DNA of 64,000 nucleotides, from the IMG/VR virus record IMGVR_UViG_3300037067_005124, positions 7,760-71,759 of that record; one strand, given 5' to 3'. Below are positions 1 through 64,000 of the stretch, one piece after another (the first letter of the stretch is position 1; every line of letters starts with the position of its first letter). A program made the position numbers and the translations under genes. The DNA is from a virus. Taxonomy: Duplodnaviria; Caudoviricetes. A model generated the notes under the pieces. It was not told the DNA's origin. It did no database searches and saw nothing but the letters and a program-made list of their open reading frames with translations.

Positions 1-2
1 GA

Positions 3-221
3 TATTGTGTAGGACTAGTCTCTGACTTTCAAAAGAAAAACATCAAACTTGACAAGGAACGCAAGTCAAAAGATGGATTGAAAACCTTGAAGCACATCGA
101 ATCGCTGAACGATACCGAGTTCGAAGCAGTAAGGTTCGATAAGAATTTTGTGTTTCTATCAGATGATAATATTACAACATTAATGGCTACATCCGAATGG
201 ACAACAGCAGACAAACCTTAA
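3..221 (+). CDS. 3' end of a hypothetical protein (partial)
   Basis: Open frame from the window edge to TAA at 219-221, just upstream of the structural genes. Confidence 0.5.
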   Translation, partial: YCVGLVSDFQKKNIKLDKERKSKDGLKTLKHIESLNDTEFEAVRFDKNFVFLSDDNITTLMATSEWTTADKP

Positions 222-252
222 TACGGATTTGCTAAAAAGGGAAGTGATAATA

Positions 253-1155
253 TTGGCATATACATTACAAAACATAAGAGATTTCGTATATAAATTACTT
301 GCAGAATATAGCACTGTATCGAGCAATATAGACCTAAGTTTGACTTACAGAGTGGACGAAAGCATCAATGCCCATTACTTTGAGCTTTCTCAGCTGGACA
401 AAATAGCCTCCAGTATCGCTATATCTCAGTTCCCTATAGAAAATATGCTTGGTGAAACATTCTCCTATGACACGCATACTATAACTCCGGTTTCATACTG
501 CGCCGCCAGTTCATATGCATACTATTATGAGTGTGACGGTGCGCATTCCGTAGATATATTGGAAGGTTCGTCAGTGGCAACCATGACTACCTTGTCCACA
601 GTTACAGTCACAGCGGCAAGTATCTTTGTAGCGTATAAGAACTTTGTCACAGCAACAGTATCATCAGACTATATCAAGCTTAACTTTTACGGTGATGATG
701 AATATCGGATAAGAAATGTTGCAATGTATCCTTATGTTTTCAGCAATTCTACAGCCTTAATTCCTGCGTTTAAGCCGTTTGTTGAATATTCGCTTCCGTC
801 AGACTACGATGACATGAACAGAGTAAGGTATCGGGACGATAACAGATACGGTACTTTCACAGACTACAAGATAGAAAACAGCAAACTTTTGATTTCAAGG
901 GGATATTCTGCAGAATTCTTTTTGGACTACTGGGTTATTCCGTCAGCAGTGACTACAGCCACTAATACATTTTTAATCAAGGACAGGACGGCTTTAATAA
1001 TTCCTTATGGTGTAGCAGGGGATATTTTAATAGGAAACGGAATCAATGTGTCGCAAGGGCAAGCGTTTAAGGCTGAATATGAAAAGAAAAAGAGTAACAT
1101 AGACACAGCAGTCGAATACGGCAAGCAGGAAATAACAAATTCGAGGGGTTGGTGA
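253..1155 (+). CDS. Putative head-tail adaptor / tail tubular protein A-like
   Basis: Position before the nozzle gene; N-terminal TLQNIRDFVYKLL helix and C-terminal LIIPYGVAGDIL...EYEKKK resemble podoviral adaptors; probable TTG start. Confidence 0.5.
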   Translation: MAYTLQNIRDFVYKLLAEYSTVSSNIDLSLTYRVDESINAHYFELSQLDKIASSIAISQFPIENMLGETFSYDTHTITPVSYCAASSYAYYYECDGAHSVDILEGSSVATMTTLSTVTVTAASIFVAYKNFVTATVSSDYIKLNFYGDDEYRIRNVAMYPYVFSNSTALIPAFKPFVEYSLPSDYDDMNRVRYRDDNRYGTFTDYKIENSKLLISRGYSAEFFLDYWVIPSAVTTATNTFLIKDRTALIIPYGVAGDILIGNGINVSQGQAFKAEYEKKKSNIDTAVEYGKQEITNSRGW

Positions 1156-1159
1156 TAGC

Positions 1160-2944
1160 ATGGCTCTCCAAGAATATCCCATAACGGCGTTTATTGGTGG
1201 GCTTAATGTCACCAAACCGCCCACAGACATAGATGACGATCAAAGTCCCGATTGCAAGAACATAATCAACAATGAATTAATGGGCATAAATTCACGATAT
1301 GGGTATACAAGATACTATTCGACTGCAATTAACTCGGCATATGTCAACGGACTTTTTGTATACAATTCCTTTAATTCAAGTGATTTTGTGTATCCTTTGG
1401 GTACGGCTTTAAAAATCGACCTTGCAGGTTCGGCGACTACAATTTATTCCGGAATGGTGTCTGGAAAAGCAAGATCATTTGAAATGAACGGATATATTTA
1501 TTTTCAAGACGGTTCGGGATATATTGAATACAACGGTGCAACAGCTTCCACAGTGTCGGGATATATTCCGACTTACTATGCAGACAAAAACCCAGACGGA
1601 ACAGGCGGTGGGCAGATAGACGAATTAAACTACCTGACAAGTGCATTCAAAGATACCTTTAGCGGTAACGCCACAGCTACAACCTTTTATATGTCATTTG
1701 GAAGCCTTACAACAGGTGATAATATAGTTTTAGTCAACAATGCCACTTTAACGTCCGGTGGGGCTACAGCAGGCTTTAATGTCAACTATGCAAGCGGATA
1801 CTTTACCCTGACAACGGCTGCGACTTCGGGCGTGGGAAATGTCGAAATCACAACTCATAAGCCTGTTTTGTCAAGTACGGCTATAACAAATTGTACGTTC
1901 TGTGAGACTTACGGCGAGGGTAACGACACCAATGTATATTTTAGCGGCAATTCGTCTTTCCCTGCAAGAATCTTTTGGTCTGATACTTTAGACCCGACTT
2001 ACTTTCCTGCAACGTCCTATGCTGATGTAGGAGTACAAAACGATAAAATGATGGGATTCCTTAAGACTGCCAACACATTACAATTATGGAAATACCGTTC
2101 AATTCACGGGTTTGTTGGCGCACCGCCAAATAATGCCATAACAGAAATGTACGATGGTGAAGGCTTGATTGCAACTGATTCCTTAAAACTTGTTGATGGC
2201 GTTCCTACAGGTCTAAGCCAAAGGGGAGTAGTACAATTCAAAGGTAACAAACTAGACCTTATCAGTGAGGATATAAACGGCTTTACGGGAATGCGTGACG
2301 GATTAATGACGGAAACCGCAGCGAATAGAGGAAATGCCTTTGCGTTCATTCACGACAAAAAATACTGGTTGCATGTAAACGACAAGATTTTCATATTTCA
2401 GCACAACCTTATTCATTCGGGCAATGGACGGACAGTCTATCCGTGGATAAAATGGACTTTGGCACATAATCCGACTTGTTTTAATGTAAAAGATGGGTAT
2501 ATGTACTTTGGCGGACAAGGGAATCTTTACAAATTCGACCCGTCTTCCGTGAGTGATGATGGAACGGCAATAACCTCATACTGGTATTCCAAGAAAATGA
2601 ATCCTGGAAATAGGTATGATTTGATTAAGCTTTTTACTCATTTGTACTTTGAATTCAGGACAATGCTTGGAAATGCCACAATAGATATTACAGTTTATGT
2701 AAACGAGACTGAAATAGCAAACAGCACGGTAAGTTTTTCCATTGTCGGGGCATGGAACCCGAACGAATTCAACCCTAATGAATTTTACCCAAATACAGCG
2801 ACGTTTGCAAGTTTTTCAAAAAGGATACCGGTAAACATAAAAGGAAGGTATTTTCAATACAAAATTCAGTGCAATACTTTAAATCAGGCCTTTACTTTGC
2901 TAAACAGCAAACTTGACTATGTGCCAGACCGGAGAGTGATATAA
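1160..2944 (+). CDS. Tail nozzle / DNA-stabilisation protein (P22 gp10 / T7 gp12-like)
   Basis: 594 aa, beta-rich; N-terminal FIGGLN...DDQSPDCKN motif; RIFWSD..DP motif. Confidence 0.65.
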   Translation: MALQEYPITAFIGGLNVTKPPTDIDDDQSPDCKNIINNELMGINSRYGYTRYYSTAINSAYVNGLFVYNSFNSSDFVYPLGTALKIDLAGSATTIYSGMVSGKARSFEMNGYIYFQDGSGYIEYNGATASTVSGYIPTYYADKNPDGTGGGQIDELNYLTSAFKDTFSGNATATTFYMSFGSLTTGDNIVLVNNATLTSGGATAGFNVNYASGYFTLTTAATSGVGNVEITTHKPVLSSTAITNCTFCETYGEGNDTNVYFSGNSSFPARIFWSDTLDPTYFPATSYADVGVQNDKMMGFLKTANTLQLWKYRSIHGFVGAPPNNAITEMYDGEGLIATDSLKLVDGVPTGLSQRGVVQFKGNKLDLISEDINGFTGMRDGLMTETAANRGNAFAFIHDKKYWLHVNDKIFIFQHNLIHSGNGRTVYPWIKWTLAHNPTCFNVKDGYMYFGGQGNLYKFDPSSVSDDGTAITSYWYSKKMNPGNRYDLIKLFTHLYFEFRTMLGNATIDITVYVNETEIANSTVSFSIVGAWNPNEFNPNEFYPNTATFASFSKRIPVNIKGRYFQYKIQCNTLNQAFTLLNSKLDYVPDRRVI

Positions 2945-3265
2945 ATGCAAAGAACAGACGAATACATTAGGCCGAGAGGATATTACGACAATAAGGGAAC
3001 ATTGCTAACCGCCGATTTTCAAAAACTAAATGGCGTTTTGTACGGTTCGGCGATTACAAAATACGCAGTAGGCACCACAACGGCAAGCAATGGCATGATA
3101 TTATCTCATGGTCTTAATTCATCCTTTGCTTGCTTTGTCAGTCCGCAATCGGGAACTTATTTTACTTCAGGAAAAGCTACAGGTTCACAAATTACATTTT
3201 ACATATCTAACATATCGGGAGTTGCAACCAGTGCGGTAGTTGATTGGATTGCATATGGATATTAA
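2945..3265 (+). CDS. Small virion/tail protein
   Basis: In the tail operon; ends in AVVDWIAYGY as many small fibre-associated domains do. Confidence 0.45.
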   Translation: MQRTDEYIRPRGYYDNKGTLLTADFQKLNGVLYGSAITKYAVGTTTASNGMILSHGLNSSFACFVSPQSGTYFTSGKATGSQITFYISNISGVATSAVVDWIAYGY

Positions 3266-3277
3266 GGGAGTGATTTT

Positions 3278-4210
3278 ATGATAAGCGCAGCAGCAGTATC
3301 AACAATAAGTTTAACATATGTTTCTGGTGGTTCGTGGGCGGCATTTAATTCTACAAATTTAGCTACAGCAGGGAATTTGCAGGCCAACTGGACAGACATA
3401 GCCAGTCAAGTTGGTGCATCATACAAAACTTTATTAAACAGTGCAGTAAATGAAATAGGCGTACTGGAAGGCGCAAGCGGCGCAAACTATATCGGCGTGT
3501 CAAGCATAACAGGGATAGTATCGGCAACAACAGTATGGTCGGCTTTGTATAGTTTGAATTCCTCTGTGTCGGCAATAAACGTTTCAGCGGCTTATGCTGG
3601 CTCAGCTGCCTATGCTGCAAGTGCCGGATATGCTGCAAGTGCCGCAGGGAATGTATCAGGCATACTGACAGCTACAGGGGATATTTTATATGCTTCTGCT
3701 GCCAATGCTCCCACAAGACTCGCAAAAGGGACTGAACTTCAAATGCTACGATTGAATGGAGATGCAACAGCACCCGAGTGGTTCAGTAACCCATCATGCA
3801 GAGTATACAACAGTGTATCGCAAAGCATACCTGATTCTGCTTTTACCACACTTAACTTCGATACTGAAAGTTACGACAATGATACAATGCATGATAATGT
3901 TACAAACAATGAAAGAATTACATTTTCCACAGCAGGGACGTACAAGGTAAGTGCTAATATAGCTTTTGCCGCAAATGCAACAGGGAATAGAATTATAAAG
4001 ATTATACGCAATGATGGCGAAATTAAATTGTACGAAAACAAGGCAACGGTAACAACAGGAGACTCGACAGTTTTTAATGTTTCTTTTGTGGCAACCTTTT
4101 CGGCTGGTCAGTATGTATATATTCAGGCGTATCAAAGCAGCACAGGAGCTTTGGGTGTAAATCGCTCCGCCGATTATTCCGCAATATTCGCAGCAGAAAA
4201 AATAATGTAA
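3278..4210 (+). CDS. Tail fibre-like protein, Ser/Ala/Thr-rich N-terminus, C1q-like C-terminal domain
   Basis: CRVYNSVSQSIP...LNFDTESYDND.MHD....RITFSTAGTYKVSANIAF pattern typical of C1q/TNF-like jelly rolls. Confidence 0.6.
   Translation: MISAAAVSTISLTYVSGGSWAAFNSTNLATAGNLQANWTDIASQVGASYKTLLNSAVNEIGVLEGASGANYIGVSSITGIVSATTVWSALYSLNSSVSAINVSAAYAGSAAYAASAGYAASAAGNVSGILTATGDILYASAANAPTRLAKGTELQMLRLNGDATAPEWFSNPSCRVYNSVSQSIPDSAFTTLNFDTESYDNDTMHDNVTNNERITFSTAGTYKVSANIAFAANATGNRIIKIIRNDGEIKLYENKATVTTGDSTVFNVSFVATFSAGQYVYIQAYQSSTGALGVNRSADYSAIFAAEKIM
3593..3643 (+). repeat. Three 18-nt-period repeats encoding YAGSAA/YAASAG/YAASA
   Basis: tatgctgcaagtgcc exact at 3611 and 3629; degenerate copy at 3593. 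Confidence 0.8.
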
Positions 4211-4283
4211 CTTGAATAAAATTGTAATAAGTCAATGTGTTTACCGCAAAGATTGTAATTATATAAAAGAAAGGATGAATAAC

Positions 4284-6014
4284 ATGTCAATAACAATGAA
4301 TTGTTCTTTATTTGATTTAACAAATTCACATTTGGCAGATAGTGCATACTTTGCAAAAGCTGAAGGGTTTCTTGTAAACAATACAGATATAGCGGCAGCC
4401 CTGGCAGCATTTAAAACAAAAGTAGGATCTGCTCAATGTGACTTGTATTTTAGTACCGGCACATACAGGCTCAGCACAAACGCAACTATGCCTGAAAATA
4501 TCCGCATTATACCGGCCAACGGTGCCATGTTTAATCTTGATGTCGGAGTTACTTTTATAGTTAATGGACCGATAGCTGACACAATGGGGCAGATTTTTTC
4601 CACTACCGGATATGTCAACTTGACCAGTAATATATATCTTGACTTTGTACGTCCTGAATGGTGGGGCGCAAAGGGTGACGGTGTAACCAATTCGACACTA
4701 GCAATAATGACTGCTGATTATTCCTGCAAAAAGGTAAAATTTGCAGGAGGCACTTACCTACTATCTGATATGAACGGGGAAGCAGCTGTTGAATTCGGCG
4801 GGTATGGTGTTAGTTGGGAAGGTGTTACTAATGTACAGAATGCCGTTGTTGCGAATGCTGGAAAGCTTACGAGAATTATGTCCTACGGAGAGCAAGCCCA
4901 TACTATCAAATGGACAGGTATGGTAAATTCAGTATTTGAAAATATTACATTTAGTGGAAACTTTGTTACTAATGAAGTAGTACGATTTGATGTAGTGTGT
5001 ACCAACAACCATTTTAAAAACTGTACTTTTGAAGCTGCAACACCTTTGAATTTGGCTGAAAATGATGGCGGTGTATTAATATCTTTCGCTGGCAATGCAG
5101 GAGTAGACAACAACACATTTGAGAAATGTTGGATAGTGCAAAAATATGATGATGGTGACCCAAGCTATGCTTTTTCTTGTGTGAAAATTGATGGTGGATC
5201 TAATACATTTTTAAATGCCTTTAAAGATTGCTTTTTCGCTTATGCAAAATATCTTGTTGATGTACGCGCATCTACAGGCGGCGATTTCTACCATTGCCAT
5301 TTTGACAACTGGAAAGCAGTTGGGGGATATGCTATTGTGATAATGGGGCTAACTCAAAGGTTAATAATTGAGGATAGTTATACAGAATTTGAAGGTCAAT
5401 TTATATCACAGACTGCTAGTGCAACATCTTCTCCTGTACCGATTATAATAAGAAACAATCAATTGAATGCTATTGACACTATTATAGGGTTACAATTGCA
5501 ACAGCCTGTAGTATTGGAAAACAATTATCTAAATGCAAATGTATCAGTCTTAAATACTACAATCACTACGGGACAGCAGTTTTATGTGCGTTCAAGAAAT
5601 AATTTTTTCAATGGTGCGTTTGGATTTGTCGGTGCAGGGTATCTAAAGGTTTATGATTCTGGAAGTACGACAGGGACGGGTGGCGCACTAGATGGATTTA
5701 TGGAAAATGTAAAAATAGGTTTTGGCGGTTCAAAAATAACAAAGCATCTATCTGAAACCTATCTATTAAACTTTACAGTTCCCGGAGCAGTTCCTGGGGA
5801 AGTGGAATCAGCAGAACAAACTTTAACAGGTGCAGCAATGGGTGATACGGTAGTTGTTTCATTTACTGCCGCCCTGCCAGCAGGATTTATTTTAACCGGA
5901 TATGTTAGTTCTGCCGGTAAAGTGAAAATAAAGTGGATACAGTTCAGTGGTGCTCCTACTGACCCTGATGGTGCAGGTAATTATTACAGGGTAGATGTGT
6001 GGAAGCACACATAA
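4284..6014 (+). CDS. Tailspike / polysaccharide depolymerase (pectate-lyase-like beta-helix)
   Basis: VRPEWWGAKGDGVTNST motif at the start of the beta-helix; Asn/Phe-rich repeats; tail-module position. Confidence 0.75.
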   Translation: MSITMNCSLFDLTNSHLADSAYFAKAEGFLVNNTDIAAALAAFKTKVGSAQCDLYFSTGTYRLSTNATMPENIRIIPANGAMFNLDVGVTFIVNGPIADTMGQIFSTTGYVNLTSNIYLDFVRPEWWGAKGDGVTNSTLAIMTADYSCKKVKFAGGTYLLSDMNGEAAVEFGGYGVSWEGVTNVQNAVVANAGKLTRIMSYGEQAHTIKWTGMVNSVFENITFSGNFVTNEVVRFDVVCTNNHFKNCTFEAATPLNLAENDGGVLISFAGNAGVDNNTFEKCWIVQKYDDGDPSYAFSCVKIDGGSNTFLNAFKDCFFAYAKYLVDVRASTGGDFYHCHFDNWKAVGGYAIVIMGLTQRLIIEDSYTEFEGQFISQTASATSSPVPIIIRNNQLNAIDTIIGLQLQQPVVLENNYLNANVSVLNTTITTGQQFYVRSRNNFFNGAFGFVGAGYLKVYDSGSTTGTGGALDGFMENVKIGFGGSKITKHLSETYLLNFTVPGAVPGEVESAEQTLTGAAMGDTVVVSFTAALPAGFILTGYVSSAGKVKIKWIQFSGAPTDPDGAGNYYRVDVWKHT

Positions 6015-6044
6015 TAACAAAATTTTTCTCACAGTTATTAATTA

Positions 6045-6073
6045 TTGACTAAATATTACTTAAATAGTATTAT
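6045..6073 (+). promoter_or_regulatory. Sigma-A promoter for the radical SAM moron
   Basis: TTGACT-17 nt-TATTAT, followed by an AAGGAGG RBS. Confidence 0.65.
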
Positions 6074-6110
6074 TTAAACTAGCTATGCAATATATTAAAA
6101 GGAGGAAAAG

Positions 6111-7121
6111 ATGCACATTTGTGAAAAATATTTCAATATGAGAAAACCATATTTTGATGATTTGCCAAAGACAATAATAATAGAACCGTACATGGGGTGC
6201 AATTTAAGGTGTCCAATGTGTCCAGTACCTCATTCAATGGAATTGATGAACGGACGTAAATATTGCGAAATGGATTTTGAGTTATTTACGTCCATAATTG
6301 ATCAAATATCTGACGTGCCAAGAAGAATACAAATAATACAGATGGGCGAACCACTTTTAAATAAAAACATAGTTAAATTTGTCAGATTAGCAAAACAGCG
6401 CGGGCATGATGTAGCTATTACATCAAATGGCGTTTTAATGGATTACAATGTATCTGTATCGCTTATAAAAGCGGGAATTGACGAGGTTGTTTTTTCCTTT
6501 GATGGGATGGACAAAAAAACATATGAGAGTATACGAGTGGGCGCAAATCATCAAAAAGTAATTGGAAATATAAAAACATTTGCAAATGAAGTAAAACACC
6601 AAAATAGCAAATGTATAACAAGATTAGATTATATTGTGTCAGACTTAACAAAACCAGAAATAAATAAAGCTAAAAAGTTTTGGAAAGGTATTATACCTGT
6701 ATATTTTAGACCGTTGGGCAACTGGAACAATATGGAGTTGCCCAGTGAATTAGGGAGTCCCAAAATAGATAAATGCAAGCCAGAAAGATTTCCATGTAAT
6801 ATGTTGTGGACAGTATTAAGCATTTCAGCTGAAGGGTATGTACAGTATTGCTGTCATGATTATAAACTATTATCAGAATTATCTAATGTGAAGAATAAAC
6901 CCATTAAGGAGATTTGGCACAATGAAGTAGGTAAGGAAAGGGAAAAACATATAAACAATCAAATAGATTCTGAACCATGCAAAAATTGTATGCAATGGTC
7001 ATACCAAAAAGTAAAATTTGATAACAATAGTGCAATAAGGCAGATTATAAAAAAGAAATTTCCCATACTAAAAAAAATATACCAGCGTTATCATGATGGT
7101 ACAGATAAGCTGGCAGAATAG
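6111..7121 (+). CDS. Radical SAM / SPASM-domain protein
   Basis: CNLRCPMC (CxxxCxxC), MGEPLLN, ITSNG, FSFDG; C-terminal C..LW...ISAEG.VQYCC...C..C SPASM pattern. Confidence 0.9.
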   Translation: MHICEKYFNMRKPYFDDLPKTIIIEPYMGCNLRCPMCPVPHSMELMNGRKYCEMDFELFTSIIDQISDVPRRIQIIQMGEPLLNKNIVKFVRLAKQRGHDVAITSNGVLMDYNVSVSLIKAGIDEVVFSFDGMDKKTYESIRVGANHQKVIGNIKTFANEVKHQNSKCITRLDYIVSDLTKPEINKAKKFWKGIIPVYFRPLGNWNNMELPSELGSPKIDKCKPERFPCNMLWTVLSISAEGYVQYCCHDYKLLSELSNVKNKPIKEIWHNEVGKEREKHINNQIDSEPCKNCMQWSYQKVKFDNNSAIRQIIKKKFPILKKIYQRYHDGTDKLAE

Positions 7122-7174
7122 TTTTGTGTAAATAAAAAGGCGTTTGGAAACATTGATAAATATAAGAATCGCAG

Positions 7175-7203
7175 TAGAGCTTGTAAAAACAGGCTCTATT
7201 TTT
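7175..7203 (+). terminator. Intrinsic terminator
   Basis: TAGAGCTTGT-AAAA-ACAGGCTCTA then TTTTT. Confidence 0.7.
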
Positions 7204-7272
7204 CAAAAAAACAGTACGGGCAAATCTTACCTTGCTAATATACAAGAGAGGTTAAATAAATAATCATTACTT

Positions 7273-7299
7273 GCAGGATTTTCCCTTTTCATGGCGAAT
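7273..7299 (+). promoter_or_regulatory. Sigma-H (Spo0H)-type promoter
   Basis: GCAGGATTT-11 nt-GGCGAAT matches the consensus RnAGGAwWW-N11-12-RnnGAAT. Confidence 0.6.
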
Positions 7300-7339
7300 A
7301 CTGGTAATATGTTAATAAACTATCAGTTGGAGGTTTGTA

Positions 7340-7627
7340 ATGAAAAGGCTAATAACATTACTTTTTACTCTCACGCTTATTGCCGGATGCAGTGCGCAGG
7401 ACACAAAAGCAGATTATGTCAATTCTCAAACTACCAGTATCCAACAAATATACACAAATGATGATACAATAGAAGAAACGAAAGACGTAACGGTTTATGT
7501 TACAAAAACAGGTGCAAAATATCATAGTGCAGGTTGCAGATATTTAAGCAAAAGTTGTATTTCAATAAGCTTATCCGATGCAAGGAATGGTTATTCCCCT
7601 TGCAGTGTCTGTAACCCACCGGATTAA
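7340..7627 (+). CDS. Lipoprotein with Ada-like Cys metal-binding C-terminal domain
   Basis: Lipobox LIAGC; VYVTKTGAKYH..GC..L....GYSPCSVC motif as appended to ComEC/thermonuclease proteins. Confidence 0.75.
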   Translation: MKRLITLLFTLTLIAGCSAQDTKADYVNSQTTSIQQIYTNDDTIEETKDVTVYVTKTGAKYHSAGCRYLSKSCISISLSDARNGYSPCSVCNPPD

Positions 7628-7760
7628 AAAACGATACATAAAAACAGATGCTTACTTTATTAAAACATGAATAAAGTATAATATTGTTGTTATTTTTACC
7701 GATATATAGTATAATTAATTTACTTTGATTCATAATGTGTATTAGTGGATTAAAGAAAGG

Positions 7761-8024
7761 ATGTTTAATATGACAAACAAACGGGTTAAGCTTGAAAAAG
7801 AATTCAATTACTTTTTAAACAATCTGGACGAATTAGTAGAAAAATACAAAGGTAAATATATAGCAATAAAAGATGAGAATGTTTTAGGCGCATATGATAC
7901 TATGGAGCAAGCAATATCTGAGACAAACAAGATGTATGAACTTGGAACTTTTCTTATTCAAAAATGCGAATCCGGCGAAGAAGCTTATACTCAAACATAT
8001 CATTCGAGGGTTAGTTTTGCATAA
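7761..8024 (+). CDS. DUF5678-like small protein
   Basis: LVEKYKGKYIAIKDENVLGAYD motif; sits upstream of an aspartyl protease, as is usual for this family. Confidence 0.65.
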   Translation: MFNMTNKRVKLEKEFNYFLNNLDELVEKYKGKYIAIKDENVLGAYDTMEQAISETNKMYELGTFLIQKCESGEEAYTQTYHSRVSFA

Positions 8025-8048
8025 TTTTAAATGTGAGGTTTTATAAGA

Positions 8049-8609
8049 GTGGGTATTGCAGCTTTCACATCAAGGTATAAGGGATTATCCAATGTATTAA
8101 TAAACGAAGTTGGAGTTATAGACCCTGTTCAAGCAAGATTGAGCGGACAGAATGAACCAAGCACAAAAATACGCAAGTATAAGGCTATCTGGGATACTGG
8201 TGCTACTAATTCTGTAATAACCAGTAAAATAATTGAAGATTTAAACCTGAAACCGATTGGAGTTGTAAAAGTATGCACTCCAAATAAAGAAAGCTATGAA
8301 AATGCCTACATTGTAGATTTTTGGCTGCCTAACAATATCTGCATTCGCGGACTAAAAGTGACGGAAGGCATAATGCCTAATGCCGATATTCTGACCGGAA
8401 TGGATGTTATGATTTTAGGCGATTTTACAGTATCAAACTACCAAGGAAATACCACGTTTTCTTTTAGGTGTCCATCAATGAATGAAACGGATTATGTAAA
8501 AGAAATAAGAAACGCAAACCAATATCGAAACGAGAAGGCAGGAAGAAATAATCCCTGTCCATGTGGAAGTGGTAAAAAATTCAAACACTGTTGCGGACAG
8601 AGTGCATAA
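8049..8609 (+). CDS. Retropepsin-like aspartyl protease with SEC-C motif
   Basis: AIWDTGATNSVI and ILTGMDV motifs; C-terminal GRNNPCPCGSGKKFKHCC. Confidence 0.85.
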   Translation: MGIAAFTSRYKGLSNVLINEVGVIDPVQARLSGQNEPSTKIRKYKAIWDTGATNSVITSKIIEDLNLKPIGVVKVCTPNKESYENAYIVDFWLPNNICIRGLKVTEGIMPNADILTGMDVMILGDFTVSNYQGNTTFSFRCPSMNETDYVKEIRNANQYRNEKAGRNNPCPCGSGKKFKHCCGQSA

Positions 8610-8630
8610 TTTAAAATTTTGAGGTAACAT

Positions 8631-9182
8631 ATGGTTATTATTGGAGCAGGGGGAGCGTGTATTGACACGCTTTCCTTTTTTAATGCAAAAAGTGTTATGA
8701 TATTCGATGATGCGAAAACCGGTTCAGTGTTGGGCAATTGTATACTTGGAAACATAGATTGTTTGATAAAAATGCGACCGGAAGACGATATCTATAATTG
8801 CATTGGTTCAGTAGGTGACAATACGGTTAGAAATCGAATATATGAAAAGTTAAAGGCGGCAGGTATAACAACCAAGCCGCTTTTATTATGTAGTTTTATA
8901 AGCGGTAACGTAAAATTTGGCAGTAACGTAATGGCGGGGGTTGGCAGTCAGCTACACCATGACGTAAACATTGAAAATAATGTAGTCGTAAGTCCCGGAG
9001 TTATTTGCTGTGGGAATGTGACATTAAAAGAGAATTGCTTTATCGGGGCAGGAAGCACGATAATCCAGTCTGTTACAATAGGCCGAAACGCGGTTGTCGG
9101 TGCTGGGAGCGTGGTTATACATGACATACCTGACAACGAATTATGGGCAGGTAATCCAGCGAGATTCATACGGAAAGGGTGA
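8631..9182 (+). CDS. neuD: NeuD/PglD-family sugar acetyltransferase
   Basis: IIGAGG N-terminus; hexapeptide repeats; LHHDV catalytic His region; WAGNPARFI C-terminus. Confidence 0.85.
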   Translation: MVIIGAGGACIDTLSFFNAKSVMIFDDAKTGSVLGNCILGNIDCLIKMRPEDDIYNCIGSVGDNTVRNRIYEKLKAAGITTKPLLLCSFISGNVKFGSNVMAGVGSQLHHDVNIENNVVVSPGVICCGNVTLKENCFIGAGSTIIQSVTIGRNAVVGAGSVVIHDIPDNELWAGNPARFIRKG

Positions 9183-9187
9183 TTTAT

Positions 9188-10882
9188 ATGGCAACAGGTT
9201 CAATAGTCGATGCATTAAAAAGTCAAGGTAAGGATTCATCATACGCAGCAAGGAAAAAAATGGCTGAAGCTGCCGGCATTAAAAATTATACAGGTACAGC
9301 AGCACAAAACACAGCACTGTTAAAAACCGTTCAACCGACCAAAACAACCGCAACACCGGCGAAAACTACCGTTGAACCGGTAAAAGCAGCAACTATTACA
9401 CCGGTAAAAAACGTACTTAATGAAGTAAGCTCAACTTCAAGCGACCCCACTATGCAGAAGTATAAAGACCAGTACAACGCAGCTAAAGCATCAGGAAACA
9501 AGCAGGGCATGATAGATGCAGCGGAAGCAGCGGATAATTACAGAACGTCACAAGGCGGCACAGCATTAAACACAAGTCAAATAAGCAGATTAAAAAGCGA
9601 GAATAATACGCTGGACGTAAATTTGGGCGATCCTAACTATGATGCTTTGGCGGGTTCATTGGAAGATATTTATAGCAAGATAGCGTCAATGAATCAAGAA
9701 CCCATGCAAACCGAAGAAGATTACATGTCCGACATAACAGCTAAAATAAACGCACTTCTCAAGGAACAGAAAACCACAGCTGCCGCAAACGCAGAAAAAG
9801 CCAGAAAAGGAATACTGACTGATGCCGACATTGCAAAACAGGAAATGGACGATGCTTATGCACAGCAATTATCCGAACTGGCTTCGCAGGCCGACCAGAT
9901 AAGAGCGGCATATGCTTCCGGCAAACGTGGAATTGAGACTACACGTGACCAGACTTTGCCTACTTACGACACCGCTATGAACCAGCAAGATATTTTAGCA
10001 CAGCGTCAATCAAAGCAGCTTGAAGGTGAATTTGCACAAAGAGGATTGCAGGCCGGTGGACAGGTAACTTCTGAACTTGGACAGTTGGGACAGGAAAATT
10101 TATCTAAAATAGGTGATATTTCAACAAGCAAACAGAATTACATTTCCGACACTGCGAACAAATTAGCAGATTTAGAACAGACGCAAACAGGCGGATTGAC
10201 TGATTTAGCAAGGGCAGAATCAACGGCAGCACAGACTTTGTCCAGCGGAAAAGTGTCAATAATCAAAAAGGTAAACGCTGCATTGTCGAATCTGAACACA
10301 GACGAACAGGCTTTACTTGACAATCTTGCAGCGCAAAGGACTCAAATGCTTATGGACGCTAGCCAGCAGTACCAAAACTTAAGCAGGGAAGAAAGAGACG
10401 CAGCTTTTGACAAATTGCTTGCACAGGCAGGAGTAGCACAGGATTCAGTAAATGTAATCCGTGGACTTATAGATGACAAGATAAAATCTGATATGTATAA
10501 GGTTGAAGCGCAAATAAAAGAACTTGAACTACAAGGACTGCCGGAAAAGCAAAAGCTTGAAATTGAAAAAATCAAGCAGGATATGAAACTTAACAATATA
10601 TCCGCATCCCAGGCATCAGCACAAATAAAGCTTCAGCAGGATAAATTCAAATTCGACAAGGAGCAGCAGCTTACACAGACGGAACGCGAACAGTACAACA
10701 ACTACATAAATATTGTAGACAGCAGTTCATTTGTGTATAAGAATTCCGATGGAGCAACACAGGTTAAAGACAAGGTTGCTCTTAAGGATTATATAGTCAA
10801 ATTATTACCAGATGATAAGAAGTATGATAATATAGTTGATTCCTTATTGTTGAGATATGGTTTGCCTATTGAAAAAGACTAA
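9188..10882 (+). CDS. Ejection/pilot-like virion protein with N-terminal DUF3597-like domain
   Basis: SIVDALKSQGKDSSYAARKKMAEAAGIKNYTGTAAQNTALL matches the DUF3597 pattern; the rest is Gln/Ala-rich coiled coil. Confidence 0.6.
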   Translation: MATGSIVDALKSQGKDSSYAARKKMAEAAGIKNYTGTAAQNTALLKTVQPTKTTATPAKTTVEPVKAATITPVKNVLNEVSSTSSDPTMQKYKDQYNAAKASGNKQGMIDAAEAADNYRTSQGGTALNTSQISRLKSENNTLDVNLGDPNYDALAGSLEDIYSKIASMNQEPMQTEEDYMSDITAKINALLKEQKTTAAANAEKARKGILTDADIAKQEMDDAYAQQLSELASQADQIRAAYASGKRGIETTRDQTLPTYDTAMNQQDILAQRQSKQLEGEFAQRGLQAGGQVTSELGQLGQENLSKIGDISTSKQNYISDTANKLADLEQTQTGGLTDLARAESTAAQTLSSGKVSIIKKVNAALSNLNTDEQALLDNLAAQRTQMLMDASQQYQNLSREERDAAFDKLLAQAGVAQDSVNVIRGLIDDKIKSDMYKVEAQIKELELQGLPEKQKLEIEKIKQDMKLNNISASQASAQIKLQQDKFKFDKEQQLTQTEREQYNNYINIVDSSSFVYKNSDGATQVKDKVALKDYIVKLLPDDKKYDNIVDSLLLRYGLPIEKD

Positions 10883-10899
10883 ATGGAGTAGGTGATAGT

Positions 10900-13800
10900 A
10901 TGGCAAGCAAGTACACAAAATACAGAGAAGAATTAAGTGGGGATGTATCCGAAAGTGCCACAAAAAAAGTGAGCAAGTATGCAAAATATAGAGAATCAGT
11001 GCAAGTTCCTGCTGAACCGGATTGGCAGACACAAAAACTGCTTATGCGCCAATACAGAACCGAAGCGGCTCCAAAGCCTGTAACTCCAAAGCCTGTAGTT
11101 CCAAATCTGCCGAATAAAGCAGAAGAATCCACGGCTTTCGAACCAATAGAACCGTCATACATTGACCCCAACAAAGACATATTTCAAAAGATACGTTATA
11201 GCATAATGAAAAAAGACGCAGAAAAGACAGCTAAAATAGCTTCCGAGATACTTACACCGGACGAATGGGACTTATACAAAAAAGGACCTTCCGGTGACAC
11301 TTCGTTAAACGACCAATACACGGAAATAAGTGCAAAACTTGACTATGCAAAGCAAAACGGCTTGACTAAGTTCTATGAAAAGTTCGGTCGAGAATACAGG
11401 GCGGGACTATTTGGGGACACAAGCAGTAGAGAAGCGGCACAGGAATTAGGCCAAGACACTACAGGAAATAAAGTAGCTGACGTTGTCGCAAACCTGGCAG
11501 GAATGGCAGCAGGATTTACAAAAGGCGGTACTGGCGGAGCGGGATTTGCCTCACCTGTCAGAAATTTAGCTGAAAGCATAGTATCAAAATTAGGCAGTAA
11601 AGCTGCTACAAAAGTTGGCAAGGTTGCTGAAAAAGTAGCTGATAAGGCTTTGATTGGTGCCGTTGAATCAGTCCCCTATTCAGCACAGCAAATAGCAGTA
11701 AACAAAGACGCACAAACTCCTATGGGCATAATATCTACCGTGGGCGGCAATGTTATTTTAGGTGCAGGTGCGGAACTGGCTATAGCAGGATTGGGTAAAG
11801 TTGGTAGGTCTATCATAGAAAAGCTTAAAGCCAAAAAGCCTTTAACAAAGGTCGAAATTCAAGCAATTGATACTTTGCCTGAAGAAGTCAAGGCTGAAGT
11901 GCGGAAACAGCTTCCTTCTGCCGAAAGGCTATTATTGCCTGAACGCGCTACAGCAAGTTTGGAGGCTCCGAGCGTTCCGTTGACGCAGTATGAAAAGAAA
12001 CTGCTGAAAACGCCTGTAACAGAAAAGCGCGTGGAATATCCGGTTGAGACTACGGTAAATAAGGTAAGGACGTTGAGAGATAAGACGCCAATTAATGCAT
12101 ATCACGGCTCTCTGAATGTCAAAGATATTAAAGATATAAAACCTTCATTGGGTGGAGAATTAGGCGAAGGTTTTTATTTCACTAAAAACAAGAAATATGC
12201 ACAAGAATATGCGAAAGAATCGTACGCACCAGTTTCGGAAAAAGCAGGTATATTAAACCTTAATACTAGCAAGCTAAAAATAAAGGAGATAAGTAAAAAA
12301 GATTATCTTGACGAAAGAAGTAAATTTTACAACAAAGAACAAGAACTAAACAATGGCGAATGGGACGCCAATGTTGCCAAAAGAGCAGAAAATAAATTGA
12401 TTAAAAAATATGAATCCGAGGGATATGATGGACTGCATGTGCAAGACGAGCAACAGGGCATTGTATTCCCCAACAGTATTAAAAAAATAAAAACTGTGCA
12501 ACCCCGCCAATTTGAACGCCTTACCGAAACCCAAAAAGCCACAGCAACAAAGACTCTCCTTGACGAAAAAGCCCTTGCAAAACGTGCCGCACTTTCCGAA
12601 AAACAGCGTCAGCAAGTGGCAAGCATGACAGGCTCTACCGTACTACCTGAACAGCCTAAAAAACTGCAGGTGCCCGAACAATATAAGCGTGAAATGCCAA
12701 CAAGGGTAACAAGCGCAGAAATTGAACAGACAAACAAAGGCATAGCACCACAGCAGATAAGGAAACTGCGTACAAAGGCCGTAGAGGCACCAAAGGCAGT
12801 TGAAGGTATCAAAACACCTACAACTAAATTGCGGTCTGAAAAACCTGATTACGACTCAGAAAAAGCAGTGAGTAAGGTTTATTCTAACACCTTAAAGAAA
12901 ACTCCGATGTTAACTGATGCTGAAAAGAAAATGCTTAATGCTAAAGATTACACCTACGATGTCAAAAGCGAAAAGGCAAGCATGGCAGAAGCACAAGAAA
13001 GACTAGCAAAAGACTTTGAAGGCGAAGTTAAAAGTTTATCAGAAAAGGAATCGTTCACCGGTGCGGACATTGATACCATGTTTGGAATCGTTGAAAAGAA
13101 TCTTGATGAAGCCAGAAAAACAGGTGACTATTCGGATGCTCTCAGTATGTTGAAAAATGTTCGTAAAGGTGGAACCGAAAGCGGCAGGGGCGTACAGGCA
13201 TTCGCAAAATATTCCAGAACCACAGAAGGAAAACTTGCGGCAGCACAAGGCGTAATAGATGCAGCTGAAAACGAGATAAAGAAGACCAATCCGAATTTAA
13301 TGAAAAAGATTGATGATGAAGTTTCCGAACTTTCAAAGAAAACAGAAAAGACACCAAAAGTCACTAAAAAAGATGAAATCCGTAGTTGGCTTGATTCAAA
13401 AGAAGCAGAAGCAACACAAAGAGTAAAGGATTATTTCAAGCCTGACACAAGCGGAATAGTAAAAATGCGCGCAGGACTCCCAGGCGAAGTTCTGACCGAT
13501 CTTGCAATTGTCGGAGCTACGAAGCTGGCAAAGGTTTCGCTAAATTTTGCCGACTGGTCCGTAGCCATGATAAAGGAATTCGGTGACAAAATCAAACCTT
13601 ATCTAAGAGAGATATACGCTCATTCCAACAAGGTGTTAAAAGGCGGCAGTAAGAATCTACCAAAGCCAAGAACCATAAAAGATATAACCAAAAACACTTC
13701 AGAAGAAGATATAAGAAATCTTGTTAAAAAGAAATACGGCGTTCCGGTTTTGGAGGAGAATGATGTTAAATTTATCGTAGAGAAAATTGACGAAGCCAAA

Positions 13801-15651
13801 AAGCTGCCTGAAGGGAGCTATAAACAAAGAATGTTAGAAGGTAAGGTTGCACAAATGATAGCCAATAAAATACCTTCCGACATGATAGAAAAAGTCAAAG
13901 CTGTTCAAAGAATGTTCATGCTCATTAATCCCAAGACCGCACTTGTCAGGAACCCACTAGGAAACGCTTTGCTGGGTGCTGCCGAAACCGTGAAGAATGT
14001 TCCCGCTGCCGGTATAGACACAATCATATCTGCGATAAGAAAAAGCGAGCGCACAACTAAACTTGCGCCAATTGTCAAAGGAAAGGCTACACTGCGTGGG
14101 GCTGGAAAAGGCCTTAAGGAATGGGCGCTTGATATCATAAACAGAGTTGACACCAACCCAACGGGTGCGGGTGTGGAAATGCCGAAAAATAAAATATTCA
14201 GTGAGAATCACAAGATATCCAATCCGGCAGTAAAAGCCGTTGCAGACATGGGCGGAAAAGCTGCCAACCTAACTCATTCAGTAGTCGGGAAAATGTTGTC
14301 TTTGGGTGATAGACCGTTTTACGAAGGCGCATATGCTTCAAGAATTGCCGAACTTAAAAAGATTAAAAAAACCAACATTGTCACTGATGAAATGGAACAA
14401 ATGGCAAGAGAACATGCACTGGAAAGAACCTTACAGAATGACAGTTGGATAGCCAAAAAAATATCCAAGATGGGAACCAATAAGGATGATCCGTTTTTAT
14501 GGAAGTTACTCGTTAACCTTGTTGTACCGTTTAAGAAAACGCCCGGGAACATACTTGATAAATTTATTGACTATTCACCAGGTGGAGCATTTAAAGCAGT
14601 CGGGCACGGTTTGAAAACAGCAGGCAAGGGAACGTTTAATCAGAAATTTTTTGTTGATACACTGGCAAGAAGTTTAACTGGTACCGGACTTGCGGTAACT
14701 GGGTATCTTATGGCTAAAAAAGGATGGGTGACAGGTTCAAGAGATCCAAGCAACAAGATTGAAAACTTTGAAACTGCTCTTGGAAAACAAAACTATGCTT
14801 TTAAAATCGGCGACACTTACCAGACATTTGACTGGGCACTTCCAGCCTCTGCACCTATTGCAATGGGTGCCGACTTTTATTATGCTGAAAGCAGGACAAA
14901 AGAAGGCCAAAATGCATTCCTGAAAGGTACGGAAAGCTCAATTAATCTATTGTTTAAATCCACAATGTTGCAAGGGTTATCAAGGTTAACTGCCGGATAT
15001 AGTCCGGCTGCAAGCATAGGCAGCACATTACTGGGAAGCACTACACAATTTACACCAACAGCAGGAAAACAAATCGCACAGTTAAAAGACCCATACCAAA
15101 GAGAAACCTATGATCCTGATTGGGTTATACAGACGCTTAATAAATCCAAGGTTAGAATACCAGACTTAAGCGAAAAACTTCCTGCAAAAGTAGATGTGTT
15201 TGGAAATGACGTAAAAGCATTCCAAGGCAAAAACAACGTGTGGAATGTTTTGTTTAATCCTGGATTTTCTACTGAATTTAAGCCTAACGAAATTCAAAAA
15301 GAAATAATACGGTTGTACAATGACACAGGTAAAACCGAACATATTCCGATTGCAGTAGAAAAATATATAGACGGAACCAAGGAACATCCTAAAATAGCCC
15401 TTTCAGCACAAGAGTACGTTGACTATCAGAAAAAAATAGCCAGGTACACATTTGATGGTTGGGCAACAAAAGGAAAACTGAAAAGTTCAACAGGTTTCAA
15501 TGGCATAATGCGTACAGAAAACTATAAAAACGCCAAGGATGATAAAAGTGGTACAGCAGATGAAAAACGAGTAAAAATGATGGAGTCTATTGTAAAAAAC
15601 GCCAAAGCACAAGCAAAGGCAGAAATACTTGAAAAAAGAGGATACAAATAA
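10900..15651 (+). CDS. Large ejection / polyvalent protein with an ADP-ribosyltransferase-like domain
   Basis: 1583 aa; YHGS...GEGFYFT...YAQEYA...GYDG...E..IVF segment; C-terminal GDTYQTFDWALP..PIAMGAD region resembles large polyvalent-protein domains. Confidence 0.7.
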   Translation: MASKYTKYREELSGDVSESATKKVSKYAKYRESVQVPAEPDWQTQKLLMRQYRTEAAPKPVTPKPVVPNLPNKAEESTAFEPIEPSYIDPNKDIFQKIRYSIMKKDAEKTAKIASEILTPDEWDLYKKGPSGDTSLNDQYTEISAKLDYAKQNGLTKFYEKFGREYRAGLFGDTSSREAAQELGQDTTGNKVADVVANLAGMAAGFTKGGTGGAGFASPVRNLAESIVSKLGSKAATKVGKVAEKVADKALIGAVESVPYSAQQIAVNKDAQTPMGIISTVGGNVILGAGAELAIAGLGKVGRSIIEKLKAKKPLTKVEIQAIDTLPEEVKAEVRKQLPSAERLLLPERATASLEAPSVPLTQYEKKLLKTPVTEKRVEYPVETTVNKVRTLRDKTPINAYHGSLNVKDIKDIKPSLGGELGEGFYFTKNKKYAQEYAKESYAPVSEKAGILNLNTSKLKIKEISKKDYLDERSKFYNKEQELNNGEWDANVAKRAENKLIKKYESEGYDGLHVQDEQQGIVFPNSIKKIKTVQPRQFERLTETQKATATKTLLDEKALAKRAALSEKQRQQVASMTGSTVLPEQPKKLQVPEQYKREMPTRVTSAEIEQTNKGIAPQQIRKLRTKAVEAPKAVEGIKTPTTKLRSEKPDYDSEKAVSKVYSNTLKKTPMLTDAEKKMLNAKDYTYDVKSEKASMAEAQERLAKDFEGEVKSLSEKESFTGADIDTMFGIVEKNLDEARKTGDYSDALSMLKNVRKGGTESGRGVQAFAKYSRTTEGKLAAAQGVIDAAENEIKKTNPNLMKKIDDEVSELSKKTEKTPKVTKKDEIRSWLDSKEAEATQRVKDYFKPDTSGIVKMRAGLPGEVLTDLAIVGATKLAKVSLNFADWSVAMIKEFGDKIKPYLREIYAHSNKVLKGGSKNLPKPRTIKDITKNTSEEDIRNLVKKKYGVPVLEENDVKFIVEKIDEAKKLPEGSYKQRMLEGKVAQMIANKIPSDMIEKVKAVQRMFMLINPKTALVRNPLGNALLGAAETVKNVPAAGIDTIISAIRKSERTTKLAPIVKGKATLRGAGKGLKEWALDIINRVDTNPTGAGVEMPKNKIFSENHKISNPAVKAVADMGGKAANLTHSVVGKMLSLGDRPFYEGAYASRIAELKKIKKTNIVTDEMEQMAREHALERTLQNDSWIAKKISKMGTNKDDPFLWKLLVNLVVPFKKTPGNILDKFIDYSPGGAFKAVGHGLKTAGKGTFNQKFFVDTLARSLTGTGLAVTGYLMAKKGWVTGSRDPSNKIENFETALGKQNYAFKIGDTYQTFDWALPASAPIAMGADFYYAESRTKEGQNAFLKGTESSINLLFKSTMLQGLSRLTAGYSPAASIGSTLLGSTTQFTPTAGKQIAQLKDPYQRETYDPDWVIQTLNKSKVRIPDLSEKLPAKVDVFGNDVKAFQGKNNVWNVLFNPGFSTEFKPNEIQKEIIRLYNDTGKTEHIPIAVEKYIDGTKEHPKIALSAQEYVDYQKKIARYTFDGWATKGKLKSSTGFNGIMRTENYKNAKDDKSGTADEKRVKMMESIVKNAKAQAKAEILEKRGYK

Positions 15652-15670
15652 ACTTAAGGAGTGATTAAAA

Positions 15671-15799
15671 ATGGTTAAAAAGACTATGCAAAAGCCAATG
15701 AAAAAATCCGGAATACCGAAACTGGCCGAAAATATCCGTAGTGCGGCAACGATGAAAAAGACTAAAAAGACAATGCCCATGATGAAAACAATGAGGTAG
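15671..15799 (+). CDS. Small Lys/Met-rich basic peptide (42 aa)
   Basis: RBS AAGGAG; MVKKTMQKPMKKSGIPKLAENIRSAATMKKTKKTMPMMKTMR. Confidence 0.5.
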   Translation: MVKKTMQKPMKKSGIPKLAENIRSAATMKKTKKTMPMMKTMR

Positions 15800-15839
15800 G
15801 ACGCTCTTAAGAACGTCCTTTCTTTATGAAAGGAAACGT

Positions 15840-16550
15840 ATGGAAATAATTTCGGAAATCGGACTCGCCCATAACGGTTCACTTGAATGTGCACTGGAAA
15901 TGATAAGAATATCAAAAGAATGCGGTGCAAATGTAGCAAAATTCCAGTTTTATTATCCTGACATTCTCTGCGCAAACCGTAATTGCTTTGATAGTTATAA
16001 ACTGCTGGACAAAATAAAAATGCGACCAAATTGGATTCCTTTTTTGGCGGCTGAGTGTAAAAGGTGGGGAATAGAATTTCTTTGCACGGCATTTGACCGC
16101 TTCAGCGCTGAAGCAATCGAACCGTACATTAAGCGCTTTAAGGTAGCAAGCCCTGAAGTAGCCGACCTCAACTACCTGAAATTCCTTGCAGTATTTGAAA
16201 AGCCTTTGATACTTTCGACAGGAAAGGCTACAGACGAACAGCTTGACAGGATATTTGACGAAATCAAGGTGCCAATATCTTTGTTTTACTGTAAAAGCCT
16301 ATACCCTGCTTTGCCGTCTGATTACAACTTAAAGGAAATAGACAGGCTTAAAAAGAAATATCGTGTTCCAACTGGCATTTCAGACCATACAGCGGGAATT
16401 ATGACCAGCATAGAAGCAGTTGAAAAGCATAAAGCCGACATTGTTGAGCGTCACATAATGATTGACAAAAATTGCGTAGATGCCGCAGTTAGTTTAATGC
16501 CTGCAGACTTTTTAAAATTGACACAAATAATAAGGAGGAATCATGGATAG
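15840..16550 (+). CDS. neuB: NeuB-family nonulosonate synthase (TIM barrel only, no SAF domain)
   Basis: IISEIGLAHNGS, AKFQ, FLCTAFD, KVASPE, PLILSTG, CKSLYPA, GISDHT, IVERH motifs. Confidence 0.92.
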   Translation: MEIISEIGLAHNGSLECALEMIRISKECGANVAKFQFYYPDILCANRNCFDSYKLLDKIKMRPNWIPFLAAECKRWGIEFLCTAFDRFSAEAIEPYIKRFKVASPEVADLNYLKFLAVFEKPLILSTGKATDEQLDRIFDEIKVPISLFYCKSLYPALPSDYNLKEIDRLKKKYRVPTGISDHTAGIMTSIEAVEKHKADIVERHIMIDKNCVDAAVSLMPADFLKLTQIIRRNHG

Positions 16551-16692
16551 TGTAATCTTTCAGCTAATTACCTTTAACCCCGTCGAAATCAACGGAATCA
16601 AGACTTTTGATAACATGTTTATAATCCTTGACAGCGAGGACAAAATCGGGGCAGGCATGATATTTCCACAGGTTCAGGAGGTAAGCCAATGA
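16543..16692 (+). CDS. Small hypothetical protein (49 aa) coupled between neuB and maf
   Basis: RBS AAGGAGG; overlaps the neuB stop and the maf start. Confidence 0.5.
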   Translation: MDSVIFQLITFNPVEINGIKTFDNMFIILDSEDKIGAGMIFPQVQEVSQ

Positions 16693-18341
16693 TCGAACGC
16701 AACCATAAATTGTTAAGTGAATTTCAGCCGGACATATACAAAAAGCTTCAATCTCCCGAAACAGAATTGAAATTTAAAGAGGAAATCTTATTCGGCACAA
16801 ATGAAAACCAGATTGTTGATAACGTTATAATCAAACTTGATGACAAAATGATGGCTGTTGGCGTGTCGGACAACGCCTTTATTGAAACATGGCTTGCAAA
16901 CGTCAATTGCGACAGGCATACAATAATCGTATTCGGTTTAGGCATGGGGTATCATATCGAAGCCTTGATGAACAAATATCCTGACAAAAAGATAATCGTA
17001 ATAGAACCGGATAAAAGAGTTTTGTACCATGCCTTGCAACTGAAGGATTTTGAAACAGTCATAAAAGGTTGTGAAATCTGGCTTGACGAATCTGTTCTTC
17101 AGACTAAATCCAAAATGCACGAAATGATAACGCATCCTTTGGCAAGGGGTATAATGTTCATACCGTTTTATGCCGGCGTATATCAAGATTATTTTAACGA
17201 ACTGATCGAGGGCTTGAAAAAGATAATGAACGACTGGGCGGTAATGATAAATACCAAGCGGTGCCTTGTTGACAAGTGGTATACGAACAGAATAAAAAAC
17301 GACGAGGTGCAATCAGTTAATTTTTCTAATTTCGTGGATAAATTCAAAGGGATTCCGGCTATACTTGTAGGCGGCGGTGCAAGTTTGATTGAACACATAC
17401 CTTTATTAAAGCAACTGGAAAACAAGGCCATTATCTTTGCGGCAGGGACAACGATTGAGATACTTTTAAATCACGGGATTACTCCTACGTTCATGGCGGC
17501 AATAGATCAGGATCCTATATCGGAAGGCGGGCTTCACGAAAACCTCGAAGCGGATGTTCCATTGATTTTTGACGGACAGGTGGCGCAAAATTCATTGTAT
17601 TATAAGGGCAAAAAGATACAGATGCAACTTAATGTCAACCGATATACGGGAATGGTTATCCCAAATCTGCCTATCATCGAATCAGCGCCATCAATTGGCA
17701 ACGTCGGGCTTGACATACTTTATAAAATGGGGTGTTCGCCTATACTTATGGTAGGCATGGACTTTTCCTATGGATACGGAAAACTTTATTGTGACGGTAC
17801 GCGCTTTCAAGAGGAACGAAAAGATACGGGAATTACAACTATAAATAATTTTGGTGAGACTGTGGCGACTGAACCGTCGTTTTTAAGTATGGTGAATTGG
17901 TTTGAAGAATACGTTCCAAGAATAAAGCCCAATGTAGTGAATTGTACACATAAAGGTGTTGTGTTTAAAAGCATACCCTGGCAACCAATAAACGACTTTA
18001 CTTTCGATAAGGAATATGACTTTAAAGCCATGATAGATGACTGCTACAAAAAGTATATTGATGTATGCCAGGTAAAACAGGCAAAAGCAGGTTTAAAACT
18101 AGAGATTGCAGAAATAAAAGACTTTGTTGAAAAAAATAAATCGATTAATCCGGCTTTTCAAAAAATGAAATCATGGATATTAATAGACGAATATGTTCAA
18201 TCTTTGATTTATATTGAAGAAATCAAATCTGAAACAAGGATTAAAAACGGAATGGAAATAAAGGAATCAGTCAAGATTTTTCAAGATAAGCGAATCGAAT
18301 TAATTCTCAATGCTGTAAACAGGCTTTTAGATATTTTATAA
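16689..18341 (+). CDS. maf: Maf (motility-associated factor, DUF115) protein glycosyltransferase
   Basis: IIVFGLGMGYHI..L, IVIEPD N-terminal part; AILVGGGASL, GITPTFMAAIDQ and ILMVGMDFSY core motifs. Confidence 0.85.
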   Translation: MIERNHKLLSEFQPDIYKKLQSPETELKFKEEILFGTNENQIVDNVIIKLDDKMMAVGVSDNAFIETWLANVNCDRHTIIVFGLGMGYHIEALMNKYPDKKIIVIEPDKRVLYHALQLKDFETVIKGCEIWLDESVLQTKSKMHEMITHPLARGIMFIPFYAGVYQDYFNELIEGLKKIMNDWAVMINTKRCLVDKWYTNRIKNDEVQSVNFSNFVDKFKGIPAILVGGGASLIEHIPLLKQLENKAIIFAAGTTIEILLNHGITPTFMAAIDQDPISEGGLHENLEADVPLIFDGQVAQNSLYYKGKKIQMQLNVNRYTGMVIPNLPIIESAPSIGNVGLDILYKMGCSPILMVGMDFSYGYGKLYCDGTRFQEERKDTGITTINNFGETVATEPSFLSMVNWFEEYVPRIKPNVVNCTHKGVVFKSIPWQPINDFTFDKEYDFKAMIDDCYKKYIDVCQVKQAKAGLKLEIAEIKDFVEKNKSINPAFQKMKSWILIDEYVQSLIYIEEIKSETRIKNGMEIKESVKIFQDKRIELILNAVNRLLDIL

Positions 18342-18456
18342 GCATTCAGGGGCGGCCAAGTGGCCAAACGCAACCGCCCCTGTCCCTTCCTCTTGAATAC
18401 GGGAGTAAACAAGGGAAGGTCTTTCTATTCTACATCAAAAATACGGGAGGTGCAAC

Positions 18457-18723
18457 ATGGAAACAGTATCAATCATCAGTGGTATACTCGGAATTTTCAT
18501 AGCAGCAGGCGGCTTCACGCTTGCAACGGTAAAAATGTTCAATAAAATTGCCAAACGTTTTGAGCAAGTGGAGGAATCTGCCAAGTACCGGAAAGAGGAA
18601 AGTATTATTCTTATAAAAGCAACTTTGGCAATATGTGAAGGATTAATTCAGCTAAAATGTAACGGACCGGTGACAACATGCCGGGACGCACTACAGGAAT
18701 ATTTAATCAAGAGGGGGGAGTAA
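18457..18723 (+). CDS. Holin-like membrane protein
   Basis: One N-terminal TM segment, directly upstream of the amidase. Confidence 0.55.
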   Translation: METVSIISGILGIFIAAGGFTLATVKMFNKIAKRFEQVEESAKYRKEESIILIKATLAICEGLIQLKCNGPVTTCRDALQEYLIKRGE

Positions 18724-18724
18724 A

Positions 18725-19276
18725 TTGACGAATTTAGTTATCGCCTACAGTCAGCAGAAAAACAACAAATGCAAAGAGGGTGACACAGAGCAAGATCACA
18801 TGCACTATATCGCAGACGCTTTATTTGACATTCTGAGCAAAGATAAGAGACTGAATACATATTTTATCCCGCTGCAAAACACAGGAGCAGATTTAGGCAA
18901 TTTGCGCCAATCAATACGGCTGTCGAATGCGTTTATCAAGGCGAATGGCGGGAAGGGTTATCATATCGAATTACATTCGGATGCAGGCGGGTATGCAAAA
19001 GGCTGTAGTGCTTTGTACAAATCCGAAAAAGGAAAGGTGCTGGCTACCTACCTTTACAACGAACTTGCAGACCTCACGCCTACAACCGATGCAGGCATAC
19101 GGAAACGTGACAACCTGGGGGCATTGAATCAGACTATCGCAGTGGCGACAATCCTTGAAGTGTCTTTCCACGATAACGCTTCGGAGGCTGAATGGATACA
19201 CGATGAATCTATTTCAATAGCTGTGAGGCTGGCGAATGGGATCTATAAATTTTTGAAAGGAGAAAAGTTGATATGA
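18725..19276 (+). CDS. Endolysin, N-acetylmuramoyl-L-alanine amidase (Amidase_3-like)
   Basis: IELHSDAGG...GCSALY; ATILEVSFHDN..EAEW motifs. Confidence 0.85.
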   Translation: MTNLVIAYSQQKNNKCKEGDTEQDHMHYIADALFDILSKDKRLNTYFIPLQNTGADLGNLRQSIRLSNAFIKANGGKGYHIELHSDAGGYAKGCSALYKSEKGKVLATYLYNELADLTPTTDAGIRKRDNLGALNQTIAVATILEVSFHDNASEAEWIHDESISIAVRLANGIYKFLKGEKLI

Positions 19277-19443
19277 AAGAGAATTTTGCAAAACTTATTA
19301 ACGTAAAAACAATAATTACCTTTGGTATAGTAGGCACAGTAATTTACTTAGCCTGCAAAGGTACTATTGAAGCAAAAGATGTTATGTTATTGGCTGGTAT
19401 GATCATAACGTATTTTTTCAACAAGGACAAGAGGCCTGAATAA
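19273..19443 (+). CDS. Small holin (two TM segments)
   Basis: MKENFAKLINVKTIITFGIVGTVILLA...MLLAGMIITYFFNK; overlaps the amidase stop. Confidence 0.65.
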   Translation: MKENFAKLINVKTIITFGIVGTVIYLACKGTIEAKDVMLLAGMIITYFFNKDKRPE

Positions 19444-19470
19444 CTCTTTTCTATTCCCGGATAAGAGAAA

Positions 19471-19496
19471 AGCCCCTTAGTTGATTCTAGGGGGCT
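19471..19496. terminator. Terminator between convergent lysis genes and leftward genes
   Basis: AGCCCCTTAG-TTGATT-CTAGGGGGCT hairpin. Confidence 0.65.
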
Positions 19497-20176
19497 AACC
19501 TCCAAAGTTTCCAGGTAATCTATGATTCATTGCGTCTGTGTTACGCCTTAATTTCTTCCATGCAGGATTTAGTTTTCTTTCTTCCTCTTTGTCTTTATAA
19601 CCTATAATCGCATCCCATATAAATCTTTTTATCTGTTCTTTTGTCATGTTTTTAATATTCATCCTTATTCACTCCTCATCTGCCAAGGCTTTAATAAGTT
19701 TATCTGTTAACCTTTTAAATTCAACTTCCTTGCCAAACTTAAAAGATTTAACAGCAATAAATTTTTCATCCTTGGACAATTCTCTTTGCAATCTTGTACT
19801 AAAATAAACAAGTACATCAGTATCATTTTCCATTATCTTTCCCCTCCTTATATATACCTATTCCTCTTCTCCGCAATCCAGTGTAATTTCATCACACCAT
19901 GGTGACCACATTTCTCCTCAACTCCTTTCTATAAGGTGCTATAGCCTGATATTAGACTTTTTTTAGTTTTTTACGTCTTTCTTGGAACAAATTCCAACCC
20001 TCTGAGTATGTCCAATCATGGAACTCTTGCGACATTCTAACTAAATAAACATCGTTAACCCGAACTGAACTATTAGTTTTTGTTAGAATTTTATCAGCAA
20101 GTTTTAAGATTATTTTCTTAATCATCATATCTTTCACTCCTTCCTTTTCTGTTCCGCTATATAAGGTGGGAGAATG

Positions 20177-20503
20177 CTAAACTACAATTTCATACTGATG
20201 GAATATCGATGGTGAAATGTCGTAAATTTCATCGGGATTGTCACCGATAAAAGTATTTCTGTAGTCTGACCATTTTACATTAAAAGTGGCTTCATCACCA
20301 TCGGCAGTTTTACCGTAAATTTTGTCACCCTCATGTATCATGTCACCGTTTTTATCTGTGAAACTAGTTGACCTCCCCTTACTTTTTTCCCATTTTACAT
20401 TATCAAAATAACAGTGATTGCTACACTTAAATTCAATACCTTGCTGTGTTAATTTTCCTTCACAAAAAGGGCAGTTGTCACCGTTTTTAAATTCGTGTTT
20501 CAT
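20177..20503 (-). CDS. YopX-like protein with N-terminal Cys motif
   Basis: CPFC...CSNHC followed by FTDKNGDMIHEGDKI, similar to the YopX DKNG.EIYEGDI motif. Confidence 0.55.
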   Translation of the reverse strand: MKHEFKNGDNCPFCEGKLTQQGIEFKCSNHCYFDNVKWEKSKGRSTSFTDKNGDMIHEGDKIYGKTADGDEATFNVKWSDYRNTFIGDNPDEIYDISPSIFHQYEIVV

Positions 20504-20708
20504 TTCTTTTACCTCCTATATATTATTTTGTGTTGTTATCATCTTTAACATCGAATATCGTTCCTTTTAAACTGTAATCCGTATAGAATTTAAAAAACTC
20601 CTTGTAAGTTTTAAAAGAATATTTTTCGCTATCAAAAGCTGTATCTGGATAAGAAAACTTTGCAGTTATCATCTTAATTTTTACCTCCTATATATTTCCA
20701 TAACACGG

Positions 20709-20894
20709 CTAATCTTTTACCACTTTTCTCGAAACAACATCCGGTTTAATTCCGTCAAACATTTGTGCTTCAATGTCTTTTTGTTTCCAAGAAAGTAAAC
20801 CCAGTATCTCAAGTGGTGTAAATCCTTCGTTTTCACCATTTACCTTAAGTTCACCATTCTCGCTAAGTATAAATTCCAATCTGTAGTTTTTCAT
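20709..20894 (-). CDS. Hypothetical protein, first gene of a leftward small-ORF operon (to about 19495)
   Basis: ORF with an AAGGAG RBS; followed by several short ORFs, each with its own RBS. Confidence 0.55.
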   Translation of the reverse strand: MKNYRLEFILSENGELKVNGENEGFTPLEILGLLSWKQKDIEAQMFDGIKPDVVSRKVVKD

Positions 20895-21230
20895 ATAAAC
20901 GCTCCTTCATTATTTCTATATCGTATTTGTAAGATAACCAGCAAGGAGCGTTTTACACAGGAATATATCACACCTGAAACCTTGCCGATTCTTACTGTAA
21001 GGCAGACAATACGCTACCCTTTTACATATTGCCGATGGTGAGGGTTTACACTTTATTGCTACACCTTTCTTTTTGCCTTACACATTTGAGTAAAATCCGG
21101 AGTTCAGCCGGTACTGTTGCAGTCTTTCTCTGCTCGCATATTATAATTATATTCCTATTTTTATGAAAAGTCAACACAAATATGTTGCAAATTTAACGCA
21201 AGTATGATATTATATAGTAGAGGTGATACA

Positions 21231-21812
21231 ATGAAACAGCCTAGGAACGAAACAGAGACACATTTTATGCTCAAAGAGATAGCTAAGTATATACTTTGGG
21301 GATGGGGCTACAACAAGCTAGGCACGGAAGTTGGCGGAATGTATTCTTTTGACTTGCAGCAACCGGCGAAGGATTTTAAAAACATAATTGATGTTGTAGG
21401 AGTAAAGAAGATAAGCAAGCATATCCCCAAGGTTGGGTATGAATATTATTATGATGTAAAAGGCATTGAGGCAAAAGCAAGCTTATCTGATTTTAAAAAT
21501 GGATTTTGTTCGGCTCCGGCGTATACTTACATAATTGCACCGAAAGGAATTATACCTCAGGAATTAATACCAGACAAAGTAGGCTTTATTGAGGTTGATA
21601 TTGAAGCTTTTGAAATAAAAAAAGGCTCTAATAAAATTGAAAACATGAAAGGGGTGGACATAACAATCAGAGCCAAAAAGCGTATAGACAGAAGGTTTGA
21701 GGATGAAAAAAGTTATCGCAAATGGTGTGCTGAAACTTTAGAGCGCACTGCATACAGATGTTCACAGGAACTATTATTTTGGAGAAACGTAATTAAATTT
21801 AAAGGAGCATAA
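21231..21812 (+). CDS. MmcB-like PD-(D/E)XK nuclease-fold protein
   Basis: IDVVG...IEAKASLSDF...YIIAPKGIIPQELIPDKVGFI. Confidence 0.55.
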   Translation: MKQPRNETETHFMLKEIAKYILWGWGYNKLGTEVGGMYSFDLQQPAKDFKNIIDVVGVKKISKHIPKVGYEYYYDVKGIEAKASLSDFKNGFCSAPAYTYIIAPKGIIPQELIPDKVGFIEVDIEAFEIKKGSNKIENMKGVDITIRAKKRIDRRFEDEKSYRKWCAETLERTAYRCSQELLFWRNVIKFKGA

Positions 21813-22029
21813 ACAATGCCAAGAATAGACCCCACAGTAACAAAGGAAGTTGAAGCAATATACAAGGCATGGGACAAGGAAAAGGGAACCCATGTGAGCA
21901 TAGCCATTCTTGAATATGAAAAGAGGCGAAATGGCGGCTTAACCTTGACAGAAGCAGACAAAAAGTATATCCAAGACAGGATAACAGAGGCAGTACACGC
22001 TTGCTGGAGGCCGTGAAAGGAGTAATCAT

Positions 22030-22392
22030 ATGAAAGGACTAATTATAAAAGGTCATTGGCTTGATTTGATTCTTTCCGGTATGAAGCCGTGGGAGATAAG
22101 AGGAAGCAATACTTCTATCCGTGGCAGAATAGCCTTGATAAAATCCGGTACAGGGATGATATTCGGTACAGTTGAACTATTTGGCGTGAAAAACCTCACA
22201 CAATGGGACTTACTTGAATATCACGAAAAGCACAGGGTATATGATTTAGATGATATTCCATACAGACAGCCGAGAGCATGGGTATTGCAGAATCCTGTTA
22301 AGTTTGACAAGCCAATACCGTACAAACATAAGCAGGGTGCGGTTATTTGGGTTAATTTGCCGGATGATATTTTAGCCAATAAAAGGGAGTGA
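22030..22392 (+). CDS. ASCH-domain protein
   Basis: MKGLIIKGHWLDLILSGMKPWEIRG..T.IRGRIALI. Confidence 0.85.
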   Translation: MKGLIIKGHWLDLILSGMKPWEIRGSNTSIRGRIALIKSGTGMIFGTVELFGVKNLTQWDLLEYHEKHRVYDLDDIPYRQPRAWVLQNPVKFDKPIPYKHKQGAVIWVNLPDDILANKRE

Positions 22393-22398
22393 ACGAAA

Positions 22399-22551
22399 GT
22401 GACAAGGCGTATAGATGACATAGGAAGAATAGCGATACCAAAGGAATTCAGAAATGAACTCAACATTAAAGAAGGTGAGCTACTGGACATTGAGATTAAA
22501 GGAACTGATATTATTATTAGAAGATCAGTTGAAGCCAATAGGAAGGAGTAA
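22399..22551 (+). CDS. AbrB/SpoVT-family DNA-binding protein
   Basis: VTRRIDDIGRIAIPKEFRNELNIKEGELLDIEI (GTG start). Confidence 0.85.
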   Translation: MTRRIDDIGRIAIPKEFRNELNIKEGELLDIEIKGTDIIIRRSVEANRKE

Positions 22552-22557
22552 ATAAGT

Positions 22558-22986
22558 ATGATAAGCAAATTACCATGGAAAGTATTAGCAGGATGGCTTA
22601 TAGTCGATAAGGATGGCGGGAGCATTGCCAGCACAAGAGAAAATGATGCCGAATTCATCGTAGCTGCCTGCAACGCATACGAAACCAATCAAACCCAAAT
22701 AGAACAACTACAGGCTAAAATTTATCAGCCAGGTAATTGTTATATGTGCAAAATTTCCATGGAGAATGAAGAATGGGGATTAATACACGAAACAGACATG
22801 GAAGAAATAGAACAGCTAAAGGCACAGGTAGAGAAGTACAAAGGAACACTAACTGATATTGTAAGACAATATACAACTGACTTTACCGAATTTGAATTAG
22901 CACATGACTTTTTATGTCCGAGGGAAAGAGTTGTACTACAATACGCACGTGAAGCCTTAGAGGCTATAGAAAAGGCTCCTGAATAA
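22558..22986 (+). CDS. Hypothetical phage protein
   Basis: ORF with RBS; ENDAEFIVAACN motif common in phage accessory proteins. Confidence 0.5.
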   Translation: MISKLPWKVLAGWLIVDKDGGSIASTRENDAEFIVAACNAYETNQTQIEQLQAKIYQPGNCYMCKISMENEEWGLIHETDMEEIEQLKAQVEKYKGTLTDIVRQYTTDFTEFELAHDFLCPRERVVLQYAREALEAIEKAPE

Positions 22987-23092
22987 GGGGCTTTTATTTT
23001 GCTTTTTGTATAAAATCAGAAATAATGCACGATAATCAAAGGTAATGAATATTATATAGCGTTATATCACATAATATAACTGCGTATCGATA

Positions 23093-23121
23093 TTGCAATG
23101 TTTAACGATGGATGTTATAAT
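23093..23121 (+). promoter_or_regulatory. Sigma-A promoter for the NYN moron
   Basis: TTGCAA-17 nt-TATAAT with an extended -10 TG. Confidence 0.7.
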
Positions 23122-23198
23122 CCAGTTAAACTTAAACAATTTTTCAGGGGCATGATGCAAATTGCTAGTGCCCTTTAAACTTTTTATGGGGGTTTATT

Positions 23199-23801
23199 AT
23201 GGTACGCGTAATGGTATTCATAGATTATCTTAACTTCCAGTTATCAACAATTCGTTATTATTGCGATATTCTAGGAAAAACCAAAACACCTAATTTGGAT
23301 TTTATCACGCTTCCGAAAAAGTTAACAGAATTGATACCGAATAGCAGATTGGTAAAAACATATTTGTTTGCTCCAAAGCCAGATGAATTTTTAATGCAAG
23401 ACAAAGGCCTAAAGGCAACATATGATTGGATAAACGGCAAATTGAGAAACTTAAAATATTTTGAAGTTATAGAAGGCGAGTATGTATCGCGTCATGTTGA
23501 TTTAAGGATTCCCAAGGATATAAATAATCAAAGCACATATTACAAAATAGAAAAGGGCACTGATGTTAATATGTCAACGTGGATGCTGACAAAGGCCTTT
23601 CATAATGCTTACGATCTAGCCGTAATGGTAAGTGGTGATAGTGATTATTTACCGGTCATAAAACAAATAAATAATCTTGGTAAAAGTGTGTTTGCTGTAG
23701 GTGTAGAAGGTCAAAACATAAGCAAGCTTAAGCCATACGCTGACGACAATCTACTTTTGGATGAATGCTTTTTCAACACATGTTTATATAAAAAGCAATA
23801 A
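23199..23801 (+). CDS. NYN-domain (PIN-like) RNase
   Basis: VFIDYLN, EKGTDV, DLAVMVSGDSDYLP acidic motifs. Confidence 0.88.
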   Translation: MVRVMVFIDYLNFQLSTIRYYCDILGKTKTPNLDFITLPKKLTELIPNSRLVKTYLFAPKPDEFLMQDKGLKATYDWINGKLRNLKYFEVIEGEYVSRHVDLRIPKDINNQSTYYKIEKGTDVNMSTWMLTKAFHNAYDLAVMVSGDSDYLPVIKQINNLGKSVFAVGVEGQNISKLKPYADDNLLLDECFFNTCLYKKQ

Positions 23802-24066
23802 GCTTACACCCATTCGCGCCCCACATCAGGGGCTTTCTTTGTCTCTATTCCCTACCAGCATATACCTGTTAAATTTATATTACAAACTTTTTCATACAAT
23901 ATGAAGCAAACCGTCTATGTTAATTCCATGTAAACAAGCCTCATTTCGCGTATTAAAATTATGTAAACTTATGTCGTATTGTTAGTGCTTTATGCCTGTT
24001 GAAATAGGACTGGGACAAGGTGTATAATGGGAGGACAGTCTAATTTTCAGCAAAGGAGTTGATCTT

Positions 24067-24303
24067 ATGAGAAAAAATGCTATTATGCTTAAGTTTAGGT
24101 ATTTAGTAAAAAAACACGACATGTCTTTTAAAGCCATTTCACTCAAAACCGGCATCAATTCATTTTTAATTTTTAATATTGCGTTTAACCCTTTGTATAG
24201 GATTAAACTTTCACAAGGAATGGCGTTATCGCATCTATTTAGATGTAAGGTTAAAGATTTATTTGACATCCTGATTGACATACAACCTTGCAGTCATATT
24301 TGA
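24067..24303 (+). CDS. Small HTH (Xre/Cro-like) protein next to attP
   Basis: Short basic protein, MSFKAISLKTGI...LSHLFRCKVKDLF; own promoter (TATAAT near 24025). Confidence 0.55.
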   Translation: MRKNAIMLKFRYLVKKHDMSFKAISLKTGINSFLIFNIAFNPLYRIKLSQGMALSHLFRCKVKDLFDILIDIQPCSHI

Positions 24304-24361
24304 TTTTGTTACCATTCTGTAACGATATTCTGACATTACAAATTTGTCGCTTTAAAAAAAT

Positions 24362-24401
24362 ACTGGTAACACTGAATCTTGAAAAAATCAATGTTACCAG
24401 T
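24362..24401 (-). terminator. Hairpin downstream of the att core (replacement tRNA terminator)
   Basis: ACTGGTAACACTGA...TCAATGTTACCAGT imperfect inverted repeat. Confidence 0.55.
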
Positions 24402-24430
24402 TGGTGACCCATAGGGGACTCGAACCCCTG
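24402..24430 (-). other. attP core = 3' end of a tRNA (tRNA-Glu-like)
   Basis: Minus strand CAGGGGTTCGAGTCCCCTATGGGTCACCA = T-arm + acceptor 3' strand + CCA; no 5' half; just downstream of the integrase. Confidence 0.85.
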
Positions 24431-24459
24431 ATGTATGCTTGATATTACTGAATTACACG

Positions 24460-25554
24460 TCATTTGACATCCGAATTGACATCCGATTTTTTATTTTTGT
24501 TTACAACGGAATTCAAGGCGTTTGCTGGCCTGCTTTCCATGCTTGCTAAAACATGTTGATATTTTTTAGTCATGTTTGTATTTGCGTGGCCTAGCATTCG
24601 GGCTGCAATTTTATCCGGTACGTCTTTATTTAACATTACAGTAGCGGCAAAATGCCGGAGATCGTGAAATCTTGTTTTTGAAAGCTTACGCCGCTTTAGC
24701 AATTCAGAAAATCTTACTCTGAAATTCCCGCCGTGTTCCGGACCTCCGTTTTTATTCGGATAAACATACCCTATACCGCGATATTCTTTAAGTCTCTCTA
24801 TTACATATTCTGGAACTATAATTTTTCTGTATGAATTATTGGTTTTAGTATCTTTTTCTATTACAGTACTTCCAACAAATACGTTTGCACGTCTAATGTT
24901 TATGGTGTACTTTTCAAAATTAATATCGCTCCATTTTAAACCCATAATTTCTGACAACCTCATTCCGCACAAAGCCGCAAGTATAATAGGTATTTCCATT
25001 TGTGTATTTGTAACGATATCAAGCAGTAAATTGAATTGTTCTTCTGTATAAATATTAAACTGATATTTTTCCTTTGTAGATTTAACCTTTATACCTATAA
25101 CCGGATTTGATTTGAGCACCTTGTTAGCAATTGCGTATTTAAAAACCCCGTTTACGTCACCTATAAGATTTTTGCACGTCTTAACCGAATGGGTTTTAGA
25201 AAATGAATTCACCATTTCCTGGATGTGAATGGGAAGAATTTTAGATATTATAGCGTCTCCGATATATTTATCAGCGTAAACAAGTACGCTTTTCCTATAT
25301 CCCTCCTTAGTGGTGGGCGATAACCCTTCACAGTATGTTTCAAGCCATTTCTTTGCATACTCCCTGAATGTGGTTTTGGATGCATTTAGAAAGGAATAGT
25401 TTTCAATTTGTTCTATTAATTCATTTACTTTTCTACGACATTCAGGCCTAGTAGATGCATATACATACTTGCGTTGTCTTTTTTCTGTTATGTTGGGTAT
25501 GTCTACAACTCCCTGCCATCTGCCATCTTTACGCTTGGTAACAGAACCCTCCAT
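24460..25554 (-). CDS. int: Tyrosine integrase
   Basis: N-terminal arm-binding GSVTKRKDGRWQG; GMRLSEIMGL, RFHDLRHFAAT, LGHAN..MT..YQH catalytic motifs. Confidence 0.95.
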   Translation of the reverse strand: MEGSVTKRKDGRWQGVVDIPNITEKRQRKYVYASTRPECRRKVNELIEQIENYSFLNASKTTFREYAKKWLETYCEGLSPTTKEGYRKSVLVYADKYIGDAIISKILPIHIQEMVNSFSKTHSVKTCKNLIGDVNGVFKYAIANKVLKSNPVIGIKVKSTKEKYQFNIYTEEQFNLLLDIVTNTQMEIPIILAALCGMRLSEIMGLKWSDINFEKYTINIRRANVFVGSTVIEKDTKTNNSYRKIIVPEYVIERLKEYRGIGYVYPNKNGGPEHGGNFRVRFSELLKRRKLSKTRFHDLRHFAATVMLNKDVPDKIAARMLGHANTNMTKKYQHVLASMESRPANALNSVVNKNKKSDVNSDVK

Positions 25555-25557
25555 ATG

Positions 25558-25878
25558 CTATTTCTCCTTTTCATAAAGATACGTAATATATTTTAACGCC
25601 TCAGTCTTAGAATTATCAGAAAGCTTGGAATACAAATTCATTAAAGTTTCAACATTTGTATCGATATCGTTTCCACAAAGATATTCTACTGACACATTAA
25701 AATAAGTGGCTATTTTGTGTGCTATCACTAAATCAGGATCTCTGCTGCCCGTTTCATACCTTGATATGGTTGCGTTACTTGTACCAACTGCCTCCCCTAG
25801 TGCTCTGGTGCTTAAATTGTGGCTTTCTCTTAATTGTTTTAATCTCTTTGCAAAAATCTCTAAAGATATGTGTTTCAC
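25558..25878 (-). CDS. CI-like Xre repressor
   Basis: RLKQLRESHNLS...LGEAVG.S..TISRYETGSRDPD; divergent from the Cro-like gene. Confidence 0.88.
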   Translation of the reverse strand: MKHISLEIFAKRLKQLRESHNLSTRALGEAVGTSNATISRYETGSRDPDLVIAHKIATYFNVSVEYLCGNDIDTNVETLMNLYSKLSDNSKTEALKYITYLYEKEK

Positions 25879-25926
25879 TTTTTATACTCCTTTAACACTT
25901 AATTTATAAACCATCTTAATATATTT

Positions 25927-26283
25927 GTTACCAAATTGCAATCATTTATTCAAAAAAGATATAAAAATATTTCAAAATGGTATTGACTGTAAACTTTAAA
26001 AGATATATAATGATACCAATGTGTAACATACAAAGAGAGGAGGAAAACGCTAATGTTTGATTATAGCTTCAAGTATGCCAGTGATAATATCAAGCTTTTG
26101 TTGCAATTTAAGAAATGGACTCAAGATATTTTATGTAAGAAATCTGGCATTACGCAGGTCACTTTAAGACGTAGACTCAAGAACAATTCCGGCTGGTCAA
26201 TGATAGAGGCAACCAGTATAGCAAGAGCATTCAACGTTACTGTCAATGAGCTTTTTTTTACCCGAATGATGCCAAATGGTAAC
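25927..26283. promoter_or_regulatory. Putative 16-bp operators of the immunity switch
   Basis: GTTACCAAATTGCAAT (25927), GATACCAATGTGTAAC (26012), GATGCCAAATGGTAAC (26268); promoter TTGACT/TATAAT near 25983-26011. Confidence 0.6.
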
Positions 26284-26316
26284 GGTTCAGAATCAATAGA
26301 CACCAAACCGGCATAA
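26053..26316 (+). CDS. Cro-like HTH protein
   Basis: WTQDILCKKSGITQVTLRRRL...IARAFNVTVNELFF. Confidence 0.8.
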   Translation: MFDYSFKYASDNIKLLLQFKKWTQDILCKKSGITQVTLRRRLKNNSGWSMIEATSIARAFNVTVNELFFTRMMPNGNGSESIDTKPA

Positions 26317-26352
26317 TTCCATGTTCCAGATATAGAGAAAGGATAATGTTCA

Positions 26353-26649
26353 ATGAATATACCAAAATCAGTAAAGATACTAGGATTAATTTATAAGGTT
26401 GAAGAGGTCGAATGTATTGACGTTAAAGATGAAGATACTGCCGGACAGGCAGACCATAATAATCTGGTTATAAAATTAAAGTCAAGTCTGTCCAGCACTC
26501 AAAAAGAAAACACCTTAATACACGAGATAGTCCATTCAATACTTGAAAGTTTAGGAGATTACAAGCCTAGCGATGATGAAAAATTCGTGTATAGATTTTC
26601 GGGTGTGCTACATCAAGTATTGAAGGATAATCAATCACTTTTTACCTGA
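26353..26649 (+). CDS. ImmA/IrrE-like zinc metallopeptidase
   Basis: TLIHEIVHSILE (HExxH), next to the repressor. Confidence 0.75.
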   Translation: MNIPKSVKILGLIYKVEEVECIDVKDEDTAGQADHNNLVIKLKSSLSSTQKENTLIHEIVHSILESLGDYKPSDDEKFVYRFSGVLHQVLKDNQSLFT

Positions 26650-26844
26650 TTTCCTCTTTCTTGGTTTGACAGCAAGTATGCCGGCAGCGAATTCTTTTTC
26701 ATCCTTAGGAGTATTTTTCTTTCGTAGCTCTGTACCGGCATCGTGGATAACTTTTTTAGAGCTTTTTCTAACAGTCAATATTATCACCCCCTTTTATGGG
26801 ATATTATATCAAAATTTAATGAATTAAGGAAGGAGGAAACAACT

Positions 26845-27132
26845 ATGGCAAGAGAATTTTCCCCACCACTTGACAAAGGAATTGAACGTGAGGTTGAAAT
26901 TCTTGTTGAAGGTGGGATTGAAACTTATGAATCGTGCGAGGGTGGTACGGGGCATGCCTATCTGGAACCTACTGTACGATTCCACGGGGAAAGAAGCGAG
27001 GGCTTCAAAGCACTTGCAATAGCGTTGCAGAATGATTTAAAGCCCTCAGACCTTAGACGTATCTGGACCATTGAAGACGGAGAGCCGACCGGTCCAGATT
27101 GGGAAATGACATTTTACCACCCTAGTAAATGA
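26845..27132 (+). CDS. Hypothetical protein
   Basis: AAGGAGG RBS; GIETYESCEGG.GHAY.EPTVRF conserved-looking motif. Confidence 0.55.
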   Translation: MAREFSPPLDKGIEREVEILVEGGIETYESCEGGTGHAYLEPTVRFHGERSEGFKALAIALQNDLKPSDLRRIWTIEDGEPTGPDWEMTFYHPSK

Positions 27133-27294
27133 CTATTTCCCTTCTTTGGCTAATCTTGCGCATTCAAGACAATGCCTTTTGCCACCGATTCCCTGTTTCA
27201 AGTTTTCCTTTTCGATGTTGTTTCCGGTGTTGCAGTTGGAATTGTCATGATACACATCTTCCTTTACGGAATGCCAAGGCGATTTTTTAGGCAT
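27133..27294 (-). CDS. Small Cys/His protein (moron, opposite orientation)
   Basis: MPKKSPWHSVKEDVYHDNSNCNTGNNIE...CLECARL; own RBS and promoter. Confidence 0.55.
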   Translation of the reverse strand: MPKKSPWHSVKEDVYHDNSNCNTGNNIEKENLKQGIGGKRHCLECARLAKEGK

Positions 27295-27362
27295 ATTTTC
27301 ACCTCCCTTCGACAATATTTTACCACTACAGGGAGGAATAGACAAGAAAGGATAATGTTCAA

Positions 27363-28109
27363 ATGTCAAACGAATTAATTACCATTCAAAACGTCAGAGC
27401 TTTTATAGACAGCAGCGGAATAGCACAAATAAACCTTGAAGATGTTTCTAAAGGTCTTGGGTTTACTCAGACAAAACTTGACATTGACTATGTCAGGTGG
27501 GAACGTGTTTATGATTATCTTGAGTCTTTTGGGTTTTCCCCACAAGTGGGGAAGGAATGTTACGTTCCAGAAAACATATTCTATCGGCTTGCTATGAAAG
27601 CCAACAATGAAACAGCAATAGCATTTCAAGAGAAAATAGCCAATGAGATTCTTCCATCCATCCGCAAACATGGCATGTATGCCAAAGATGAATTACTCGA
27701 CAATCCTGATCTGATGATAGAAGTCCTGCAGGAACTTAAAAGGGAGCGTGAAGAAAAGAAACTGCTCCAGACCGAAAACAAGCTTCTGTCAGGTCAAACC
27801 CTTGCATGGGCAGACCGCAAAATCCTTGAAGCAATAGTCAAGGCTTATGGCGCATCAATTCACCTTTCTGACATAAACGGCTTTCAGGAGGCTTGGAAGG
27901 ACTTCAAAAAAGAGCTGCTTTACAACTACAGCATTAACTTGAATGCCAGAATTTCAAAGCAAATGGAAAACTCCACACGCAAAACCAAACCTAAAACAAT
28001 GGACATGATTCACGATGATGAATTGCCAAAGTGCATCAGTACAGCTGTAGCCTTGTGCAAGTCTCACAATGTGGACATATCGGAGATTATCAGTAAGTAC
28101 AAGAATTGA
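27363..28109 (+). CDS. Phage antirepressor
   Basis: YVRWERV..YL, YVPENIFYRLAMKANNETA..FQ.KIANEILPSIRKHGMY, LLDNPDL motifs. Confidence 0.8.
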   Translation: MSNELITIQNVRAFIDSSGIAQINLEDVSKGLGFTQTKLDIDYVRWERVYDYLESFGFSPQVGKECYVPENIFYRLAMKANNETAIAFQEKIANEILPSIRKHGMYAKDELLDNPDLMIEVLQELKREREEKKLLQTENKLLSGQTLAWADRKILEAIVKAYGASIHLSDINGFQEAWKDFKKELLYNYSINLNARISKQMENSTRKTKPKTMDMIHDDELPKCISTAVALCKSHNVDISEIISKYKN

Positions 28110-28122
28110 GGGAGGAATCACA

Positions 28123-28413
28123 GTGAAGTCACTAAAACCAGTCACTATGTACCAATGTCAGCACTGCAAGAAGCTTTTCAAAACACCCGACAAGCACAAT
28201 TGCCGGCGTGACCCAGACAAAACAAACTGCTATACCTGCGAACATTGGTTACATCAATTCTACATTGATTGGGGCGGCGGGGAAACAGAGCCAACATGTG
28301 ACCCGTCAGATGCTTGCAAAATGCACGAAACCAGTATAGTGGAAGAGGCACATGCAATAATGCGTGAAAGAGATTGGTGTCTCAATTGCCCGGACTACAA
28401 ACTAAAAGCCTAA
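28123..28413 (+). CDS. Cys-rich hypothetical protein
   Basis: Several CxxC motifs; GTG start with a GGAGG RBS. Confidence 0.5.
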   Translation: MKSLKPVTMYQCQHCKKLFKTPDKHNCRRDPDKTNCYTCEHWLHQFYIDWGGGETEPTCDPSDACKMHETSIVEEAHAIMRERDWCLNCPDYKLKA

Positions 28414-28858
28414 TCCCCCAACAATAAGTAAAGGAGAGGTCAAAATGAAATACTCAAATGGAATCTGGTCAGCAATAGTAAGACTATGGAAAAGGTTATT
28501 CGGCAGAGACTTAAAGGCTACTACGGAGAAGCCAAAGAAAGTAACAAACATTGAACCAGTCGGAAGCATCGGAGGTAAGGGGCATTATTTTGAAAGCCTT
28601 GGCAGCATAGAACACAGTTTCCTATGTCGCAGGAATCAGAGCAAACGCCGTAAGCTTGCAAGGCGCACAGTATGAAGCCCTGTTTCTGCAATGCCAAGTG
28701 TTCAGCCTGCCTGAAACGCTGTGATCTATACCAAAGATACAAGCACCTGCTACGGGAGGGAATGAGCAATTGGGAGCTGCGGACACGGTATCCATGGCTG
28801 TAGCGGTGTGGTAGGTGCGGGATATATAAATAATGCGGAATAAGAAAGGATTGATTTT

Positions 28859-29332
28859 ATGAAAATTTATATGGCTTCATCTTGGAAAAATGCAAACGAT
28901 GTTGAAGTAATAGCGCAAGTTTTAAGGGAACATTGTCACGAAGTTGATTGTTTCACAGATGAAAGCACTGGCAGATATGTATTCCACTATTCACAAATAG
29001 ATTCGTTTGAAAATCTCGATGCAATGAACTTCATGAAGGATGAAAGGTCACAAAAAGCCTTCAAAGAAGATAAAAAATGGATTGATTGGTCAGATGGGGT
29101 ATTGCTGTATCTGCCTGCCGGAAAGTCTGCACACCTTGAAGCAGGGTATGCGGTTGGTAAGGGAAAATTTCTCATAATCTTTCAACAAAAATTCCCCAAA
29201 GGTGAGTTTGATGTAATGTACGGTTTTGCTGATTTAATAACCGATGATTTTAAGACTGTTTTGAATTTCCTTCAAAGGAAGGACAGGGATATAAAAGCAG
29301 ATAAAATTTTCGATGCCTTGGCAATGGTTTAA
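28859..29332 (+). CDS. Nucleoside 2-deoxyribosyltransferase-like protein
   Basis: MKIYMASSWKN...DWSDGVLLYLPAGKSAHLEAGYAVGKGK. Confidence 0.7.
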   Translation: MKIYMASSWKNANDVEVIAQVLREHCHEVDCFTDESTGRYVFHYSQIDSFENLDAMNFMKDERSQKAFKEDKKWIDWSDGVLLYLPAGKSAHLEAGYAVGKGKFLIIFQQKFPKGEFDVMYGFADLITDDFKTVLNFLQRKDRDIKADKIFDALAMV

Positions 29333-30067
29333 TTACGTAATATCAGGACAATGTGAGGTATCTACCATGTCAAAAGGATTAACCGCTATACATGCGGGAT
29401 GGAATGAAAAGAGGAAAGAGGATGAAGGAATTTAAAATTATGGATAGGGTTGAAATGGTCAGAGATTTTTACGGCATTTTGAAAGCAGGCGATAAAGGAA
29501 CCATAACAAATATAAAAACCTGCTTTAACCCACCGCAGATTTTAGTTGATTGGGATAGGCATTTAGGTGAGGGTTATCCTGAATCTGGACATGGACATTA
29601 TATAACTGAAAGTTATCTCAAACCCATTCCTGCCACCCTATCCACCGGTGACATGCTAAATGCAATTCAGCCTAGGCAGTTGTATATATCGCAAGAAGAA
29701 CCATCAAACCCAGTAAGCCTTATTGGAGAGGACTTATCATGGAAATCCGGAGAAGATTTTACAATCAATTCAATCGTAATGCAATACCGTTGGACACTCG
29801 TCCCCGAACCGCCAAAGCCTGTTTCAATCGAAGAAGCAGCAAAGGCAAGCGGGGATGGCAAAACGATTATTTGTAAATTTCCAAATTTCAACAATCCGTT
29901 AGACGAATGGACTACGGAATGCAGGCCGTCCGAAGCCTATCTGACGTTCCATATGATTCACACTGGAAAATGGTACATCAAAGATGAATAGCCCTAGCTG
30001 GTTCGCGGATTGTCCTACAGTCCGTCACCAACCCGAGAGGGTTAATAAATTTTAGGAGGTCGAAATC

Positions 30068-30430
30068 ATGTTAATTGTCACAATCGTACTGGTAGTCTTA
30101 ATCATCGGAGGTATACTGTTGGATCGTTTCAACGTAACGTGTGGCGGAGGGGTTGCTCTTGCTGCAACGTTTGGGCTTGTTCTTGTGCTATGGCTGCTTA
30201 TCTGGGTAATGAATTATTCTGATAATGCCGCTGGAATACAGGAGTATAAGGCTGTCCAGCAGACTGTAGAAAATTCAAGACAAAATGGCACAAGTGAACT
30301 GGAAAGAGCTACATTAATTGAAAAAATCGTTGAAGAAAACGAGTGGCTTGCAGGCTGCAATTACTGGAATGGCACATTTGTTGGCGACATGATACCTGAT
30401 GATATTGCTACTTTGGAACCTATTCAGTAG
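30068..30430 (+). CDS. Membrane protein (two N-terminal TM segments)
   Basis: Hydrophobic N-terminal half; GGAGG RBS. Confidence 0.55.
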   Translation: MLIVTIVLVVLIIGGILLDRFNVTCGGGVALAATFGLVLVLWLLIWVMNYSDNAAGIQEYKAVQQTVENSRQNGTSELERATLIEKIVEENEWLAGCNYWNGTFVGDMIPDDIATLEPIQ

Positions 30431-30460
30431 CCGCCCGGCTGAGCGTATCAGCCAATATAC

Positions 30461-30551
30461 GGGGAAGTGACGAATCGGCAAACGTAGGATGAGCGGAACG
30501 TTATCCGTGAGGAAATCCGAATAGTGGGCTCGACACCCACCTTCTCCACCA
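30461..30551 (+). ncRNA. tRNA-like RNA with non-canonical anticodon arm and G3-U70
   Basis: Acceptor GGGGAAG/CTTCTCC-ACCA; D-arm ACG-AATCGGCAAA-CGT; T-arm GTGGG-CTCGACA-CCCAC; long variable region. Confidence 0.65.
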
Positions 30552-32021
30552 AAACCCAAAGCGAATTAAGCTAAGTGGTATTACAAGTCCCGGGCAGTAC
30601 GAACGGAACATGGGCGGTTAAGGTCGCGACTTGCCGCCCGAAACTAAAGGAGGCATTATGGACACTTGGCAAACAGCAGTATGTGCAACCGGTATATTAG
30701 CTTTAATATACCTTGGCGGTTGGATAGTTAACTTCTGCAAATGGCGCAAGGCAAAAACCGCAAAACGTCCTGTAGACGGTACGGAATACATCACATACGA
30801 CAGCACAGGCAGCATAAAGGAACGCATAAAGCAGGAAGGGCATGAGCTACGGGTAAAGACTTGGGGGAAGGAGGAAAAAGGATGAAATTGGGTGATAAGG
30901 TTAGGTTCCAAAAGGAACTTTTTCGTAAAGGCTATTCGTATTCCGGTAGTGCTTTGTCAGACAAGGAAGCTAAAAATATGAATGAAAATGGTTTATTACC
31001 AGAAGCATACACAAGGTATTCCGTTTACGAAAACAAAAAGCCGTTAACTGGAATCGTATGCGGCAAAAGAACTATCAAGTTCAAAGGATATAGCCGTTAT
31101 ATCGGGTACGAAGAAGGCTATGATTTCGTAACTTTCGAATACAAGCAGGTTTATCTTGTTGCTGTAGGCATGAGCGCTTTTCGTCGAGTGCCAGAGGAAT
31201 TTATAATCACAGAATAAAAAGAAGCCGCAAAATAAAGCGGCAAAAACAAATATCTACAACAAATATTAACACATGAAAGGGGATTAAGTCAAGATGGATA
31301 ATGAACAAGCAATTCAAGAATTTGTTGAAAAAATAGATGCTTTTGTTAAATCAGTAAAAGAACTGCAAGAAATAGGACTTTGCGCAGGCAATGCGGATAG
31401 TTATTCAGCGCATTTTAGTTTAACCAGTCTCGCAAAACACGCAAAACGGTATGGGTTTAACCCTGTAATTAAAAAAACAGATCACACACAATACGAGTAC
31501 ACAATATCTATACCGGAATTGAGAATTCACGCAATTGGAAATTTATCAGAAATTGTAAGGCTTGGTTTAATTGAAATACCTGATGGTTACAACGAGTATG
31601 AAAAGTCTGAATTTGCACGAATGCGTATCAAACTATGTGAACTTGAAATGGAAAACAAAGAATTAAGGGAAAACAAATAATTCTTTGCCCCACACTTCCC
31701 TAAACGCAAGTTGAAAACCAAACGTCCGGTTAGTGCCGTGTAGAGGGTTAGGACTTGTGGGGCAATAAAACAATGGGGGGAGAAAGATTATGAAGTGTTT
31801 AGATTGTAAATACGTAAATATTTCTGAATATGGCTTCAAAGGGCGCATAGGAGAAACGATAGTCGAATGTCGGATATGCAATGAGATAACAGGAGAAATG
31901 GTAAATTGTGCAGATTTTGAGGCAAATAGCCATGTGTGAATTTGCAATGCACAACAACTTTAACCCCAACAGTCCATTCGAGGACAATAAATATTTATTT
32001 TATGAAAGCGAGGATGAAAGC

Positions 32022-32678
32022 ATGAACGAACTTGAACAGAAACAACAGGCAATAACAATAACAGAACAGGCAAGGACTTTCGCCATATCGACACAGCAGG
32101 ACTACAACAACGCCGCAGAGGTCTGCAAGGATATAAAGACAAAGATTAAAACTATAGAGGATTATTGGAAGCCTTTGAAAGATAATGCTCATGCAGCGCA
32201 TAAAGCTATATGTGCAAAAGAGGCTGAGTTACTGGCACCATTTACAAAGGCTGAAACTGCTATCAAGGGCAAAATGACAACCTTTCAACGCCAGTTAATG
32301 GAGGAACAAAGGATTCAGCGCGAAGAACAAGAACGCTTCCGTAGGGAAGAATCCGAAAGGCTGATGAAAGCAGCAGAGGAAGCGCAGCAAGAGGGCGCGG
32401 AAGAACACGCCGACTATCTTGTTGAGGAAGCTGCAAAGGTTGAGGTTATGAAGTTTGAACATCCGAAGCAGGAAAAGACCGTAGGAACGGCAGTAAAGAA
32501 GGTTTGGAAGGCAAGAGTAACAAACGCCGCATTAGTGCCTGTGTCAATTTCAGGAACGGTAATTAGACCCATTGATGAAAAAGTACTCAATGATCTAGCA
32601 AGGGTAAGCAAGGGCAATATGGCAATACCAGGCGTTGAGTTTTACGAGGATGTACAAATAGCTGTAAGCAGGGGGTAA
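32022..32678 (+). CDS. Conserved coiled-coil phage protein upstream of ERF
   Basis: DYNNAAE...KIK.IEDYWKPLKDNAHAAHKAIC pattern typical of recombination modules. Confidence 0.55.
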   Translation: MNELEQKQQAITITEQARTFAISTQQDYNNAAEVCKDIKTKIKTIEDYWKPLKDNAHAAHKAICAKEAELLAPFTKAETAIKGKMTTFQRQLMEEQRIQREEQERFRREESERLMKAAEEAQQEGAEEHADYLVEEAAKVEVMKFEHPKQEKTVGTAVKKVWKARVTNAALVPVSISGTVIRPIDEKVLNDLARVSKGNMAIPGVEFYEDVQIAVSRG

Positions 32679-32680
32679 TT

Positions 32681-33442
32681 ATGAATCTGTATCAAAAGCT
32701 TATCGAAGTGAGAAAAGAAGTTCCGTACCTGCAAAAAGAGAATCAGGGAGAGCAATACAAATACGTATCCAGCAGTCAGGTATTAGGCAATGTCAAGGCG
32801 AAACTGGATGAACTTGGAGTTCTGTTGATACCGGCAGTAAAAAGCCATATGGTTACAACTTCATCGATTGAATTTTTTAATGATAAGCACGATGTTTCAA
32901 AGCGTACCAACACATACTTTACCGAACTTGACATGATTATGACATGGGTAAACGCAGAAAAGCCGGACGAAAAGATAGAATGCACATGGTACGGTCAGGG
33001 CGTAGATATTGCAGGGGAAAAGGGTGTAGGCAAAGCTTTAACCTATGCTGAAAAATACTTCATGTTGAAATTCTTCAATATTCCAACGGATAAAGACGAC
33101 CCTGATTCATTCCAGAAACGCATGGACGATGAAGAACCACCCAAAAAGCCACAGAATACCCCGCAAGGCAATAAACCTGTCGGCAATGACAATAATCCAC
33201 CCAGTACTAATCAAGGCGGCAAAAACGATTCTACACCCACTGACATTGAAAAGCGAGCGTCAAAGATTTACTTTACTATGACTGGTGACAAAGAAGGACA
33301 GCACGGTTTGCCTGTGGAGAAATACAAAGAGTGGCTTAAAGCATTTAAGGAAGCTGGCTTGATATCTACGGATTACGGCAAAAAGTGGACGCTGAAAGAT
33401 ATAACGTTCCTTGAAAGTCAGATAAAAGAATTGCCGTTCTAA
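32681..33442 (+). CDS. erf: ERF-family single-strand annealing protein
   Basis: MNLYQKLIEV...YKYVS...GKALTYAEKYFMLKFFNIPTDKDDPD. Confidence 0.9.
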   Translation: MNLYQKLIEVRKEVPYLQKENQGEQYKYVSSSQVLGNVKAKLDELGVLLIPAVKSHMVTTSSIEFFNDKHDVSKRTNTYFTELDMIMTWVNAEKPDEKIECTWYGQGVDIAGEKGVGKALTYAEKYFMLKFFNIPTDKDDPDSFQKRMDDEEPPKKPQNTPQGNKPVGNDNNPPSTNQGGKNDSTPTDIEKRASKIYFTMTGDKEGQHGLPVEKYKEWLKAFKEAGLISTDYGKKWTLKDITFLESQIKELPF

Positions 33443-33451
33443 AGGTGAATC

Positions 33452-33841
33452 ATGAAAGTACAACAATACCCAAAGCCCAAACTAAAGAAGCACAGAGCCA
33501 AAAACAACCCCGCACCAACGATAAACGATTTATGCGCTGAGTGCCTGAGGGAAGGGATAACAACGCCGTATGCAGCAAGCCATGAGGTATTTTATGGACC
33601 ATACCGCCAAGCATCAATTGAGTATAAAATGCAGTATCGGCTTTGCCCCTTCCACCATCAGGACAGCACACACGGTATACACTTTGACCGAGAATTTGAT
33701 TATCGCATATCAAAAATGTACCAGCAGATATTTATAGAGCAACACGGTTTAGAACTGCTTAAACGGGTATTTGGGGATAACATGGCAGCAAAGGAGTTAA
33801 AGCATGAAAACCACATGCACAGCCATACGCAAACAGTATAA
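33452..33841 (+). CDS. Zn-binding HNH/Ref-like recombination protein
   Basis: CAEC...SHEVFYG...LCPFHH...GIH. Confidence 0.5.
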   Translation: MKVQQYPKPKLKKHRAKNNPAPTINDLCAECLREGITTPYAASHEVFYGPYRQASIEYKMQYRLCPFHHQDSTHGIHFDREFDYRISKMYQQIFIEQHGLELLKRVFGDNMAAKELKHENHMHSHTQTV

Positions 33842-34352
33842 CGAGGACGGGTATATCGAAATAGTGTTAACTACTGATGTGAAGTGGTTGGATATATCAG
33901 CCTTAAAAGAAATACTTGCAAAAGGCAAAAAGCTAGTAGTTGAAATCAAGCAATTTTTCAACAGGCGCAGTCTTGACGCAAATGCTTATATGTGGGTACT
34001 TCTGTCAGAACTGGCTAACGAAATGAACAAGGATAAGCCGGAAAAGAAATATACCAAAGACGAATTATACCTACTCATGCTTGAGCGTTATGGCGTATTT
34101 ACTCACATTGTAGTCAAGCCAAATGTAGTTGACAGGGTAAAAGAGGAATGGCGGACGGTTCGGGAATTGGGAGAGGTAACAATAAAAGGGCAGACAGGCA
34201 TACAGCTACAATGTTTCTTTGGTAGCAGTACATACGACACAGCAGAAATGGCAAGGCTGATTGATGGCGTTGTCAGTGAATGCAAGGAATTAGGTATTGA
34301 AACTATGACACCGCAGGAATTGGCACTATTAAAACAAGAGTGGGGGCGATAA
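33804..34352 (+). CDS. NinB/Orf-like recombination protein
   Basis: RRSLDANAYMWVLLSELA and SSTYDTAEMARLIDGV motifs. Confidence 0.65.
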   Translation: MKTTCTAIRKQYNEDGYIEIVLTTDVKWLDISALKEILAKGKKLVVEIKQFFNRRSLDANAYMWVLLSELANEMNKDKPEKKYTKDELYLLMLERYGVFTHIVVKPNVVDRVKEEWRTVRELGEVTIKGQTGIQLQCFFGSSTYDTAEMARLIDGVVSECKELGIETMTPQELALLKQEWGR

Positions 34353-35285
34353 AATGGCTAACGATCCAAAATGCAAATACCGCCATAGCTGCGGATATGA
34401 TTTTTGTATGGGTGAGGGTGTATGCTCTGACTTTGAGAAGGGTAAGCCGATAGACAGCGTGATAGAGTCACAAGAAAAGGAATGGGGGAAATGAAAAATG
34501 AAATGTATTACGTGCGGTAAGGAATTTAAACAAGGCGATACCCACAAAAGAGGAACATTAAAGACGGGGTACTGGAAGGAACCATGCAGGGAAAACCAAC
34601 GCTCATTATTTGTAGAAGGTGACAAAGTAAAATATGCCGGTGAGGAATTAATTATAAACGGCTTTGAAGTGATGGGAAACCAAGCTGGGGCAAAATTTGA
34701 AAACAGACCCGGACTATGGATTGGTTTAGGCGCATTGGAGTTTGTGCTGGAAGGGGAGTGTAAGAATATGAACATAAAAATCAATCGCAAATCACCTATG
34801 ACTGATGCAGGGCAAAGAGAAGCATTTAAAAAACTATTTGATAACTTAAACAGAATAGACGTATTCGGAATTAGTTTAAATGGTTACTTAGATAGGGCAA
34901 TGGAGATATGCAAGAACGACCCGCAGGAGATAGAAAGCATAAATTTCAGGCTGCCAAATAGTTCGATAATGACAATTGGTACGGAAGGCGCATTTTTAAA
35001 GCTTACTTTTGACCAATATAAGCAGATAAAGGCAGCAGTAGAAGGGGATTAACTGCCTATAGGCAGAGAAAGAGAGGATATATGGTGGTGCATTTGAACT
35101 TTAAATCAGGCGAACGCATTATATTTTCAAAAGTTGTAAATATAAGTCTTTTGGATGACGGAAAATTGTGCTTGCAAAGAAACGACAAAAGATTTAAGAA
35201 TCACTTCCGTGAGGAACTAATACCTATTGCAGATGTGCAAAGTTTTTATTCTCATGGCTAAATTAGCAGGAATAGATAGGGTGGG

Positions 35286-35837
35286 GTGAGGATGCCCGGA
35301 TATATAAAACTATACAGAGAAAAAGAGGTGGGGTTATTGGATTATTATATAAAAATTAAATTAGACAAATTTCAAGATTATAATTTACTTGAGGATGCAG
35401 TAAAAGAAAATATTAACAACAGTTTATTTGATGGAATTTTACCTAAATTAACTAAGTTATTAAAGGTTTGTGAATCGCCCATAGAAAGACTTTTGTATTC
35501 GGAATTACTGAATGCAAAAATGTATTACGGTGTATTAGGTGGCACTGTAGTTAAAGATATTAAAATATTTCCACAACACACAATAATACTTGAACAAAAT
35601 ACTTATAGAGCGGATTTTCTAATTGAGTACGAAAAGGAAAAATTAATAGTCGAGTGTGATGGCCATGAATTCCATGAAAAAACAAAAGAACAAGCTCAAA
35701 AAGATAAAAAGCGAGATAGAGAATTAATACAAGCGGGTTATAAAATCATTCATTTTACAGGAAGCGAAATATATACAAACACTTATAAGTGTTTTGATGA
35801 AATAGCTGGCATTTTGGGCCTAAAAAGCGAGGGTTAA
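35286..35837 (+). CDS. DUF559 / Vsr-like endonuclease
   Basis: ESPIE, YRADFLI, IVECDGHEFH, DKKRDREL..GYKIIHFTGSEI. Confidence 0.85.
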   Translation: MRMPGYIKLYREKEVGLLDYYIKIKLDKFQDYNLLEDAVKENINNSLFDGILPKLTKLLKVCESPIERLLYSELLNAKMYYGVLGGTVVKDIKIFPQHTIILEQNTYRADFLIEYEKEKLIVECDGHEFHEKTKEQAQKDKKRDRELIQAGYKIIHFTGSEIYTNTYKCFDEIAGILGLKSEG

Positions 35838-35839
35838 TT

Positions 35840-36568
35840 ATGCCTAACCGATTTATAAAGGAGTCAATTTGTAAAAGTGAAACATTAGATTTATTAACCG
35901 CAGAAGAAGAAAGATTGTTTTACAGGCTTATAGTTAACTGTGATGATTTTGGACGGTTTGATGCGAAACCAGCTATAGTAAAAAACCAATGTTTCAGACT
36001 TGATGAAGGAAAGTTAAAAGTTGATACGGTAGAAAAATGGTTAACTCGATTATGCCAGGTTGGGCTTATTATTTTATATGAGAATCAATCTAAAAGATAC
36101 TTACAATTTTTAACATGGCACGAACACCAACAACAAAGGGCAAATAATAGCAAATATCCCGATCCCGAAAGCGAAGAAAGCGCCTTGATATCATTTGATA
36201 TCAATTGCAATCAATTGAAACCTGTTCCTGCAAACCTTGATCGGCCTCGTATATCGAATACGAATACGAATACGAATAAAGGGGGTGTGGGGGAAAAAGA
36301 AAATATACCTCCAACACTTGATGAAGTAAAAACCTATTGCAAAGAACGAAATAACAAAGTTAATCCACAGCAATGGCATGACCACTACACATCAAATGGC
36401 TGGATGGTAGGCAAAACTAAAATGAAGGACTGGAAAGCCGCAGTAAGGACATGGGAACATGAAAACAAATCACATAGTAAGCAGGCGCCGCAAGCAGGCA
36501 ATTTTGAGCAAAGGCCAATACCTGATGATTTGGACAAATTTTGCAAAGACCCATGCAAGGAGGACTAA
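35840..36568 (+). CDS. Phage replication initiator
   Basis: MPNRFIKESIC.SE.LD.L..EEERLFYRLIVNCDDFGRF N-terminus; PPTLDEVKTYC...W..HY.SNGW.VGK..MKDWKAAVRTWE C-terminus. Confidence 0.8.
   Translation: MPNRFIKESICKSETLDLLTAEEERLFYRLIVNCDDFGRFDAKPAIVKNQCFRLDEGKLKVDTVEKWLTRLCQVGLIILYENQSKRYLQFLTWHEHQQQRANNSKYPDPESEESALISFDINCNQLKPVPANLDRPRISNTNTNTNKGGVGEKENIPPTLDEVKTYCKERNNKVNPQQWHDHYTSNGWMVGKTKMKDWKAAVRTWEHENKSHSKQAPQAGNFEQRPIPDDLDKFCKDPCKED
36185..36278 (+). repeat. Putative ori iterons within the initiator gene
   Basis: TGATATCA x2, ATCAATTG x2, CGAATA x4 (36255-36278). Confidence 0.5.
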
Positions 36569-36964
36569 ATGAGTGCAATAGATAAAGCCGCTTTAGCCTT
36601 AACAAAATGCCGCAAGTGTGCAGGGTGCCCAAAGTTGGAGGATGATACATTCAGGGGTGACGATAATTGCCGGAACTTCCGCACAGCAGACAAGCCAGAG
36701 GAATACGACAGCAAGAAATACGATAACTGGAGGCCACCGAAATGAAGATAAAGAAATGTTTTGATGGACGCATGAAAGGCTTAATAAGGATGATGCGAAA
36801 GAATGGATTTACTTATGAAAAAATCGGCAAAATCGTACATTGTGGCAGAGAAACAGCAAGACGGTATTGCACAAAGTATTAACCCTCCGGTATCGGCGGC
36901 ATACCGAGATTATTGTATAGGGACTGGCAGAGGTTAGCCGCCAACCTCAGAAAAGAGGGGCAAG

Positions 36965-37465
36965 ATGAAAATAGAACGTATGTGGGCAATGCCAAACAGT
37001 GAGACATTTACAATAAAGCCAATAAAGGAACTTTTAAAAAGCGAAGTGGCTACGGGTATATGGTTAGACCCATTTGCAAGGAATAGCAAAATAGCCACTA
37101 TTACAAATGACTTAAATCCAACGTGCAACACGGACTATCACCTTGAAGCAACGGAATTTTTAAAACAGTTTTCAGATAATTACGCAGATGGTGTACTGTT
37201 TGACCCTCCATACTCTACAAGCCAAATAAGAGAATGCTATAACGGCATTGGAATAAAAGAATTTAACGGCAGGATAGATTTTTATTCAAAAGCAAAAGAC
37301 GAAATTGCCCGGGTATGTAAGCCAAACGGGAAAGTAATTTGTTTCGGGTGGAGCAGTATGGGAATGGGGAAAGGCAGAGGTTTTGAAATGCAAAAGATTC
37401 TTCTTGTGCCTCACGGTGGAACCAAAAATGACACAATATGCACAGTAGAAATCAAGGGAGGTTAA
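36965..37465 (+). CDS. Small DNA adenine methyltransferase-like protein
   Basis: WLDPFA and VLFDPPYS motifs. Confidence 0.75.
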   Translation: MKIERMWAMPNSETFTIKPIKELLKSEVATGIWLDPFARNSKIATITNDLNPTCNTDYHLEATEFLKQFSDNYADGVLFDPPYSTSQIRECYNGIGIKEFNGRIDFYSKAKDEIARVCKPNGKVICFGWSSMGMGKGRGFEMQKILLVPHGGTKNDTICTVEIKGG

Positions 37466-38722
37466 CATGAAAAAGCGAGATTACATACTAGCCTTAATTT
37501 TAACACTAATAATCGTATTTACCATAACGATAAGCGAAACACCTTGTGAACATAAAAGTATACTCACAGAAATACAGGGGCTAAAAACGGCAATTTTGGA
37601 AGCCACAGGCAAGGACAACACAAAAATACTGCTGGACAAAATAGACGAACTTACACGGCTGAATGAAAGGCTGGAGCAGGAAGTAGCAAGTCAAGCGAAA
37701 CAACTAGACGTATTTGAAGGGATGGCAGAAAAGTAAAAATATAAAGCGAGGTGTAAAGGGAATGAAAGGAACAATATTAAGAGAGTTGACACCAGAACAG
37801 TATTATTGGATAAGTGAAATAATACCAGTAGGGACTGAAGTAAAAGAATTTATGGGATGTACATATGGGTGTATTTCTCCAAGTGGAATAGCGGTGGTGT
37901 TACCAGATGCGGATTATTTTACAGAAGTGCCAATTGATGCGGTAAAGTGGGAGGTGTAAAGAATGAGATTAACAGTAGATGAAATAAAAAACCATATGGA
38001 TAAAAACATGACAAATTACGGCTGGTATACGCATTCCGGCGAATTTTTGATTAATGTTATTGATACCACAGAAGCACTACAGCAGGAGAATAAAAGTTGG
38101 CAGGAACGATACGAAGAATTGGACGCAGGGCATAGTAGATTATTCAAGGATTTTTGTAAATTGCAGCAGGAGATACAGCAACTACAGGCACAGAATGCGG
38201 CAGCAATAGATGATATAAAACATGCTCTTGCTGTAAATCGCGGATGTCCAATATGCAAACATTGGAATAAGGCAGACCCCTTATTGCCGTGGTGTAAAAT
38301 TGCAAAAGCTCAAGCAAATTGTTTTGAATGGCGCGGAGTTTCCACCACCTACCATAACCCTGCTGATGTGGAGGCGCTGGCAAAGGCGACGGAGGCATTG
38401 AAAAGTATTGGAATGTTTACAGTTGATGAACCGTATAAGGCTGATAGATTATGCAAAGAAGCTCTTGCGGCAATAGAGAAAGCAGGTGGGGAGAAATGAA
38501 AGTATGGGAAAAGGTTGCAAAAGAAATGTCCGAGGAATTCCACCACGAATACACATCAAAAAGTGATGTATGTGCTGATATGTATATGCTTAGAGTTTTA
38601 CCATGCGACTGCAATGATGAATTTCACTTTATCACAGGAAAAAGTATGGATGATCTTTGTAATGAAATGCAACTTGAATGTCAGGAATGTTTAAGTAGAT
38701 GGCTTGATATGGAGGCAGAACA

Positions 38723-39073
38723 ATGAAATTTGACATACCCGGCAGGCTTCCCGGAACAAACGAAATTATAGAAGCCGCCAAAAGCCATTATGCAGTATAC
38801 GCCAAAATGAAGGATGAATATACAAATATGGTTGCATGGCTGGCGAAGAAGCTTCCAAAGTACAATAAAATCACTCTTGTAATAACATGGTATGAGCCAA
38901 ACGCCAAAAGGGACATAGACAACATAGCCGGAGGGACAAAATTCATCCTTGACGGGCTTGTGAGGGCAGGGACCATACCAAACGACACACAAAAGCACAT
39001 ACACAGCCTGCAACATGTTTTTGATGTAGACCGCGAAAATCCCAGGGTAGAGGTGGAGATATGCAAAAACTAA
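38723..39073 (+). CDS. rusA: RusA-like Holliday junction resolvase
   Basis: RDIDNI....KFILDGL...G.IPNDT. Confidence 0.85.
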   Translation: MKFDIPGRLPGTNEIIEAAKSHYAVYAKMKDEYTNMVAWLAKKLPKYNKITLVITWYEPNAKRDIDNIAGGTKFILDGLVRAGTIPNDTQKHIHSLQHVFDVDRENPRVEVEICKN

Positions 39074-39210
39074 CCAAACAACAATTCTGCTACCTGGCTA
39101 ACCGGCGCGAAAAAATAAAGCGCAAGCGCAAAGCCATAGAAGCAGCCAGATATGACGAGCCGCAGAACAGTTACCTGAAACCATGGACAAAAGGAAAGCG
39201 AGGGGTGCTA

Positions 39211-39645
39211 ATGGATTACATTAGAGAAGCAATAGAATCGTTAAAAGATTATAACGCCTTGATTGTAGCAGAAAAAAATCTCACAGAACAGATCACTGCA
39301 TTACTGCTTGAGAGGGATAATTTAAGGGCAACATCAATGAGCCTGGCTCCGGGGAAAGGATACAATGAACCAGACGACAGGCTTGCCAACAACATATTTC
39401 AAAGGCGTGTGCTGAGTAAAAATCTCAGGCTGACAAAAAAGCGCATGGAATGCATGGATAGGGCATTTGCAACGCTGGAAGATGAAGAAGGTTTAGTACT
39501 CAACAGGATATTTGTACTCGGCGGCAAAAACGCAATCGAAGACCTCCGGCAGCAACTGGCATACGAGCGTACAAAAATATATGAATTAAGAAATGAAGCC
39601 ATAAAAAAATTTGCAAAGGCTTTATATGGAGTTGGGACACAATGA
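39211..39645 (+). CDS. ArpU/RinA-family late transcriptional activator (copy 1)
   Basis: MDYIREAIESLKDY...; C-terminal YERTKIYELRNEAIKKFAKALYG HTH; end of the early operon. Confidence 0.8.
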   Translation: MDYIREAIESLKDYNALIVAEKNLTEQITALLLERDNLRATSMSLAPGKGYNEPDDRLANNIFQRRVLSKNLRLTKKRMECMDRAFATLEDEEGLVLNRIFVLGGKNAIEDLRQQLAYERTKIYELRNEAIKKFAKALYGVGTQ

Positions 39646-39649
39646 AAAG

Positions 39650-39694
39650 CGCGGACAAAACGCGGACAAAATTTGGTAAAAACCGTGATATAAT
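39650..39694 (+). promoter_or_regulatory. Activator-dependent late-type promoter 1
   Basis: Tandem CGCGGACAAAA x2, then TG-A-TATAAT with no canonical -35. Confidence 0.6.
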
Positions 39695-39793
39695 GATTGT
39701 ATGAGATTTTGACCTTTCCTTCTCCGGCCCTTGCTGATGCAGGGGCTAATTTATTGTAAAAAAAGACCGGCATAACCGGCCTTAAAGGATAGA

Positions 39794-40249
39794 TTAAAAC
39801 TTATCGCCATACATGGCCATTATAGCTTTATCCACCATACGCGCCATGGGTACATCCGATTCAGCGGACAGTTTACGCAGGTTTGCCATAATGCCGGAGT
39901 CAAGAGTGAGGTTGACGCGTTCGCGGGTGGTAAGATCGGATTCAGCTTCCTCGGGAGTACCAAATTCAGCTTCGTACTGTTCGGCATCAAGATTTTCCTC
40001 AGCCCACACCTTGGCTTCTTCGGTGGACATTGGGATAATATCTTCGCTGCCGCCTACGCTGTTGCCGTAATGTTTTGAGTACTTAGACATTGCACCACCA
40101 TCACCGTGCAAAAAGTATGCATTTTTAGTGTTTTTGTATAGACTTTCTTTGCAGTACGCAAAATCATTTGAGTAATATCCATTGCTCCATGCGCCGATAA
40201 ACTTAGATGTTTCCGTGTTGTAAGTCCTGCCGTTGATAATTTTACGCAT
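39794..40249 (-). CDS. Hypothetical protein with C-terminal ribbon-helix-helix domain
   Basis: KIINGRTYNTET...LYK....YFLHGDGG N-terminal domain; ERVNLTLDSGIMANLRKLS..SDVPMARMVDKAI RHH. Confidence 0.6.
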   Translation of the reverse strand: MRKIINGRTYNTETSKFIGAWSNGYYSNDFAYCKESLYKNTKNAYFLHGDGGAMSKYSKHYGNSVGGSEDIIPMSTEEAKVWAEENLDAEQYEAEFGTPEEAESDLTTRERVNLTLDSGIMANLRKLSAESDVPMARMVDKAIMAMYGDKF

Positions 40250-40288
40250 AATAAAACCTCCATGCTCGACGGTGACCGTCCGCAGCTG

Positions 40289-40317
40289 TTGACATTATAT
40301 TAACTTTGGGGTAAACT
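40289..40317 (+). promoter_or_regulatory. Sigma-A promoter driving the solitary CRISPR-repeat RNA
   Basis: TTGACA-17 nt-TAAACT; predicted start near 40324. Confidence 0.7.
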
Positions 40318-40323
40318 TAAATT

Positions 40324-40394
40324 GTCGCTCAATGAGCGTGGATTGAAAAATAATTATATACTATTGCTATGCCAGCCCGCTTAATGCGGGTTTT
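40324..40394 (+). ncRNA. Solitary type I-C CRISPR repeat-like unit (candidate Racr / crRNA mimic)
   Basis: GTCGCTC-AAT-GAGCG-TGGATTGAAA versus the type I-C form GTCGCTCC...GGAGCGTGGATTGAAAT; then an AT-rich pseudo-spacer and a CCCGC-TTAAT-GCGGG-TTTT terminator. Confidence 0.7.
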
Positions 40395-40400
40395 GGCATC

Positions 40401-40943
40401 TTAAGCAGACATTTTAGCGATTTTAACAGCTGCATATAACGCTCTTAGAGACTCGGCAAAGTTGGCGCGATAATCAGTGTCGGGGTATTGAGTCTTAAGT
40501 TGTTTTGCAAGTGCATGTGCCCTATTAAAAATGTCTGACTTTGTAAGAGCCAGAACCTTTTTAGCTAAATCGGCCTTGCGAGTAACTTGTGAGCGATTGT
40601 AAATCTCAGTCTCTATATTGCTCCGGTGATCAATCCACCATACAGCAGTAGACTCATTGGCAACATGCTCAAACCCGCGATTAGCAAACATCTGATATTT
40701 TTCACAGCGGATTTTATTGGCCCACTCAATTTGCTTGGGTGTACCGGTAAGGGCCGGAAGATTTGCACTATTATATACGGATAACTCAGCTGCTTTTTTG
40801 GATTCTTGTTGTGCCATGTAACATTCGGAACATATGCCGGAACGCTCAAAATAAGATATTTTACGTTCGCGCTCAGATGTTTTACCCACTAAGTCCATTG
40901 CCTGGGTATGTCCACAAGAAAAGTTAACTGTGTATTTTGCCAT
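40401..40943 (-). CDS. Hypothetical protein (Zn-finger N-terminus)
   Basis: FSCGH...CSEC; LPALTGTPKQIEWANKIR; WWIDHR motifs common in mobile-element accessory proteins. Confidence 0.6.
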   Translation of the reverse strand: MAKYTVNFSCGHTQAMDLVGKTSERERKISYFERSGICSECYMAQQESKKAAELSVYNSANLPALTGTPKQIEWANKIRCEKYQMFANRGFEHVANESTAVWWIDHRSNIETEIYNRSQVTRKADLAKKVLALTKSDIFNRAHALAKQLKTQYPDTDYRANFAESLRALYAAVKIAKMSA

Positions 40944-41211
40944 TTGAAACGCCTCCTTAAAGTTTGGTTTGTTGATTACATTTATATTGTACATCAACTG
41001 ATGTATAAATGCAAGAGATTTTAAAAAGATAGGTATTTTGTCAATAAAATTTTATGGAGGAATATGAATCCAGAATACACCACCACGCCTTGACGCGTTT
41101 AGCCATGATAAAGGCATTACAAAAATAGATGCAAAAATCCATAAAATAACTGTTGACAATGTCATGACAAAATGGTATGATAAAGGTATCAAATTGTTGG
41201 AGGCGTTGGAT

Positions 41212-41763
41212 ATGACAGGATTTGAAGCACATAAAATGTTAATAGACGGCAAAATAACGCTAGATGAATATAGGGTATTAACGCAACCCACAGTAAGCGT
41301 AAAACCGGTAATTAAAAAACAATCACTTAAAAATTTCCTCCCATGCAAGGACGCAAACGTAATAACAGATTTTACAGTTGCAGATTTGGATAAATGGGAA
41401 GAGAAAAGTTATTTTCGGTTCCAGTGCCTTGAATGGACGGTTGGAGAAAAAAGCTTCGGAATGATCTATTCCACGGCAAAAGAAGCAAGGGCGGAAGGCA
41501 GCACAGTACTCGATGGCAAGAGTTGCGTATCTGAATGGCGGCAATTATACCAGTTTTGGGATAGTTTTAGTACACAAAATTTTTGTATATTGGTATTTAC
41601 GGGGACTAAAAACGGCTACGGACATGATGGCGAATGTGTAGTAAAACCAGAAAAAGTTATTGCAGTTTTGGATTGTAAAAAATTTATGGAAATCGTAAAT
41701 ACGGAACTCGAAAAAGCTGAAACCGAGCAGGACTATGAAGAGGTAAGACGGTTTGGTATATAG
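41212..41763 (+). CDS. Hypothetical protein with its own promoter
   Basis: TTGACA(41153)-17-TATGAT(41176) and a GGAGG RBS place the start at 41212, not 41164. Confidence 0.55.
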   Translation: MTGFEAHKMLIDGKITLDEYRVLTQPTVSVKPVIKKQSLKNFLPCKDANVITDFTVADLDKWEEKSYFRFQCLEWTVGEKSFGMIYSTAKEARAEGSTVLDGKSCVSEWRQLYQFWDSFSTQNFCILVFTGTKNGYGHDGECVVKPEKVIAVLDCKKFMEIVNTELEKAETEQDYEEVRRFGI

Positions 41764-41765
41764 GT

Positions 41766-42308
41766 ATGCCAAAAAAACCTTTAGACCTAACAAACCGGCA
41801 ATTTGGTAAGCTTAAAGCAATAAAACAAGTTGGCTCAGATTCTCATGGTGCTATATGGCTTTGCGAATGTAAATGTGGAAATTTTGTTAACGTAAGATGC
41901 AGTAATTTGTTGTCTGGCCATACAAGCAGTTGTAAGTGCAAGTGCATAAAGAAACCTATAACAACTGGCCATAAGCATTTAAGCAGCGACCCCGTCTGGA
42001 AAAAGTCTCTTGATATGGCAACAGCTGCCCGCCACTATGCCAGTGGCACTTACGTTAATCGTATTAAATCCAAAAAAATGAACAGAAACAATACTAGTGG
42101 CATAAAAGGGGTAACGTGGGATAAAAAACAAGGGAAGTGGATTGCATATATTAATTTTCGCCGTAAAATGTATTACTTAGGCGCTTACATGCGAATCAAA
42201 GAAGCGGCATTTGCCAGAAAGCAAGCAGAAGCGCATTTACACGACAAATTTGTACAATGGTGGGAGGAAAGAAATGGACAATCGCAGAACGTTCCGTCTC
42301 AGCGATGA
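41766..42308 (+). CDS. AP2-domain DNA-binding protein (homing-endonuclease-derived)
   Basis: DLTNRQFGKL...WLCECKCGN...LLSG...SCKC; NNTSGIKGVTWDKKQGKWIAYINF....YLGAY. Confidence 0.8.
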   Translation: MPKKPLDLTNRQFGKLKAIKQVGSDSHGAIWLCECKCGNFVNVRCSNLLSGHTSSCKCKCIKKPITTGHKHLSSDPVWKKSLDMATAARHYASGTYVNRIKSKKMNRNNTSGIKGVTWDKKQGKWIAYINFRRKMYYLGAYMRIKEAAFARKQAEAHLHDKFVQWWEERNGQSQNVPSQR

Positions 42309-42429
42309 AGAATACAGCAACTTACAACAGCAAGCCAAGCAACTAGGGCTAAACGCAAGTGAATACATCAGATTTATAATATCTTTAGATACCAGTACAG
42401 GTATAATACAAAAACTTAAGGGCAAATAA
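42274..42429 (+). CDS. Small RHH (MobC-like) protein
   Basis: RRTFRLSDEEYSNLQQQAKQLGLNASEYIRFII. Confidence 0.65.
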   Translation: MDNRRTFRLSDEEYSNLQQQAKQLGLNASEYIRFIISLDTSTGIIQKLKGK

Positions 42430-42460
42430 AGCCCTTTTTTGTTGCAAAAATAAAAAGGAC

Positions 42461-42616
42461 TCACTTGGAATCCTCTTTAAGTTGCTGCTTAAGCATATAA
42501 ACTATTTGAGCAGATATAGACCTTTCATTCTCAGAGGCTAAATGAATAATTTTAGAATCCAGGTCCTTAGTAAGGATAACATTCCTTTGGGTATGGGTTA
42601 CGGTATTTAATGGCAC
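42461..42616 (-). CDS. Arc-like RHH repressor
   Basis: QRNVILTKDLDSKIIHLASENERSISAQIVYMLKQ (GTG start, AAGGAG RBS). Confidence 0.65.
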   Translation of the reverse strand: MPLNTVTHTQRNVILTKDLDSKIIHLASENERSISAQIVYMLKQQLKEDSK

Positions 42617-42963
42617 AAAATCAACTCCTTTCAATAAATAAATTGTACCACGGATAATGACAAAAGTAAACAGGTAAAAATAATTATTCTAAAGGTATTG
42701 ACAGTCGTTAACAGTTGATGTACAATGGAATCAAGAAATGATTGAAAGGGGATATGAAATATGAAGGCAGGAAAAGATTATTGTAAGTGCTGCAAGTCAG
42801 AAAATTTGTTTGATAATTATATTGACGAAGAAGGTTTCCATGATGACGAAAACGGAAGATACGTAACGATATGTCAAGATTGTGGAACAATCCAACAGGA
42901 TTATAAGAAAATTAAAAAGAGTAAATAGAGAGGGGGAAAGCCCCTCTTGGGGCTATAGGGGAT

Positions 42964-43149
42964 ATGAAAAAGAAATTATTCGAGACAACTCAGTCTGATT
43001 TACTTAAATATAACGGACAGGACTTCACAATAATAAGACCATTAGAAGTAGGAAAAGAACGTGACGAAGAAGTTGGCGAAATGTATGAAATTCAATTTGC
43101 AGATGGATTTGTTACTGATGCTTTTGCTGACGAAACATTGGAGGGGTAA
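42964..43149 (+). CDS. Small acidic hypothetical protein
   Basis: 61-aa ORF with RBS. Confidence 0.5.
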   Translation: MKKKLFETTQSDLLKYNGQDFTIIRPLEVGKERDEEVGEMYEIQFADGFVTDAFADETLEG

Positions 43150-43155
43150 ATTAAA

Positions 43156-43341
43156 ATGAATAAATTAAAACTATGTCCGTTATGTGGTGGAGAAGCTAAA
43201 TTGTTTACACAAAGAAATCAATACGAACCTAATGGATGCTATGTTACGCATGTTTCTTGTTCAAAATGTAATCACAGCACACAAAAATACGGAGTACTTA
43301 ATAAAGAAAGTACATTGGCTGTTAAAGAATGGAATGGGTAA
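43156..43341 (+). CDS. Lar-like restriction-alleviation family protein
   Basis: LKLCPLCGGEAKL...VSCSKC...AVKEWN. Confidence 0.65.
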   Translation: MNKLKLCPLCGGEAKLFTQRNQYEPNGCYVTHVSCSKCNHSTQKYGVLNKESTLAVKEWNG

Positions 43342-43540
43342 ACGAGAAAGGCAGGTAAGCCCATCTTGGGGTTATAGGGGATAGCAAAGAGGCTAGGAGG
43401 GAAAGGGAAATGAGCAATAGAGACAGGGCAATATAAAATAGAATTTTAGGAGCCTAAAAGGGCTTCTTTTTTATGAGGCAAAGCAACATGAAAGGTTAAG
43501 TAATTTTATTATGGCAAGCATATATAAGAAGGTGAATTGA

Positions 43541-43960
43541 TTGGAAAATAATGTAACTAAGTATACAGAACTTAACAGTATAAAAAAACGTGCGTTTCTA
43601 GCGGCATACTCGTTGTGCGGCAATATTACAAGAGCGGCAGAATTAGCAGAAGTATCAAGAGGCAGTCATTATCTATGGATGAACGAAGATGAAGCGTACC
43701 AGCTGTGCTTTAATGATGCAGATCAGGAGGCAATTGAGCGTTTGGAAGCAGAAGCCCGAAGAAGGGCCGTGCAAGGTGTATCAAAGCCTGTGTTCTACCA
43801 AGGTATGGAATGTGGAGTAGTCCAGGAATATTCAGACACATTGCTTATGTTTCTGCTTAAAGGCGCAAAACCGCAGAAGTACAGGGACAATGTGGCCGTG
43901 GATGCCAATATTAGTGTCACTTTTGAGCAACTGCTGAAAAAGGCGCTAGAGTCAGAGTAA
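43541..43960 (+). CDS. Terminase small subunit
   Basis: KKRAFLAAY..CGNITRAAE...LEAEARRRAVQG...EYSDTLLMFLLKG.KPQKYRD. Confidence 0.8.
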   Translation: MENNVTKYTELNSIKKRAFLAAYSLCGNITRAAELAEVSRGSHYLWMNEDEAYQLCFNDADQEAIERLEAEARRRAVQGVSKPVFYQGMECGVVQEYSDTLLMFLLKGAKPQKYRDNVAVDANISVTFEQLLKKALESE

Positions 43961-43963
43961 TAG

Positions 43964-44089
43964 TGTATCAAAAACGTACATTAAATAAACATAATTAATA
44001 ACAGCGTATCTAAGCACGTTTCAAGGCTTTTTTGTGTATCAAAAAATGTATCAATATCTATTTACATTGCGATACTATTATGATACAAT
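43964..44089. promoter_or_regulatory. res-like sites and promoter of the serine recombinase
   Basis: TGTATCA at 43964, 44035 and 44047, inverted TGATACA at 44081; overlaps TTTACA-17-TACAAT. Confidence 0.6.
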
Positions 44090-44107
44090 ATCCTTGAGGT
44101 GATATTT

Positions 44108-44830
44108 ATGAAAATAGGATACGCGAGAGTGAGTACACAAGATCAAAAACTGGAATTGCAATTGGACGCGCTTAATAGCTATGGAGTTGAAAAAATATTT
44201 CAGGAAAAAATTACAGGGACAAAAGCAGACAGACCGCAACTTAGTGAAATGACAAAAATACTGCGCAAGGGTGACACTGTGGTGGTATGGAAACTTGACA
44301 GAATAGGCCGGAGTATGAGACACCTTTTAGATTTAGTTGAAGAATTCCGGAAAGCTGGAATAGGTTTCATTAGTTTAAAAGAAAATATTGATACTACAAC
44401 AGCAACCGGGAAATTGATATTTAATATTTTTGCGTCATTAGCTGAGTTTGAGCGGGATATGCTTTCTGAGAGGACAAAAGCAGGATTGAAAGCAGCAAAG
44501 GCCAGAGGCAGGAGCGGCGGCAGGCCGAATAAAAGAAACGGCAAATCAAAAACAGTTGAAACACTGTATCAAAGCGGTTTCAAAATCAAGGACATTTCAG
44601 AACAAACAGGGCTAAGCAGGGCTACAATATATCGGATACTTAATAAGCCTGAGACATTTTCAAACACGATCACTCAAGAATTAAGAGCAGAGCCAATTAA
44701 AAAATTAGTTGAAAAAGTCATTGAACAATTAAAGGATGGAGTAATAGTCAAGTCGAAAGATGAAGCAATAAAAGCCACTGAAAAACTAAAAGAAAAGAAA
44801 TCAGAAATACGAACATTTTTTAAAAACTAG
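44108..44830 (+). CDS. Serine recombinase (resolvase/invertase)
   Basis: IGYARVSTQDQ, VVWKLDRIGRS, ERTKAGL..A.ARGR.GGRP; C-terminal HTH plus an extension. Confidence 0.95.
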   Translation: MKIGYARVSTQDQKLELQLDALNSYGVEKIFQEKITGTKADRPQLSEMTKILRKGDTVVVWKLDRIGRSMRHLLDLVEEFRKAGIGFISLKENIDTTTATGKLIFNIFASLAEFERDMLSERTKAGLKAAKARGRSGGRPNKRNGKSKTVETLYQSGFKIKDISEQTGLSRATIYRILNKPETFSNTITQELRAEPIKKLVEKVIEQLKDGVIVKSKDEAIKATEKLKEKKSEIRTFFKN

Positions 44831-44948
44831 AAGCCGGGAGGCTTCTTTTTTTATAGCATAAGACAGTCTTGCAAACTGTAGGCGGGTGTCCTCACTTCCC
44901 GCCTTTTCTTATGCCTTTTTTAGTGGGGAGAAATGTAAAAAGTGAGGT

Positions 44949-46076
44949 ATGAATATGAACATTGACAAAGAATTTCAAGGACTTATCCCGCCATTGACAC
45001 CTGAAGAATACACAGGACTTGAACAAAGCATTTTAACAGAAGGCTGCAGGGATGCACTTATAGTCTGGAACGACACTTTAATAGATGGACACAACAGGTA
45101 TGAGATATGTAACAGACATGGGAAACCGTTTAAAACGTCAGAAAAGGCGTTTAGCAGCCGTGACGATGTCATGTTATGGATAATAGATAATCAATTCAGT
45201 AGGCGTAATTTACCAACATATGAGCGCGGTGTACTGGCATTAAAGAAAAAGGGTATCATTGCGCGACAAGCGGAAGGAAGAATGATGTTAGGTAAAAAAG
45301 CAGACCCTAATCAGAATTCTGATAAGGGTAGTACATACAAAAAACTAGCTGGTATGGCGGGAATAAGCCATGACACAATACACAAGATAGATATAATAGA
45401 ACACAAAGCCCCCGAACCACTGAAGGAAAAAATTAAATCCGGCGAAGTCAGCATTAATCAGGCATATCAAGCAGTAAGACGAGAAGAAAAAATACAAGTT
45501 GTTGAACAAAAAATCGAAGAACACAAAGAAAAGGCAACGGGCATTACCGACATATACGCAACTGATAAAAAGTACAACATAATTTACGCAGATCCAGCAT
45601 GGGATTATTGGTCAGGCGGTAATAAAAATCAAAATTTGCATTACACAACAATGTCACTAGACGATATACGCAACCTTCCAGTAAAGAATATAGCCGACAA
45701 TGACTGTGTTCTTTTTTTATGGGTTACATATCCAATACTACAAGAAGCATTCAAGGTTATTGAATCCTGGGGCTTTAAATATTCAACTGCTGGCTTCGTA
45801 TGGGTAAAGAAAAATAAAAATGTAGATACACCGTTTATCGGTTGTGGAAGCTGGACGCGTGCAAATTCTGAATTATGCTTAATAGCCACCAAAGGAAACA
45901 TGACAAGGCTTGACGCCGGAATATCACAGATAATAGAAACACCTATAGAGGAACATAGTAAAAAGCCTGCCATTGCGCGTCAGTTAATAACAAAGCTTGT
46001 TGGTGAACTGCCGCGCATAGAACTATTTTCAAGACAAGCAACAGACGGATGGGATATATGGGGGAATGAAGTTTGA
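44949..46076 (+). CDS. ParB-like N-terminus fused to an MT-A70-family methyltransferase
   Basis: LIDGHNRYEIC; IIYADPAW; LFLWVT; HSKKP; RIELFSR. Confidence 0.85.
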   Translation: MNMNIDKEFQGLIPPLTPEEYTGLEQSILTEGCRDALIVWNDTLIDGHNRYEICNRHGKPFKTSEKAFSSRDDVMLWIIDNQFSRRNLPTYERGVLALKKKGIIARQAEGRMMLGKKADPNQNSDKGSTYKKLAGMAGISHDTIHKIDIIEHKAPEPLKEKIKSGEVSINQAYQAVRREEKIQVVEQKIEEHKEKATGITDIYATDKKYNIIYADPAWDYWSGGNKNQNLHYTTMSLDDIRNLPVKNIADNDCVLFLWVTYPILQEAFKVIESWGFKYSTAGFVWVKKNKNVDTPFIGCGSWTRANSELCLIATKGNMTRLDAGISQIIETPIEEHSKKPAIARQLITKLVGELPRIELFSRQATDGWDIWGNEV

Positions 46077-46564
46077 ACGTTACGGTATTTCAAAGTGATA
46101 TAAAGTCTGGCAAAATAGGCGAATTGATATTTAGGGAGGACTTTCTTGACTTTCTTAACATCAAATATCAGGACGTAACCGGTTGCCAACAATATCAGGT
46201 AATCGACAGCGATTTTTTAAGCAAAGTAGGATTGTTTGAAATAAAATCCAATTACAAAGACGATAAAAAAATAATCATTGAAGAATATACCAACATCAAT
46301 GAAAGATACGGCAAAATAAGGCCTGGATGGTGGTACAAATCAAAGGCTGATTTAATTATATTCGTATCCAAGGCAACGCGAACAATGATATTTTTGCCAT
46401 TTACAGACGCATTAAAACAGCACTTCGAGATAATTAAAGGCAATTACGAACTAATAAAAAATAAAGTGTCGGAGGACAATGGTAACCGCTGGCAATCCGC
46501 ATTCAGACGCATAGAGTTACCAGACTTAAAAGGGTATTTTTCGTGTTACAAAAGAGCGAATTAA
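46073..46564 (+). CDS. PD-(D/E)XK nuclease-like protein
   Basis: GKIGE...D.DF....FEIK...GWWYKSKAD; coupled to the MT-A70 gene. Confidence 0.55.
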   Translation: MNVTVFQSDIKSGKIGELIFREDFLDFLNIKYQDVTGCQQYQVIDSDFLSKVGLFEIKSNYKDDKKIIIEEYTNINERYGKIRPGWWYKSKADLIIFVSKATRTMIFLPFTDALKQHFEIIKGNYELIKNKVSEDNGNRWQSAFRRIELPDLKGYFSCYKRAN

Positions 46565-46608
46565 ACGGCACGTAAGGCAATAAGCCTACGAATATAAAGG
46601 AGTCCACC

Positions 46609-46686
46609 ATGCTCTATATAATAGCTTTCATTACATTTCTAATTCTACTATGGAACTATGCAGCACATAAAAACGATCCAGACTAA
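46609..46686 (+). CDS. 25-aa hydrophobic peptide
   Basis: AAGGAG RBS; MLYIIAFITFLILLWNYAAHKNDPD. Confidence 0.35.
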   Translation: MLYIIAFITFLILLWNYAAHKNDPD

Positions 46687-46725
46687 AAGGCGGCTATGAC
46701 TGCCTTAATTTAAAGGAGTGAACTT

Positions 46726-47604
46726 ATGAAACGTTCAGAAATAACCAGTGAATTTGCCTTGAGGTTAAAAAGCGAATATGAATGTGGAAATTCAGCAAAT
46801 TATCTAGGCAAGAAATATGGCTTACCTGGTGACATTGTGGGTGTTATTTTAAGGTCCATAGGTGTAAGTTTTAACCCTAAGAGGACAAAAAAATTTATTA
46901 ATCTAATACTCGTCGACAAAGGTAAATTTATAGAGGACTATTTGAATTTACTTGTGCCAATAGACGAAATCGCCCACAAATATAAAGTTTGCAGAGAAAC
47001 AGTTATGAAATATGCAAAAAGGTTTAATCTAAAACGACAAACCGGAAAAATAATATTTGCCGAAAACATGGAAAAATTTATAAAAATTCTTTCACTCATG
47101 GATGATAATTCAAGTGGAATGTTTTATAACAGTTTAACACAAAAACAAAGACGGGCCTTTGAATTGAGATACAATATTACGAGTGAAGGCTTTTTAACCC
47201 TACAAGAAATTGGCGACAAATTAAATGTAACAAGAGAAAGAGTAAGACAACTTATCGTAAAAGTAGAAAGAAAAGCACAGCATCTAACCTCAAGAAAAAT
47301 TGTTGAACTAAATAGCACATACATAATAAAATCTACTCTCAAAAAAGAATCTAATACCGAATCAATAGATTACGGTACAGAAGATGATATTATCAACGCA
47401 AGAATAGAATTGTTAGATTTGTCTGTGCGGGCATATAACGCCCTTGTAAGGGGCGGGATTACACATGTCAAGGATTTGGTTGCAAAATGGAACAATTTAC
47501 TTGCTATAAGAAATTTGGGGTATGTGTCAACTAAAGAAATAGAATCAAAACTTGCCAATGTCGGGATAAATGTTAAACAGCAAGGAGGATATGACCATGT
47601 ATAA
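46726..47604 (+). CDS. Fusion of sigma-70 region 4 and RNA polymerase alpha-CTD
   Basis: LTLQEIGDKLNVTRERVRQL; IELLDLSVRAYNALVRGGITHVKDL...IRNLGYVSTKEI. Confidence 0.85.
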   Translation: MKRSEITSEFALRLKSEYECGNSANYLGKKYGLPGDIVGVILRSIGVSFNPKRTKKFINLILVDKGKFIEDYLNLLVPIDEIAHKYKVCRETVMKYAKRFNLKRQTGKIIFAENMEKFIKILSLMDDNSSGMFYNSLTQKQRRAFELRYNITSEGFLTLQEIGDKLNVTRERVRQLIVKVERKAQHLTSRKIVELNSTYIIKSTLKKESNTESIDYGTEDDIINARIELLDLSVRAYNALVRGGITHVKDLVAKWNNLLAIRNLGYVSTKEIESKLANVGINVKQQGGYDHV

Positions 47605-48676
47605 CATTGCTCTCTCTCGTCCATCCTACCTCTCATACACCGACGAAGTATGCAAAGCTGTCAACAAAGTAATCCGTTCCGGCTTTATAGCACAAGGCAA
47701 GGTCACGGAAGAATTCGAACAAAAGATTGCAGAATATGTCGGCGTAAAACATGCCATAGCCGTATCAAGCGGTACGGCAGGACTATTCTTATGCCTTAAG
47801 GCTTGCGGTATAGGGCCTGGTGACGAGGTTATAACCACACCTTTTTCATTTATAGCCAGCACAAATGTCATAGTTCATGCTGGTGCAAAGCCTGTGTTTG
47901 TGGATATTGACAGAGATACTTACAACATGGATATAGATAAAATGCCATTATTTGTAGACAGTGAAGTGAAGGCCATATTGCCAGTGGATGTGTTCGGCAA
48001 TCCATTCAATTCAAGGCGAATAGGCGGGTTGTGGCCTATTATTCTTGATGCATGTGAATCATTCGGTAGCAAAATGCAACGTCCTTTTGATACATGCGTA
48101 TATGCGGCGTATCCGAACAAACAATTGACAACAGGCGAAGGCGGCATAATATGCACCGACAACCAATCCATAGCTGAATACTGCCAGGCACAACGCAACC
48201 AAGGGCGCAAAAAGGGCGACCAGTGGCTGGAATCGTCATACATAGGATGGAATTTCCGTATGACGGATATACAGGCTGCTATAGGGTTGGTACAACTTAA
48301 CCATTGGGAAGAAATATGCCGTAAACGACATAATGTTTATCTACAATACGTCCACAACTTGATACTGGATGAAAGAATAAAGTTACAGGAATTCGGGAGT
48401 GGCTGGCAGGAGCTAAGCCATTTTGTTTTCACTATTGAATGTGACAACCGCGACAAAGTAATGCAGTACATGTTATCCCATGGCATAGAATGCAAGCCGT
48501 ACTTTCCTTGTATCCATACACAGAAACCATATTTAGAAATAGGATACAAACAAGGTGACTTTCCTATTGCTGAATTGGTATCGTCAAGGACTTTGGCTTT
48601 GCCGTTTTGGACGGATATGTCAGAATCAGAAGTAGATACCGTATGCAAGGTATTAAAGCAAGCATTGGAGGTGTGA
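47591..48676 (+). CDS. DegT/DnrJ/EryC1/StrS sugar aminotransferase (LegC/PglE-like)
   Basis: AVSSGTAGL, GPGDEVITTPFSFIAS, ILDACES, YPNKQLTTGEGG (PLP Lys), NFRMTDIQAAIG. Confidence 0.92.
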   Translation: MTMYNIALSRPSYLSYTDEVCKAVNKVIRSGFIAQGKVTEEFEQKIAEYVGVKHAIAVSSGTAGLFLCLKACGIGPGDEVITTPFSFIASTNVIVHAGAKPVFVDIDRDTYNMDIDKMPLFVDSEVKAILPVDVFGNPFNSRRIGGLWPIILDACESFGSKMQRPFDTCVYAAYPNKQLTTGEGGIICTDNQSIAEYCQAQRNQGRKKGDQWLESSYIGWNFRMTDIQAAIGLVQLNHWEEICRKRHNVYLQYVHNLILDERIKLQEFGSGWQELSHFVFTIECDNRDKVMQYMLSHGIECKPYFPCIHTQKPYLEIGYKQGDFPIAELVSSRTLALPFWTDMSESEVDTVCKVLKQALEV

Positions 48677-48677
48677 T

Positions 48678-50643
48678 ATGGCTTTAAGAGTAAGAAAAAG
48701 TGGCAGAATTCTTTGTGCTGCCAAAAGTTTACCCGAGGATGGAGATATTTACATTGATGACGGTATACATTGCTGGCTAACTAGATGCTTGGATATATCT
48801 ATAAATGTTATTGAATCTTTGGGCGAAGATGAAAACGGAGAGGAAGAATGGAAAGTTATCAAGGAGGTAGTATGAGTTATTATCCTAAAATCGAATCCAT
48901 AATAACAGAAGGTAAACGACTAGAAAAAGAAAAAGAAGTTTTAAGTAACATAGAAAGCATAATAGAAATAATTGAAAATCAAATAAAGAATCCAAACGCA
49001 TACACACAAGGCTATCTATCCATATGCTGCGAATACGATTCCTATTCCGATAGGACAAGACACCACGAAATAAAAGTATCAGGATTAGACTGGAACGACA
49101 TTAAGCCAATGCTTGAAAAGCGGAAAAAGGAAATTGCAGCAGGGTTTGAAAAAATACAGGAGGTACTATGATAGACAATAAAACCCTTGACAGTGCAAAT
49201 GAATTAATTAAAAAGGCTGAAAAAGTCAATAAATTAATGTCACAGTGTTTCGCACTAGATAATTTGTGGCAAAACAATTACTTTTCTGTAAGAATTTCAA
49301 ACAGAATGACAGAAGCCTACGTTGAAGTATCGGAAGAAACTGCAAAAATGATACAGCATGATATTTTAACACAAATGCTAAAAATTGAAAGGGGATTAAA
49401 GGAGGCGCTAGCATGAAATGTCACGACTGCCATAAAGAAATAAAAAAAGACTACGGTTTTTACAGCACTGGCGACGGTATGTGTACATACGGTGGTTGGA
49501 TAAGTCTTTGCAAGAAATGCAGAATTTCACATATAGCGGTATTTACCTTGTTTATAGGTGTTCCATTGGGAATGCTGGCAGCTATTGTGATAGGATTTAT
49601 TGTTTTTTATAGGTAAAGGAGGTACTATGAAACATTTGCTTAAGTCGTTTGGCAAACCCAATTCTACAAAAACAAATGAAGAGCTGTTCAAGGAAATATT
49701 TCAACACACAGAGTTACCTTACGGTTATGATGGCGGTTCTTATGGCGGTGGTAAAACAATCCAAACAAACTATAGGTTAGGCATAAGAAAAAATGAACAT
49801 GATGCATGGTTGTGTAACATTATGTTTTCGTTTGACAGCAAAGGAAGATTAATGAGTGTTGAAACAACAGGAGAGATTTAAGGAGGTACCATGAAAACAT
49901 GTTGTGTTATAAACGGTGATACCTTTGTATTAACATGGTATGACTTACTAGACATGCTGACAACCATAAGAAAACTGGAAATGCACGGTTTAATTGATGG
50001 CAATAAGGTTGCAAATGACTTGCTTGACTACTACACAAAGAATTATAAGGAGTTAAAACCATGAAAACCATATGCTTTTTTACTTCTGGCAGATGTTTGG
50101 ACGCAAGTATCACATAAGTACGAGAAGAAAGGGGGATAAAGGGATGAAAGGCAAGTTAAAAACACGTCTTAGAGTAGGTCGCGGAGAGACTTTTGACGAT
50201 AAAGGCTATGCCGGAAAAGTTGTTGAAATTACAGACACGGAAAACCATTTGATATACGGAAAAAGATATAAGGTTTTAGGCTTTGACGATTGGTTTGAGG
50301 CAAATTGTTTTGAATACATTGATAAGGAGATAAAACCATGAAAAGAAGAATAACTGTAAAGCAATTGCAGGAATTGACACCCGAACAACAAGTAAAATTA
50401 AATAGGTGGTGGAGTCCAGAAAACGGCGATTATTATTACTGCATAAATTGGGATTTTAAGCCATATAAAGGTTTAGTTTATTTGAAAGGCACAGGGGAGA
50501 AAAAACATGATGCACTTCCTTTTCTCAACATAGGCCAAATGATTGAACTATTACAGGATAATAATGTTGATATGTATGCTATATTTAACAGCGACGGAGA
50601 ACTTGCGGATGGCCTATGGCAAGCAGTAAAGGCGGTGCTATGA
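48678..50643 (+). other. Run of about eight small hypothetical ORFs interrupting the sugar-pathway genes
   Basis: Short ORFs, mostly coupled, with GGAGG RBSs. Confidence 0.6.
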
Positions 50644-51818
50644 TGAAAAAAATCTGTTGTATCACCACTTGCCGCGCTGACTACGGATATCTTTATTACA
50701 TCATGGAAGATTTGCAGGACAGTTACAACATAGTATTGCAGATAATATGTCCAACAAGTCATCAAAACTTCCAAGAAATAAATGATAAATTCGGTAGAAG
50801 TTTATGCCGTGCAAATCCAATATGCTCAATTGATGATTTCGGCAGATTTTACAAGGATTGCCTTGACTGTTTACGTGTTTTAAAGTCTGATATGGTGGTT
50901 ATTTTGGGAGATCGTTTTGAAATGTTGGCAGCAGCCACAGCAGTATTATTGCTGAACATACCAATTGCGCATATCCACGGTGGCGAGACAACGACCGGGG
51001 CTTTTGACGACAATATCAGAAATGCAATTACCATGATGGCGGATTACCATTTTACGGCAACGGAGGAATATGCCCAGAACGTATCTCATATGACCCGAAT
51101 TGATGAATACAAAGATTGCATAACAAATGAATATTGCTGGAATATGAACGAAGATGGCTTCGGGTATGAAAGATTTAATACACAAGACGAAGAAACCAAA
51201 AAACGCATTAAAATATTCAACGTCGGTTCACCCGGTTTAGACTGGCTGACACGCACAAAGTTACTTTCCAGGCAGGAATTACAACAGCATGTTTCAATAG
51301 ACTTGAATCAGCCGTTTATTGTGGCTTGTTTTCATCCGGTGACAAAAGAACTTGAACATACAACCGAATATACCATAAACATGTTAAGAGCGTTGCATAA
51401 ATCCGGAATGCAGTTCATAGTAATAATGCCTAATTTTGACCCCAAAAACAACGAAATACGCAATGCGTATCTATGTTACGATGATGATCATCCTAACAAT
51501 AACAAAGTTGCATTTATAGACAACCTTGACCACCTTACCTATTTATCCCTGCTGCAATTTGCTTCCTTCATGGTTGGCAACAGTTCAAGCGGAATCATAG
51601 AATCAGCGTCGTTTAACCTGCCTTCTGTGACGGTGGGAACGCGACAGGAAGGGCGAATCAAGCCCGACAATGTATTTTCCTGTCCATGCGAGACAGAAGC
51701 CATTTTGACCGCCATAGACCGCGCAAGGGAATGGAATGCGCTGGTAGGGAAGTGCGAGAATTTGTACGGTGACGGTAACAGCAGTAAACGTATTGTAGAA
51801 ATACTGGAGGAAATATGA
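50640..51818 (+). CDS. neuC: NeuC/LegG-type hydrolysing NDP-sugar 2-epimerase
   Basis: ITTCRADYG, ILGDRFEML, AHIHGGE, VGNSSSGIIE, GTRQEGR, YGDGNSSKRI. Confidence 0.92.
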   Translation: MMKKICCITTCRADYGYLYYIMEDLQDSYNIVLQIICPTSHQNFQEINDKFGRSLCRANPICSIDDFGRFYKDCLDCLRVLKSDMVVILGDRFEMLAAATAVLLLNIPIAHIHGGETTTGAFDDNIRNAITMMADYHFTATEEYAQNVSHMTRIDEYKDCITNEYCWNMNEDGFGYERFNTQDEETKKRIKIFNVGSPGLDWLTRTKLLSRQELQQHVSIDLNQPFIVACFHPVTKELEHTTEYTINMLRALHKSGMQFIVIMPNFDPKNNEIRNAYLCYDDDHPNNNKVAFIDNLDHLTYLSLLQFASFMVGNSSSGIIESASFNLPSVTVGTRQEGRIKPDNVFSCPCETEAILTAIDRAREWNALVGKCENLYGDGNSSKRIVEILEEI

Positions 51819-52111
51819 AAGTAGTAAAGCTATCAGGATTATTTAAAGAACTGCAAAACCTGCCACAAATAGAAGTTGCATCCGTCTTTAGTGAAGGTGT
51901 TGAATACCATACGCACACTTTTATAAATGGGTATTTGCATAACGACGGTGAAATAAAGGATTTATATTGTACCGAACAGGAGGCAATAGCCTTAACAAAA
52001 GGCTGTATCCACTATATCTTGAAAGAATATCCAAAAGTATGGGTAAGGGTATTCCCTGAGTTAGCAACGGAAGATGGAAAGTGCCGAGTTTATATGAGAT
52101 TGGCATTTTGA
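51815..52111 (+). CDS. Hypothetical protein
   Basis: Coupled ORF between neuC and the cytidylyltransferase. Confidence 0.5.
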   Translation: MKVVKLSGLFKELQNLPQIEVASVFSEGVEYHTHTFINGYLHNDGEIKDLYCTEQEAIALTKGCIHYILKEYPKVWVRVFPELATEDGKCRVYMRLAF

Positions 52112-52125
52112 AAGGAGAATAATCA

Positions 52126-52827
52126 TTGACAACAGCAATATTTCTCACAGTAAGAATAAATTCAACTCGCCTATCCCGTAAAGCCTTGCTTGAAATCAAC
52201 GGCGAAACCGTAACTGAAATCCTAATAAAACGGCTGAAAAAAACAAACATTCCAATAATCATATGCACAACCGACGAACCCGAGGACGGAAAGTATCTAA
52301 AGCCCCTTGCCGAAAAGTATAGTTTAGGCTATCATGAAGCCCCTGCAGGAAATATAATCGCTCAACATTCGGATTGTGCAAGGGAAAACAGGGTAGATTT
52401 TATCATAAACATGGATGGTGACGATATTTTAAGCGCTCCCGAGGTCATACAAGCCGTTTACAATCACGCCATAGGTAAAAAATACTTATACCCCATAAAG
52501 ACGGTAGGATTACCATTAGGACTTAATGTAATAGGCTATCCCGCACATAAACTGACGGAAATTGACTTTGACAAGGACACCAATTGGGGAGCGCAGATAT
52601 TTACAGGAAAACATGTGGAAATCAAGTTCAATTATGATTATAATTTTCGCCTGAGCATGGACTATGAATTAGACTACTTGGTTATAAAGGATATTTTAAC
52701 CCATTGCAAACGCAACCTGCTAGTCGGCGGCATATGCGACTACCTACAGAAACACCCGGGCATAGCACAGTTAAACTTGCACCTGAATAAAGAATATTGG
52801 GAAAGGATAGAGGAATTGGGAAAATGA
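52126..52827 (+). CDS. SpsF/NeuA-like cytidylyltransferase (CMP-nonulosonate synthetase)
   Basis: AIFLTVRINSTRLSRKALLEING, INMDGDD, RLSMDYELD. Confidence 0.85.
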   Translation: MTTAIFLTVRINSTRLSRKALLEINGETVTEILIKRLKKTNIPIIICTTDEPEDGKYLKPLAEKYSLGYHEAPAGNIIAQHSDCARENRVDFIINMDGDDILSAPEVIQAVYNHAIGKKYLYPIKTVGLPLGLNVIGYPAHKLTEIDFDKDTNWGAQIFTGKHVEIKFNYDYNFRLSMDYELDYLVIKDILTHCKRNLLVGGICDYLQKHPGIAQLNLHLNKEYWERIEELGK

Positions 52828-53008
52828 AATGGTTTAAAAACTTATCAAGAAACAGGAAACCGGATAAATTTTGGGAATGGAAAGACAAAGACTGCTATGT
52901 GTGTTCAAATAAAACATGTTTCGGAAATGCCGACAAGCTTTGTTTTAATACCCGTGACCAATTTCAACGGGGCAAATGTTCAAAAGGATTAAAGAAAGGG
53001 GAAAACAT

Positions 53009-54028
53009 ATGCGTATAATCGTAATCGGACTTGGCAGCATGGGGCAAAGGCGCATTAGGTGTCTTAAAGCGATAGGTTATACCGACATATACGGAACTGA
53101 TGCCAATACAGTGAAAGGAATTCAAACATGTAATAAATATAATATAGATTTTGTGTCACCTTTTAACAAAAACGGCTTAATGGACTGCAAGCCTGATGCC
53201 ATAATTGTATCTACGCCACCCTTAACAAAAGAGGGTTTTATATTTATGGCAAATTCTAACAATATACCTGTTTTCTGTGAAGCAGATGTTAAAATTTATC
53301 CGTTCACTTACCATAGTTCCGCAACAATGCGTTTTCACCCTGCCATACAAAAGATAAAAGAATGCATAGATACTGGCGACTTAGGACGGATATACACTTT
53401 CAATTACCAAATGGGGCAAAGTCTGTATGACTGGCACCCTGGCGCCGATATGAAAACATATTATGCAGCACAGAAGGAGTCTGGAGCGGCACGGGAAATG
53501 TTCTGCTTTGAATTATCCTGGCTATCGTATCTTTTCGGAACTCCCGTTGACGCAAAAGGCATGATTGACAAGAAACTTGACGACCCTGACATAATGGCTG
53601 ATGATGTGTATACAACAGTGGTAAAATTCAATAAACAGATATTCCAAACAGACAATATCGGAGATGTAAACGGAGTCAGTTTCATACGCGGACACGCTTT
53701 TCAGGAATCTATCACCGGCACCGTCCTAATCGACATAGTATCCCGTCCCGCAATTCGCGAACTGCGTATTGTTGGAAGCAAAGCTAATCTTTTGTGGAAT
53801 TGGGAATCAGACCACATCGAACTTGAATATCCAGACGGAGAAACATCAATGATTTTCTATCCAAAAAGTAAGGCGGCTGATGGATACAACGAAAATATTC
53901 CAGAATTTATGTACGAGCGGGAAATGCAGAATTTTATTGATGCAATTCAAGGCAAAGAACAGTATTTATACAGTCGAGAAGATGAAAAAGCTTGTATTGA
54001 AATGCTTGAGAAGGTGGAAAATGTATAA
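53009..54028 (+). CDS. Gfo/Idh/MocA NAD-dependent oxidoreductase
   Basis: IIVIGLGSMGQRR, IIVSTPP, VFCEA; DWHPG.D...Y...KE.G.G pattern seen in sugar-locus members. Confidence 0.85.
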   Translation: MRIIVIGLGSMGQRRIRCLKAIGYTDIYGTDANTVKGIQTCNKYNIDFVSPFNKNGLMDCKPDAIIVSTPPLTKEGFIFMANSNNIPVFCEADVKIYPFTYHSSATMRFHPAIQKIKECIDTGDLGRIYTFNYQMGQSLYDWHPGADMKTYYAAQKESGAAREMFCFELSWLSYLFGTPVDAKGMIDKKLDDPDIMADDVYTTVVKFNKQIFQTDNIGDVNGVSFIRGHAFQESITGTVLIDIVSRPAIRELRIVGSKANLLWNWESDHIELEYPDGETSMIFYPKSKAADGYNENIPEFMYEREMQNFIDAIQGKEQYLYSREDEKACIEMLEKVENV

Positions 54029-55040
54029 AGAAATAGGGAAAATAGTCTATGAGACAGTATCAACCAAAGAAAACCCGCGAAATAGCGAGGGTGCATTCAT
54101 AGAACTTAACAACGAAGATATTTTATTCGTTTACAGCAAGTTCACAGGACATAGGGACAGCGACAAAGCCTGCATTGCCTGCATACGTTCAAAAGACGGC
54201 GGTGAAACATGGCAAGACGAAAAGATATTATTTACAGTAGAAGAACACAAGGCCAAAAATATAATGAGCGTATCACTTCTCAGAATGAATAACGATATAG
54301 GAATGGTTTACCTTGTCAGAAAAGGATGGGGAGATACAAGACCTATCATTCGCAGATCGTCAGATGAGGGTGAAACATGGACTGAGCCTTTATGTTGCAC
54401 ACAAACAAAAGGATATTACGAAGTCAACAACGACCGCTTAGTTAGGTTATCAAATGGACGAATAATCATTCCAACGGCTTATTATGGCGTGAAAAAGAAT
54501 TACGACCCGCTTTCATTCCGTGGAACTGCAATATTTCTAATCTCAGATGATGACGGTTATACATGGCGGGAATCAAGCGAAATCTGTCAAATGCCCATTC
54601 CGCGTTCAAGAACAGGACTACAGGAACCTGGTGTAATCGAATGTAAAGGTTATTTGTGGGCATGGTTCAGAACAGATATGGGCTTTCAATACGAATCATT
54701 TTCGCGTGACAACGGGGATTCATGGACACAACCGCAGCCGTCAATTTTTACGTCCTCAGATTCGCCACTGTCGATGAAAATGTGGAATAAAATCTATGCC
54801 GTATGGAATCCGCGACCGTCGCATTTTGGTTGTCCTGTACCGCGCAATCCGCTTATGATGGCATGGAGCAAGGATGGGACGAAATGGAGCATGTGTTTCC
54901 TTGAGGACCCGACCAAGCTAATGGGGTACTGCTATACTGCAATACATTTCACGGAAAGGGATATTCTTCTGGCTTACAGCGCAGGAGAGTATAAAAAGGG
55001 GCATAGTTCGCTTGAAAGGTTGAGGATAAGGAAAATTTAA
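54021..55040 (+). CDS. Sialidase-fold (BNR/Asp-box) glycoside hydrolase, no signal peptide
   Basis: Five Asp-boxes (SKDGGETW, SSDEGETW, SDDDGYTW, SRDNGDSW, SKDGTKW); PRNSEG, GLQEPG, YCY near the C-terminus. Confidence 0.82.
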   Translation: MYKEIGKIVYETVSTKENPRNSEGAFIELNNEDILFVYSKFTGHRDSDKACIACIRSKDGGETWQDEKILFTVEEHKAKNIMSVSLLRMNNDIGMVYLVRKGWGDTRPIIRRSSDEGETWTEPLCCTQTKGYYEVNNDRLVRLSNGRIIIPTAYYGVKKNYDPLSFRGTAIFLISDDDGYTWRESSEICQMPIPRSRTGLQEPGVIECKGYLWAWFRTDMGFQYESFSRDNGDSWTQPQPSIFTSSDSPLSMKMWNKIYAVWNPRPSHFGCPVPRNPLMMAWSKDGTKWSMCFLEDPTKLMGYCYTAIHFTERDILLAYSAGEYKKGHSSLERLRIRKI

Positions 55041-55105
55041 AAAGTGCAAGTTCGGAACATAAAAAAATAATGCAAAGCACCTAATGGTGCAGAAAGTGAG
55101 TTTTT

Positions 55106-55513
55106 GTGAAAAAGTTTTCGAGTTTAATTTTGGTAGTAGTATTAATGGTTTCAATTTTACTTACTGGATGTCAGCGACAGTCAGATAGGGTAAGTTACAA
55201 TTTATCCTTGGAAGCAGATAATTTCAATGTTACCAGACAGTTAACAGTAATAAACACCAGAGCAGAAGACGGCAATGCTTCAATTCTATTTCAAATGACA
55301 GGTAATTTTTCTATTGAAAAAGAAACGGATGGCGATCTGGCAGTCATAGGTGAGAATCCAGGAGGGGTTTATTACAAGCACTTTGTATATCTTTCGCGGG
55401 ACATTACATACATAGTGGAGGATTTAGGTACTACAAGCGTAAGCAAGCACAGATTTGAAATTAATTTCAATCCGAAGATGATAGTTCCTGTTGAACCTGT
55501 CATTATTGACTAG
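55106..55513 (+). CDS. Conserved phage lipoprotein
   Basis: Lipobox LLTGC; SYNLSLEADNFNV.RQLTVINTR. Confidence 0.7.
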   Translation: MKKFSSLILVVVLMVSILLTGCQRQSDRVSYNLSLEADNFNVTRQLTVINTRAEDGNASILFQMTGNFSIEKETDGDLAVIGENPGGVYYKHFVYLSRDITYIVEDLGTTSVSKHRFEINFNPKMIVPVEPVIID

Positions 55514-55618
55514 CGTTAATTTACAATATTAGGACAAATCAATTCAGCGGCTTAACAAGCCGCTTTTTTAATTTTTCAAAGATAGAGAGTTAGAAAGAAA
55601 AACAGAGAGGATGATAGT

Positions 55619-55999
55619 ATGATAGTAAAATATTGGAACGAAGGTAAATGGTGTTATAGAGACGGAATAGAAAAAGTAACGAAAAGCGGCATATTCACAG
55701 GCGATTATTTGGAGCAATTGTACAATGAAAACCTTGAAAAATCCAAAATACAAATGCCACTTGACTTTTCGGAAGGTATTAATAAGATAAACAAGGTTTT
55801 TATGCAACTATCCGAAATAATCAAGGAATATGCAAGCTTTAGTCATAGCGAATGTGTTTTAAGGGAATGTGACGTTAATTCAGATTTAAACATATTTGCA
55901 CTAGTACTTGATAAAAAAGACGAAAATACGCTATTGATTACGTGTTCAGAGGTTTATTTAATGAACGACAAAGGCCAGACAATTGAAAGATTAGTCTAA
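55619..55999 (+). CDS. Hypothetical protein
   Basis: Ends in VYLMNDKGQTIERL, a recurrent phage motif. Confidence 0.5.
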   Translation: MIVKYWNEGKWCYRDGIEKVTKSGIFTGDYLEQLYNENLEKSKIQMPLDFSEGINKINKVFMQLSEIIKEYASFSHSECVLRECDVNSDLNIFALVLDKKDENTLLITCSEVYLMNDKGQTIERLV

Positions 56000-56039
56000 T
56001 TTATTAACTCTCTATCTTTGATTACCTTAAGGAGGAAAT

Positions 56040-56474
56040 ATGATACCAAGCAAAGAAAAAATAAAGGAAATTATAAAATCGCTTCAGCGAATTCTAAAAA
56101 TACAAGATTGGGACATTGATTTTGACTTTTGTGGTGATAAAAAAATTCAAGAATTGGCCGGAGATTTTTATTATGCTTGTTGTGAAAGACAAATGAGACT
56201 TCACAAGGCAACCATATACATAAACAAAGACCATAATGGTATTGATGAATGGTACTCGACGCTTGTGCATGAACTGTATCACATTGTTACTCAAAATTGG
56301 CACTATCACGCCAAAAGCCTTTTAGATTATATTGCCGATGAAACCACAAAAAGCAAGGAAAGTGAAATGCTCGCAAATTATTATGAGCAAACCATAGAGG
56401 ATTTAGCAAAAGGCTTTGTAAGTGCTTATCCTGTAACCAATTTTACCAAGGAGGTTGAAAATGTTACCGAGTAA
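56040..56474 (+). CDS. Zincin-like metallopeptidase
   Basis: TLVHELYHI (HExxH). Confidence 0.6.
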   Translation: MIPSKEKIKEIIKSLQRILKIQDWDIDFDFCGDKKIQELAGDFYYACCERQMRLHKATIYINKDHNGIDEWYSTLVHELYHIVTQNWHYHAKSLLDYIADETTKSKESEMLANYYEQTIEDLAKGFVSAYPVTNFTKEVENVTE

Positions 56475-56787
56475 AATTAAAATAGGTGGATACCAATATA
56501 AAATCAATCTGAAACCACAAAAGGAAATTATAGTCAATGACACTGTTTCCAGAGCTGCAATACACTTTGAAATCAACGAAATAGACATACAAGAAAACTT
56601 GGGGCATGGACGCAAATTGCAGACTCTTTTTCATGAAATACAACATGGAATAGACGAATTTTACAGGATAAATTACAAGAATATCGAAGAAGAAGAATTA
56701 GCTGAACTGCTTGCAAATACGTGGTGTCAGGTATTACTTGATAATCCGGAGTTATTAAAGTTCGTACAGGAGGTCGCAAATGAATAA
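56461..56787 (+). CDS. ImmA-like metallopeptidase (paralog of 26353)
   Basis: LPSKIKIGGYQYKI...TLFHEIQHGI. Confidence 0.65.
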   Translation: MLPSKIKIGGYQYKINLKPQKEIIVNDTVSRAAIHFEINEIDIQENLGHGRKLQTLFHEIQHGIDEFYRINYKNIEEEELAELLANTWCQVLLDNPELLKFVQEVANE

Positions 56788-58072
56788 CCATTTTGCTACA
56801 TACAGCAGGAGTTCAGATTGCTTTCCTGCAAATTGTCCCGAGGTTTTTACCCATGCTAAAGGCTGTCGTGCCATAGCTGATGATGGCAGGGAATTTATTG
56901 ACTGGGGGATGGCGTTAAGGTCCGTATTGCTTGGATATTGTTATAAACCCGTAGACGATGCAGTAAAAGCGGCTATAGACAAAGGCATAAGTTATACCCG
57001 TTCCAACCCATACGAGGGGGAATTGCGGGAAATAATCACGCAGGAATTAAAATTAGGTGAGGTTTGTAAGTTTGGCAAGAACGGCAGTGACGCTACAACG
57101 GCGGCAATCCGTCTAAGCCGCGCCTATACAGGCAAAAAATACATACTTATACCGCAGGAATGCCCGTTTTTCTCAACTGATGCGTGGTTTATCGGAACAA
57201 CTCAGGTAAATGACGGCATATTACCCGAAGAATATAAATACAGCAAGGTATTTTCGTATAATAATATGATGGTGGACGGAATAGATGTTGACGATTGGAT
57301 ATCTGAAAACAAAGACGTTGCGGCGGTCATAGTGGATTTGGCTACAGCAGACAACAGCAAAGAAAAACTACAACAGATAAGGGATATGTGCACGAAACAT
57401 AACGCGTTACTAATTATGGATGAAATTATAACTTGTTTTCATGTCGGTTTGCGTGGTTACCAAGGGTTATACAATATCAAACCAGATTTGACAACGTTAG
57501 CCAAAGGACTAGGAAATGGTTATGCGGTAAGTTGTATAGCGGGAAGAAGTGAAATACTCGACTTAACTATAAGGGGGAAAGGTTCGGTTTTTGCTGCATC
57601 GGGTACGTATTTTTCTAACACTCCAGAACTGTGTGCGGCGATAACGTGTATAAGGGAATTGGAGAAGTTTTCGTATTTTAGTTGCAATGACAAAAAGTTT
57701 GATGCATGGGATTATTTGAAAAATATTGGTGGTAAGATTATCGATTTTACAAACAACAAAATAAAGGCATACGGACTTGATACGTATGTTGAAATTGGCG
57801 GCTTTCCTTCTTTACCTATAATGAAATGGAAAACAAGTGAAGGATTAAAAGCCAAGACGGTATTCGATACTGAAATGATAAATCAGGGCATTCTTGCCCC
57901 GTATTGGTCGCCATCACTAAGTCATTCTTTTGAGGATATAACAATAACATTAGAGGCAATCGATGCTTCACTTGATGTTTTAAGAAGGGTAATTTCAAGT
58001 GGCAGTTTTGATAACCATATTGAGTTAAAATGTGGAAACTGGATAGAAAGACCAGTTTTCAGAAGAACGTAG
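56780..58072 (+). CDS. Class-III PLP aminotransferase (GSA-aminomutase-like, sugar-locus type)
   Basis: GREFIDW...LLGY, FGKNGSDATTAAIRLSRAYTG, LLIMDEIITCF, DLTTLAKGLGNG. Confidence 0.88.
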   Translation: MNNHFATYSRSSDCFPANCPEVFTHAKGCRAIADDGREFIDWGMALRSVLLGYCYKPVDDAVKAAIDKGISYTRSNPYEGELREIITQELKLGEVCKFGKNGSDATTAAIRLSRAYTGKKYILIPQECPFFSTDAWFIGTTQVNDGILPEEYKYSKVFSYNNMMVDGIDVDDWISENKDVAAVIVDLATADNSKEKLQQIRDMCTKHNALLIMDEIITCFHVGLRGYQGLYNIKPDLTTLAKGLGNGYAVSCIAGRSEILDLTIRGKGSVFAASGTYFSNTPELCAAITCIRELEKFSYFSCNDKKFDAWDYLKNIGGKIIDFTNNKIKAYGLDTYVEIGGFPSLPIMKWKTSEGLKAKTVFDTEMINQGILAPYWSPSLSHSFEDITITLEAIDASLDVLRRVISSGSFDNHIELKCGNWIERPVFRRT

Positions 58073-58082
58073 GAGGAATTCC

Positions 58083-58526
58083 ATGAATTCATCACGAATT
58101 GAACGATTGCTAATTGAATATTCCAGTATACCGGAAAGGCGGCGAGAAATTGAAATTAAACTGAAAGAAACCGAATTATTCAAACAAAATGCCACCGATA
58201 CACTAAAAGTGCCTGTTTTTGACGGTATGCCGCATAGCAAACAAATGCAAGATTTGGTTTATAAAGCTGTCCAAAAAATTCTTGATGAATTTCAAGTACA
58301 TCTTGACTACTACACAAGGCAACTTAAATTATACAACTATGCCGAGGCAACAATGTACAATGCGTTAAAGTGTTTAGAGCCGCACGAATACAACATAATC
58401 TACTGGCGGTATATAAAAGGGCATACATGGGAGATTGTTTCCATGAAAACAAATTACTGCGAAAAGCAATGCAGAAACATAAAAGACATATCAATAGAAA
58501 AACTGGCACAAAACTATAAAGAATAA
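58083..58526 (+). CDS. ArpU/RinA-family late activator (copy 2)
   Basis: LIEYSSI...; NIIYWRYIKGHTWEIVSMKTNYCEKQCRNIKDISIEKL HTH. Confidence 0.75.
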   Translation: MNSSRIERLLIEYSSIPERRREIEIKLKETELFKQNATDTLKVPVFDGMPHSKQMQDLVYKAVQKILDEFQVHLDYYTRQLKLYNYAEATMYNALKCLEPHEYNIIYWRYIKGHTWEIVSMKTNYCEKQCRNIKDISIEKLAQNYKE

Positions 58527-58582
58527 ACAAAGCCGTTCGAGTGATTAAGTTCATTCGGGCGGCTTATTTTTTTGTCTAAAAG

Positions 58583-58617
58583 ATTACCACCTATTACCGC
58601 ATAACTTGACTTATACT
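58583..58617 (+). promoter_or_regulatory. Late-type promoter 2 upstream of TerL
   Basis: ATTACC repeated at 10-bp spacing (58583, 58593), then TATACT. Confidence 0.5.
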
Positions 58618-58683
58618 GAAAATAGTGGTTTTCCTCCTTTTCTTTGACGGGGCAGTAATGCCCTGTTTTTATTTGAGGTGAAT

Positions 58684-60417
58684 ATGGATGATTTAAAAAA
58701 GCTTATAAAAGACATTAAGCTTTATTGTGTAAAATTTTTAAAGATCCGTGATAAAAACGGTAACATAATACAGTTTACACCAAACGATTCCCAGGAAATT
58801 TTAATCGGAATAATCGAGGACTGGAAAGCAAAATACCCCGATCCGCTAACAAGACCGACACTGTTTATTATCATCCTTAAAGCGCGGCAAATAGGATTTT
58901 CCAGTATTATACAGGCTATATTTTTTCACGAATTGCATTTCAGCCCAAACAAAGTTGCTATGGTAATTTCGTATGATGAAAAATCCGCACAGAATGTGTC
59001 GGAAATGGCAGACAGGTTTTTTCAACATCTTCCGAAGTTCATCAAGCCCATGCGGAGGCCAGCGAGGGGCAAAGGGATATTATTTGAGAATCCAACAAAT
59101 AACCCGGCAGAATTTGAAACAAATCCCGGACTGCAAAGCAAGCTTTTGATAGATACGGCAGGAAATGCAAACGCAGGTTCATCGTTTACTATAAACTTTC
59201 TGCATATTTCGGAATTAAGTAAGTGGGCTAACGCAAAAGAAACATTAACATCATTGCTGCAAGCCGTTCCGCAGTATGGCGGGATAGTTTTTCTGGAAAG
59301 TACCGCAAACGGAATCGAGTACTTCCATAAGTTATGGCAACAGGCCAAAAGGAAAGAAATTAATTATGTAAATATGTTCGTTCCGTGGTGGAAACACAAG
59401 GAATATGTAAAACCTTTTGATTCAGACGTCGAACGGGAATTATTTGTATTTGATGACACAGAAAAGGAACTCCAGGAACTATACAACCTAACACTTGAAC
59501 AATTGAACTGGCGCAGGGAAACAATAAAGACAAAATGTAATGGTGATGTTGATATTTATTGCCAAGAGTACCCTTCGTCGGATGATGAAGCGTTTCTTAC
59601 TTCTGGACGTCCGGTGTACGATAGGATGAAAATTGCCAAGAGAATTAAGTATCTTGAAGAACTTTATTTAGTAAAACCGCCTGATATCGGATATATTGAC
59701 TTTGTTAATGGCAAATACAAATTTATACCGGACAAAAAAGGTACAGTGATAATCTACCAACACCCCAAGCCAAACGTTCCCTATGTAATCGGCGGCGATA
59801 TAGCCGAAGGTCTTAAAAATGGCGATTGGAGCGTATCACAAGCATGCGACAATACTACAGGTGAGCAGATAGCAAAACAAAGAATGCACATTCACCCCGA
59901 CCTGTGGGCATTAGAACAAATAAAACTTGCCAAATATTACAACCAGGCTTTAATAAATGATGAAATAAACAACCATGGACATGTTACAATAACAGCCTTA
60001 AAGCGTGAGGGATATTACAACCAATATAAGCGCGAAATCTTCGACAGGATATCGCAAACCAAAGAACAAAAATTCGGTTTTGATACCAAGGAACAATCAC
60101 GGCAAAGGGTTATTGACCGCACAAGGGCAATTGTGAGGGACGAGATAGACCTCATAAACGACCTTGAAACACTCAGGGAAATGCAAACATTCATTTATAA
60201 CGACAGTGGTAAAGAGGAGGCCGAAAGTGATTGCTTTGACGATTGCGTCCTTTCTCTTGCCATCATGCACGAAGCCCGTTCACAGCAAAGAGCTTATGCA
60301 CCAATTCAGCCGCAACAGCAAGACCCTAATAAATATATTCACCCATCGGTATTGATAGATTCAACCACAAACCCGCAACTGAAACGATATTATCAAAAGA
60401 AATTCGGGAGGAAATGA
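58684..60417 (+). CDS. Terminase large subunit
   Basis: ILKARQIGFSS Walker A, FLHISE Walker B, ESTANG, IGGDIAEG..GDWS and FDDCVLSLAI nuclease motifs. Confidence 0.92.
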   Translation: MDDLKKLIKDIKLYCVKFLKIRDKNGNIIQFTPNDSQEILIGIIEDWKAKYPDPLTRPTLFIIILKARQIGFSSIIQAIFFHELHFSPNKVAMVISYDEKSAQNVSEMADRFFQHLPKFIKPMRRPARGKGILFENPTNNPAEFETNPGLQSKLLIDTAGNANAGSSFTINFLHISELSKWANAKETLTSLLQAVPQYGGIVFLESTANGIEYFHKLWQQAKRKEINYVNMFVPWWKHKEYVKPFDSDVERELFVFDDTEKELQELYNLTLEQLNWRRETIKTKCNGDVDIYCQEYPSSDDEAFLTSGRPVYDRMKIAKRIKYLEELYLVKPPDIGYIDFVNGKYKFIPDKKGTVIIYQHPKPNVPYVIGGDIAEGLKNGDWSVSQACDNTTGEQIAKQRMHIHPDLWALEQIKLAKYYNQALINDEINNHGHVTITALKREGYYNQYKREIFDRISQTKEQKFGFDTKEQSRQRVIDRTRAIVRDEIDLINDLETLREMQTFIYNDSGKEEAESDCFDDCVLSLAIMHEARSQQRAYAPIQPQQQDPNKYIHPSVLIDSTTNPQLKRYYQKKFGRK

Positions 60418-60418
60418 A

Positions 60419-60766
60419 ATGAACTATGAAAGCAAACAAACACCTGAGATTCACTTAGCACCTACGGTAAAGCCAATAAAGGACATTCCCAAACGTCCCG
60501 AGGAAAAGCCTGTCATGGTGTACGATCTGTCCAAAGACAACCTGATGGAATATGCCGCGACAAGACTATTGGCGATTCCTTTCGATGAAAAGACTTTTAA
60601 AACGGACGATATTTACATGAAATCATATCTTGCATCGTTTATCAAAGGTGTTATAGCTTATGCAACTTTAGGCTTTAGAGACATAGGTTTTCCGGTGAGT
60701 GAATTTATTGAAAAGCAAAGAACAGCAGCAGAAAAGGCTTTAATCCGAAAACGAATTTTAAGGTAG
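60419..60766 (+). CDS. Hypothetical protein between TerL and portal
   Basis: Coupled ORF. Confidence 0.5.
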   Translation: MNYESKQTPEIHLAPTVKPIKDIPKRPEEKPVMVYDLSKDNLMEYAATRLLAIPFDEKTFKTDDIYMKSYLASFIKGVIAYATLGFRDIGFPVSEFIEKQRTAAEKALIRKRILR

Positions 60767-60773
60767 TGGTGAT

Positions 60774-62753
60774 ATGTTTGAAGGAATTAAAACCCTATAC
60801 AGAGGGGTGAAGAAGAAAATGGATGAAATAAAAGAATTTGACGAAATGACCCGCAAAGCTTCTGTTTTGACGGAAGAATTTGAATCGGCAATAAAAGAAA
60901 AGCAACCATGGGATGATAAGTTCGACCGTGAAGAAAAGATTTACACAGGCAACAGGACGTTCGGCAACACATACTCTGCCAAGTCAACAGACGATGCCAG
61001 AACACCTATAAGAATATCCCAGGCCATTATAGAAGCACAAATTGATCTTAACATTCCTGAAGCCGTATTTAAACCCATATCCGAAGATGATGAAGAATCA
61101 GTCAGAAAGCTTCAGGCCGAAGCTGATTATACCATACGGAGTTCAGACCTTGACGAAATCAATTCAACTGCCGAAAGAGAAGTTAAAAAACACGGCATAA
61201 CGGTTTATAAGGTTTTGTGGGACTTCAATTACATCGGTCCGGGGTTCAGGGGTAAGCCTGAAATTATTACTATCCACCCCAAAAACATAGCATGGGCAGC
61301 TGGGACAACAGATAAAAATAAATGCCCCGTGTGGTATCATATTGAAAACATAACTTTGCAGGAATGTATTAGGAAATACGGCGATATCGCCAGAAAGTTA
61401 CCGGAGTACGGACTTTGTGCAGACATAAAATATGATTCTGTCGGTAATGGTAAAGGTTCAAATGTTAATAATACCAATGATGTAAATTCAGATGTTGAAC
61501 TGTTTGCACAGCAAAAAAACAATCCTTTGACTAAGTATGCCATAGTGGAAAAATGGTATCTTGACGAGGGTGACGAAGTGTGCATGACGGCATTTAGCGA
61601 TAAACTGATTTTAGACGAAATGCCGAAATTCTACCACAGAAGAAAATACAATGCCGAAACGGAAGAATTTGAGAAGGACAAAGATGGAAACGAGGTTCTT
61701 CTTGATTCTGAAACCGTTACAGACGGTTACACGACCGAAGAGGAAATCAAAGACGAAAGCGGAAAAAAGATTAAAGTACCAAAAGTCAAGATTCCCAAAG
61801 ACACAGAGATTCCTTACTACTATCCGAAAGGATATAAGTCGCTGCCGTTTATTATTCAGAATAACATTCCCCGTTCAAAGTCAATTGTTGGAATATCTGA
61901 CATTGAAAGAACTGCAGACTTTGAAGAAACCATGAAAAAGATGGTTTACAAGCACGAAGAAAAGATTCTAAAAGGCACAACCAAAGTCTTGTATAACGAA
62001 CAGATTGAACAGGAAGCCGCACAGCAACTTGATAACGACGAATTATCCGTTATCGGAGTACATGACGTTAACAATTTTAAACCTGTTGACTTTAAAGACA
62101 ACGGACGCGAAGCCTTAGAATTTTATCAGTTCATCAGCGAACAACTCCAATACATGATAGGTGTTACCTCCGTCTGGCAGGGCATAAACAAAGGCGAATC
62201 AAGTTCTGGTAAAATGACTGATTCCCTTATTAACCAGACCGCTGAAAAAATCGGCATCAAAGCCAATGAAAAAAATATCGCCTATAAACGAATTTATCAG
62301 CTATTGTGCGATTTCATACTATGCTTTTCAGACGGTAACAGACCGTATAGGATAGATTCAAAACTAAAACCTGAATACGGGACGTTTAACAAATTGGACA
62401 TGGTACGTATGGACGCTTCGGGAAATCCAATGTGGACAGGGTACGATATAGAAATAAGCACAGAACCCGCCATGAATAGAAACCGTGACCAGCTTATAAA
62501 GCAAATCACCGAAATGGCTCCGTATTATGTTGCGACACCTGAAAACCTGCTTATATGGAAACTATTAGAAAAAGCCAATTTTCCGAATGCAGAATCGGTA
62601 ATCCAGACTTTGCAGGAACAGCTTGACCAACAAATGCAACTAGAACAGGAACAGATCAATCAAGAGCAGAAACTGCAAAGCAGTCCACAGGGGCAACTTT
62701 TGAATTCCATTGCTCAGAAAATAGGTGGAAACAGCGGTCAGGTTGGGGCATAA
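60774..62753 (+). CDS. Portal protein (P22-like large podoviral type)
   Basis: 659 aa after TerL; WDDKFDREEKIYTG; YPFI.....PRSKSIVGISDI; Gln-rich tail. Confidence 0.8.
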   Translation: MFEGIKTLYRGVKKKMDEIKEFDEMTRKASVLTEEFESAIKEKQPWDDKFDREEKIYTGNRTFGNTYSAKSTDDARTPIRISQAIIEAQIDLNIPEAVFKPISEDDEESVRKLQAEADYTIRSSDLDEINSTAEREVKKHGITVYKVLWDFNYIGPGFRGKPEIITIHPKNIAWAAGTTDKNKCPVWYHIENITLQECIRKYGDIARKLPEYGLCADIKYDSVGNGKGSNVNNTNDVNSDVELFAQQKNNPLTKYAIVEKWYLDEGDEVCMTAFSDKLILDEMPKFYHRRKYNAETEEFEKDKDGNEVLLDSETVTDGYTTEEEIKDESGKKIKVPKVKIPKDTEIPYYYPKGYKSLPFIIQNNIPRSKSIVGISDIERTADFEETMKKMVYKHEEKILKGTTKVLYNEQIEQEAAQQLDNDELSVIGVHDVNNFKPVDFKDNGREALEFYQFISEQLQYMIGVTSVWQGINKGESSSGKMTDSLINQTAEKIGIKANEKNIAYKRIYQLLCDFILCFSDGNRPYRIDSKLKPEYGTFNKLDMVRMDASGNPMWTGYDIEISTEPAMNRNRDQLIKQITEMAPYYVATPENLLIWKLLEKANFPNAESVIQTLQEQLDQQMQLEQEQINQEQKLQSSPQGQLLNSIAQKIGGNSGQVGA

Positions 62754-62839
62754 GAAAGGCACATAATTACATATAGCACTTTACAATATACGTTATGTGT
62801 GATACAATATAAGCATAATATATTTATGGAGGTGCTTAT

Positions 62840-63450
62840 ATGGAACTAATAACCAATGAACAGTATGAAGAAAAAACAAGAAAAAGAAAATTGACCGGAA
62901 AAATAAAGATTTATTTTCCACCAAACTACGGAAATAAAGATGGACGGCAATGTTACTTTGATGATACCGGATTAACTAATGAAAAGGAATATGAAGTCGT
63001 TGCCTGGAATTCACATTATCCCACTATAATTGACGACACTGGATGCTTGAAAGACTTATTGTGCACGGCGTTTGATATTGTTGAACCTGTAGCGTTAAAG
63101 GAGGCTGTCTAATGTCTCCTAGAAGAAAACCAAATCAACCGGCAATGAAATACTGGGGCTTTTACGCATCGGAAGAACTGAAAGCAGAAACAATAAAGTG
63201 TGCTGAACAATTAAATATATCAGATAGTGAGTATATAAGAATTGCAATTGAAGCGTACAACCTTATAGTTAGACTACCATTGGATAGCACACATAATACA
63301 GTAAGCAATCTAGCTGAACAATTTAAAGAAGCCGAGGCAAAGGGTGAGGTATTACATTTGGATGCAAGAACCGCTGATAACACACATAAGAATAATACAG
63401 TAAGCAAGCCCGACAAGATGGTACAGTCCTTTATGAAAGGTGGGAAGTAA
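62840..63450 (+). CDS. Two accessory ORFs after the portal (the second RHH-like), own sigma-A promoter
   Basis: TTTACA-17-TACAAT upstream; 63112 ORF YWGFYASEELKAETIKCAEQLNISDSEYIRIAI. Confidence 0.55.
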
Positions 63451-64000
63451 AATGGTATATTGCAACAGGTTGGACTGCACAAATAATGTTGAATCATCAA
63501 GCGATATGAGAATATGTATTGAAGCCGATATTGACATAGACGAGAATGGAAACTGTATGTCATGCACAGTTGAGGATATGAAAGGTGGGAAATGATATGA
63601 GGTGCTTGTTTTGCGGCAAGGAAATACCAGAAGAAAAAGCCAAAATAATCAAGGCAATGGCAATTGACCCACTATGTAATGAGTATTGTCAAAGCATGTA
63701 CAACTTTGACTCTGTGTACTATACCCAAATCAGGGAAGTTTTGAAGGGTGGGAAGTAAGGATGAATTTTTACATAACCGGAATAGATAAAAATGGCATGT
63801 GCTGTAAAGATGATGAAAATTGCAAGAAGGTAGATATTGGGACAAAAGAAGAATTGCTTGCGAGGCATAGCGACTTAACGCCTGTGGATTTCGGGGACGG
63901 TATAACAGTAGAAGGAGAGTAAGAGAATGAGAGAGTTAATTAATGCAATGCTATATTTGTTGTACAAAAGAAACGTAATAGCTAAAGAGGAATACGAGCA

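Follow-up and report, generated by a model that had tools for sequence, protein, structure and literature searches.

Layout of the phage genome

The window, a stretch of 64,000 nucleotides, belongs to a 71,759-bp IMG/VR virus contig with a CheckV completeness of 100%, which represents the whole ~71-kb genome of a temperate phage whose portal is of the P22 type. Phage hallmark genes were recognized for a terminase, a portal (60774..62753, + strand; phrog_156, with PF16510 on its homologues), a capsid, an Amidase_3 endolysin (18725..19276, +; Amidase_3, 46 bits), an integrase and a CI-like repressor. The last two, a tyrosine integrase and an HTH repressor, form the lysogeny module (24460..25878, −) and are the only sizeable genes on the minus strand. 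The lineage to which the phage belongs is uncultured and temperate, with a P22-type portal and genomes of about 60–72 kb. Neither a flagellin gene nor any flagellar gene was found in the phage genome.

The six enzyme and Maf genes listed in the original prediction were all present on the + strand and recognized by profile HMMs. The claim that one phage genome holds both a nonulosonate pathway and a Maf protein was thereby upheld, all of the enzymes and a genuine Maf fold being present. As had also been proposed, the genes do not form a single captured block. They share the strand of the structural genes, are dispersed among late and structural genes and are embedded in lytic operons. The upstream sugar block closes with a predicted late transcriptional activator (58083..58526, +; phrog_36, phrog_248) and a strong terminator with a 15-bp stem (58530-58565), immediately ahead of the terminase gene and the packaging and head operon. 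A chimeric assembly was ruled out, since the dispersed gene order is kept in five independent assemblies from other samples, at 43–80% protein identity.

Genes for the early steps of the proposed donor-sugar pathway

A gene for the first step, absent from the original list, was located just beyond the window. It encodes a 4,6-dehydratase (genome positions 1998-2819, L003; Polysacc_synt_2, 234.5 bits) and sits with the portal gene on one side and the scaffold gene on the other. The adjacency to the portal gene was also observed in the relatives G001, G002, G004 and L054, the dehydratase starting 8 nt past the portal gene or overlapping it. The GxxGxxG and STDKA...YGYSK motifs were intact when the translation was read directly, and the best matches were PseB/Pen-type enzymes (227 bits with the PseB model, 48 with the LegB model).

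A DegT/PseC/LegC-family PLP sugar aminotransferase is encoded at 47570..48676 (+; alternative start 47591; DegT_DnrJ_EryC1, 299.9 bits). It retains the DACESFG motif and the PLP lysine in NKQLTTGEGG, and it scored 233.8 bits with the PseC model versus 203.8 bits with the LegC-family model, both below the cut-off. The third gene (8631..9182, +) codes for a PglD/NeuD-type left-handed-beta-helix (LbH) sugar N-acetyltransferase with PglD_N and Hexapep domains, which reached 127.7 bits with the NeuD/PglB/VioB model TIGR03570 (below the cut-off of 160.8). Its stop overlaps the start of a 567-aa virion-protein gene by 4 nt, and it is kept in relatives at 46–59% identity. The hydrolysing UDP-sugar 2-epimerase of the NeuC/LegG type (50616..51818, +; alternative start 50640) scored 326.7 bits with TIGR03568 NeuC, above the cut-off of 235.9, and its HIHGGE and GNSSSG motifs are intact.

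Synthase, cytidylyltransferase and tailoring genes

The NeuB-family nonulosonate synthase (15840..16550, +) consists of the TIM barrel only, and the Pfam NeuB match (155.6 bits) covers residues 21-233 of 236. The metal-binding histidines in SDH and ERH are invariant, whereas the SAF/antifreeze-like C-terminal domain is missing throughout the lineage. These SAF-less synthases formed ~41 clusters of 221–256 aa; beyond them, identity falls to at most 37% in full-length synthases, which mostly bear the SAF domain. In the Neisseria NeuB structure this domain supplies a substrate-binding arginine, and hence the activity or specificity of the phage enzyme may differ. The best solved relative was a pseudaminic acid synthase (106 bits versus 67 for NeuB), the profile scores were 148.7 bits with the NeuB_NnaB model and 138.8 with the PseI model, and in the tree the phage synthases fell outside both named groups.

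The cytidylyltransferase (52126..52827, +), a divergent CMP-sugar (KdsB/NeuA-like) enzyme, was the one weakly recognized member of the set (CTP_transf_3, 24.6 bits against a cut-off of 22.6). It matched PDB 6oew (E 3e-8), and also KdsB, in its N-terminal half only. Nevertheless, the R..S.R...K and DGDD motifs are intact, and the gene is kept in relatives at 50–63% identity. Hallmark motifs are thus intact in the dehydratase, DegT, NeuC, NeuB and cytidylyltransferase translations.

Three further genes lie downstream. A GFO/IDH/MocA NAD-dependent sugar oxidoreductase (52976..54028, +), with both N- and C-terminal family domains, is kept in G001, G002, G004 and L054. A class-III, glutamate-1-semialdehyde-aminomutase-like PLP aminotransferase (56780..58072, +; Aminotran_3, 90 bits; PRK06209, 312.5 bits, below the cut-off) is kept in relatives at 43–51%, and a Legionella O-antigen cluster of the Pse type also encodes a protein of this class (PMC3694923). 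Judged by their families, these two enzymes probably tailor the sugar, the aminotransferase perhaps by adding a further amino group. Between them is encoded a sialidase-fold six-bladed propeller with five Asp-boxes (54021..55040, +; BNR_2, 83.3 bits), with weak matches to solved exo-sialidases. It is an accessory protein, with a homologue among the relatives in G001 only (72%).

Type of sugar

In the proposed pathway, the dehydratase, the DegT aminotransferase and the N-acetyltransferase would convert UDP-GlcNAc into a 2,4-diacetamido-2,4,6-trideoxyhexose nucleotide, from which the NeuC-type epimerase would free the hexose. The SAF-less synthase would then join the hexose with phosphoenolpyruvate to give a 5,7-diacetamido nonulosonate, and the cytidylyltransferase would activate this product with CMP. 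We infer the linear pathway and the identity of the sugar from family assignments.

The phage has one enzyme for each step (6/6) of the CMP-legionaminic pathway (LegB/PglF, LegC, LegH/PglD, LegG, LegI, LegF), including both of the Leg-diagnostic types, the LbH acetyltransferase and the NeuC-type epimerase, and PseG and PseH homologues were not found in the genome. It differs from that pathway in that only the epimerase clears an equivalog cut-off, in the synthase lacking SAF, in the extra conserved oxidoreductase and class-III aminotransferase, and in the spread of the genes over four loci instead of one cluster. The alternative is the CMP-pseudaminic pathway (PseB, C, H, G, I, F), to whose enzymes the dehydratase, the aminotransferase and the synthase score closer; for this reason a Leg stereochemistry could not be assigned. 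Thus, the legionaminic route originally proposed is partly supported: it stood for the architecture of the predicted pathway, but the family scores do not fix the stereochemistry.

A different account of the chemistry alone seems rather unlikely. NeuC, NeuB and the cytidylyltransferase, which alone could suffice, would produce CMP-Neu5Ac, the NeuD-type protein would be an O-acetyltransferase, as NeuD is in E. coli K1, and the dehydratase and aminotransferases would make a separate amino-deoxyhexose. NeuD, NeuB, NeuC and NeuA are the canonical sialic acid gene set, and the synthase scored slightly higher with the NeuB_NnaB model than with PseI. Furthermore, Neu5Ac can be transferred by some Mafs (bioRxiv 10.1101/2020.06.03.131540). 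Nevertheless, no second glycosyltransferase that could use a separate hexose is present in the genome, the dehydratase, DegT and acetyltransferase genes are co-conserved with the others in every relative, and the closest solved relative of the synthase is the pseudaminic acid enzyme and not NeuB.

The Maf-type glycosyltransferase and a coupled small ORF

The predicted nonulosonate protein O-glycosyltransferase (16689..18341, +) is of the Maf type (MAF_flag10/DUF115), with matches to MptE-like/DUF115 (117.9 bits) and Maf_flag10_N (43.3 bits). Its AF2 model (pLDDT 89) had one strong solved match in Foldseek, the Maf of Magnetospirillum magneticum (5mu5; E 5.8e-22, 638 alignment columns, full length). 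The three-part fold and the Pfam domains are those of the bacterial flagellin systems (Campylobacter, Helicobacter, Aeromonas, Shewanella, Clostridium botulinum and M. magneticum, PDB 5MU5), in which, as in the phage, genes for CMP-nonulosonate biosynthesis accompany maf. The helical bundle at the C-terminus (helices 459-549 of the model) resembles the acceptor-selecting domain of Maf-1 (bioRxiv 10.1101/2023.12.03.569772).

In contrast to the bacterial systems, the carrier is without flagellin or flagellar genes, and the phage Mafs are shorter (530–600 aa versus about 620–660 aa) and at most 29% identical to their bacterial counterparts; the score with the NCBIfam PseD model was 59 bits, against a cut-off of 670. 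The phage Mafs and NeuBs each form a tight, metagenome-only clade, within which identity is at least 36% for Maf and at least 46% for NeuB, followed by a sharp fall to 29% and 37%, respectively, in bacterial homologues. No homologue of the Maf studied here was found among 50,697 GenBank phage records. Maf is the sole recognizable glycosyltransferase of the phage, no member of the GT2 or GT4 families being found in the genome.

Between neuB and maf lies a conserved ORF of 49 aa (16543..16692, +) that could be placed in no known family. It overlaps the neuB stop by 8 nt and the maf start by 4 nt and is predicted to be translationally coupled to both. Across 13 loci, this position is taken by homologues of 41–57 aa. 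Profile comparison showed no resemblance of the ORF to the SAF domain, and neither a PHROG nor an Atlas match was found for it. The arrangement recalls the tripartite GlfM-Maf-2 system in layout only, in that a small ORF is encoded in cis beside maf; its identification as GlfM was rejected, 41–57 aa being too small for the roughly four-helix GlfM.

Conservation and genomic placement

G001, G002, G004 and L054 retain the complete set in its dispersed order, at 43–80% identity, and every one of the 13 clade loci has NeuB upstream of Maf. Hence, the set behaves as a core function of the lineage and not as a moron. The relatives with this layout have a GC content of 37–46%, and a layout shared across such divergence fits the long domestication that had been suggested. 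The overlapping neuB, small ORF and maf genes are directly preceded by a 1583-aa virion-protein gene and followed by holin and endolysin genes, the latter closing the late operon. On the coding strand, the region ahead of neuB-maf showed no strong promoter-like site, and a lysogen could express the set only with a separate promoter at each of the four loci.

Candidate acceptors of the sugar

Mycobacteriophage glycosyltransferases reportedly glycosylate virions. They are said to be ordinary glycosyltransferases that use host sugar nucleotides and not nonulosonates, and these phages reportedly encode no donor-sugar pathway and no Maf. Common to both cases are phage glycosyltransferases beside structural genes, which in the mycobacteriophages reportedly modify capsid and tail proteins in the cytoplasm.

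The present phage may well encode its own cytoplasmic protein-glycosylation system, active in lytic growth, with one or more of its own virion proteins as the likeliest acceptor, and we hold this reading with middling confidence. O-glycosylation of virion proteins is the best reading because the genes form part of lytic operons, whose layout suggests when they are expressed, and because flagellin is not encoded in the genome. In one account, Maf enzymes modify cytoplasmic proteins once these have folded and before they are exported (PMC4065374); the cytoplasm is also the site of virion assembly, which makes a virion acceptor plausible.

Phage genomes with enzymes for the biosynthesis or modification of nonulosonates have been described before. 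The Lake Biwa viral genome LBVG_26 carries neuA/B/C, capD, pseA, pglC and pglD (bioRxiv 10.1101/655167), and an Acinetobacter prophage carries the nonulosonate-modifying genes epaA-epaB (PMC12053666). Therefore, the original statement that no phage with such a pathway and Maf was known held for Maf, for which no paper linking it to phage particles was found, but the pathway in uncultured phages is not wholly unreported, given the lake neuA/B/C set. No precedent was found in the literature for the link to Maf or for a virion reading. In both published cases the genes were taken to alter the host surface, with no Maf-type transferase, virion target or embedding in structural operons described.

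A host protein (flagellin, pilin or S-layer protein) is a less probable acceptor. The surface would be re-decorated in lysogens or late in infection, masking receptors and blocking superinfection or preventing the loss of progeny on debris. Flagellin is the sole experimentally demonstrated Maf acceptor, the phage is temperate, and its Maf has helices of the kind that choose the acceptor; the prophage EpaA/EpaB proteins remodel host nonulosonates, and the lake set was interpreted likewise. Nevertheless, the genes lie at four places in lytic operons, where their translation is coupled to that of portal, virion and lysis genes, and the absence of a strong promoter-like site ahead of neuB-maf and the core character of the set also argue against a host target. 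Moreover, an existing filament would barely be altered by new flagellin produced late in a dying cell.

An auxiliary metabolic role, in which CMP-nonulosonate would feed host transferases for capsule, LPS or teichoic acids, or UDP-GlcNAc, PEP and CTP would be drained, with Maf minor or unrelated, is quite improbable: it has been published for viral neuA/B/C-capD-pglC/D genes (bioRxiv 10.1101/655167) and bacterial surface polysaccharides often contain nonulosonates, but Maf adjoins the synthase through the conserved small ORF in every one of the loci examined, no polysaccharide-type glycosyltransferase is encoded, and the placement in lytic operons leaves scant time for surface remodelling.

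Under the favored virion reading, Maf would O-link the CMP-activated sugar to Ser/Thr residues of an acceptor protein, presumably picked by the C-terminal helical bundle of the enzyme, and the coupled small ORF may assist it. Candidate acceptors are the tail proteins or a 143-aa protein rich in Ser, Thr and Ala, whose gene immediately precedes that of the capsid. The latter had no Pfam match and a low-confidence model (pLDDT 53), and its designation as a putative cement protein is based only on where its gene lies and on a language-model lead. The progeny particles of this phage would thus bear an acidic sugar of bacterial type.

Genome of the Phage

The source of the window is a tailed phage, represented by an IMG/VR virus contig of 71,759 bp with a CheckV completeness of 100%, of which the window spans positions 7760-71759. 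Genes for a large terminase (window 58678-60417), a portal (window 60774-62753, with homologues carrying PF16510 P22_portal), a capsid protein (genome 4702-5661) and an Amidase_3 endolysin (18725-19276) were found, and ERF and NinB-like proteins were present among the early genes. Almost all genes are carried by one strand and the GC content is even along the genome (0.32-0.43); the only sizeable minus-strand genes are those of the lysogeny module, a tyrosine integrase and a CI-like repressor (24460-25878). The lysogeny/early region also encodes proteins resembling an NYN-domain nuclease (window 23199-23801), a nucleoside 2-deoxyribosyltransferase (window 28859-29332) and a DUF559/MTES_1575 endonuclease (window 35286-35837). 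No cultured phage related at the DNA level was found in INPHARED, where the portal gave a single match, weak and partial, from an uncultured faecal phage contig.

The final 105 bases of the contig (window 63896-64000) repeat genome positions 764-868 at 99% identity, and two further short collinear matches link the ends (genome 273-305 with 71035-71067, and 548-578 with 71494-71524). The two contig ends are therefore diverged copies of a single locus. The probable explanation is a circular or circularly permuted genome of about 70.9 kb, which the assembler could not close because of strain variation.

A Dispersed and Intact Set of Nonulosonate Genes

All of the enzymes listed in the original prediction, which had proposed a phage-encoded nonulosonate pathway together with a Maf glycosyltransferase, were present and recognised by profile HMMs. 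The PglD/NeuD-type acetyltransferase (8631-9182) has PglD_N and Hexapep domains, an architecture common to PglD/LegH-type N-acetyltransferases and NeuD-type O-acetyltransferases, and scored 127.7 bits with TIGR03570, below the cut-off of 160.8. It is followed by the NeuB-family synthase (15840-16550, NeuB domain) and the Maf (16689-18341, PF01973 and PF20157) and, much further along, by the DegT aminotransferase (47570-48676), the NeuC-type hydrolysing 2-epimerase (50616-51818) and a cytidylyltransferase (52126-52827) whose matches are weak but agree with one another (Pfam 24.6 bits against a cut-off of 22.6, PDB 6oew E 3e-8). Among these named enzymes, only the epimerase exceeded an NCBIfam equivalog cut-off (TIGR03568, 326.7 bits against 235.9).

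The first step of the pathway is covered by a 4,6-dehydratase gene (genome 1998-2819; Polysacc_synt_2, 234.5 bits) located outside the window, within the 7.7 kb preceding its start. Recoding in this gene was considered and rejected, since the TAG within the dehydratase match is its normal stop codon. When the translations were read directly, hallmark cofactor and catalytic motifs were retained in 7/7 proteins (the six enzymes and the dehydratase), so that no enzyme looks dead.

A GFO/IDH/MocA oxidoreductase (52976-54028), a sialidase-fold protein with five Asp-boxes (54021-55040; BNR_2, 83.3 bits against a cut-off of 31.4) and a class-III, GSA-aminomutase-like aminotransferase (56780-58072) also form part of the sugar-gene block. 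The sialidase-fold gene is accessory, being found only here and in the relative G001; candidate R, D, E, R, R and Y residues at sialidase-like spacing were judged by eye only. An MT-A70 family adenine methyltransferase (window 44949-46076), 69-72% conserved in G001 and the relative G002, heads the block, just after a terminator-like hairpin (44829-44846). A single protein combining sigma-70 region 4 with an RNA polymerase alpha C-terminal domain (window 46726-47604) is encoded by a gene that shares 35 nt with the beginning of DegT; it gave no tblastn match in G001, G002 or a third relative, G004.

Class of the Sugar Product

The pathway had been matched to the legionaminic acid (Leg) route. 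The architecture is indeed of Leg type, with a left-handed-beta-helix acetyltransferase and a hydrolysing 2-epimerase and without PseG and PseH, for which a six-frame search of the whole genome gave no match (TIGR03590 and TIGR03585). The sequences themselves gave no clean Leg assignment. The dehydratase scored 226.7 bits with the PseB model of NCBIfam (cut-off 407.75) and 47.9 with the LegB model (cut-off 475), and among solved structures it matched Pen/CapD (171 bits), PseB (163) and PglF (124); sequence does not distinguish the retaining from the inverting type. DegT reached 234 bits with the PseC model versus 204 with the LegC-family model. The best solved relative of the synthase was a pseudaminic acid (Pse) synthase (106 bits), followed by SpsE (77) and Neisseria NeuB (67), and both of its equivalog models remained below cut-off (148.7 vs 399.65 bits and 138.8 vs 340.25 bits). 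Synthase phylogeny gave no type for the sugar: when homologues with assigned names were included in the tree, the synthases of the phages formed one monophyletic, long-branched clade that fell within neither the Pse-named nor the Neu/Leg-named group.

Because the sequences disagree with a clean Leg assignment, the predicted product is called only a Leg/Pse-class 5,7-diamino nonulosonate, a class-level call that spans both stereochemistries. The conserved oxidoreductase and class-III aminotransferase probably tailor this nonulosonate further; a protein of the same aminotransferase class is contained in the Pse-type O-antigen cluster of Legionella pneumophila (PMC3694923). With regard to the chemistry only, the sugar genes could instead belong to two separate sugar pathways, one for CMP-Neu5Ac and another for an amino-hexose, a division that we regard as unlikely.

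A Synthase Without SAF Domain and a Coupled Small ORF

The phage-clade synthase clusters (about 41) all comprise 221-256 aa and lack the antifreeze-like SAF domain, which is present in most full-length bacterial homologues; the two metal-binding histidines and further active-site positions are invariant across the phage synthases. The SAF-less neuB was located within 2.4 kb upstream of maf in 13/13 loci of the Maf clade, and an ORF of 41-57 aa (49 aa here, 16543-16692) lay between the two genes in the same 13/13 loci. Where an HNH gene has entered behind neuB, as at locus L009, the small ORF remains with maf. No match of the small ORF to any known family was found. The possibility that it is a detached SAF domain was rejected, the alignment of 14 small-ORF sequences with 50 bacterial NeuB C-termini giving an hhalign probability of 0.2%.

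Features of the Phage Maf

The central MAF_flag10/MptE-like domain of the Maf (PF01973, residues 208-362) scored 117.9 bits against a cut-off of 34.6, and the N-terminal domain PF20157 scored 43.3 bits against 23.5, covering only profile positions 114-164 of 228. The AF2 model was of good quality (pLDDT 89, pTM 0.80), and its sole strong solved match, over the full length, was the Magnetospirillum Maf 5MU5 (Foldseek E 5.8e-22, TM 0.60/0.54, 638 alignment columns), the second hit having an E of 1e-3. The protein does not score as a flagellin-modification Maf, reaching only 59.4 bits with the PseD model of NCBIfam, for which the cut-off is 670.

Aspartates D273, D275, D295, D342 and D358 are invariant in the phage Maf clade and are candidates for the counterpart of the essential GT-domain aspartate of bacterial enzymes (D247 in Maf-1 and D261 in Maf-2). 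In bacteria, choice of the acceptor falls to a C-terminal helical/TPR domain of this kind or to GlfM, a small helper encoded in cis (bioRxiv 10.1101/2023.12.03.569772). By analogy, the acceptor of the phage Maf would be selected by the helical bundle that the final roughly 100 residues of its model form, perhaps together with the small ORF.

For the full-length phage Maf, about 33 clusters are close (>=36% identity), every one of them metagenomic, beyond which identity falls sharply to 29% in bacterial Mafs; the same pattern was observed for the synthase. Distant Maf/MptE-like genes (22-27% identity, many of them shorter) were detected in no fewer than 19 further viral contigs of IMG/VR (L019-L037), and UniProt/BFVD entries of this type (A0A6J5PG89 and A0A0F7L3H2 among those in BFVD) include proteins of uncultured Caudovirales and of a choanoflagellate giant virus. 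All of these viral entries are unannotated or labelled 'HPPK MptE-like'.

Conservation in Related Phages

All ORFs of the phage were compared with three near-complete relatives of 37-46% GC, G001 (56.6 kb), G002 (70.5 kb, CheckV 100%) and G004 (59.2 kb). With the exception of the sialidase-fold gene, each sugar gene of the pathway is kept in them at 43-77% identity and in the same dispersed order: MT-A70, DegT, then NeuC, cytidylyltransferase and oxidoreductase, then class-III aminotransferase; activator, terminase, portal, dehydratase, a scaffold-like protein of 274 aa, a 143-aa protein and capsid; and acetyltransferase, a 567-aa protein, a giant protein, NeuB, small ORF, Maf and lysis genes. 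An identical layout was found in L054, a relative from a different archive with a portal 56% identical, over the region that it covers (sugar block to first tail genes); in it the dehydratase gene overlaps the portal stop. The view that the sugar genes are scattered among phage genes and do not form one block was borne out, with four loci in the same order in relatives. A chimeric assembly with a host island was rejected, since the GC content is uniform and the dispersed layout is repeated in independent assemblies from other samples. The sugar set is core to the lineage and not a moron.

Portal and dehydratase genes abut or overlap in four relatives; in the present genome they are parted by an HNH endonuclease gene (L003:1051-1416, whole-record coordinates, outside the window) together with some 3 kb of additional sequence.

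The relatives are temperate phages, and partial ones carry genes for an XhlA-type holin, Amidase_3, integrases or serine recombinases, and ParA/ParM. A host of the Bacillota/Gram-positive type is hinted at by Amidase_3 in this phage and by the XhlA and Cu_amine_oxidN1 proteins of relatives. Portal homologues are metagenomic without exception, and a GTDB scan returned only three short contigs, binned in Babeliales, Paceibacterota and Nanoarchaeia MAGs, which are probably mis-binned phage DNA.

Operon Context

Coupling to phage genes, either tight or translational, was seen for several of the sugar genes. There is an overlap of 4 nt between the end of the acetyltransferase gene and the 567-aa gene, one of 8 nt between NeuB and the small ORF, and one of 4 nt between the small ORF and Maf. 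A predicted transcriptional activator starts 10 nt after the class-III aminotransferase and is followed by a terminator with a 15-bp stem and then by the terminase gene. No strong promoter-like site was found upstream of neuB-maf on the coding strand. This layout suggests expression of the donor-sugar genes alongside the middle and late lytic genes, and of the transferase alongside the virion genes.

Other neighbours were also observed. A radical SAM/SPASM protein in the tail-gene block (window 6111-7121), not conserved in G001, G002 and G004, could act in peptide/protein maturation or in sugar tailoring; L054 has another, different radical SAM gene, upstream of its NeuC. The gene immediately preceding the acetyltransferase encodes a 186-aa protein (window 8049-8609) that combines a SEC-C zinc-binding motif with a weak retropepsin-like aspartyl protease match, and relatives encode a Cu_amine_oxidN1-domain protein at this place. 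A 1583-aa virion protein (window 10900-15651), of which only some 30% is conserved among relatives, carries an ART-PolyVal ADP-ribosyltransferase domain (residues 396-531, 39.2 bits) and is encoded at the position where podoviruses encode ejected internal proteins.

Putative Acceptor of the Sugar

Taken as a protein-directed, cytoplasmic system expressed from lytic operons and core to its lineage, the pathway would have a phage virion protein as its most economical acceptor, a reading for which we consider the case evenly poised. Candidate acceptors would be Ser/Thr/Ala-rich structural proteins, one of them possibly the conserved 143-aa protein encoded just before the capsid gene, the position in which lambda-like phages encode decoration proteins. 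This protein had an ESM-Atlas feature score of 0.92 to a Phage_cement_2-containing cluster. The evidence for a decoration/cement protein is weak, given a poor AF2 model (pLDDT 53), no PHROG hit and no match to any Pfam family at E <= 1 for the 13 family members (0/13), and it is retained only as a lead.

Modification of a host surface protein is an alternative that we judge improbable. The neighbours of the phage Maf are virion and lysis genes, not flagellin or flagellar genes, and no Flagellin_N match was found in the complete genome. An AMG role supplying host surface polysaccharides is more doubtful still; apart from the Maf, no glycosyltransferase could be recognised in the genome.

Our tentative overall reading, which we hold slightly less firmly than that of a virion acceptor, is that throughout this lineage of temperate phages a phage-specialised Maf with a non-flagellin acceptor, possibly assisted by a new 41-57-aa partner, covers the capsid or tail of the phage itself with a sugar that is acidic and sialic-acid-like, made by a self-encoded, non-canonical pathway with a SAF-less synthase and extra oxidoreductase and aminotransferase tailoring.

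Comparison With Known Systems and Implications

Virion glycosylation in mycobacteriophages, the subject of work by Freeman and colleagues in 2023, reportedly relies on glycosyltransferases of the ordinary kind and on donors from the host. Remodelling of host pseudaminic acid by prophage enzymes has been described (PMC12053666), and one freshwater viral genome carries neuA/B/C, capD, pseA, pglC and pglD, interpreted as a host-surface AMG set (bioRxiv 10.1101/655167). No paper connecting Maf with phages or proposing nonulosonate-coated virions was found in the literature searched.

If our reading is right, this would be the first phage particle decorated with a nonulosonate, and it would be wrong to count nonulosonate genes of viral metagenomes as host-surface AMGs by default. 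Maf-type O-glycosylation would reach past flagellin, the sole acceptor shown to date, and the SAF-less synthase, present lineage-wide, could represent a minimal nonulosonate synthase scaffold. The Maf-coupled small ORF is a new candidate accessory factor, and the presence of an additional oxidoreductase and aminotransferase hints that the nonulosonate is one not yet described. Phages would then be able to bring along the complete pathway for a donor sugar and use it to coat their own particles with a sialic-acid-like sugar of bacterial type, a coat that could alter particle charge, stability, recognition by proteases and antibodies, adsorption to surfaces and mucus, and host range.

Follow-up and report, generated by a model that had tools for sequence, protein, structure and literature searches.

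RNA anti-CRISPRs are recent discoveries (2023-2026), and the catalogues of them rely on near-full-length repeat similarity. Viral solitary repeat units were reportedly described by Faure et al. in 2019. Such units act as RNA anti-CRISPRs (Racrs) (Camara-Wilpert et al., 2023; PMC10651486). RacrIC1 is located behind acrIC5 in a Bifidobacterium prophage; it is a full-length unit of 34 nt that agrees with a repeat at 29/34 positions, lies 11 nt behind acrIC5 and is part of a bicistronic RNA. In the case of RacrIF1, the active RNA is the piece that lies upstream of the cleavage by Cas6f; this piece nucleates a filament of Cas7f that contains neither Cas5f nor Cas8f (PMC10651486).

The Cracrs are viral copies of host CreA/CreR RNAs, in which a repeat-like unit is joined to a short spacer-like segment and, in many cases, a terminator. 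Besides competing for Cas proteins, they direct these proteins to cas or creT promoters. Type I-C Cracrs have been predicted, and the median length of the spacer-like segment was 19 nt in I-F Cracrs and 25 nt in host CreA/CreR (Liu et al., bioRxiv 10.1101/2024.10.29.618823). Viral and host regulatory mini-arrays were found to have a conserved seed and a diverged remainder (Shmakov et al., 2023; PMC10120712). The principle of type I-C Racrs and Cracrs is already published; what is new here is a stripped-down hairpin, a family defined by its seed and the size of the short-hairpin class.

In the canonical type I-C repeat, an overhang of 2 nt precedes a 7-bp stem with a 5-nt loop, and a tail of 11 nt follows (PMC8524198). 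Cas5c reads the stem base, U22-G23-G24 just after the cut and the 3' overhang, whereas neither the loop nor the 5' overhang proved critical in assays (PMC8524198).

Structure of the RNA element

The stretch of DNA analyzed (64,000 nt, hereafter the window) corresponds to positions 7760-71759 of an IMG/VR virus record of 71,759 bp that was rated complete by CheckV. The phage is temperate and podovirus-like, has a G+C content of about 39% and carries genes for an integrase, a P22-type portal and a large terminase (TerL). Megablast with the 5-kb region gave no match to cultured phages, and the best TerL identity to cultured phages was not above 32%. The RNA element occupies a gap of 151 bp between two genes on the minus strand (Table 1), and an ORF check of this gap found no meaningful ORF.

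Table 1. Features of the RNA element and its neighborhood (positions counted from the first letter of the window)
Feature	Position	Strand	Description
RHH gene, 151 aa	39794..40249	-	Divergent from the RNA cassette; beta-rich N-terminus and C-terminal ribbon-helix-helix (Arc-like) DNA-binding domain
Palindrome	40268..40280	.	GACGG-TGA-CCGTC; between the ribosome-binding site of the RHH gene and the divergent promoters
Sigma-70-type promoter	40289..40317	+	-35 TTGACA 40289-40294, 17-nt spacer, -10 TAAACT 40312-40317
Miniature repeat hairpin	40324..40338	+	GTCGCTC-AAT-GAGCG: GU overhang, 5-bp stem CGCUC/GAGCG, AAU loop
11-nt type I-C 5' handle	40339..40349	+	DNA TGGATTGAAAA, RNA UGGAUUGAAAA
Pseudo-spacer	40350..40368	+	AT-rich, 19 unpaired nt, about 24 nt up to the GC stem
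Conserved seed	40350-40357	+	ATAATTAT, pseudo-spacer positions 1-8
Terminator-like hairpin	40369..40399	+	12-bp bulged, inner stem CCCGC/GCGGG, then UUUU
phrog_16123 gene, about 180 aa	40401..40943	-	Function unknown; true start M19 of a 198-aa ORF; directly precedes the RHH gene in sister phages

A reading of the locus from the sequence alone had described a solitary mimic of a type I-C repeat with its own promoter and terminator, and its anatomy was confirmed throughout. The promoter that it named was recovered both by our reading of the sequence and by a promoter scan (10/12 matches, the second best in the region). The -10 box ends 6 nt 5' of the mimic, and therefore the predicted transcription start is at about 40324. 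The mimic was found where transcription would begin, and RNA folding returned its hairpin. The AT-rich stretch (19-24 unpaired nt) and the GC-rich hairpin with its U-tract follow as had been described; the latter was missed by a terminator scan because only 4 T are present, and it would double as the 3' hairpin of a crRNA. The predicted RNA of about 76 nt (40324-40399) folds into exactly two hairpins, which are separated by 30 unpaired nt (-24.8 kcal/mol, z = -2.9).

The repeat mimic has a size of 25-26 nt and is present in a single copy at 40324-40349 (+). Its 25-nt motif, with 21 specified bases of the type I-C pattern, is unique in the window and in the 71,759-bp record, and a shuffle control gave 0/100 matches with up to three mismatches allowed. 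Other handle-like sites across the phage genome were not accompanied by a repeat-like hairpin. The repeat mimic is real and more than a chance occurrence. The absence of cas genes from the earlier description also held, as neither Cas8c (PF09709) nor Cas5 (PF09704) genes were detected in the phage genome; the PF09709 profile did match in genomes G003 and G005. The element thus has the form of a viral solitary repeat unit, for which neither a second repeat inside roughly 100 bp nor cas genes are expected.

The element shares with the canonical type I-C repeat the GU overhang, the CGC...GCG stem base, the G|UGG context of the cut and 10 of the 11 nucleotides of the handle. It differs in having a 5-bp stem and a 3-nt loop, in being solitary and in the 11th handle nucleotide, an A in place of the usual C or U; it is a mimic and not a repeat. 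The determinants of Cas5c recognition (stem base, UGG and 3' tail) are all kept, as the sequence-only reading had stated for the stem base and the handle. The element appears to be built for reading by a type I-C Cas5c, with a cut predicted between 40338 and 40339. We know of no demonstration that a 5-bp stem with a 3-nt loop is a Cas5c substrate.

The shortening of the hairpin accounts for its poor visibility in similarity searches. The element measures 25-26 nt because two stem pairs and two loop nucleotides are missing, and against repeats of 32-33 nt it falls short of the SRUFinder rule, by which identity to a known CRISPR repeat and coverage of that repeat must both reach 90% (PMC10651486). 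The Rfam family CRISPR-DR9 gave only a sub-threshold match (12.6 bits against a cut-off of 45), again because the hairpin is shortened. The part of the supplementary lists of PMC10651486 covered here contained neither the repeat motif of the element nor that of the commonest short-hairpin family described below.

Two TATAAT sequences are present on the minus strand. One is the reverse complement of the seed (40355-40360), which reads CATAAT in locus L217. The other (40297-40302) overlaps the plus-strand -35 box, and transcription may run antisense or divergently toward the RHH gene.

Neighboring genes

No known Acr family was matched next to the RNA element, where the neighbor is the RHH (Arc-like) protein. 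An adjacent acr or aca gene would support a place among the Racrs but is not required for it. This protein belongs to a well-conserved family that is widespread in phages (134 homologues). In its AlphaFold model (pLDDT 86) the N-terminal ~100 residues form a confidently modelled beta-rich domain. A comparison of the protein with the PDB gave no match with E < 0.1, and the fold of the N-terminal domain has no significant neighbor among solved structures; PDB rows resembling WGR, Whirly and coat proteins were weak and not interpretable. The RHH protein may regulate the locus or its divergent promoters. The palindrome upstream of the RHH gene retains its arms in locus L127 with an altered center, and the sister loci L135 and L136 have other GC-rich palindromes at the equivalent position.

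Solitary repeats adjoin the homologues of the RHH gene in L127/L130, L135 and L136 as they do in the window. Among 30 more distant RHH homologue loci in IMG/VR only one doubtful solitary repeat was seen. A general association between the RHH gene and solitary repeats was rejected; it holds among the closest relatives only.

Conservation and insertion site

An orthologue of the element (L127, identical to L129) was found by a pattern scan of JGI metagenomes in a municipal-landfill sample (per PMC9723747). The same allele was present in an ENA assembly (L130), which was reached via look-up of a neighboring protein. Between these loci from two samples and the window, the RNA (40324-40399) was identical at 74/76 positions (97%), and the terminator hairpin at 31/31. 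The two changes alter the loop from AAU to AAC, which leaves the stem intact, and position 12 of the pseudo-spacer. The -35 box of L127 is unchanged and its -10 box is TATACT. The flanking genes of L127 showed only 81% and 86% DNA identity to those of the window, and therefore the RNA is more strongly constrained than the neighboring coding sequence. We count this as showing purifying selection on the RNA. The exact 25-mer was absent from IMG/VR contigs and from all species genomes.

The gap between the ~180-aa gene and the RHH gene measured 37-48 bp in four sister loci (L134, L135, L136 and L199). In L118 the same gap contained a 140-aa ORF and in L196 a 67-aa ORF, while in the window and in L127/L130 it contained the RNA cassette on the strand opposite to both genes. 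Since the contents of the gap differ among sisters, it is a variable accessory site. The RNA cassette is an insertion.

The 140-aa ORF of L118 (754-1176, +), the nearest sister in IMG/VR, had no PHROG or PDB match and may be an accessory or anti-defense gene. A tandem direct repeat of about 60 bp is located at the end of the same contig (1-130); a terminal repeat or an assembly artefact is possible.

A family of cassettes with a common seed

Two further cassettes resembled that of the window. The first, in the sister phage L136, is convergent with the RHH gene and lies just downstream of it. It consists of TTGACA, 17 nt, a -10 box, 6 nt, GUCGC-GAAA-GCG, the same handle with A at the 11th position and a different terminator; its pseudo-spacer agrees with that of the window at 10/12 of the first 12 nt and at 7/8 seed positions. 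The second is in L217, a phage without detectable protein homology to this one. Its cassette has the same promoter layout, a GUAA tetraloop, the 11th-A handle and a seed identical at 8/8 positions, followed by unrelated sequence and a terminator. The spacing of -35 box, 17 nt, -10 box and 6 nt is common to the window, L136 and L217, and the terminators of L136 and L217 are unrelated to that of the window.

Among 63 distinct pseudo-spacers of I-C-like solitary units, only those of the window, L127 and L217 matched ATAATTAT at 8/8 positions and that of L136 at 7/8, and the remaining 59 did not exceed 5/8. An A at the 11th handle position was found in 5/63 of the solitary units collected and is present in all four seed-family alleles. 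In the four-way alignment the invariant block comprised the 3' stem base GCG, the handle and the seed (7/8 in L136). The upper stem, the loop, the distal pseudo-spacer and the terminators differed.

This pattern is the one expected where the seed of a guide matters, as read from the alignment. The four alleles occur in three contexts and may share ancestry, and the conservation could partly reflect common descent and not selection. Alternatively the conserved seed could serve an antisense promoter (TATAAT/CATAAT), although no -35 box was seen. The cassettes appear to be mobile between phages.

The sister loci carried additional solitary units. Two different ones were seen in L136 (about 740-800, +, and about 2390-2510, -), the second with the stem CAGGC/GCCUG and the handle CGGAUUGAAAC. 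Another, in L135 (about 2960-3060, -), has a 4-bp stem and a GCAA loop.

Target and host searches

The sequence-only reading had proposed a search of the pseudo-spacer against phage sequences, which came back empty for this phage and its sisters. No PAM-flanked match was found in the own genome of the phage, the 164 kb of sister loci gave no good match, and the nearest sister record (78.6 kb) gave none. Five related virus records yielded a single match with three mismatches, one of them in the seed. The 15 exact 18-mer matches in IMG/VR were attributed to chance, as none extends and none has a TTC PAM. Four IMG/VR matches to handle plus seed, all in AT-rich coding sequence, were likewise regarded as chance.

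A scan of all species genomes with handle plus seed returned 18 loci, of which eight were array spacers and seven were chance matches in coding sequence. The other three were L142, next to a gene for a K+ transporter, and L148, within an ORF, both of which are probably chance, and L156. Locus L156 (4751-5433), in a Raoultibacter MAG (JAVWCK010000007.1), contains a tRNA-Thr followed by a full-length I-C repeat-like unit and a short pseudo-spacer. Located 87 nt downstream is a partial target flanked by TTC, with a seed run of 11 nt, that overlaps a -10-like CATAAT; it is followed by a hydrophobic ORF of 22 aa and then by an HD-domain (cas3-like) ORF at the contig end. By this gene order, L156 looks like a type I-C CreTA module. 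It shows that TTC followed by ATAAT... is a natural way to occupy a -10 box. Its seed has the form ATAAT-N-ATAT and shares positions 1-5 and 7-10 with the seed of the window, a similarity forced by the search pattern. For this reason, and because its local G+C content is about 54% against 39%, L156 is not evidence for the host of the phage.

A Bacillota host is weakly indicated by the sigma-70 consensus promoters, the strong GGAGG ribosome-binding sites, the G+C content of 39% and the occurrence of homologues in Desulfosporosinus and Paenibacillus. The RHH protein has a homologue with 64% identity that is encoded in an integrase/defense island of Desulfosporosinus burensis. The closest TerL homologues were in MAG bins labelled Babeliales and Phycisphaerae, which were regarded as unreliable binning. 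No close TerL was detected in 112 Desulfitobacteriia genomes, the portal protein matched only viral clusters in the protein atlas, and none of the I-C array spacers sampled incidentally matched the phage. The island of D. burensis (L132, contig BAAHYN010000004.1) has the RHH homologue together with a type I restriction-modification subunit, GmrSD- and Mrr-like nucleases and an integrase.

Proposed mechanism and alternative explanations

We consider it likely that the element is an RNA anti-CRISPR, counting readings as a guide and as a decoy together. The proposal of a candidate RNA anti-CRISPR in the sequence-only reading stood in its anatomy and in the reading as a mimic, and was strengthened by the conservation, the insertion status and the analogous phage elements, but a Racr-type decoy and a CreA-like guide were not separated. 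The comparative data lean away from the decoy that it preferred and to the CreA-like alternative that it had also named, as the handle and the eight seed nucleotides are near-invariant and the rest is variable. We give a little less than an even chance to a guide-like CreA/CreR mimic resembling the Cracrs, that is, a miniaturized type I-C crRNA-like RNA encoded as a self-contained gene.

In such a mechanism, transcription would start at the first base of the mimic, and the host Cas5c would recognize the stem base, the UGG and the 3' tail and cut after 40338. The 3' product, composed of the 11-nt handle, about 19-24 nt and the terminal hairpin, would remain on Cas5c and nucleate a shortened Cas7/Cas8c complex, thereby diverting Cascade subunits from phage-targeting crRNAs. 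Because the handle and eight seed nucleotides are conserved across independent cassettes, the complex is probably also guided, by pairing of the seed beside a TTC PAM, to a host promoter; the sequence TTC-ATAAT... contains a -10-like CATAAT. The promoter could be that of a cas operon or of a CRISPR-guarded toxin, and short pairing would repress it without Cas3 cleavage, as with CreA/CreR and Cracrs.

The element resembles RacrIC1 and other Racrs in being a solitary type I-C repeat mimic in a phage, intergenic and directly behind a predicted promoter. It differs from RacrIC1 in its size of 25-26 nt, in having its own promoter and terminator and in the absence of an adjacent known Acr. As the RNA starts at the repeat, the active product is not an upstream piece of the kind that is active in RacrIF1 and nonexistent here, and only the handle-first 3' product can matter. 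With the Cracrs it has in common the viral location without cas genes and the succession of one repeat-like unit, a short spacer-like part and a rho-independent terminator; its pseudo-spacer, at 19-24 nt, falls within the range reported and has a conserved seed and a diverged distal part. The handle-first product, the pseudo-spacer length and the conserved seed therefore make the element Cracr-like more than RacrIF1-like. With host CreA/CreR and CreTA (Li/Liu et al.; PMC10120712) it shares the logic by which a handle and a partial-match seed give repression without cleavage, but these are found in cellular cas loci, usually with a full-length repeat, and the element is on a phage without cas genes. 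Membership in the Cracrs is not established because the defining match, with 9 or more PAM-proximal nt in common with the spacer of a host CreA/CreR or a PAM-flanked site in a cas or creT promoter, was not found for the element in the scan of species genomes with handle plus seed. The hairpin is also different, with 5 bp and a 3-nt loop (3 bp and a tetraloop in the relatives), a form that does not appear in the main text of bioRxiv 10.1101/2024.10.29.618823.

A pure decoy (a Racr in the strict sense) would be cut and bound by Cas5c and Cas7 but would guide nothing, competing with crRNAs and forming short, useless complexes. We regard this as unlikely, though it is the alternative that survives best. 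RacrIC1 and other solitary units inhibit by mimicry, and a non-targeting crRNA also lowers interference (PMC10651486). The failure to find a target in the own genome, the sister loci, the related records and the IMG/VR 18-mers agrees with a decoy, as does L121, a near relative in motif, in which the handle is separated from a strong terminator by only ~14 nt, too few for a guide. However, a decoy requires no particular pseudo-spacer, yet positions 1-8 were kept while the other variable parts diverged, and the product of RacrIF1 is an upstream RNA, which the element lacks. The conserved seed therefore favors the guide-like mimic over the pure decoy.

It is distinctly improbable that the element is no anti-CRISPR RNA but either a decayed array remnant or a signal for the neighboring genes, such as a divergent promoter region, the terminator of the ~180-aa gene or an antisense promoter for the RHH gene. 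A role as a signal would fit the minus-strand TATAAT at 40302-40297 and that within the pseudo-spacer, as well as the position of the 40369-40399 hairpin directly after the stop codon of the ~180-aa gene. But neither a promoter nor a terminator requires the 21 bases that the I-C repeat specifies, among them the complete handle, and an antisense promoter would drive no gene in L136, where the cassette is convergent and downstream of the RHH gene. In a remnant, neither 97% conservation against 81-86% in the coding flanks nor the recurrence of the same promoter spacing in an unrelated phage (L217) would be expected.

For normal licensing of Cas3 in type I systems, a pseudo-spacer needs to be longer than 19-24 nt. 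This counts against a one-spacer unit that would use the host Cascade against rival phages or plasmids for superinfection exclusion, which is very improbable because the sister loci and records gave no good match and the IMG/VR 18-mer matches had no TTC PAM, even though viral mini-arrays targeting related viruses are known (cited in PMC10120712).

Returning to the guide-like mimic, we tentatively propose, at well below an even chance, that the 'A-ATAATTAT' cassettes are mobile minimal guide RNAs. They would direct the type I-C Cascade of the host to the -10 box (TTC-ATAAT...) of a promoter, either of cas genes or of a CRISPR-guarded toxin, and silence the immunity together with its dead-man switch; the 3-5-bp hairpins of these cassettes would represent the smallest substrate of Cas5c. 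From the conservation of the 8-nt seed, a likewise conserved target in a host promoter is predicted. For the phage, the element would be one more counter-defense gene.

Short-hairpin mimics in other viral and metagenomic contigs

A scan of IMG/VR with GUCGCNC and GNGCG arms separated by 3-7 nt detected at least 116 short-hairpin loci. The IMG/VR and metagenome matches listed comprised at least 44 other families, at least 39 of them solitary, with stems of 5-7 bp and loops of 3-6 nt. The stem pair left unconstrained was Watson-Crick in 39/42 distinct mimics listed, G-U in 2/42 and unpaired in 1/42, and all four pair types occurred; this covariation supports an RNA hairpin. The commonest family (gut phage, e.g. 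L003) has a 5-bp stem and a UUCG tetraloop and was present on at least about 70 contigs, mostly from one large metagenome set.

An upstream promoter was not enriched as a feature of the class (8/44 families listed against 20/132 control windows). Many short-hairpin units are probably processed out of longer transcripts, like RacrIC1.

The element and its short-hairpin relatives suggest that phages trim the mimic to what Cas5c reads, and a sizeable set of them would escape searches based on repeat similarity. If the proposal of mobile guides is true, the at least 44 short-hairpin families would mean that a large share of phage RNA anti-CRISPRs is invisible to current searches. Their natural variation resembles a mutagenesis map of the minimal signal for type I-C processing and loading, which is useful for the design of compact I-C guides.

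Some unrelated solitary I-C mimics (L024, L070, L008/L087, L122/L126 and L225) share another feature, in that the 10-15 nt 5' of the repeat are duplicated directly 3' of it. This could be a target-site duplication from insertion, or a pseudo-spacer that copies the upstream flank; the element of the window has no such duplication. In the UUCG-tetraloop family (L003) about 20 nt after the mimic are conserved and are themselves able to form a hairpin. A two-unit mini-array of short-hairpin mimics, 19 nt apart, is present in L218 (about 5990-6060, -) and is similar to a published 'Cracr array'.
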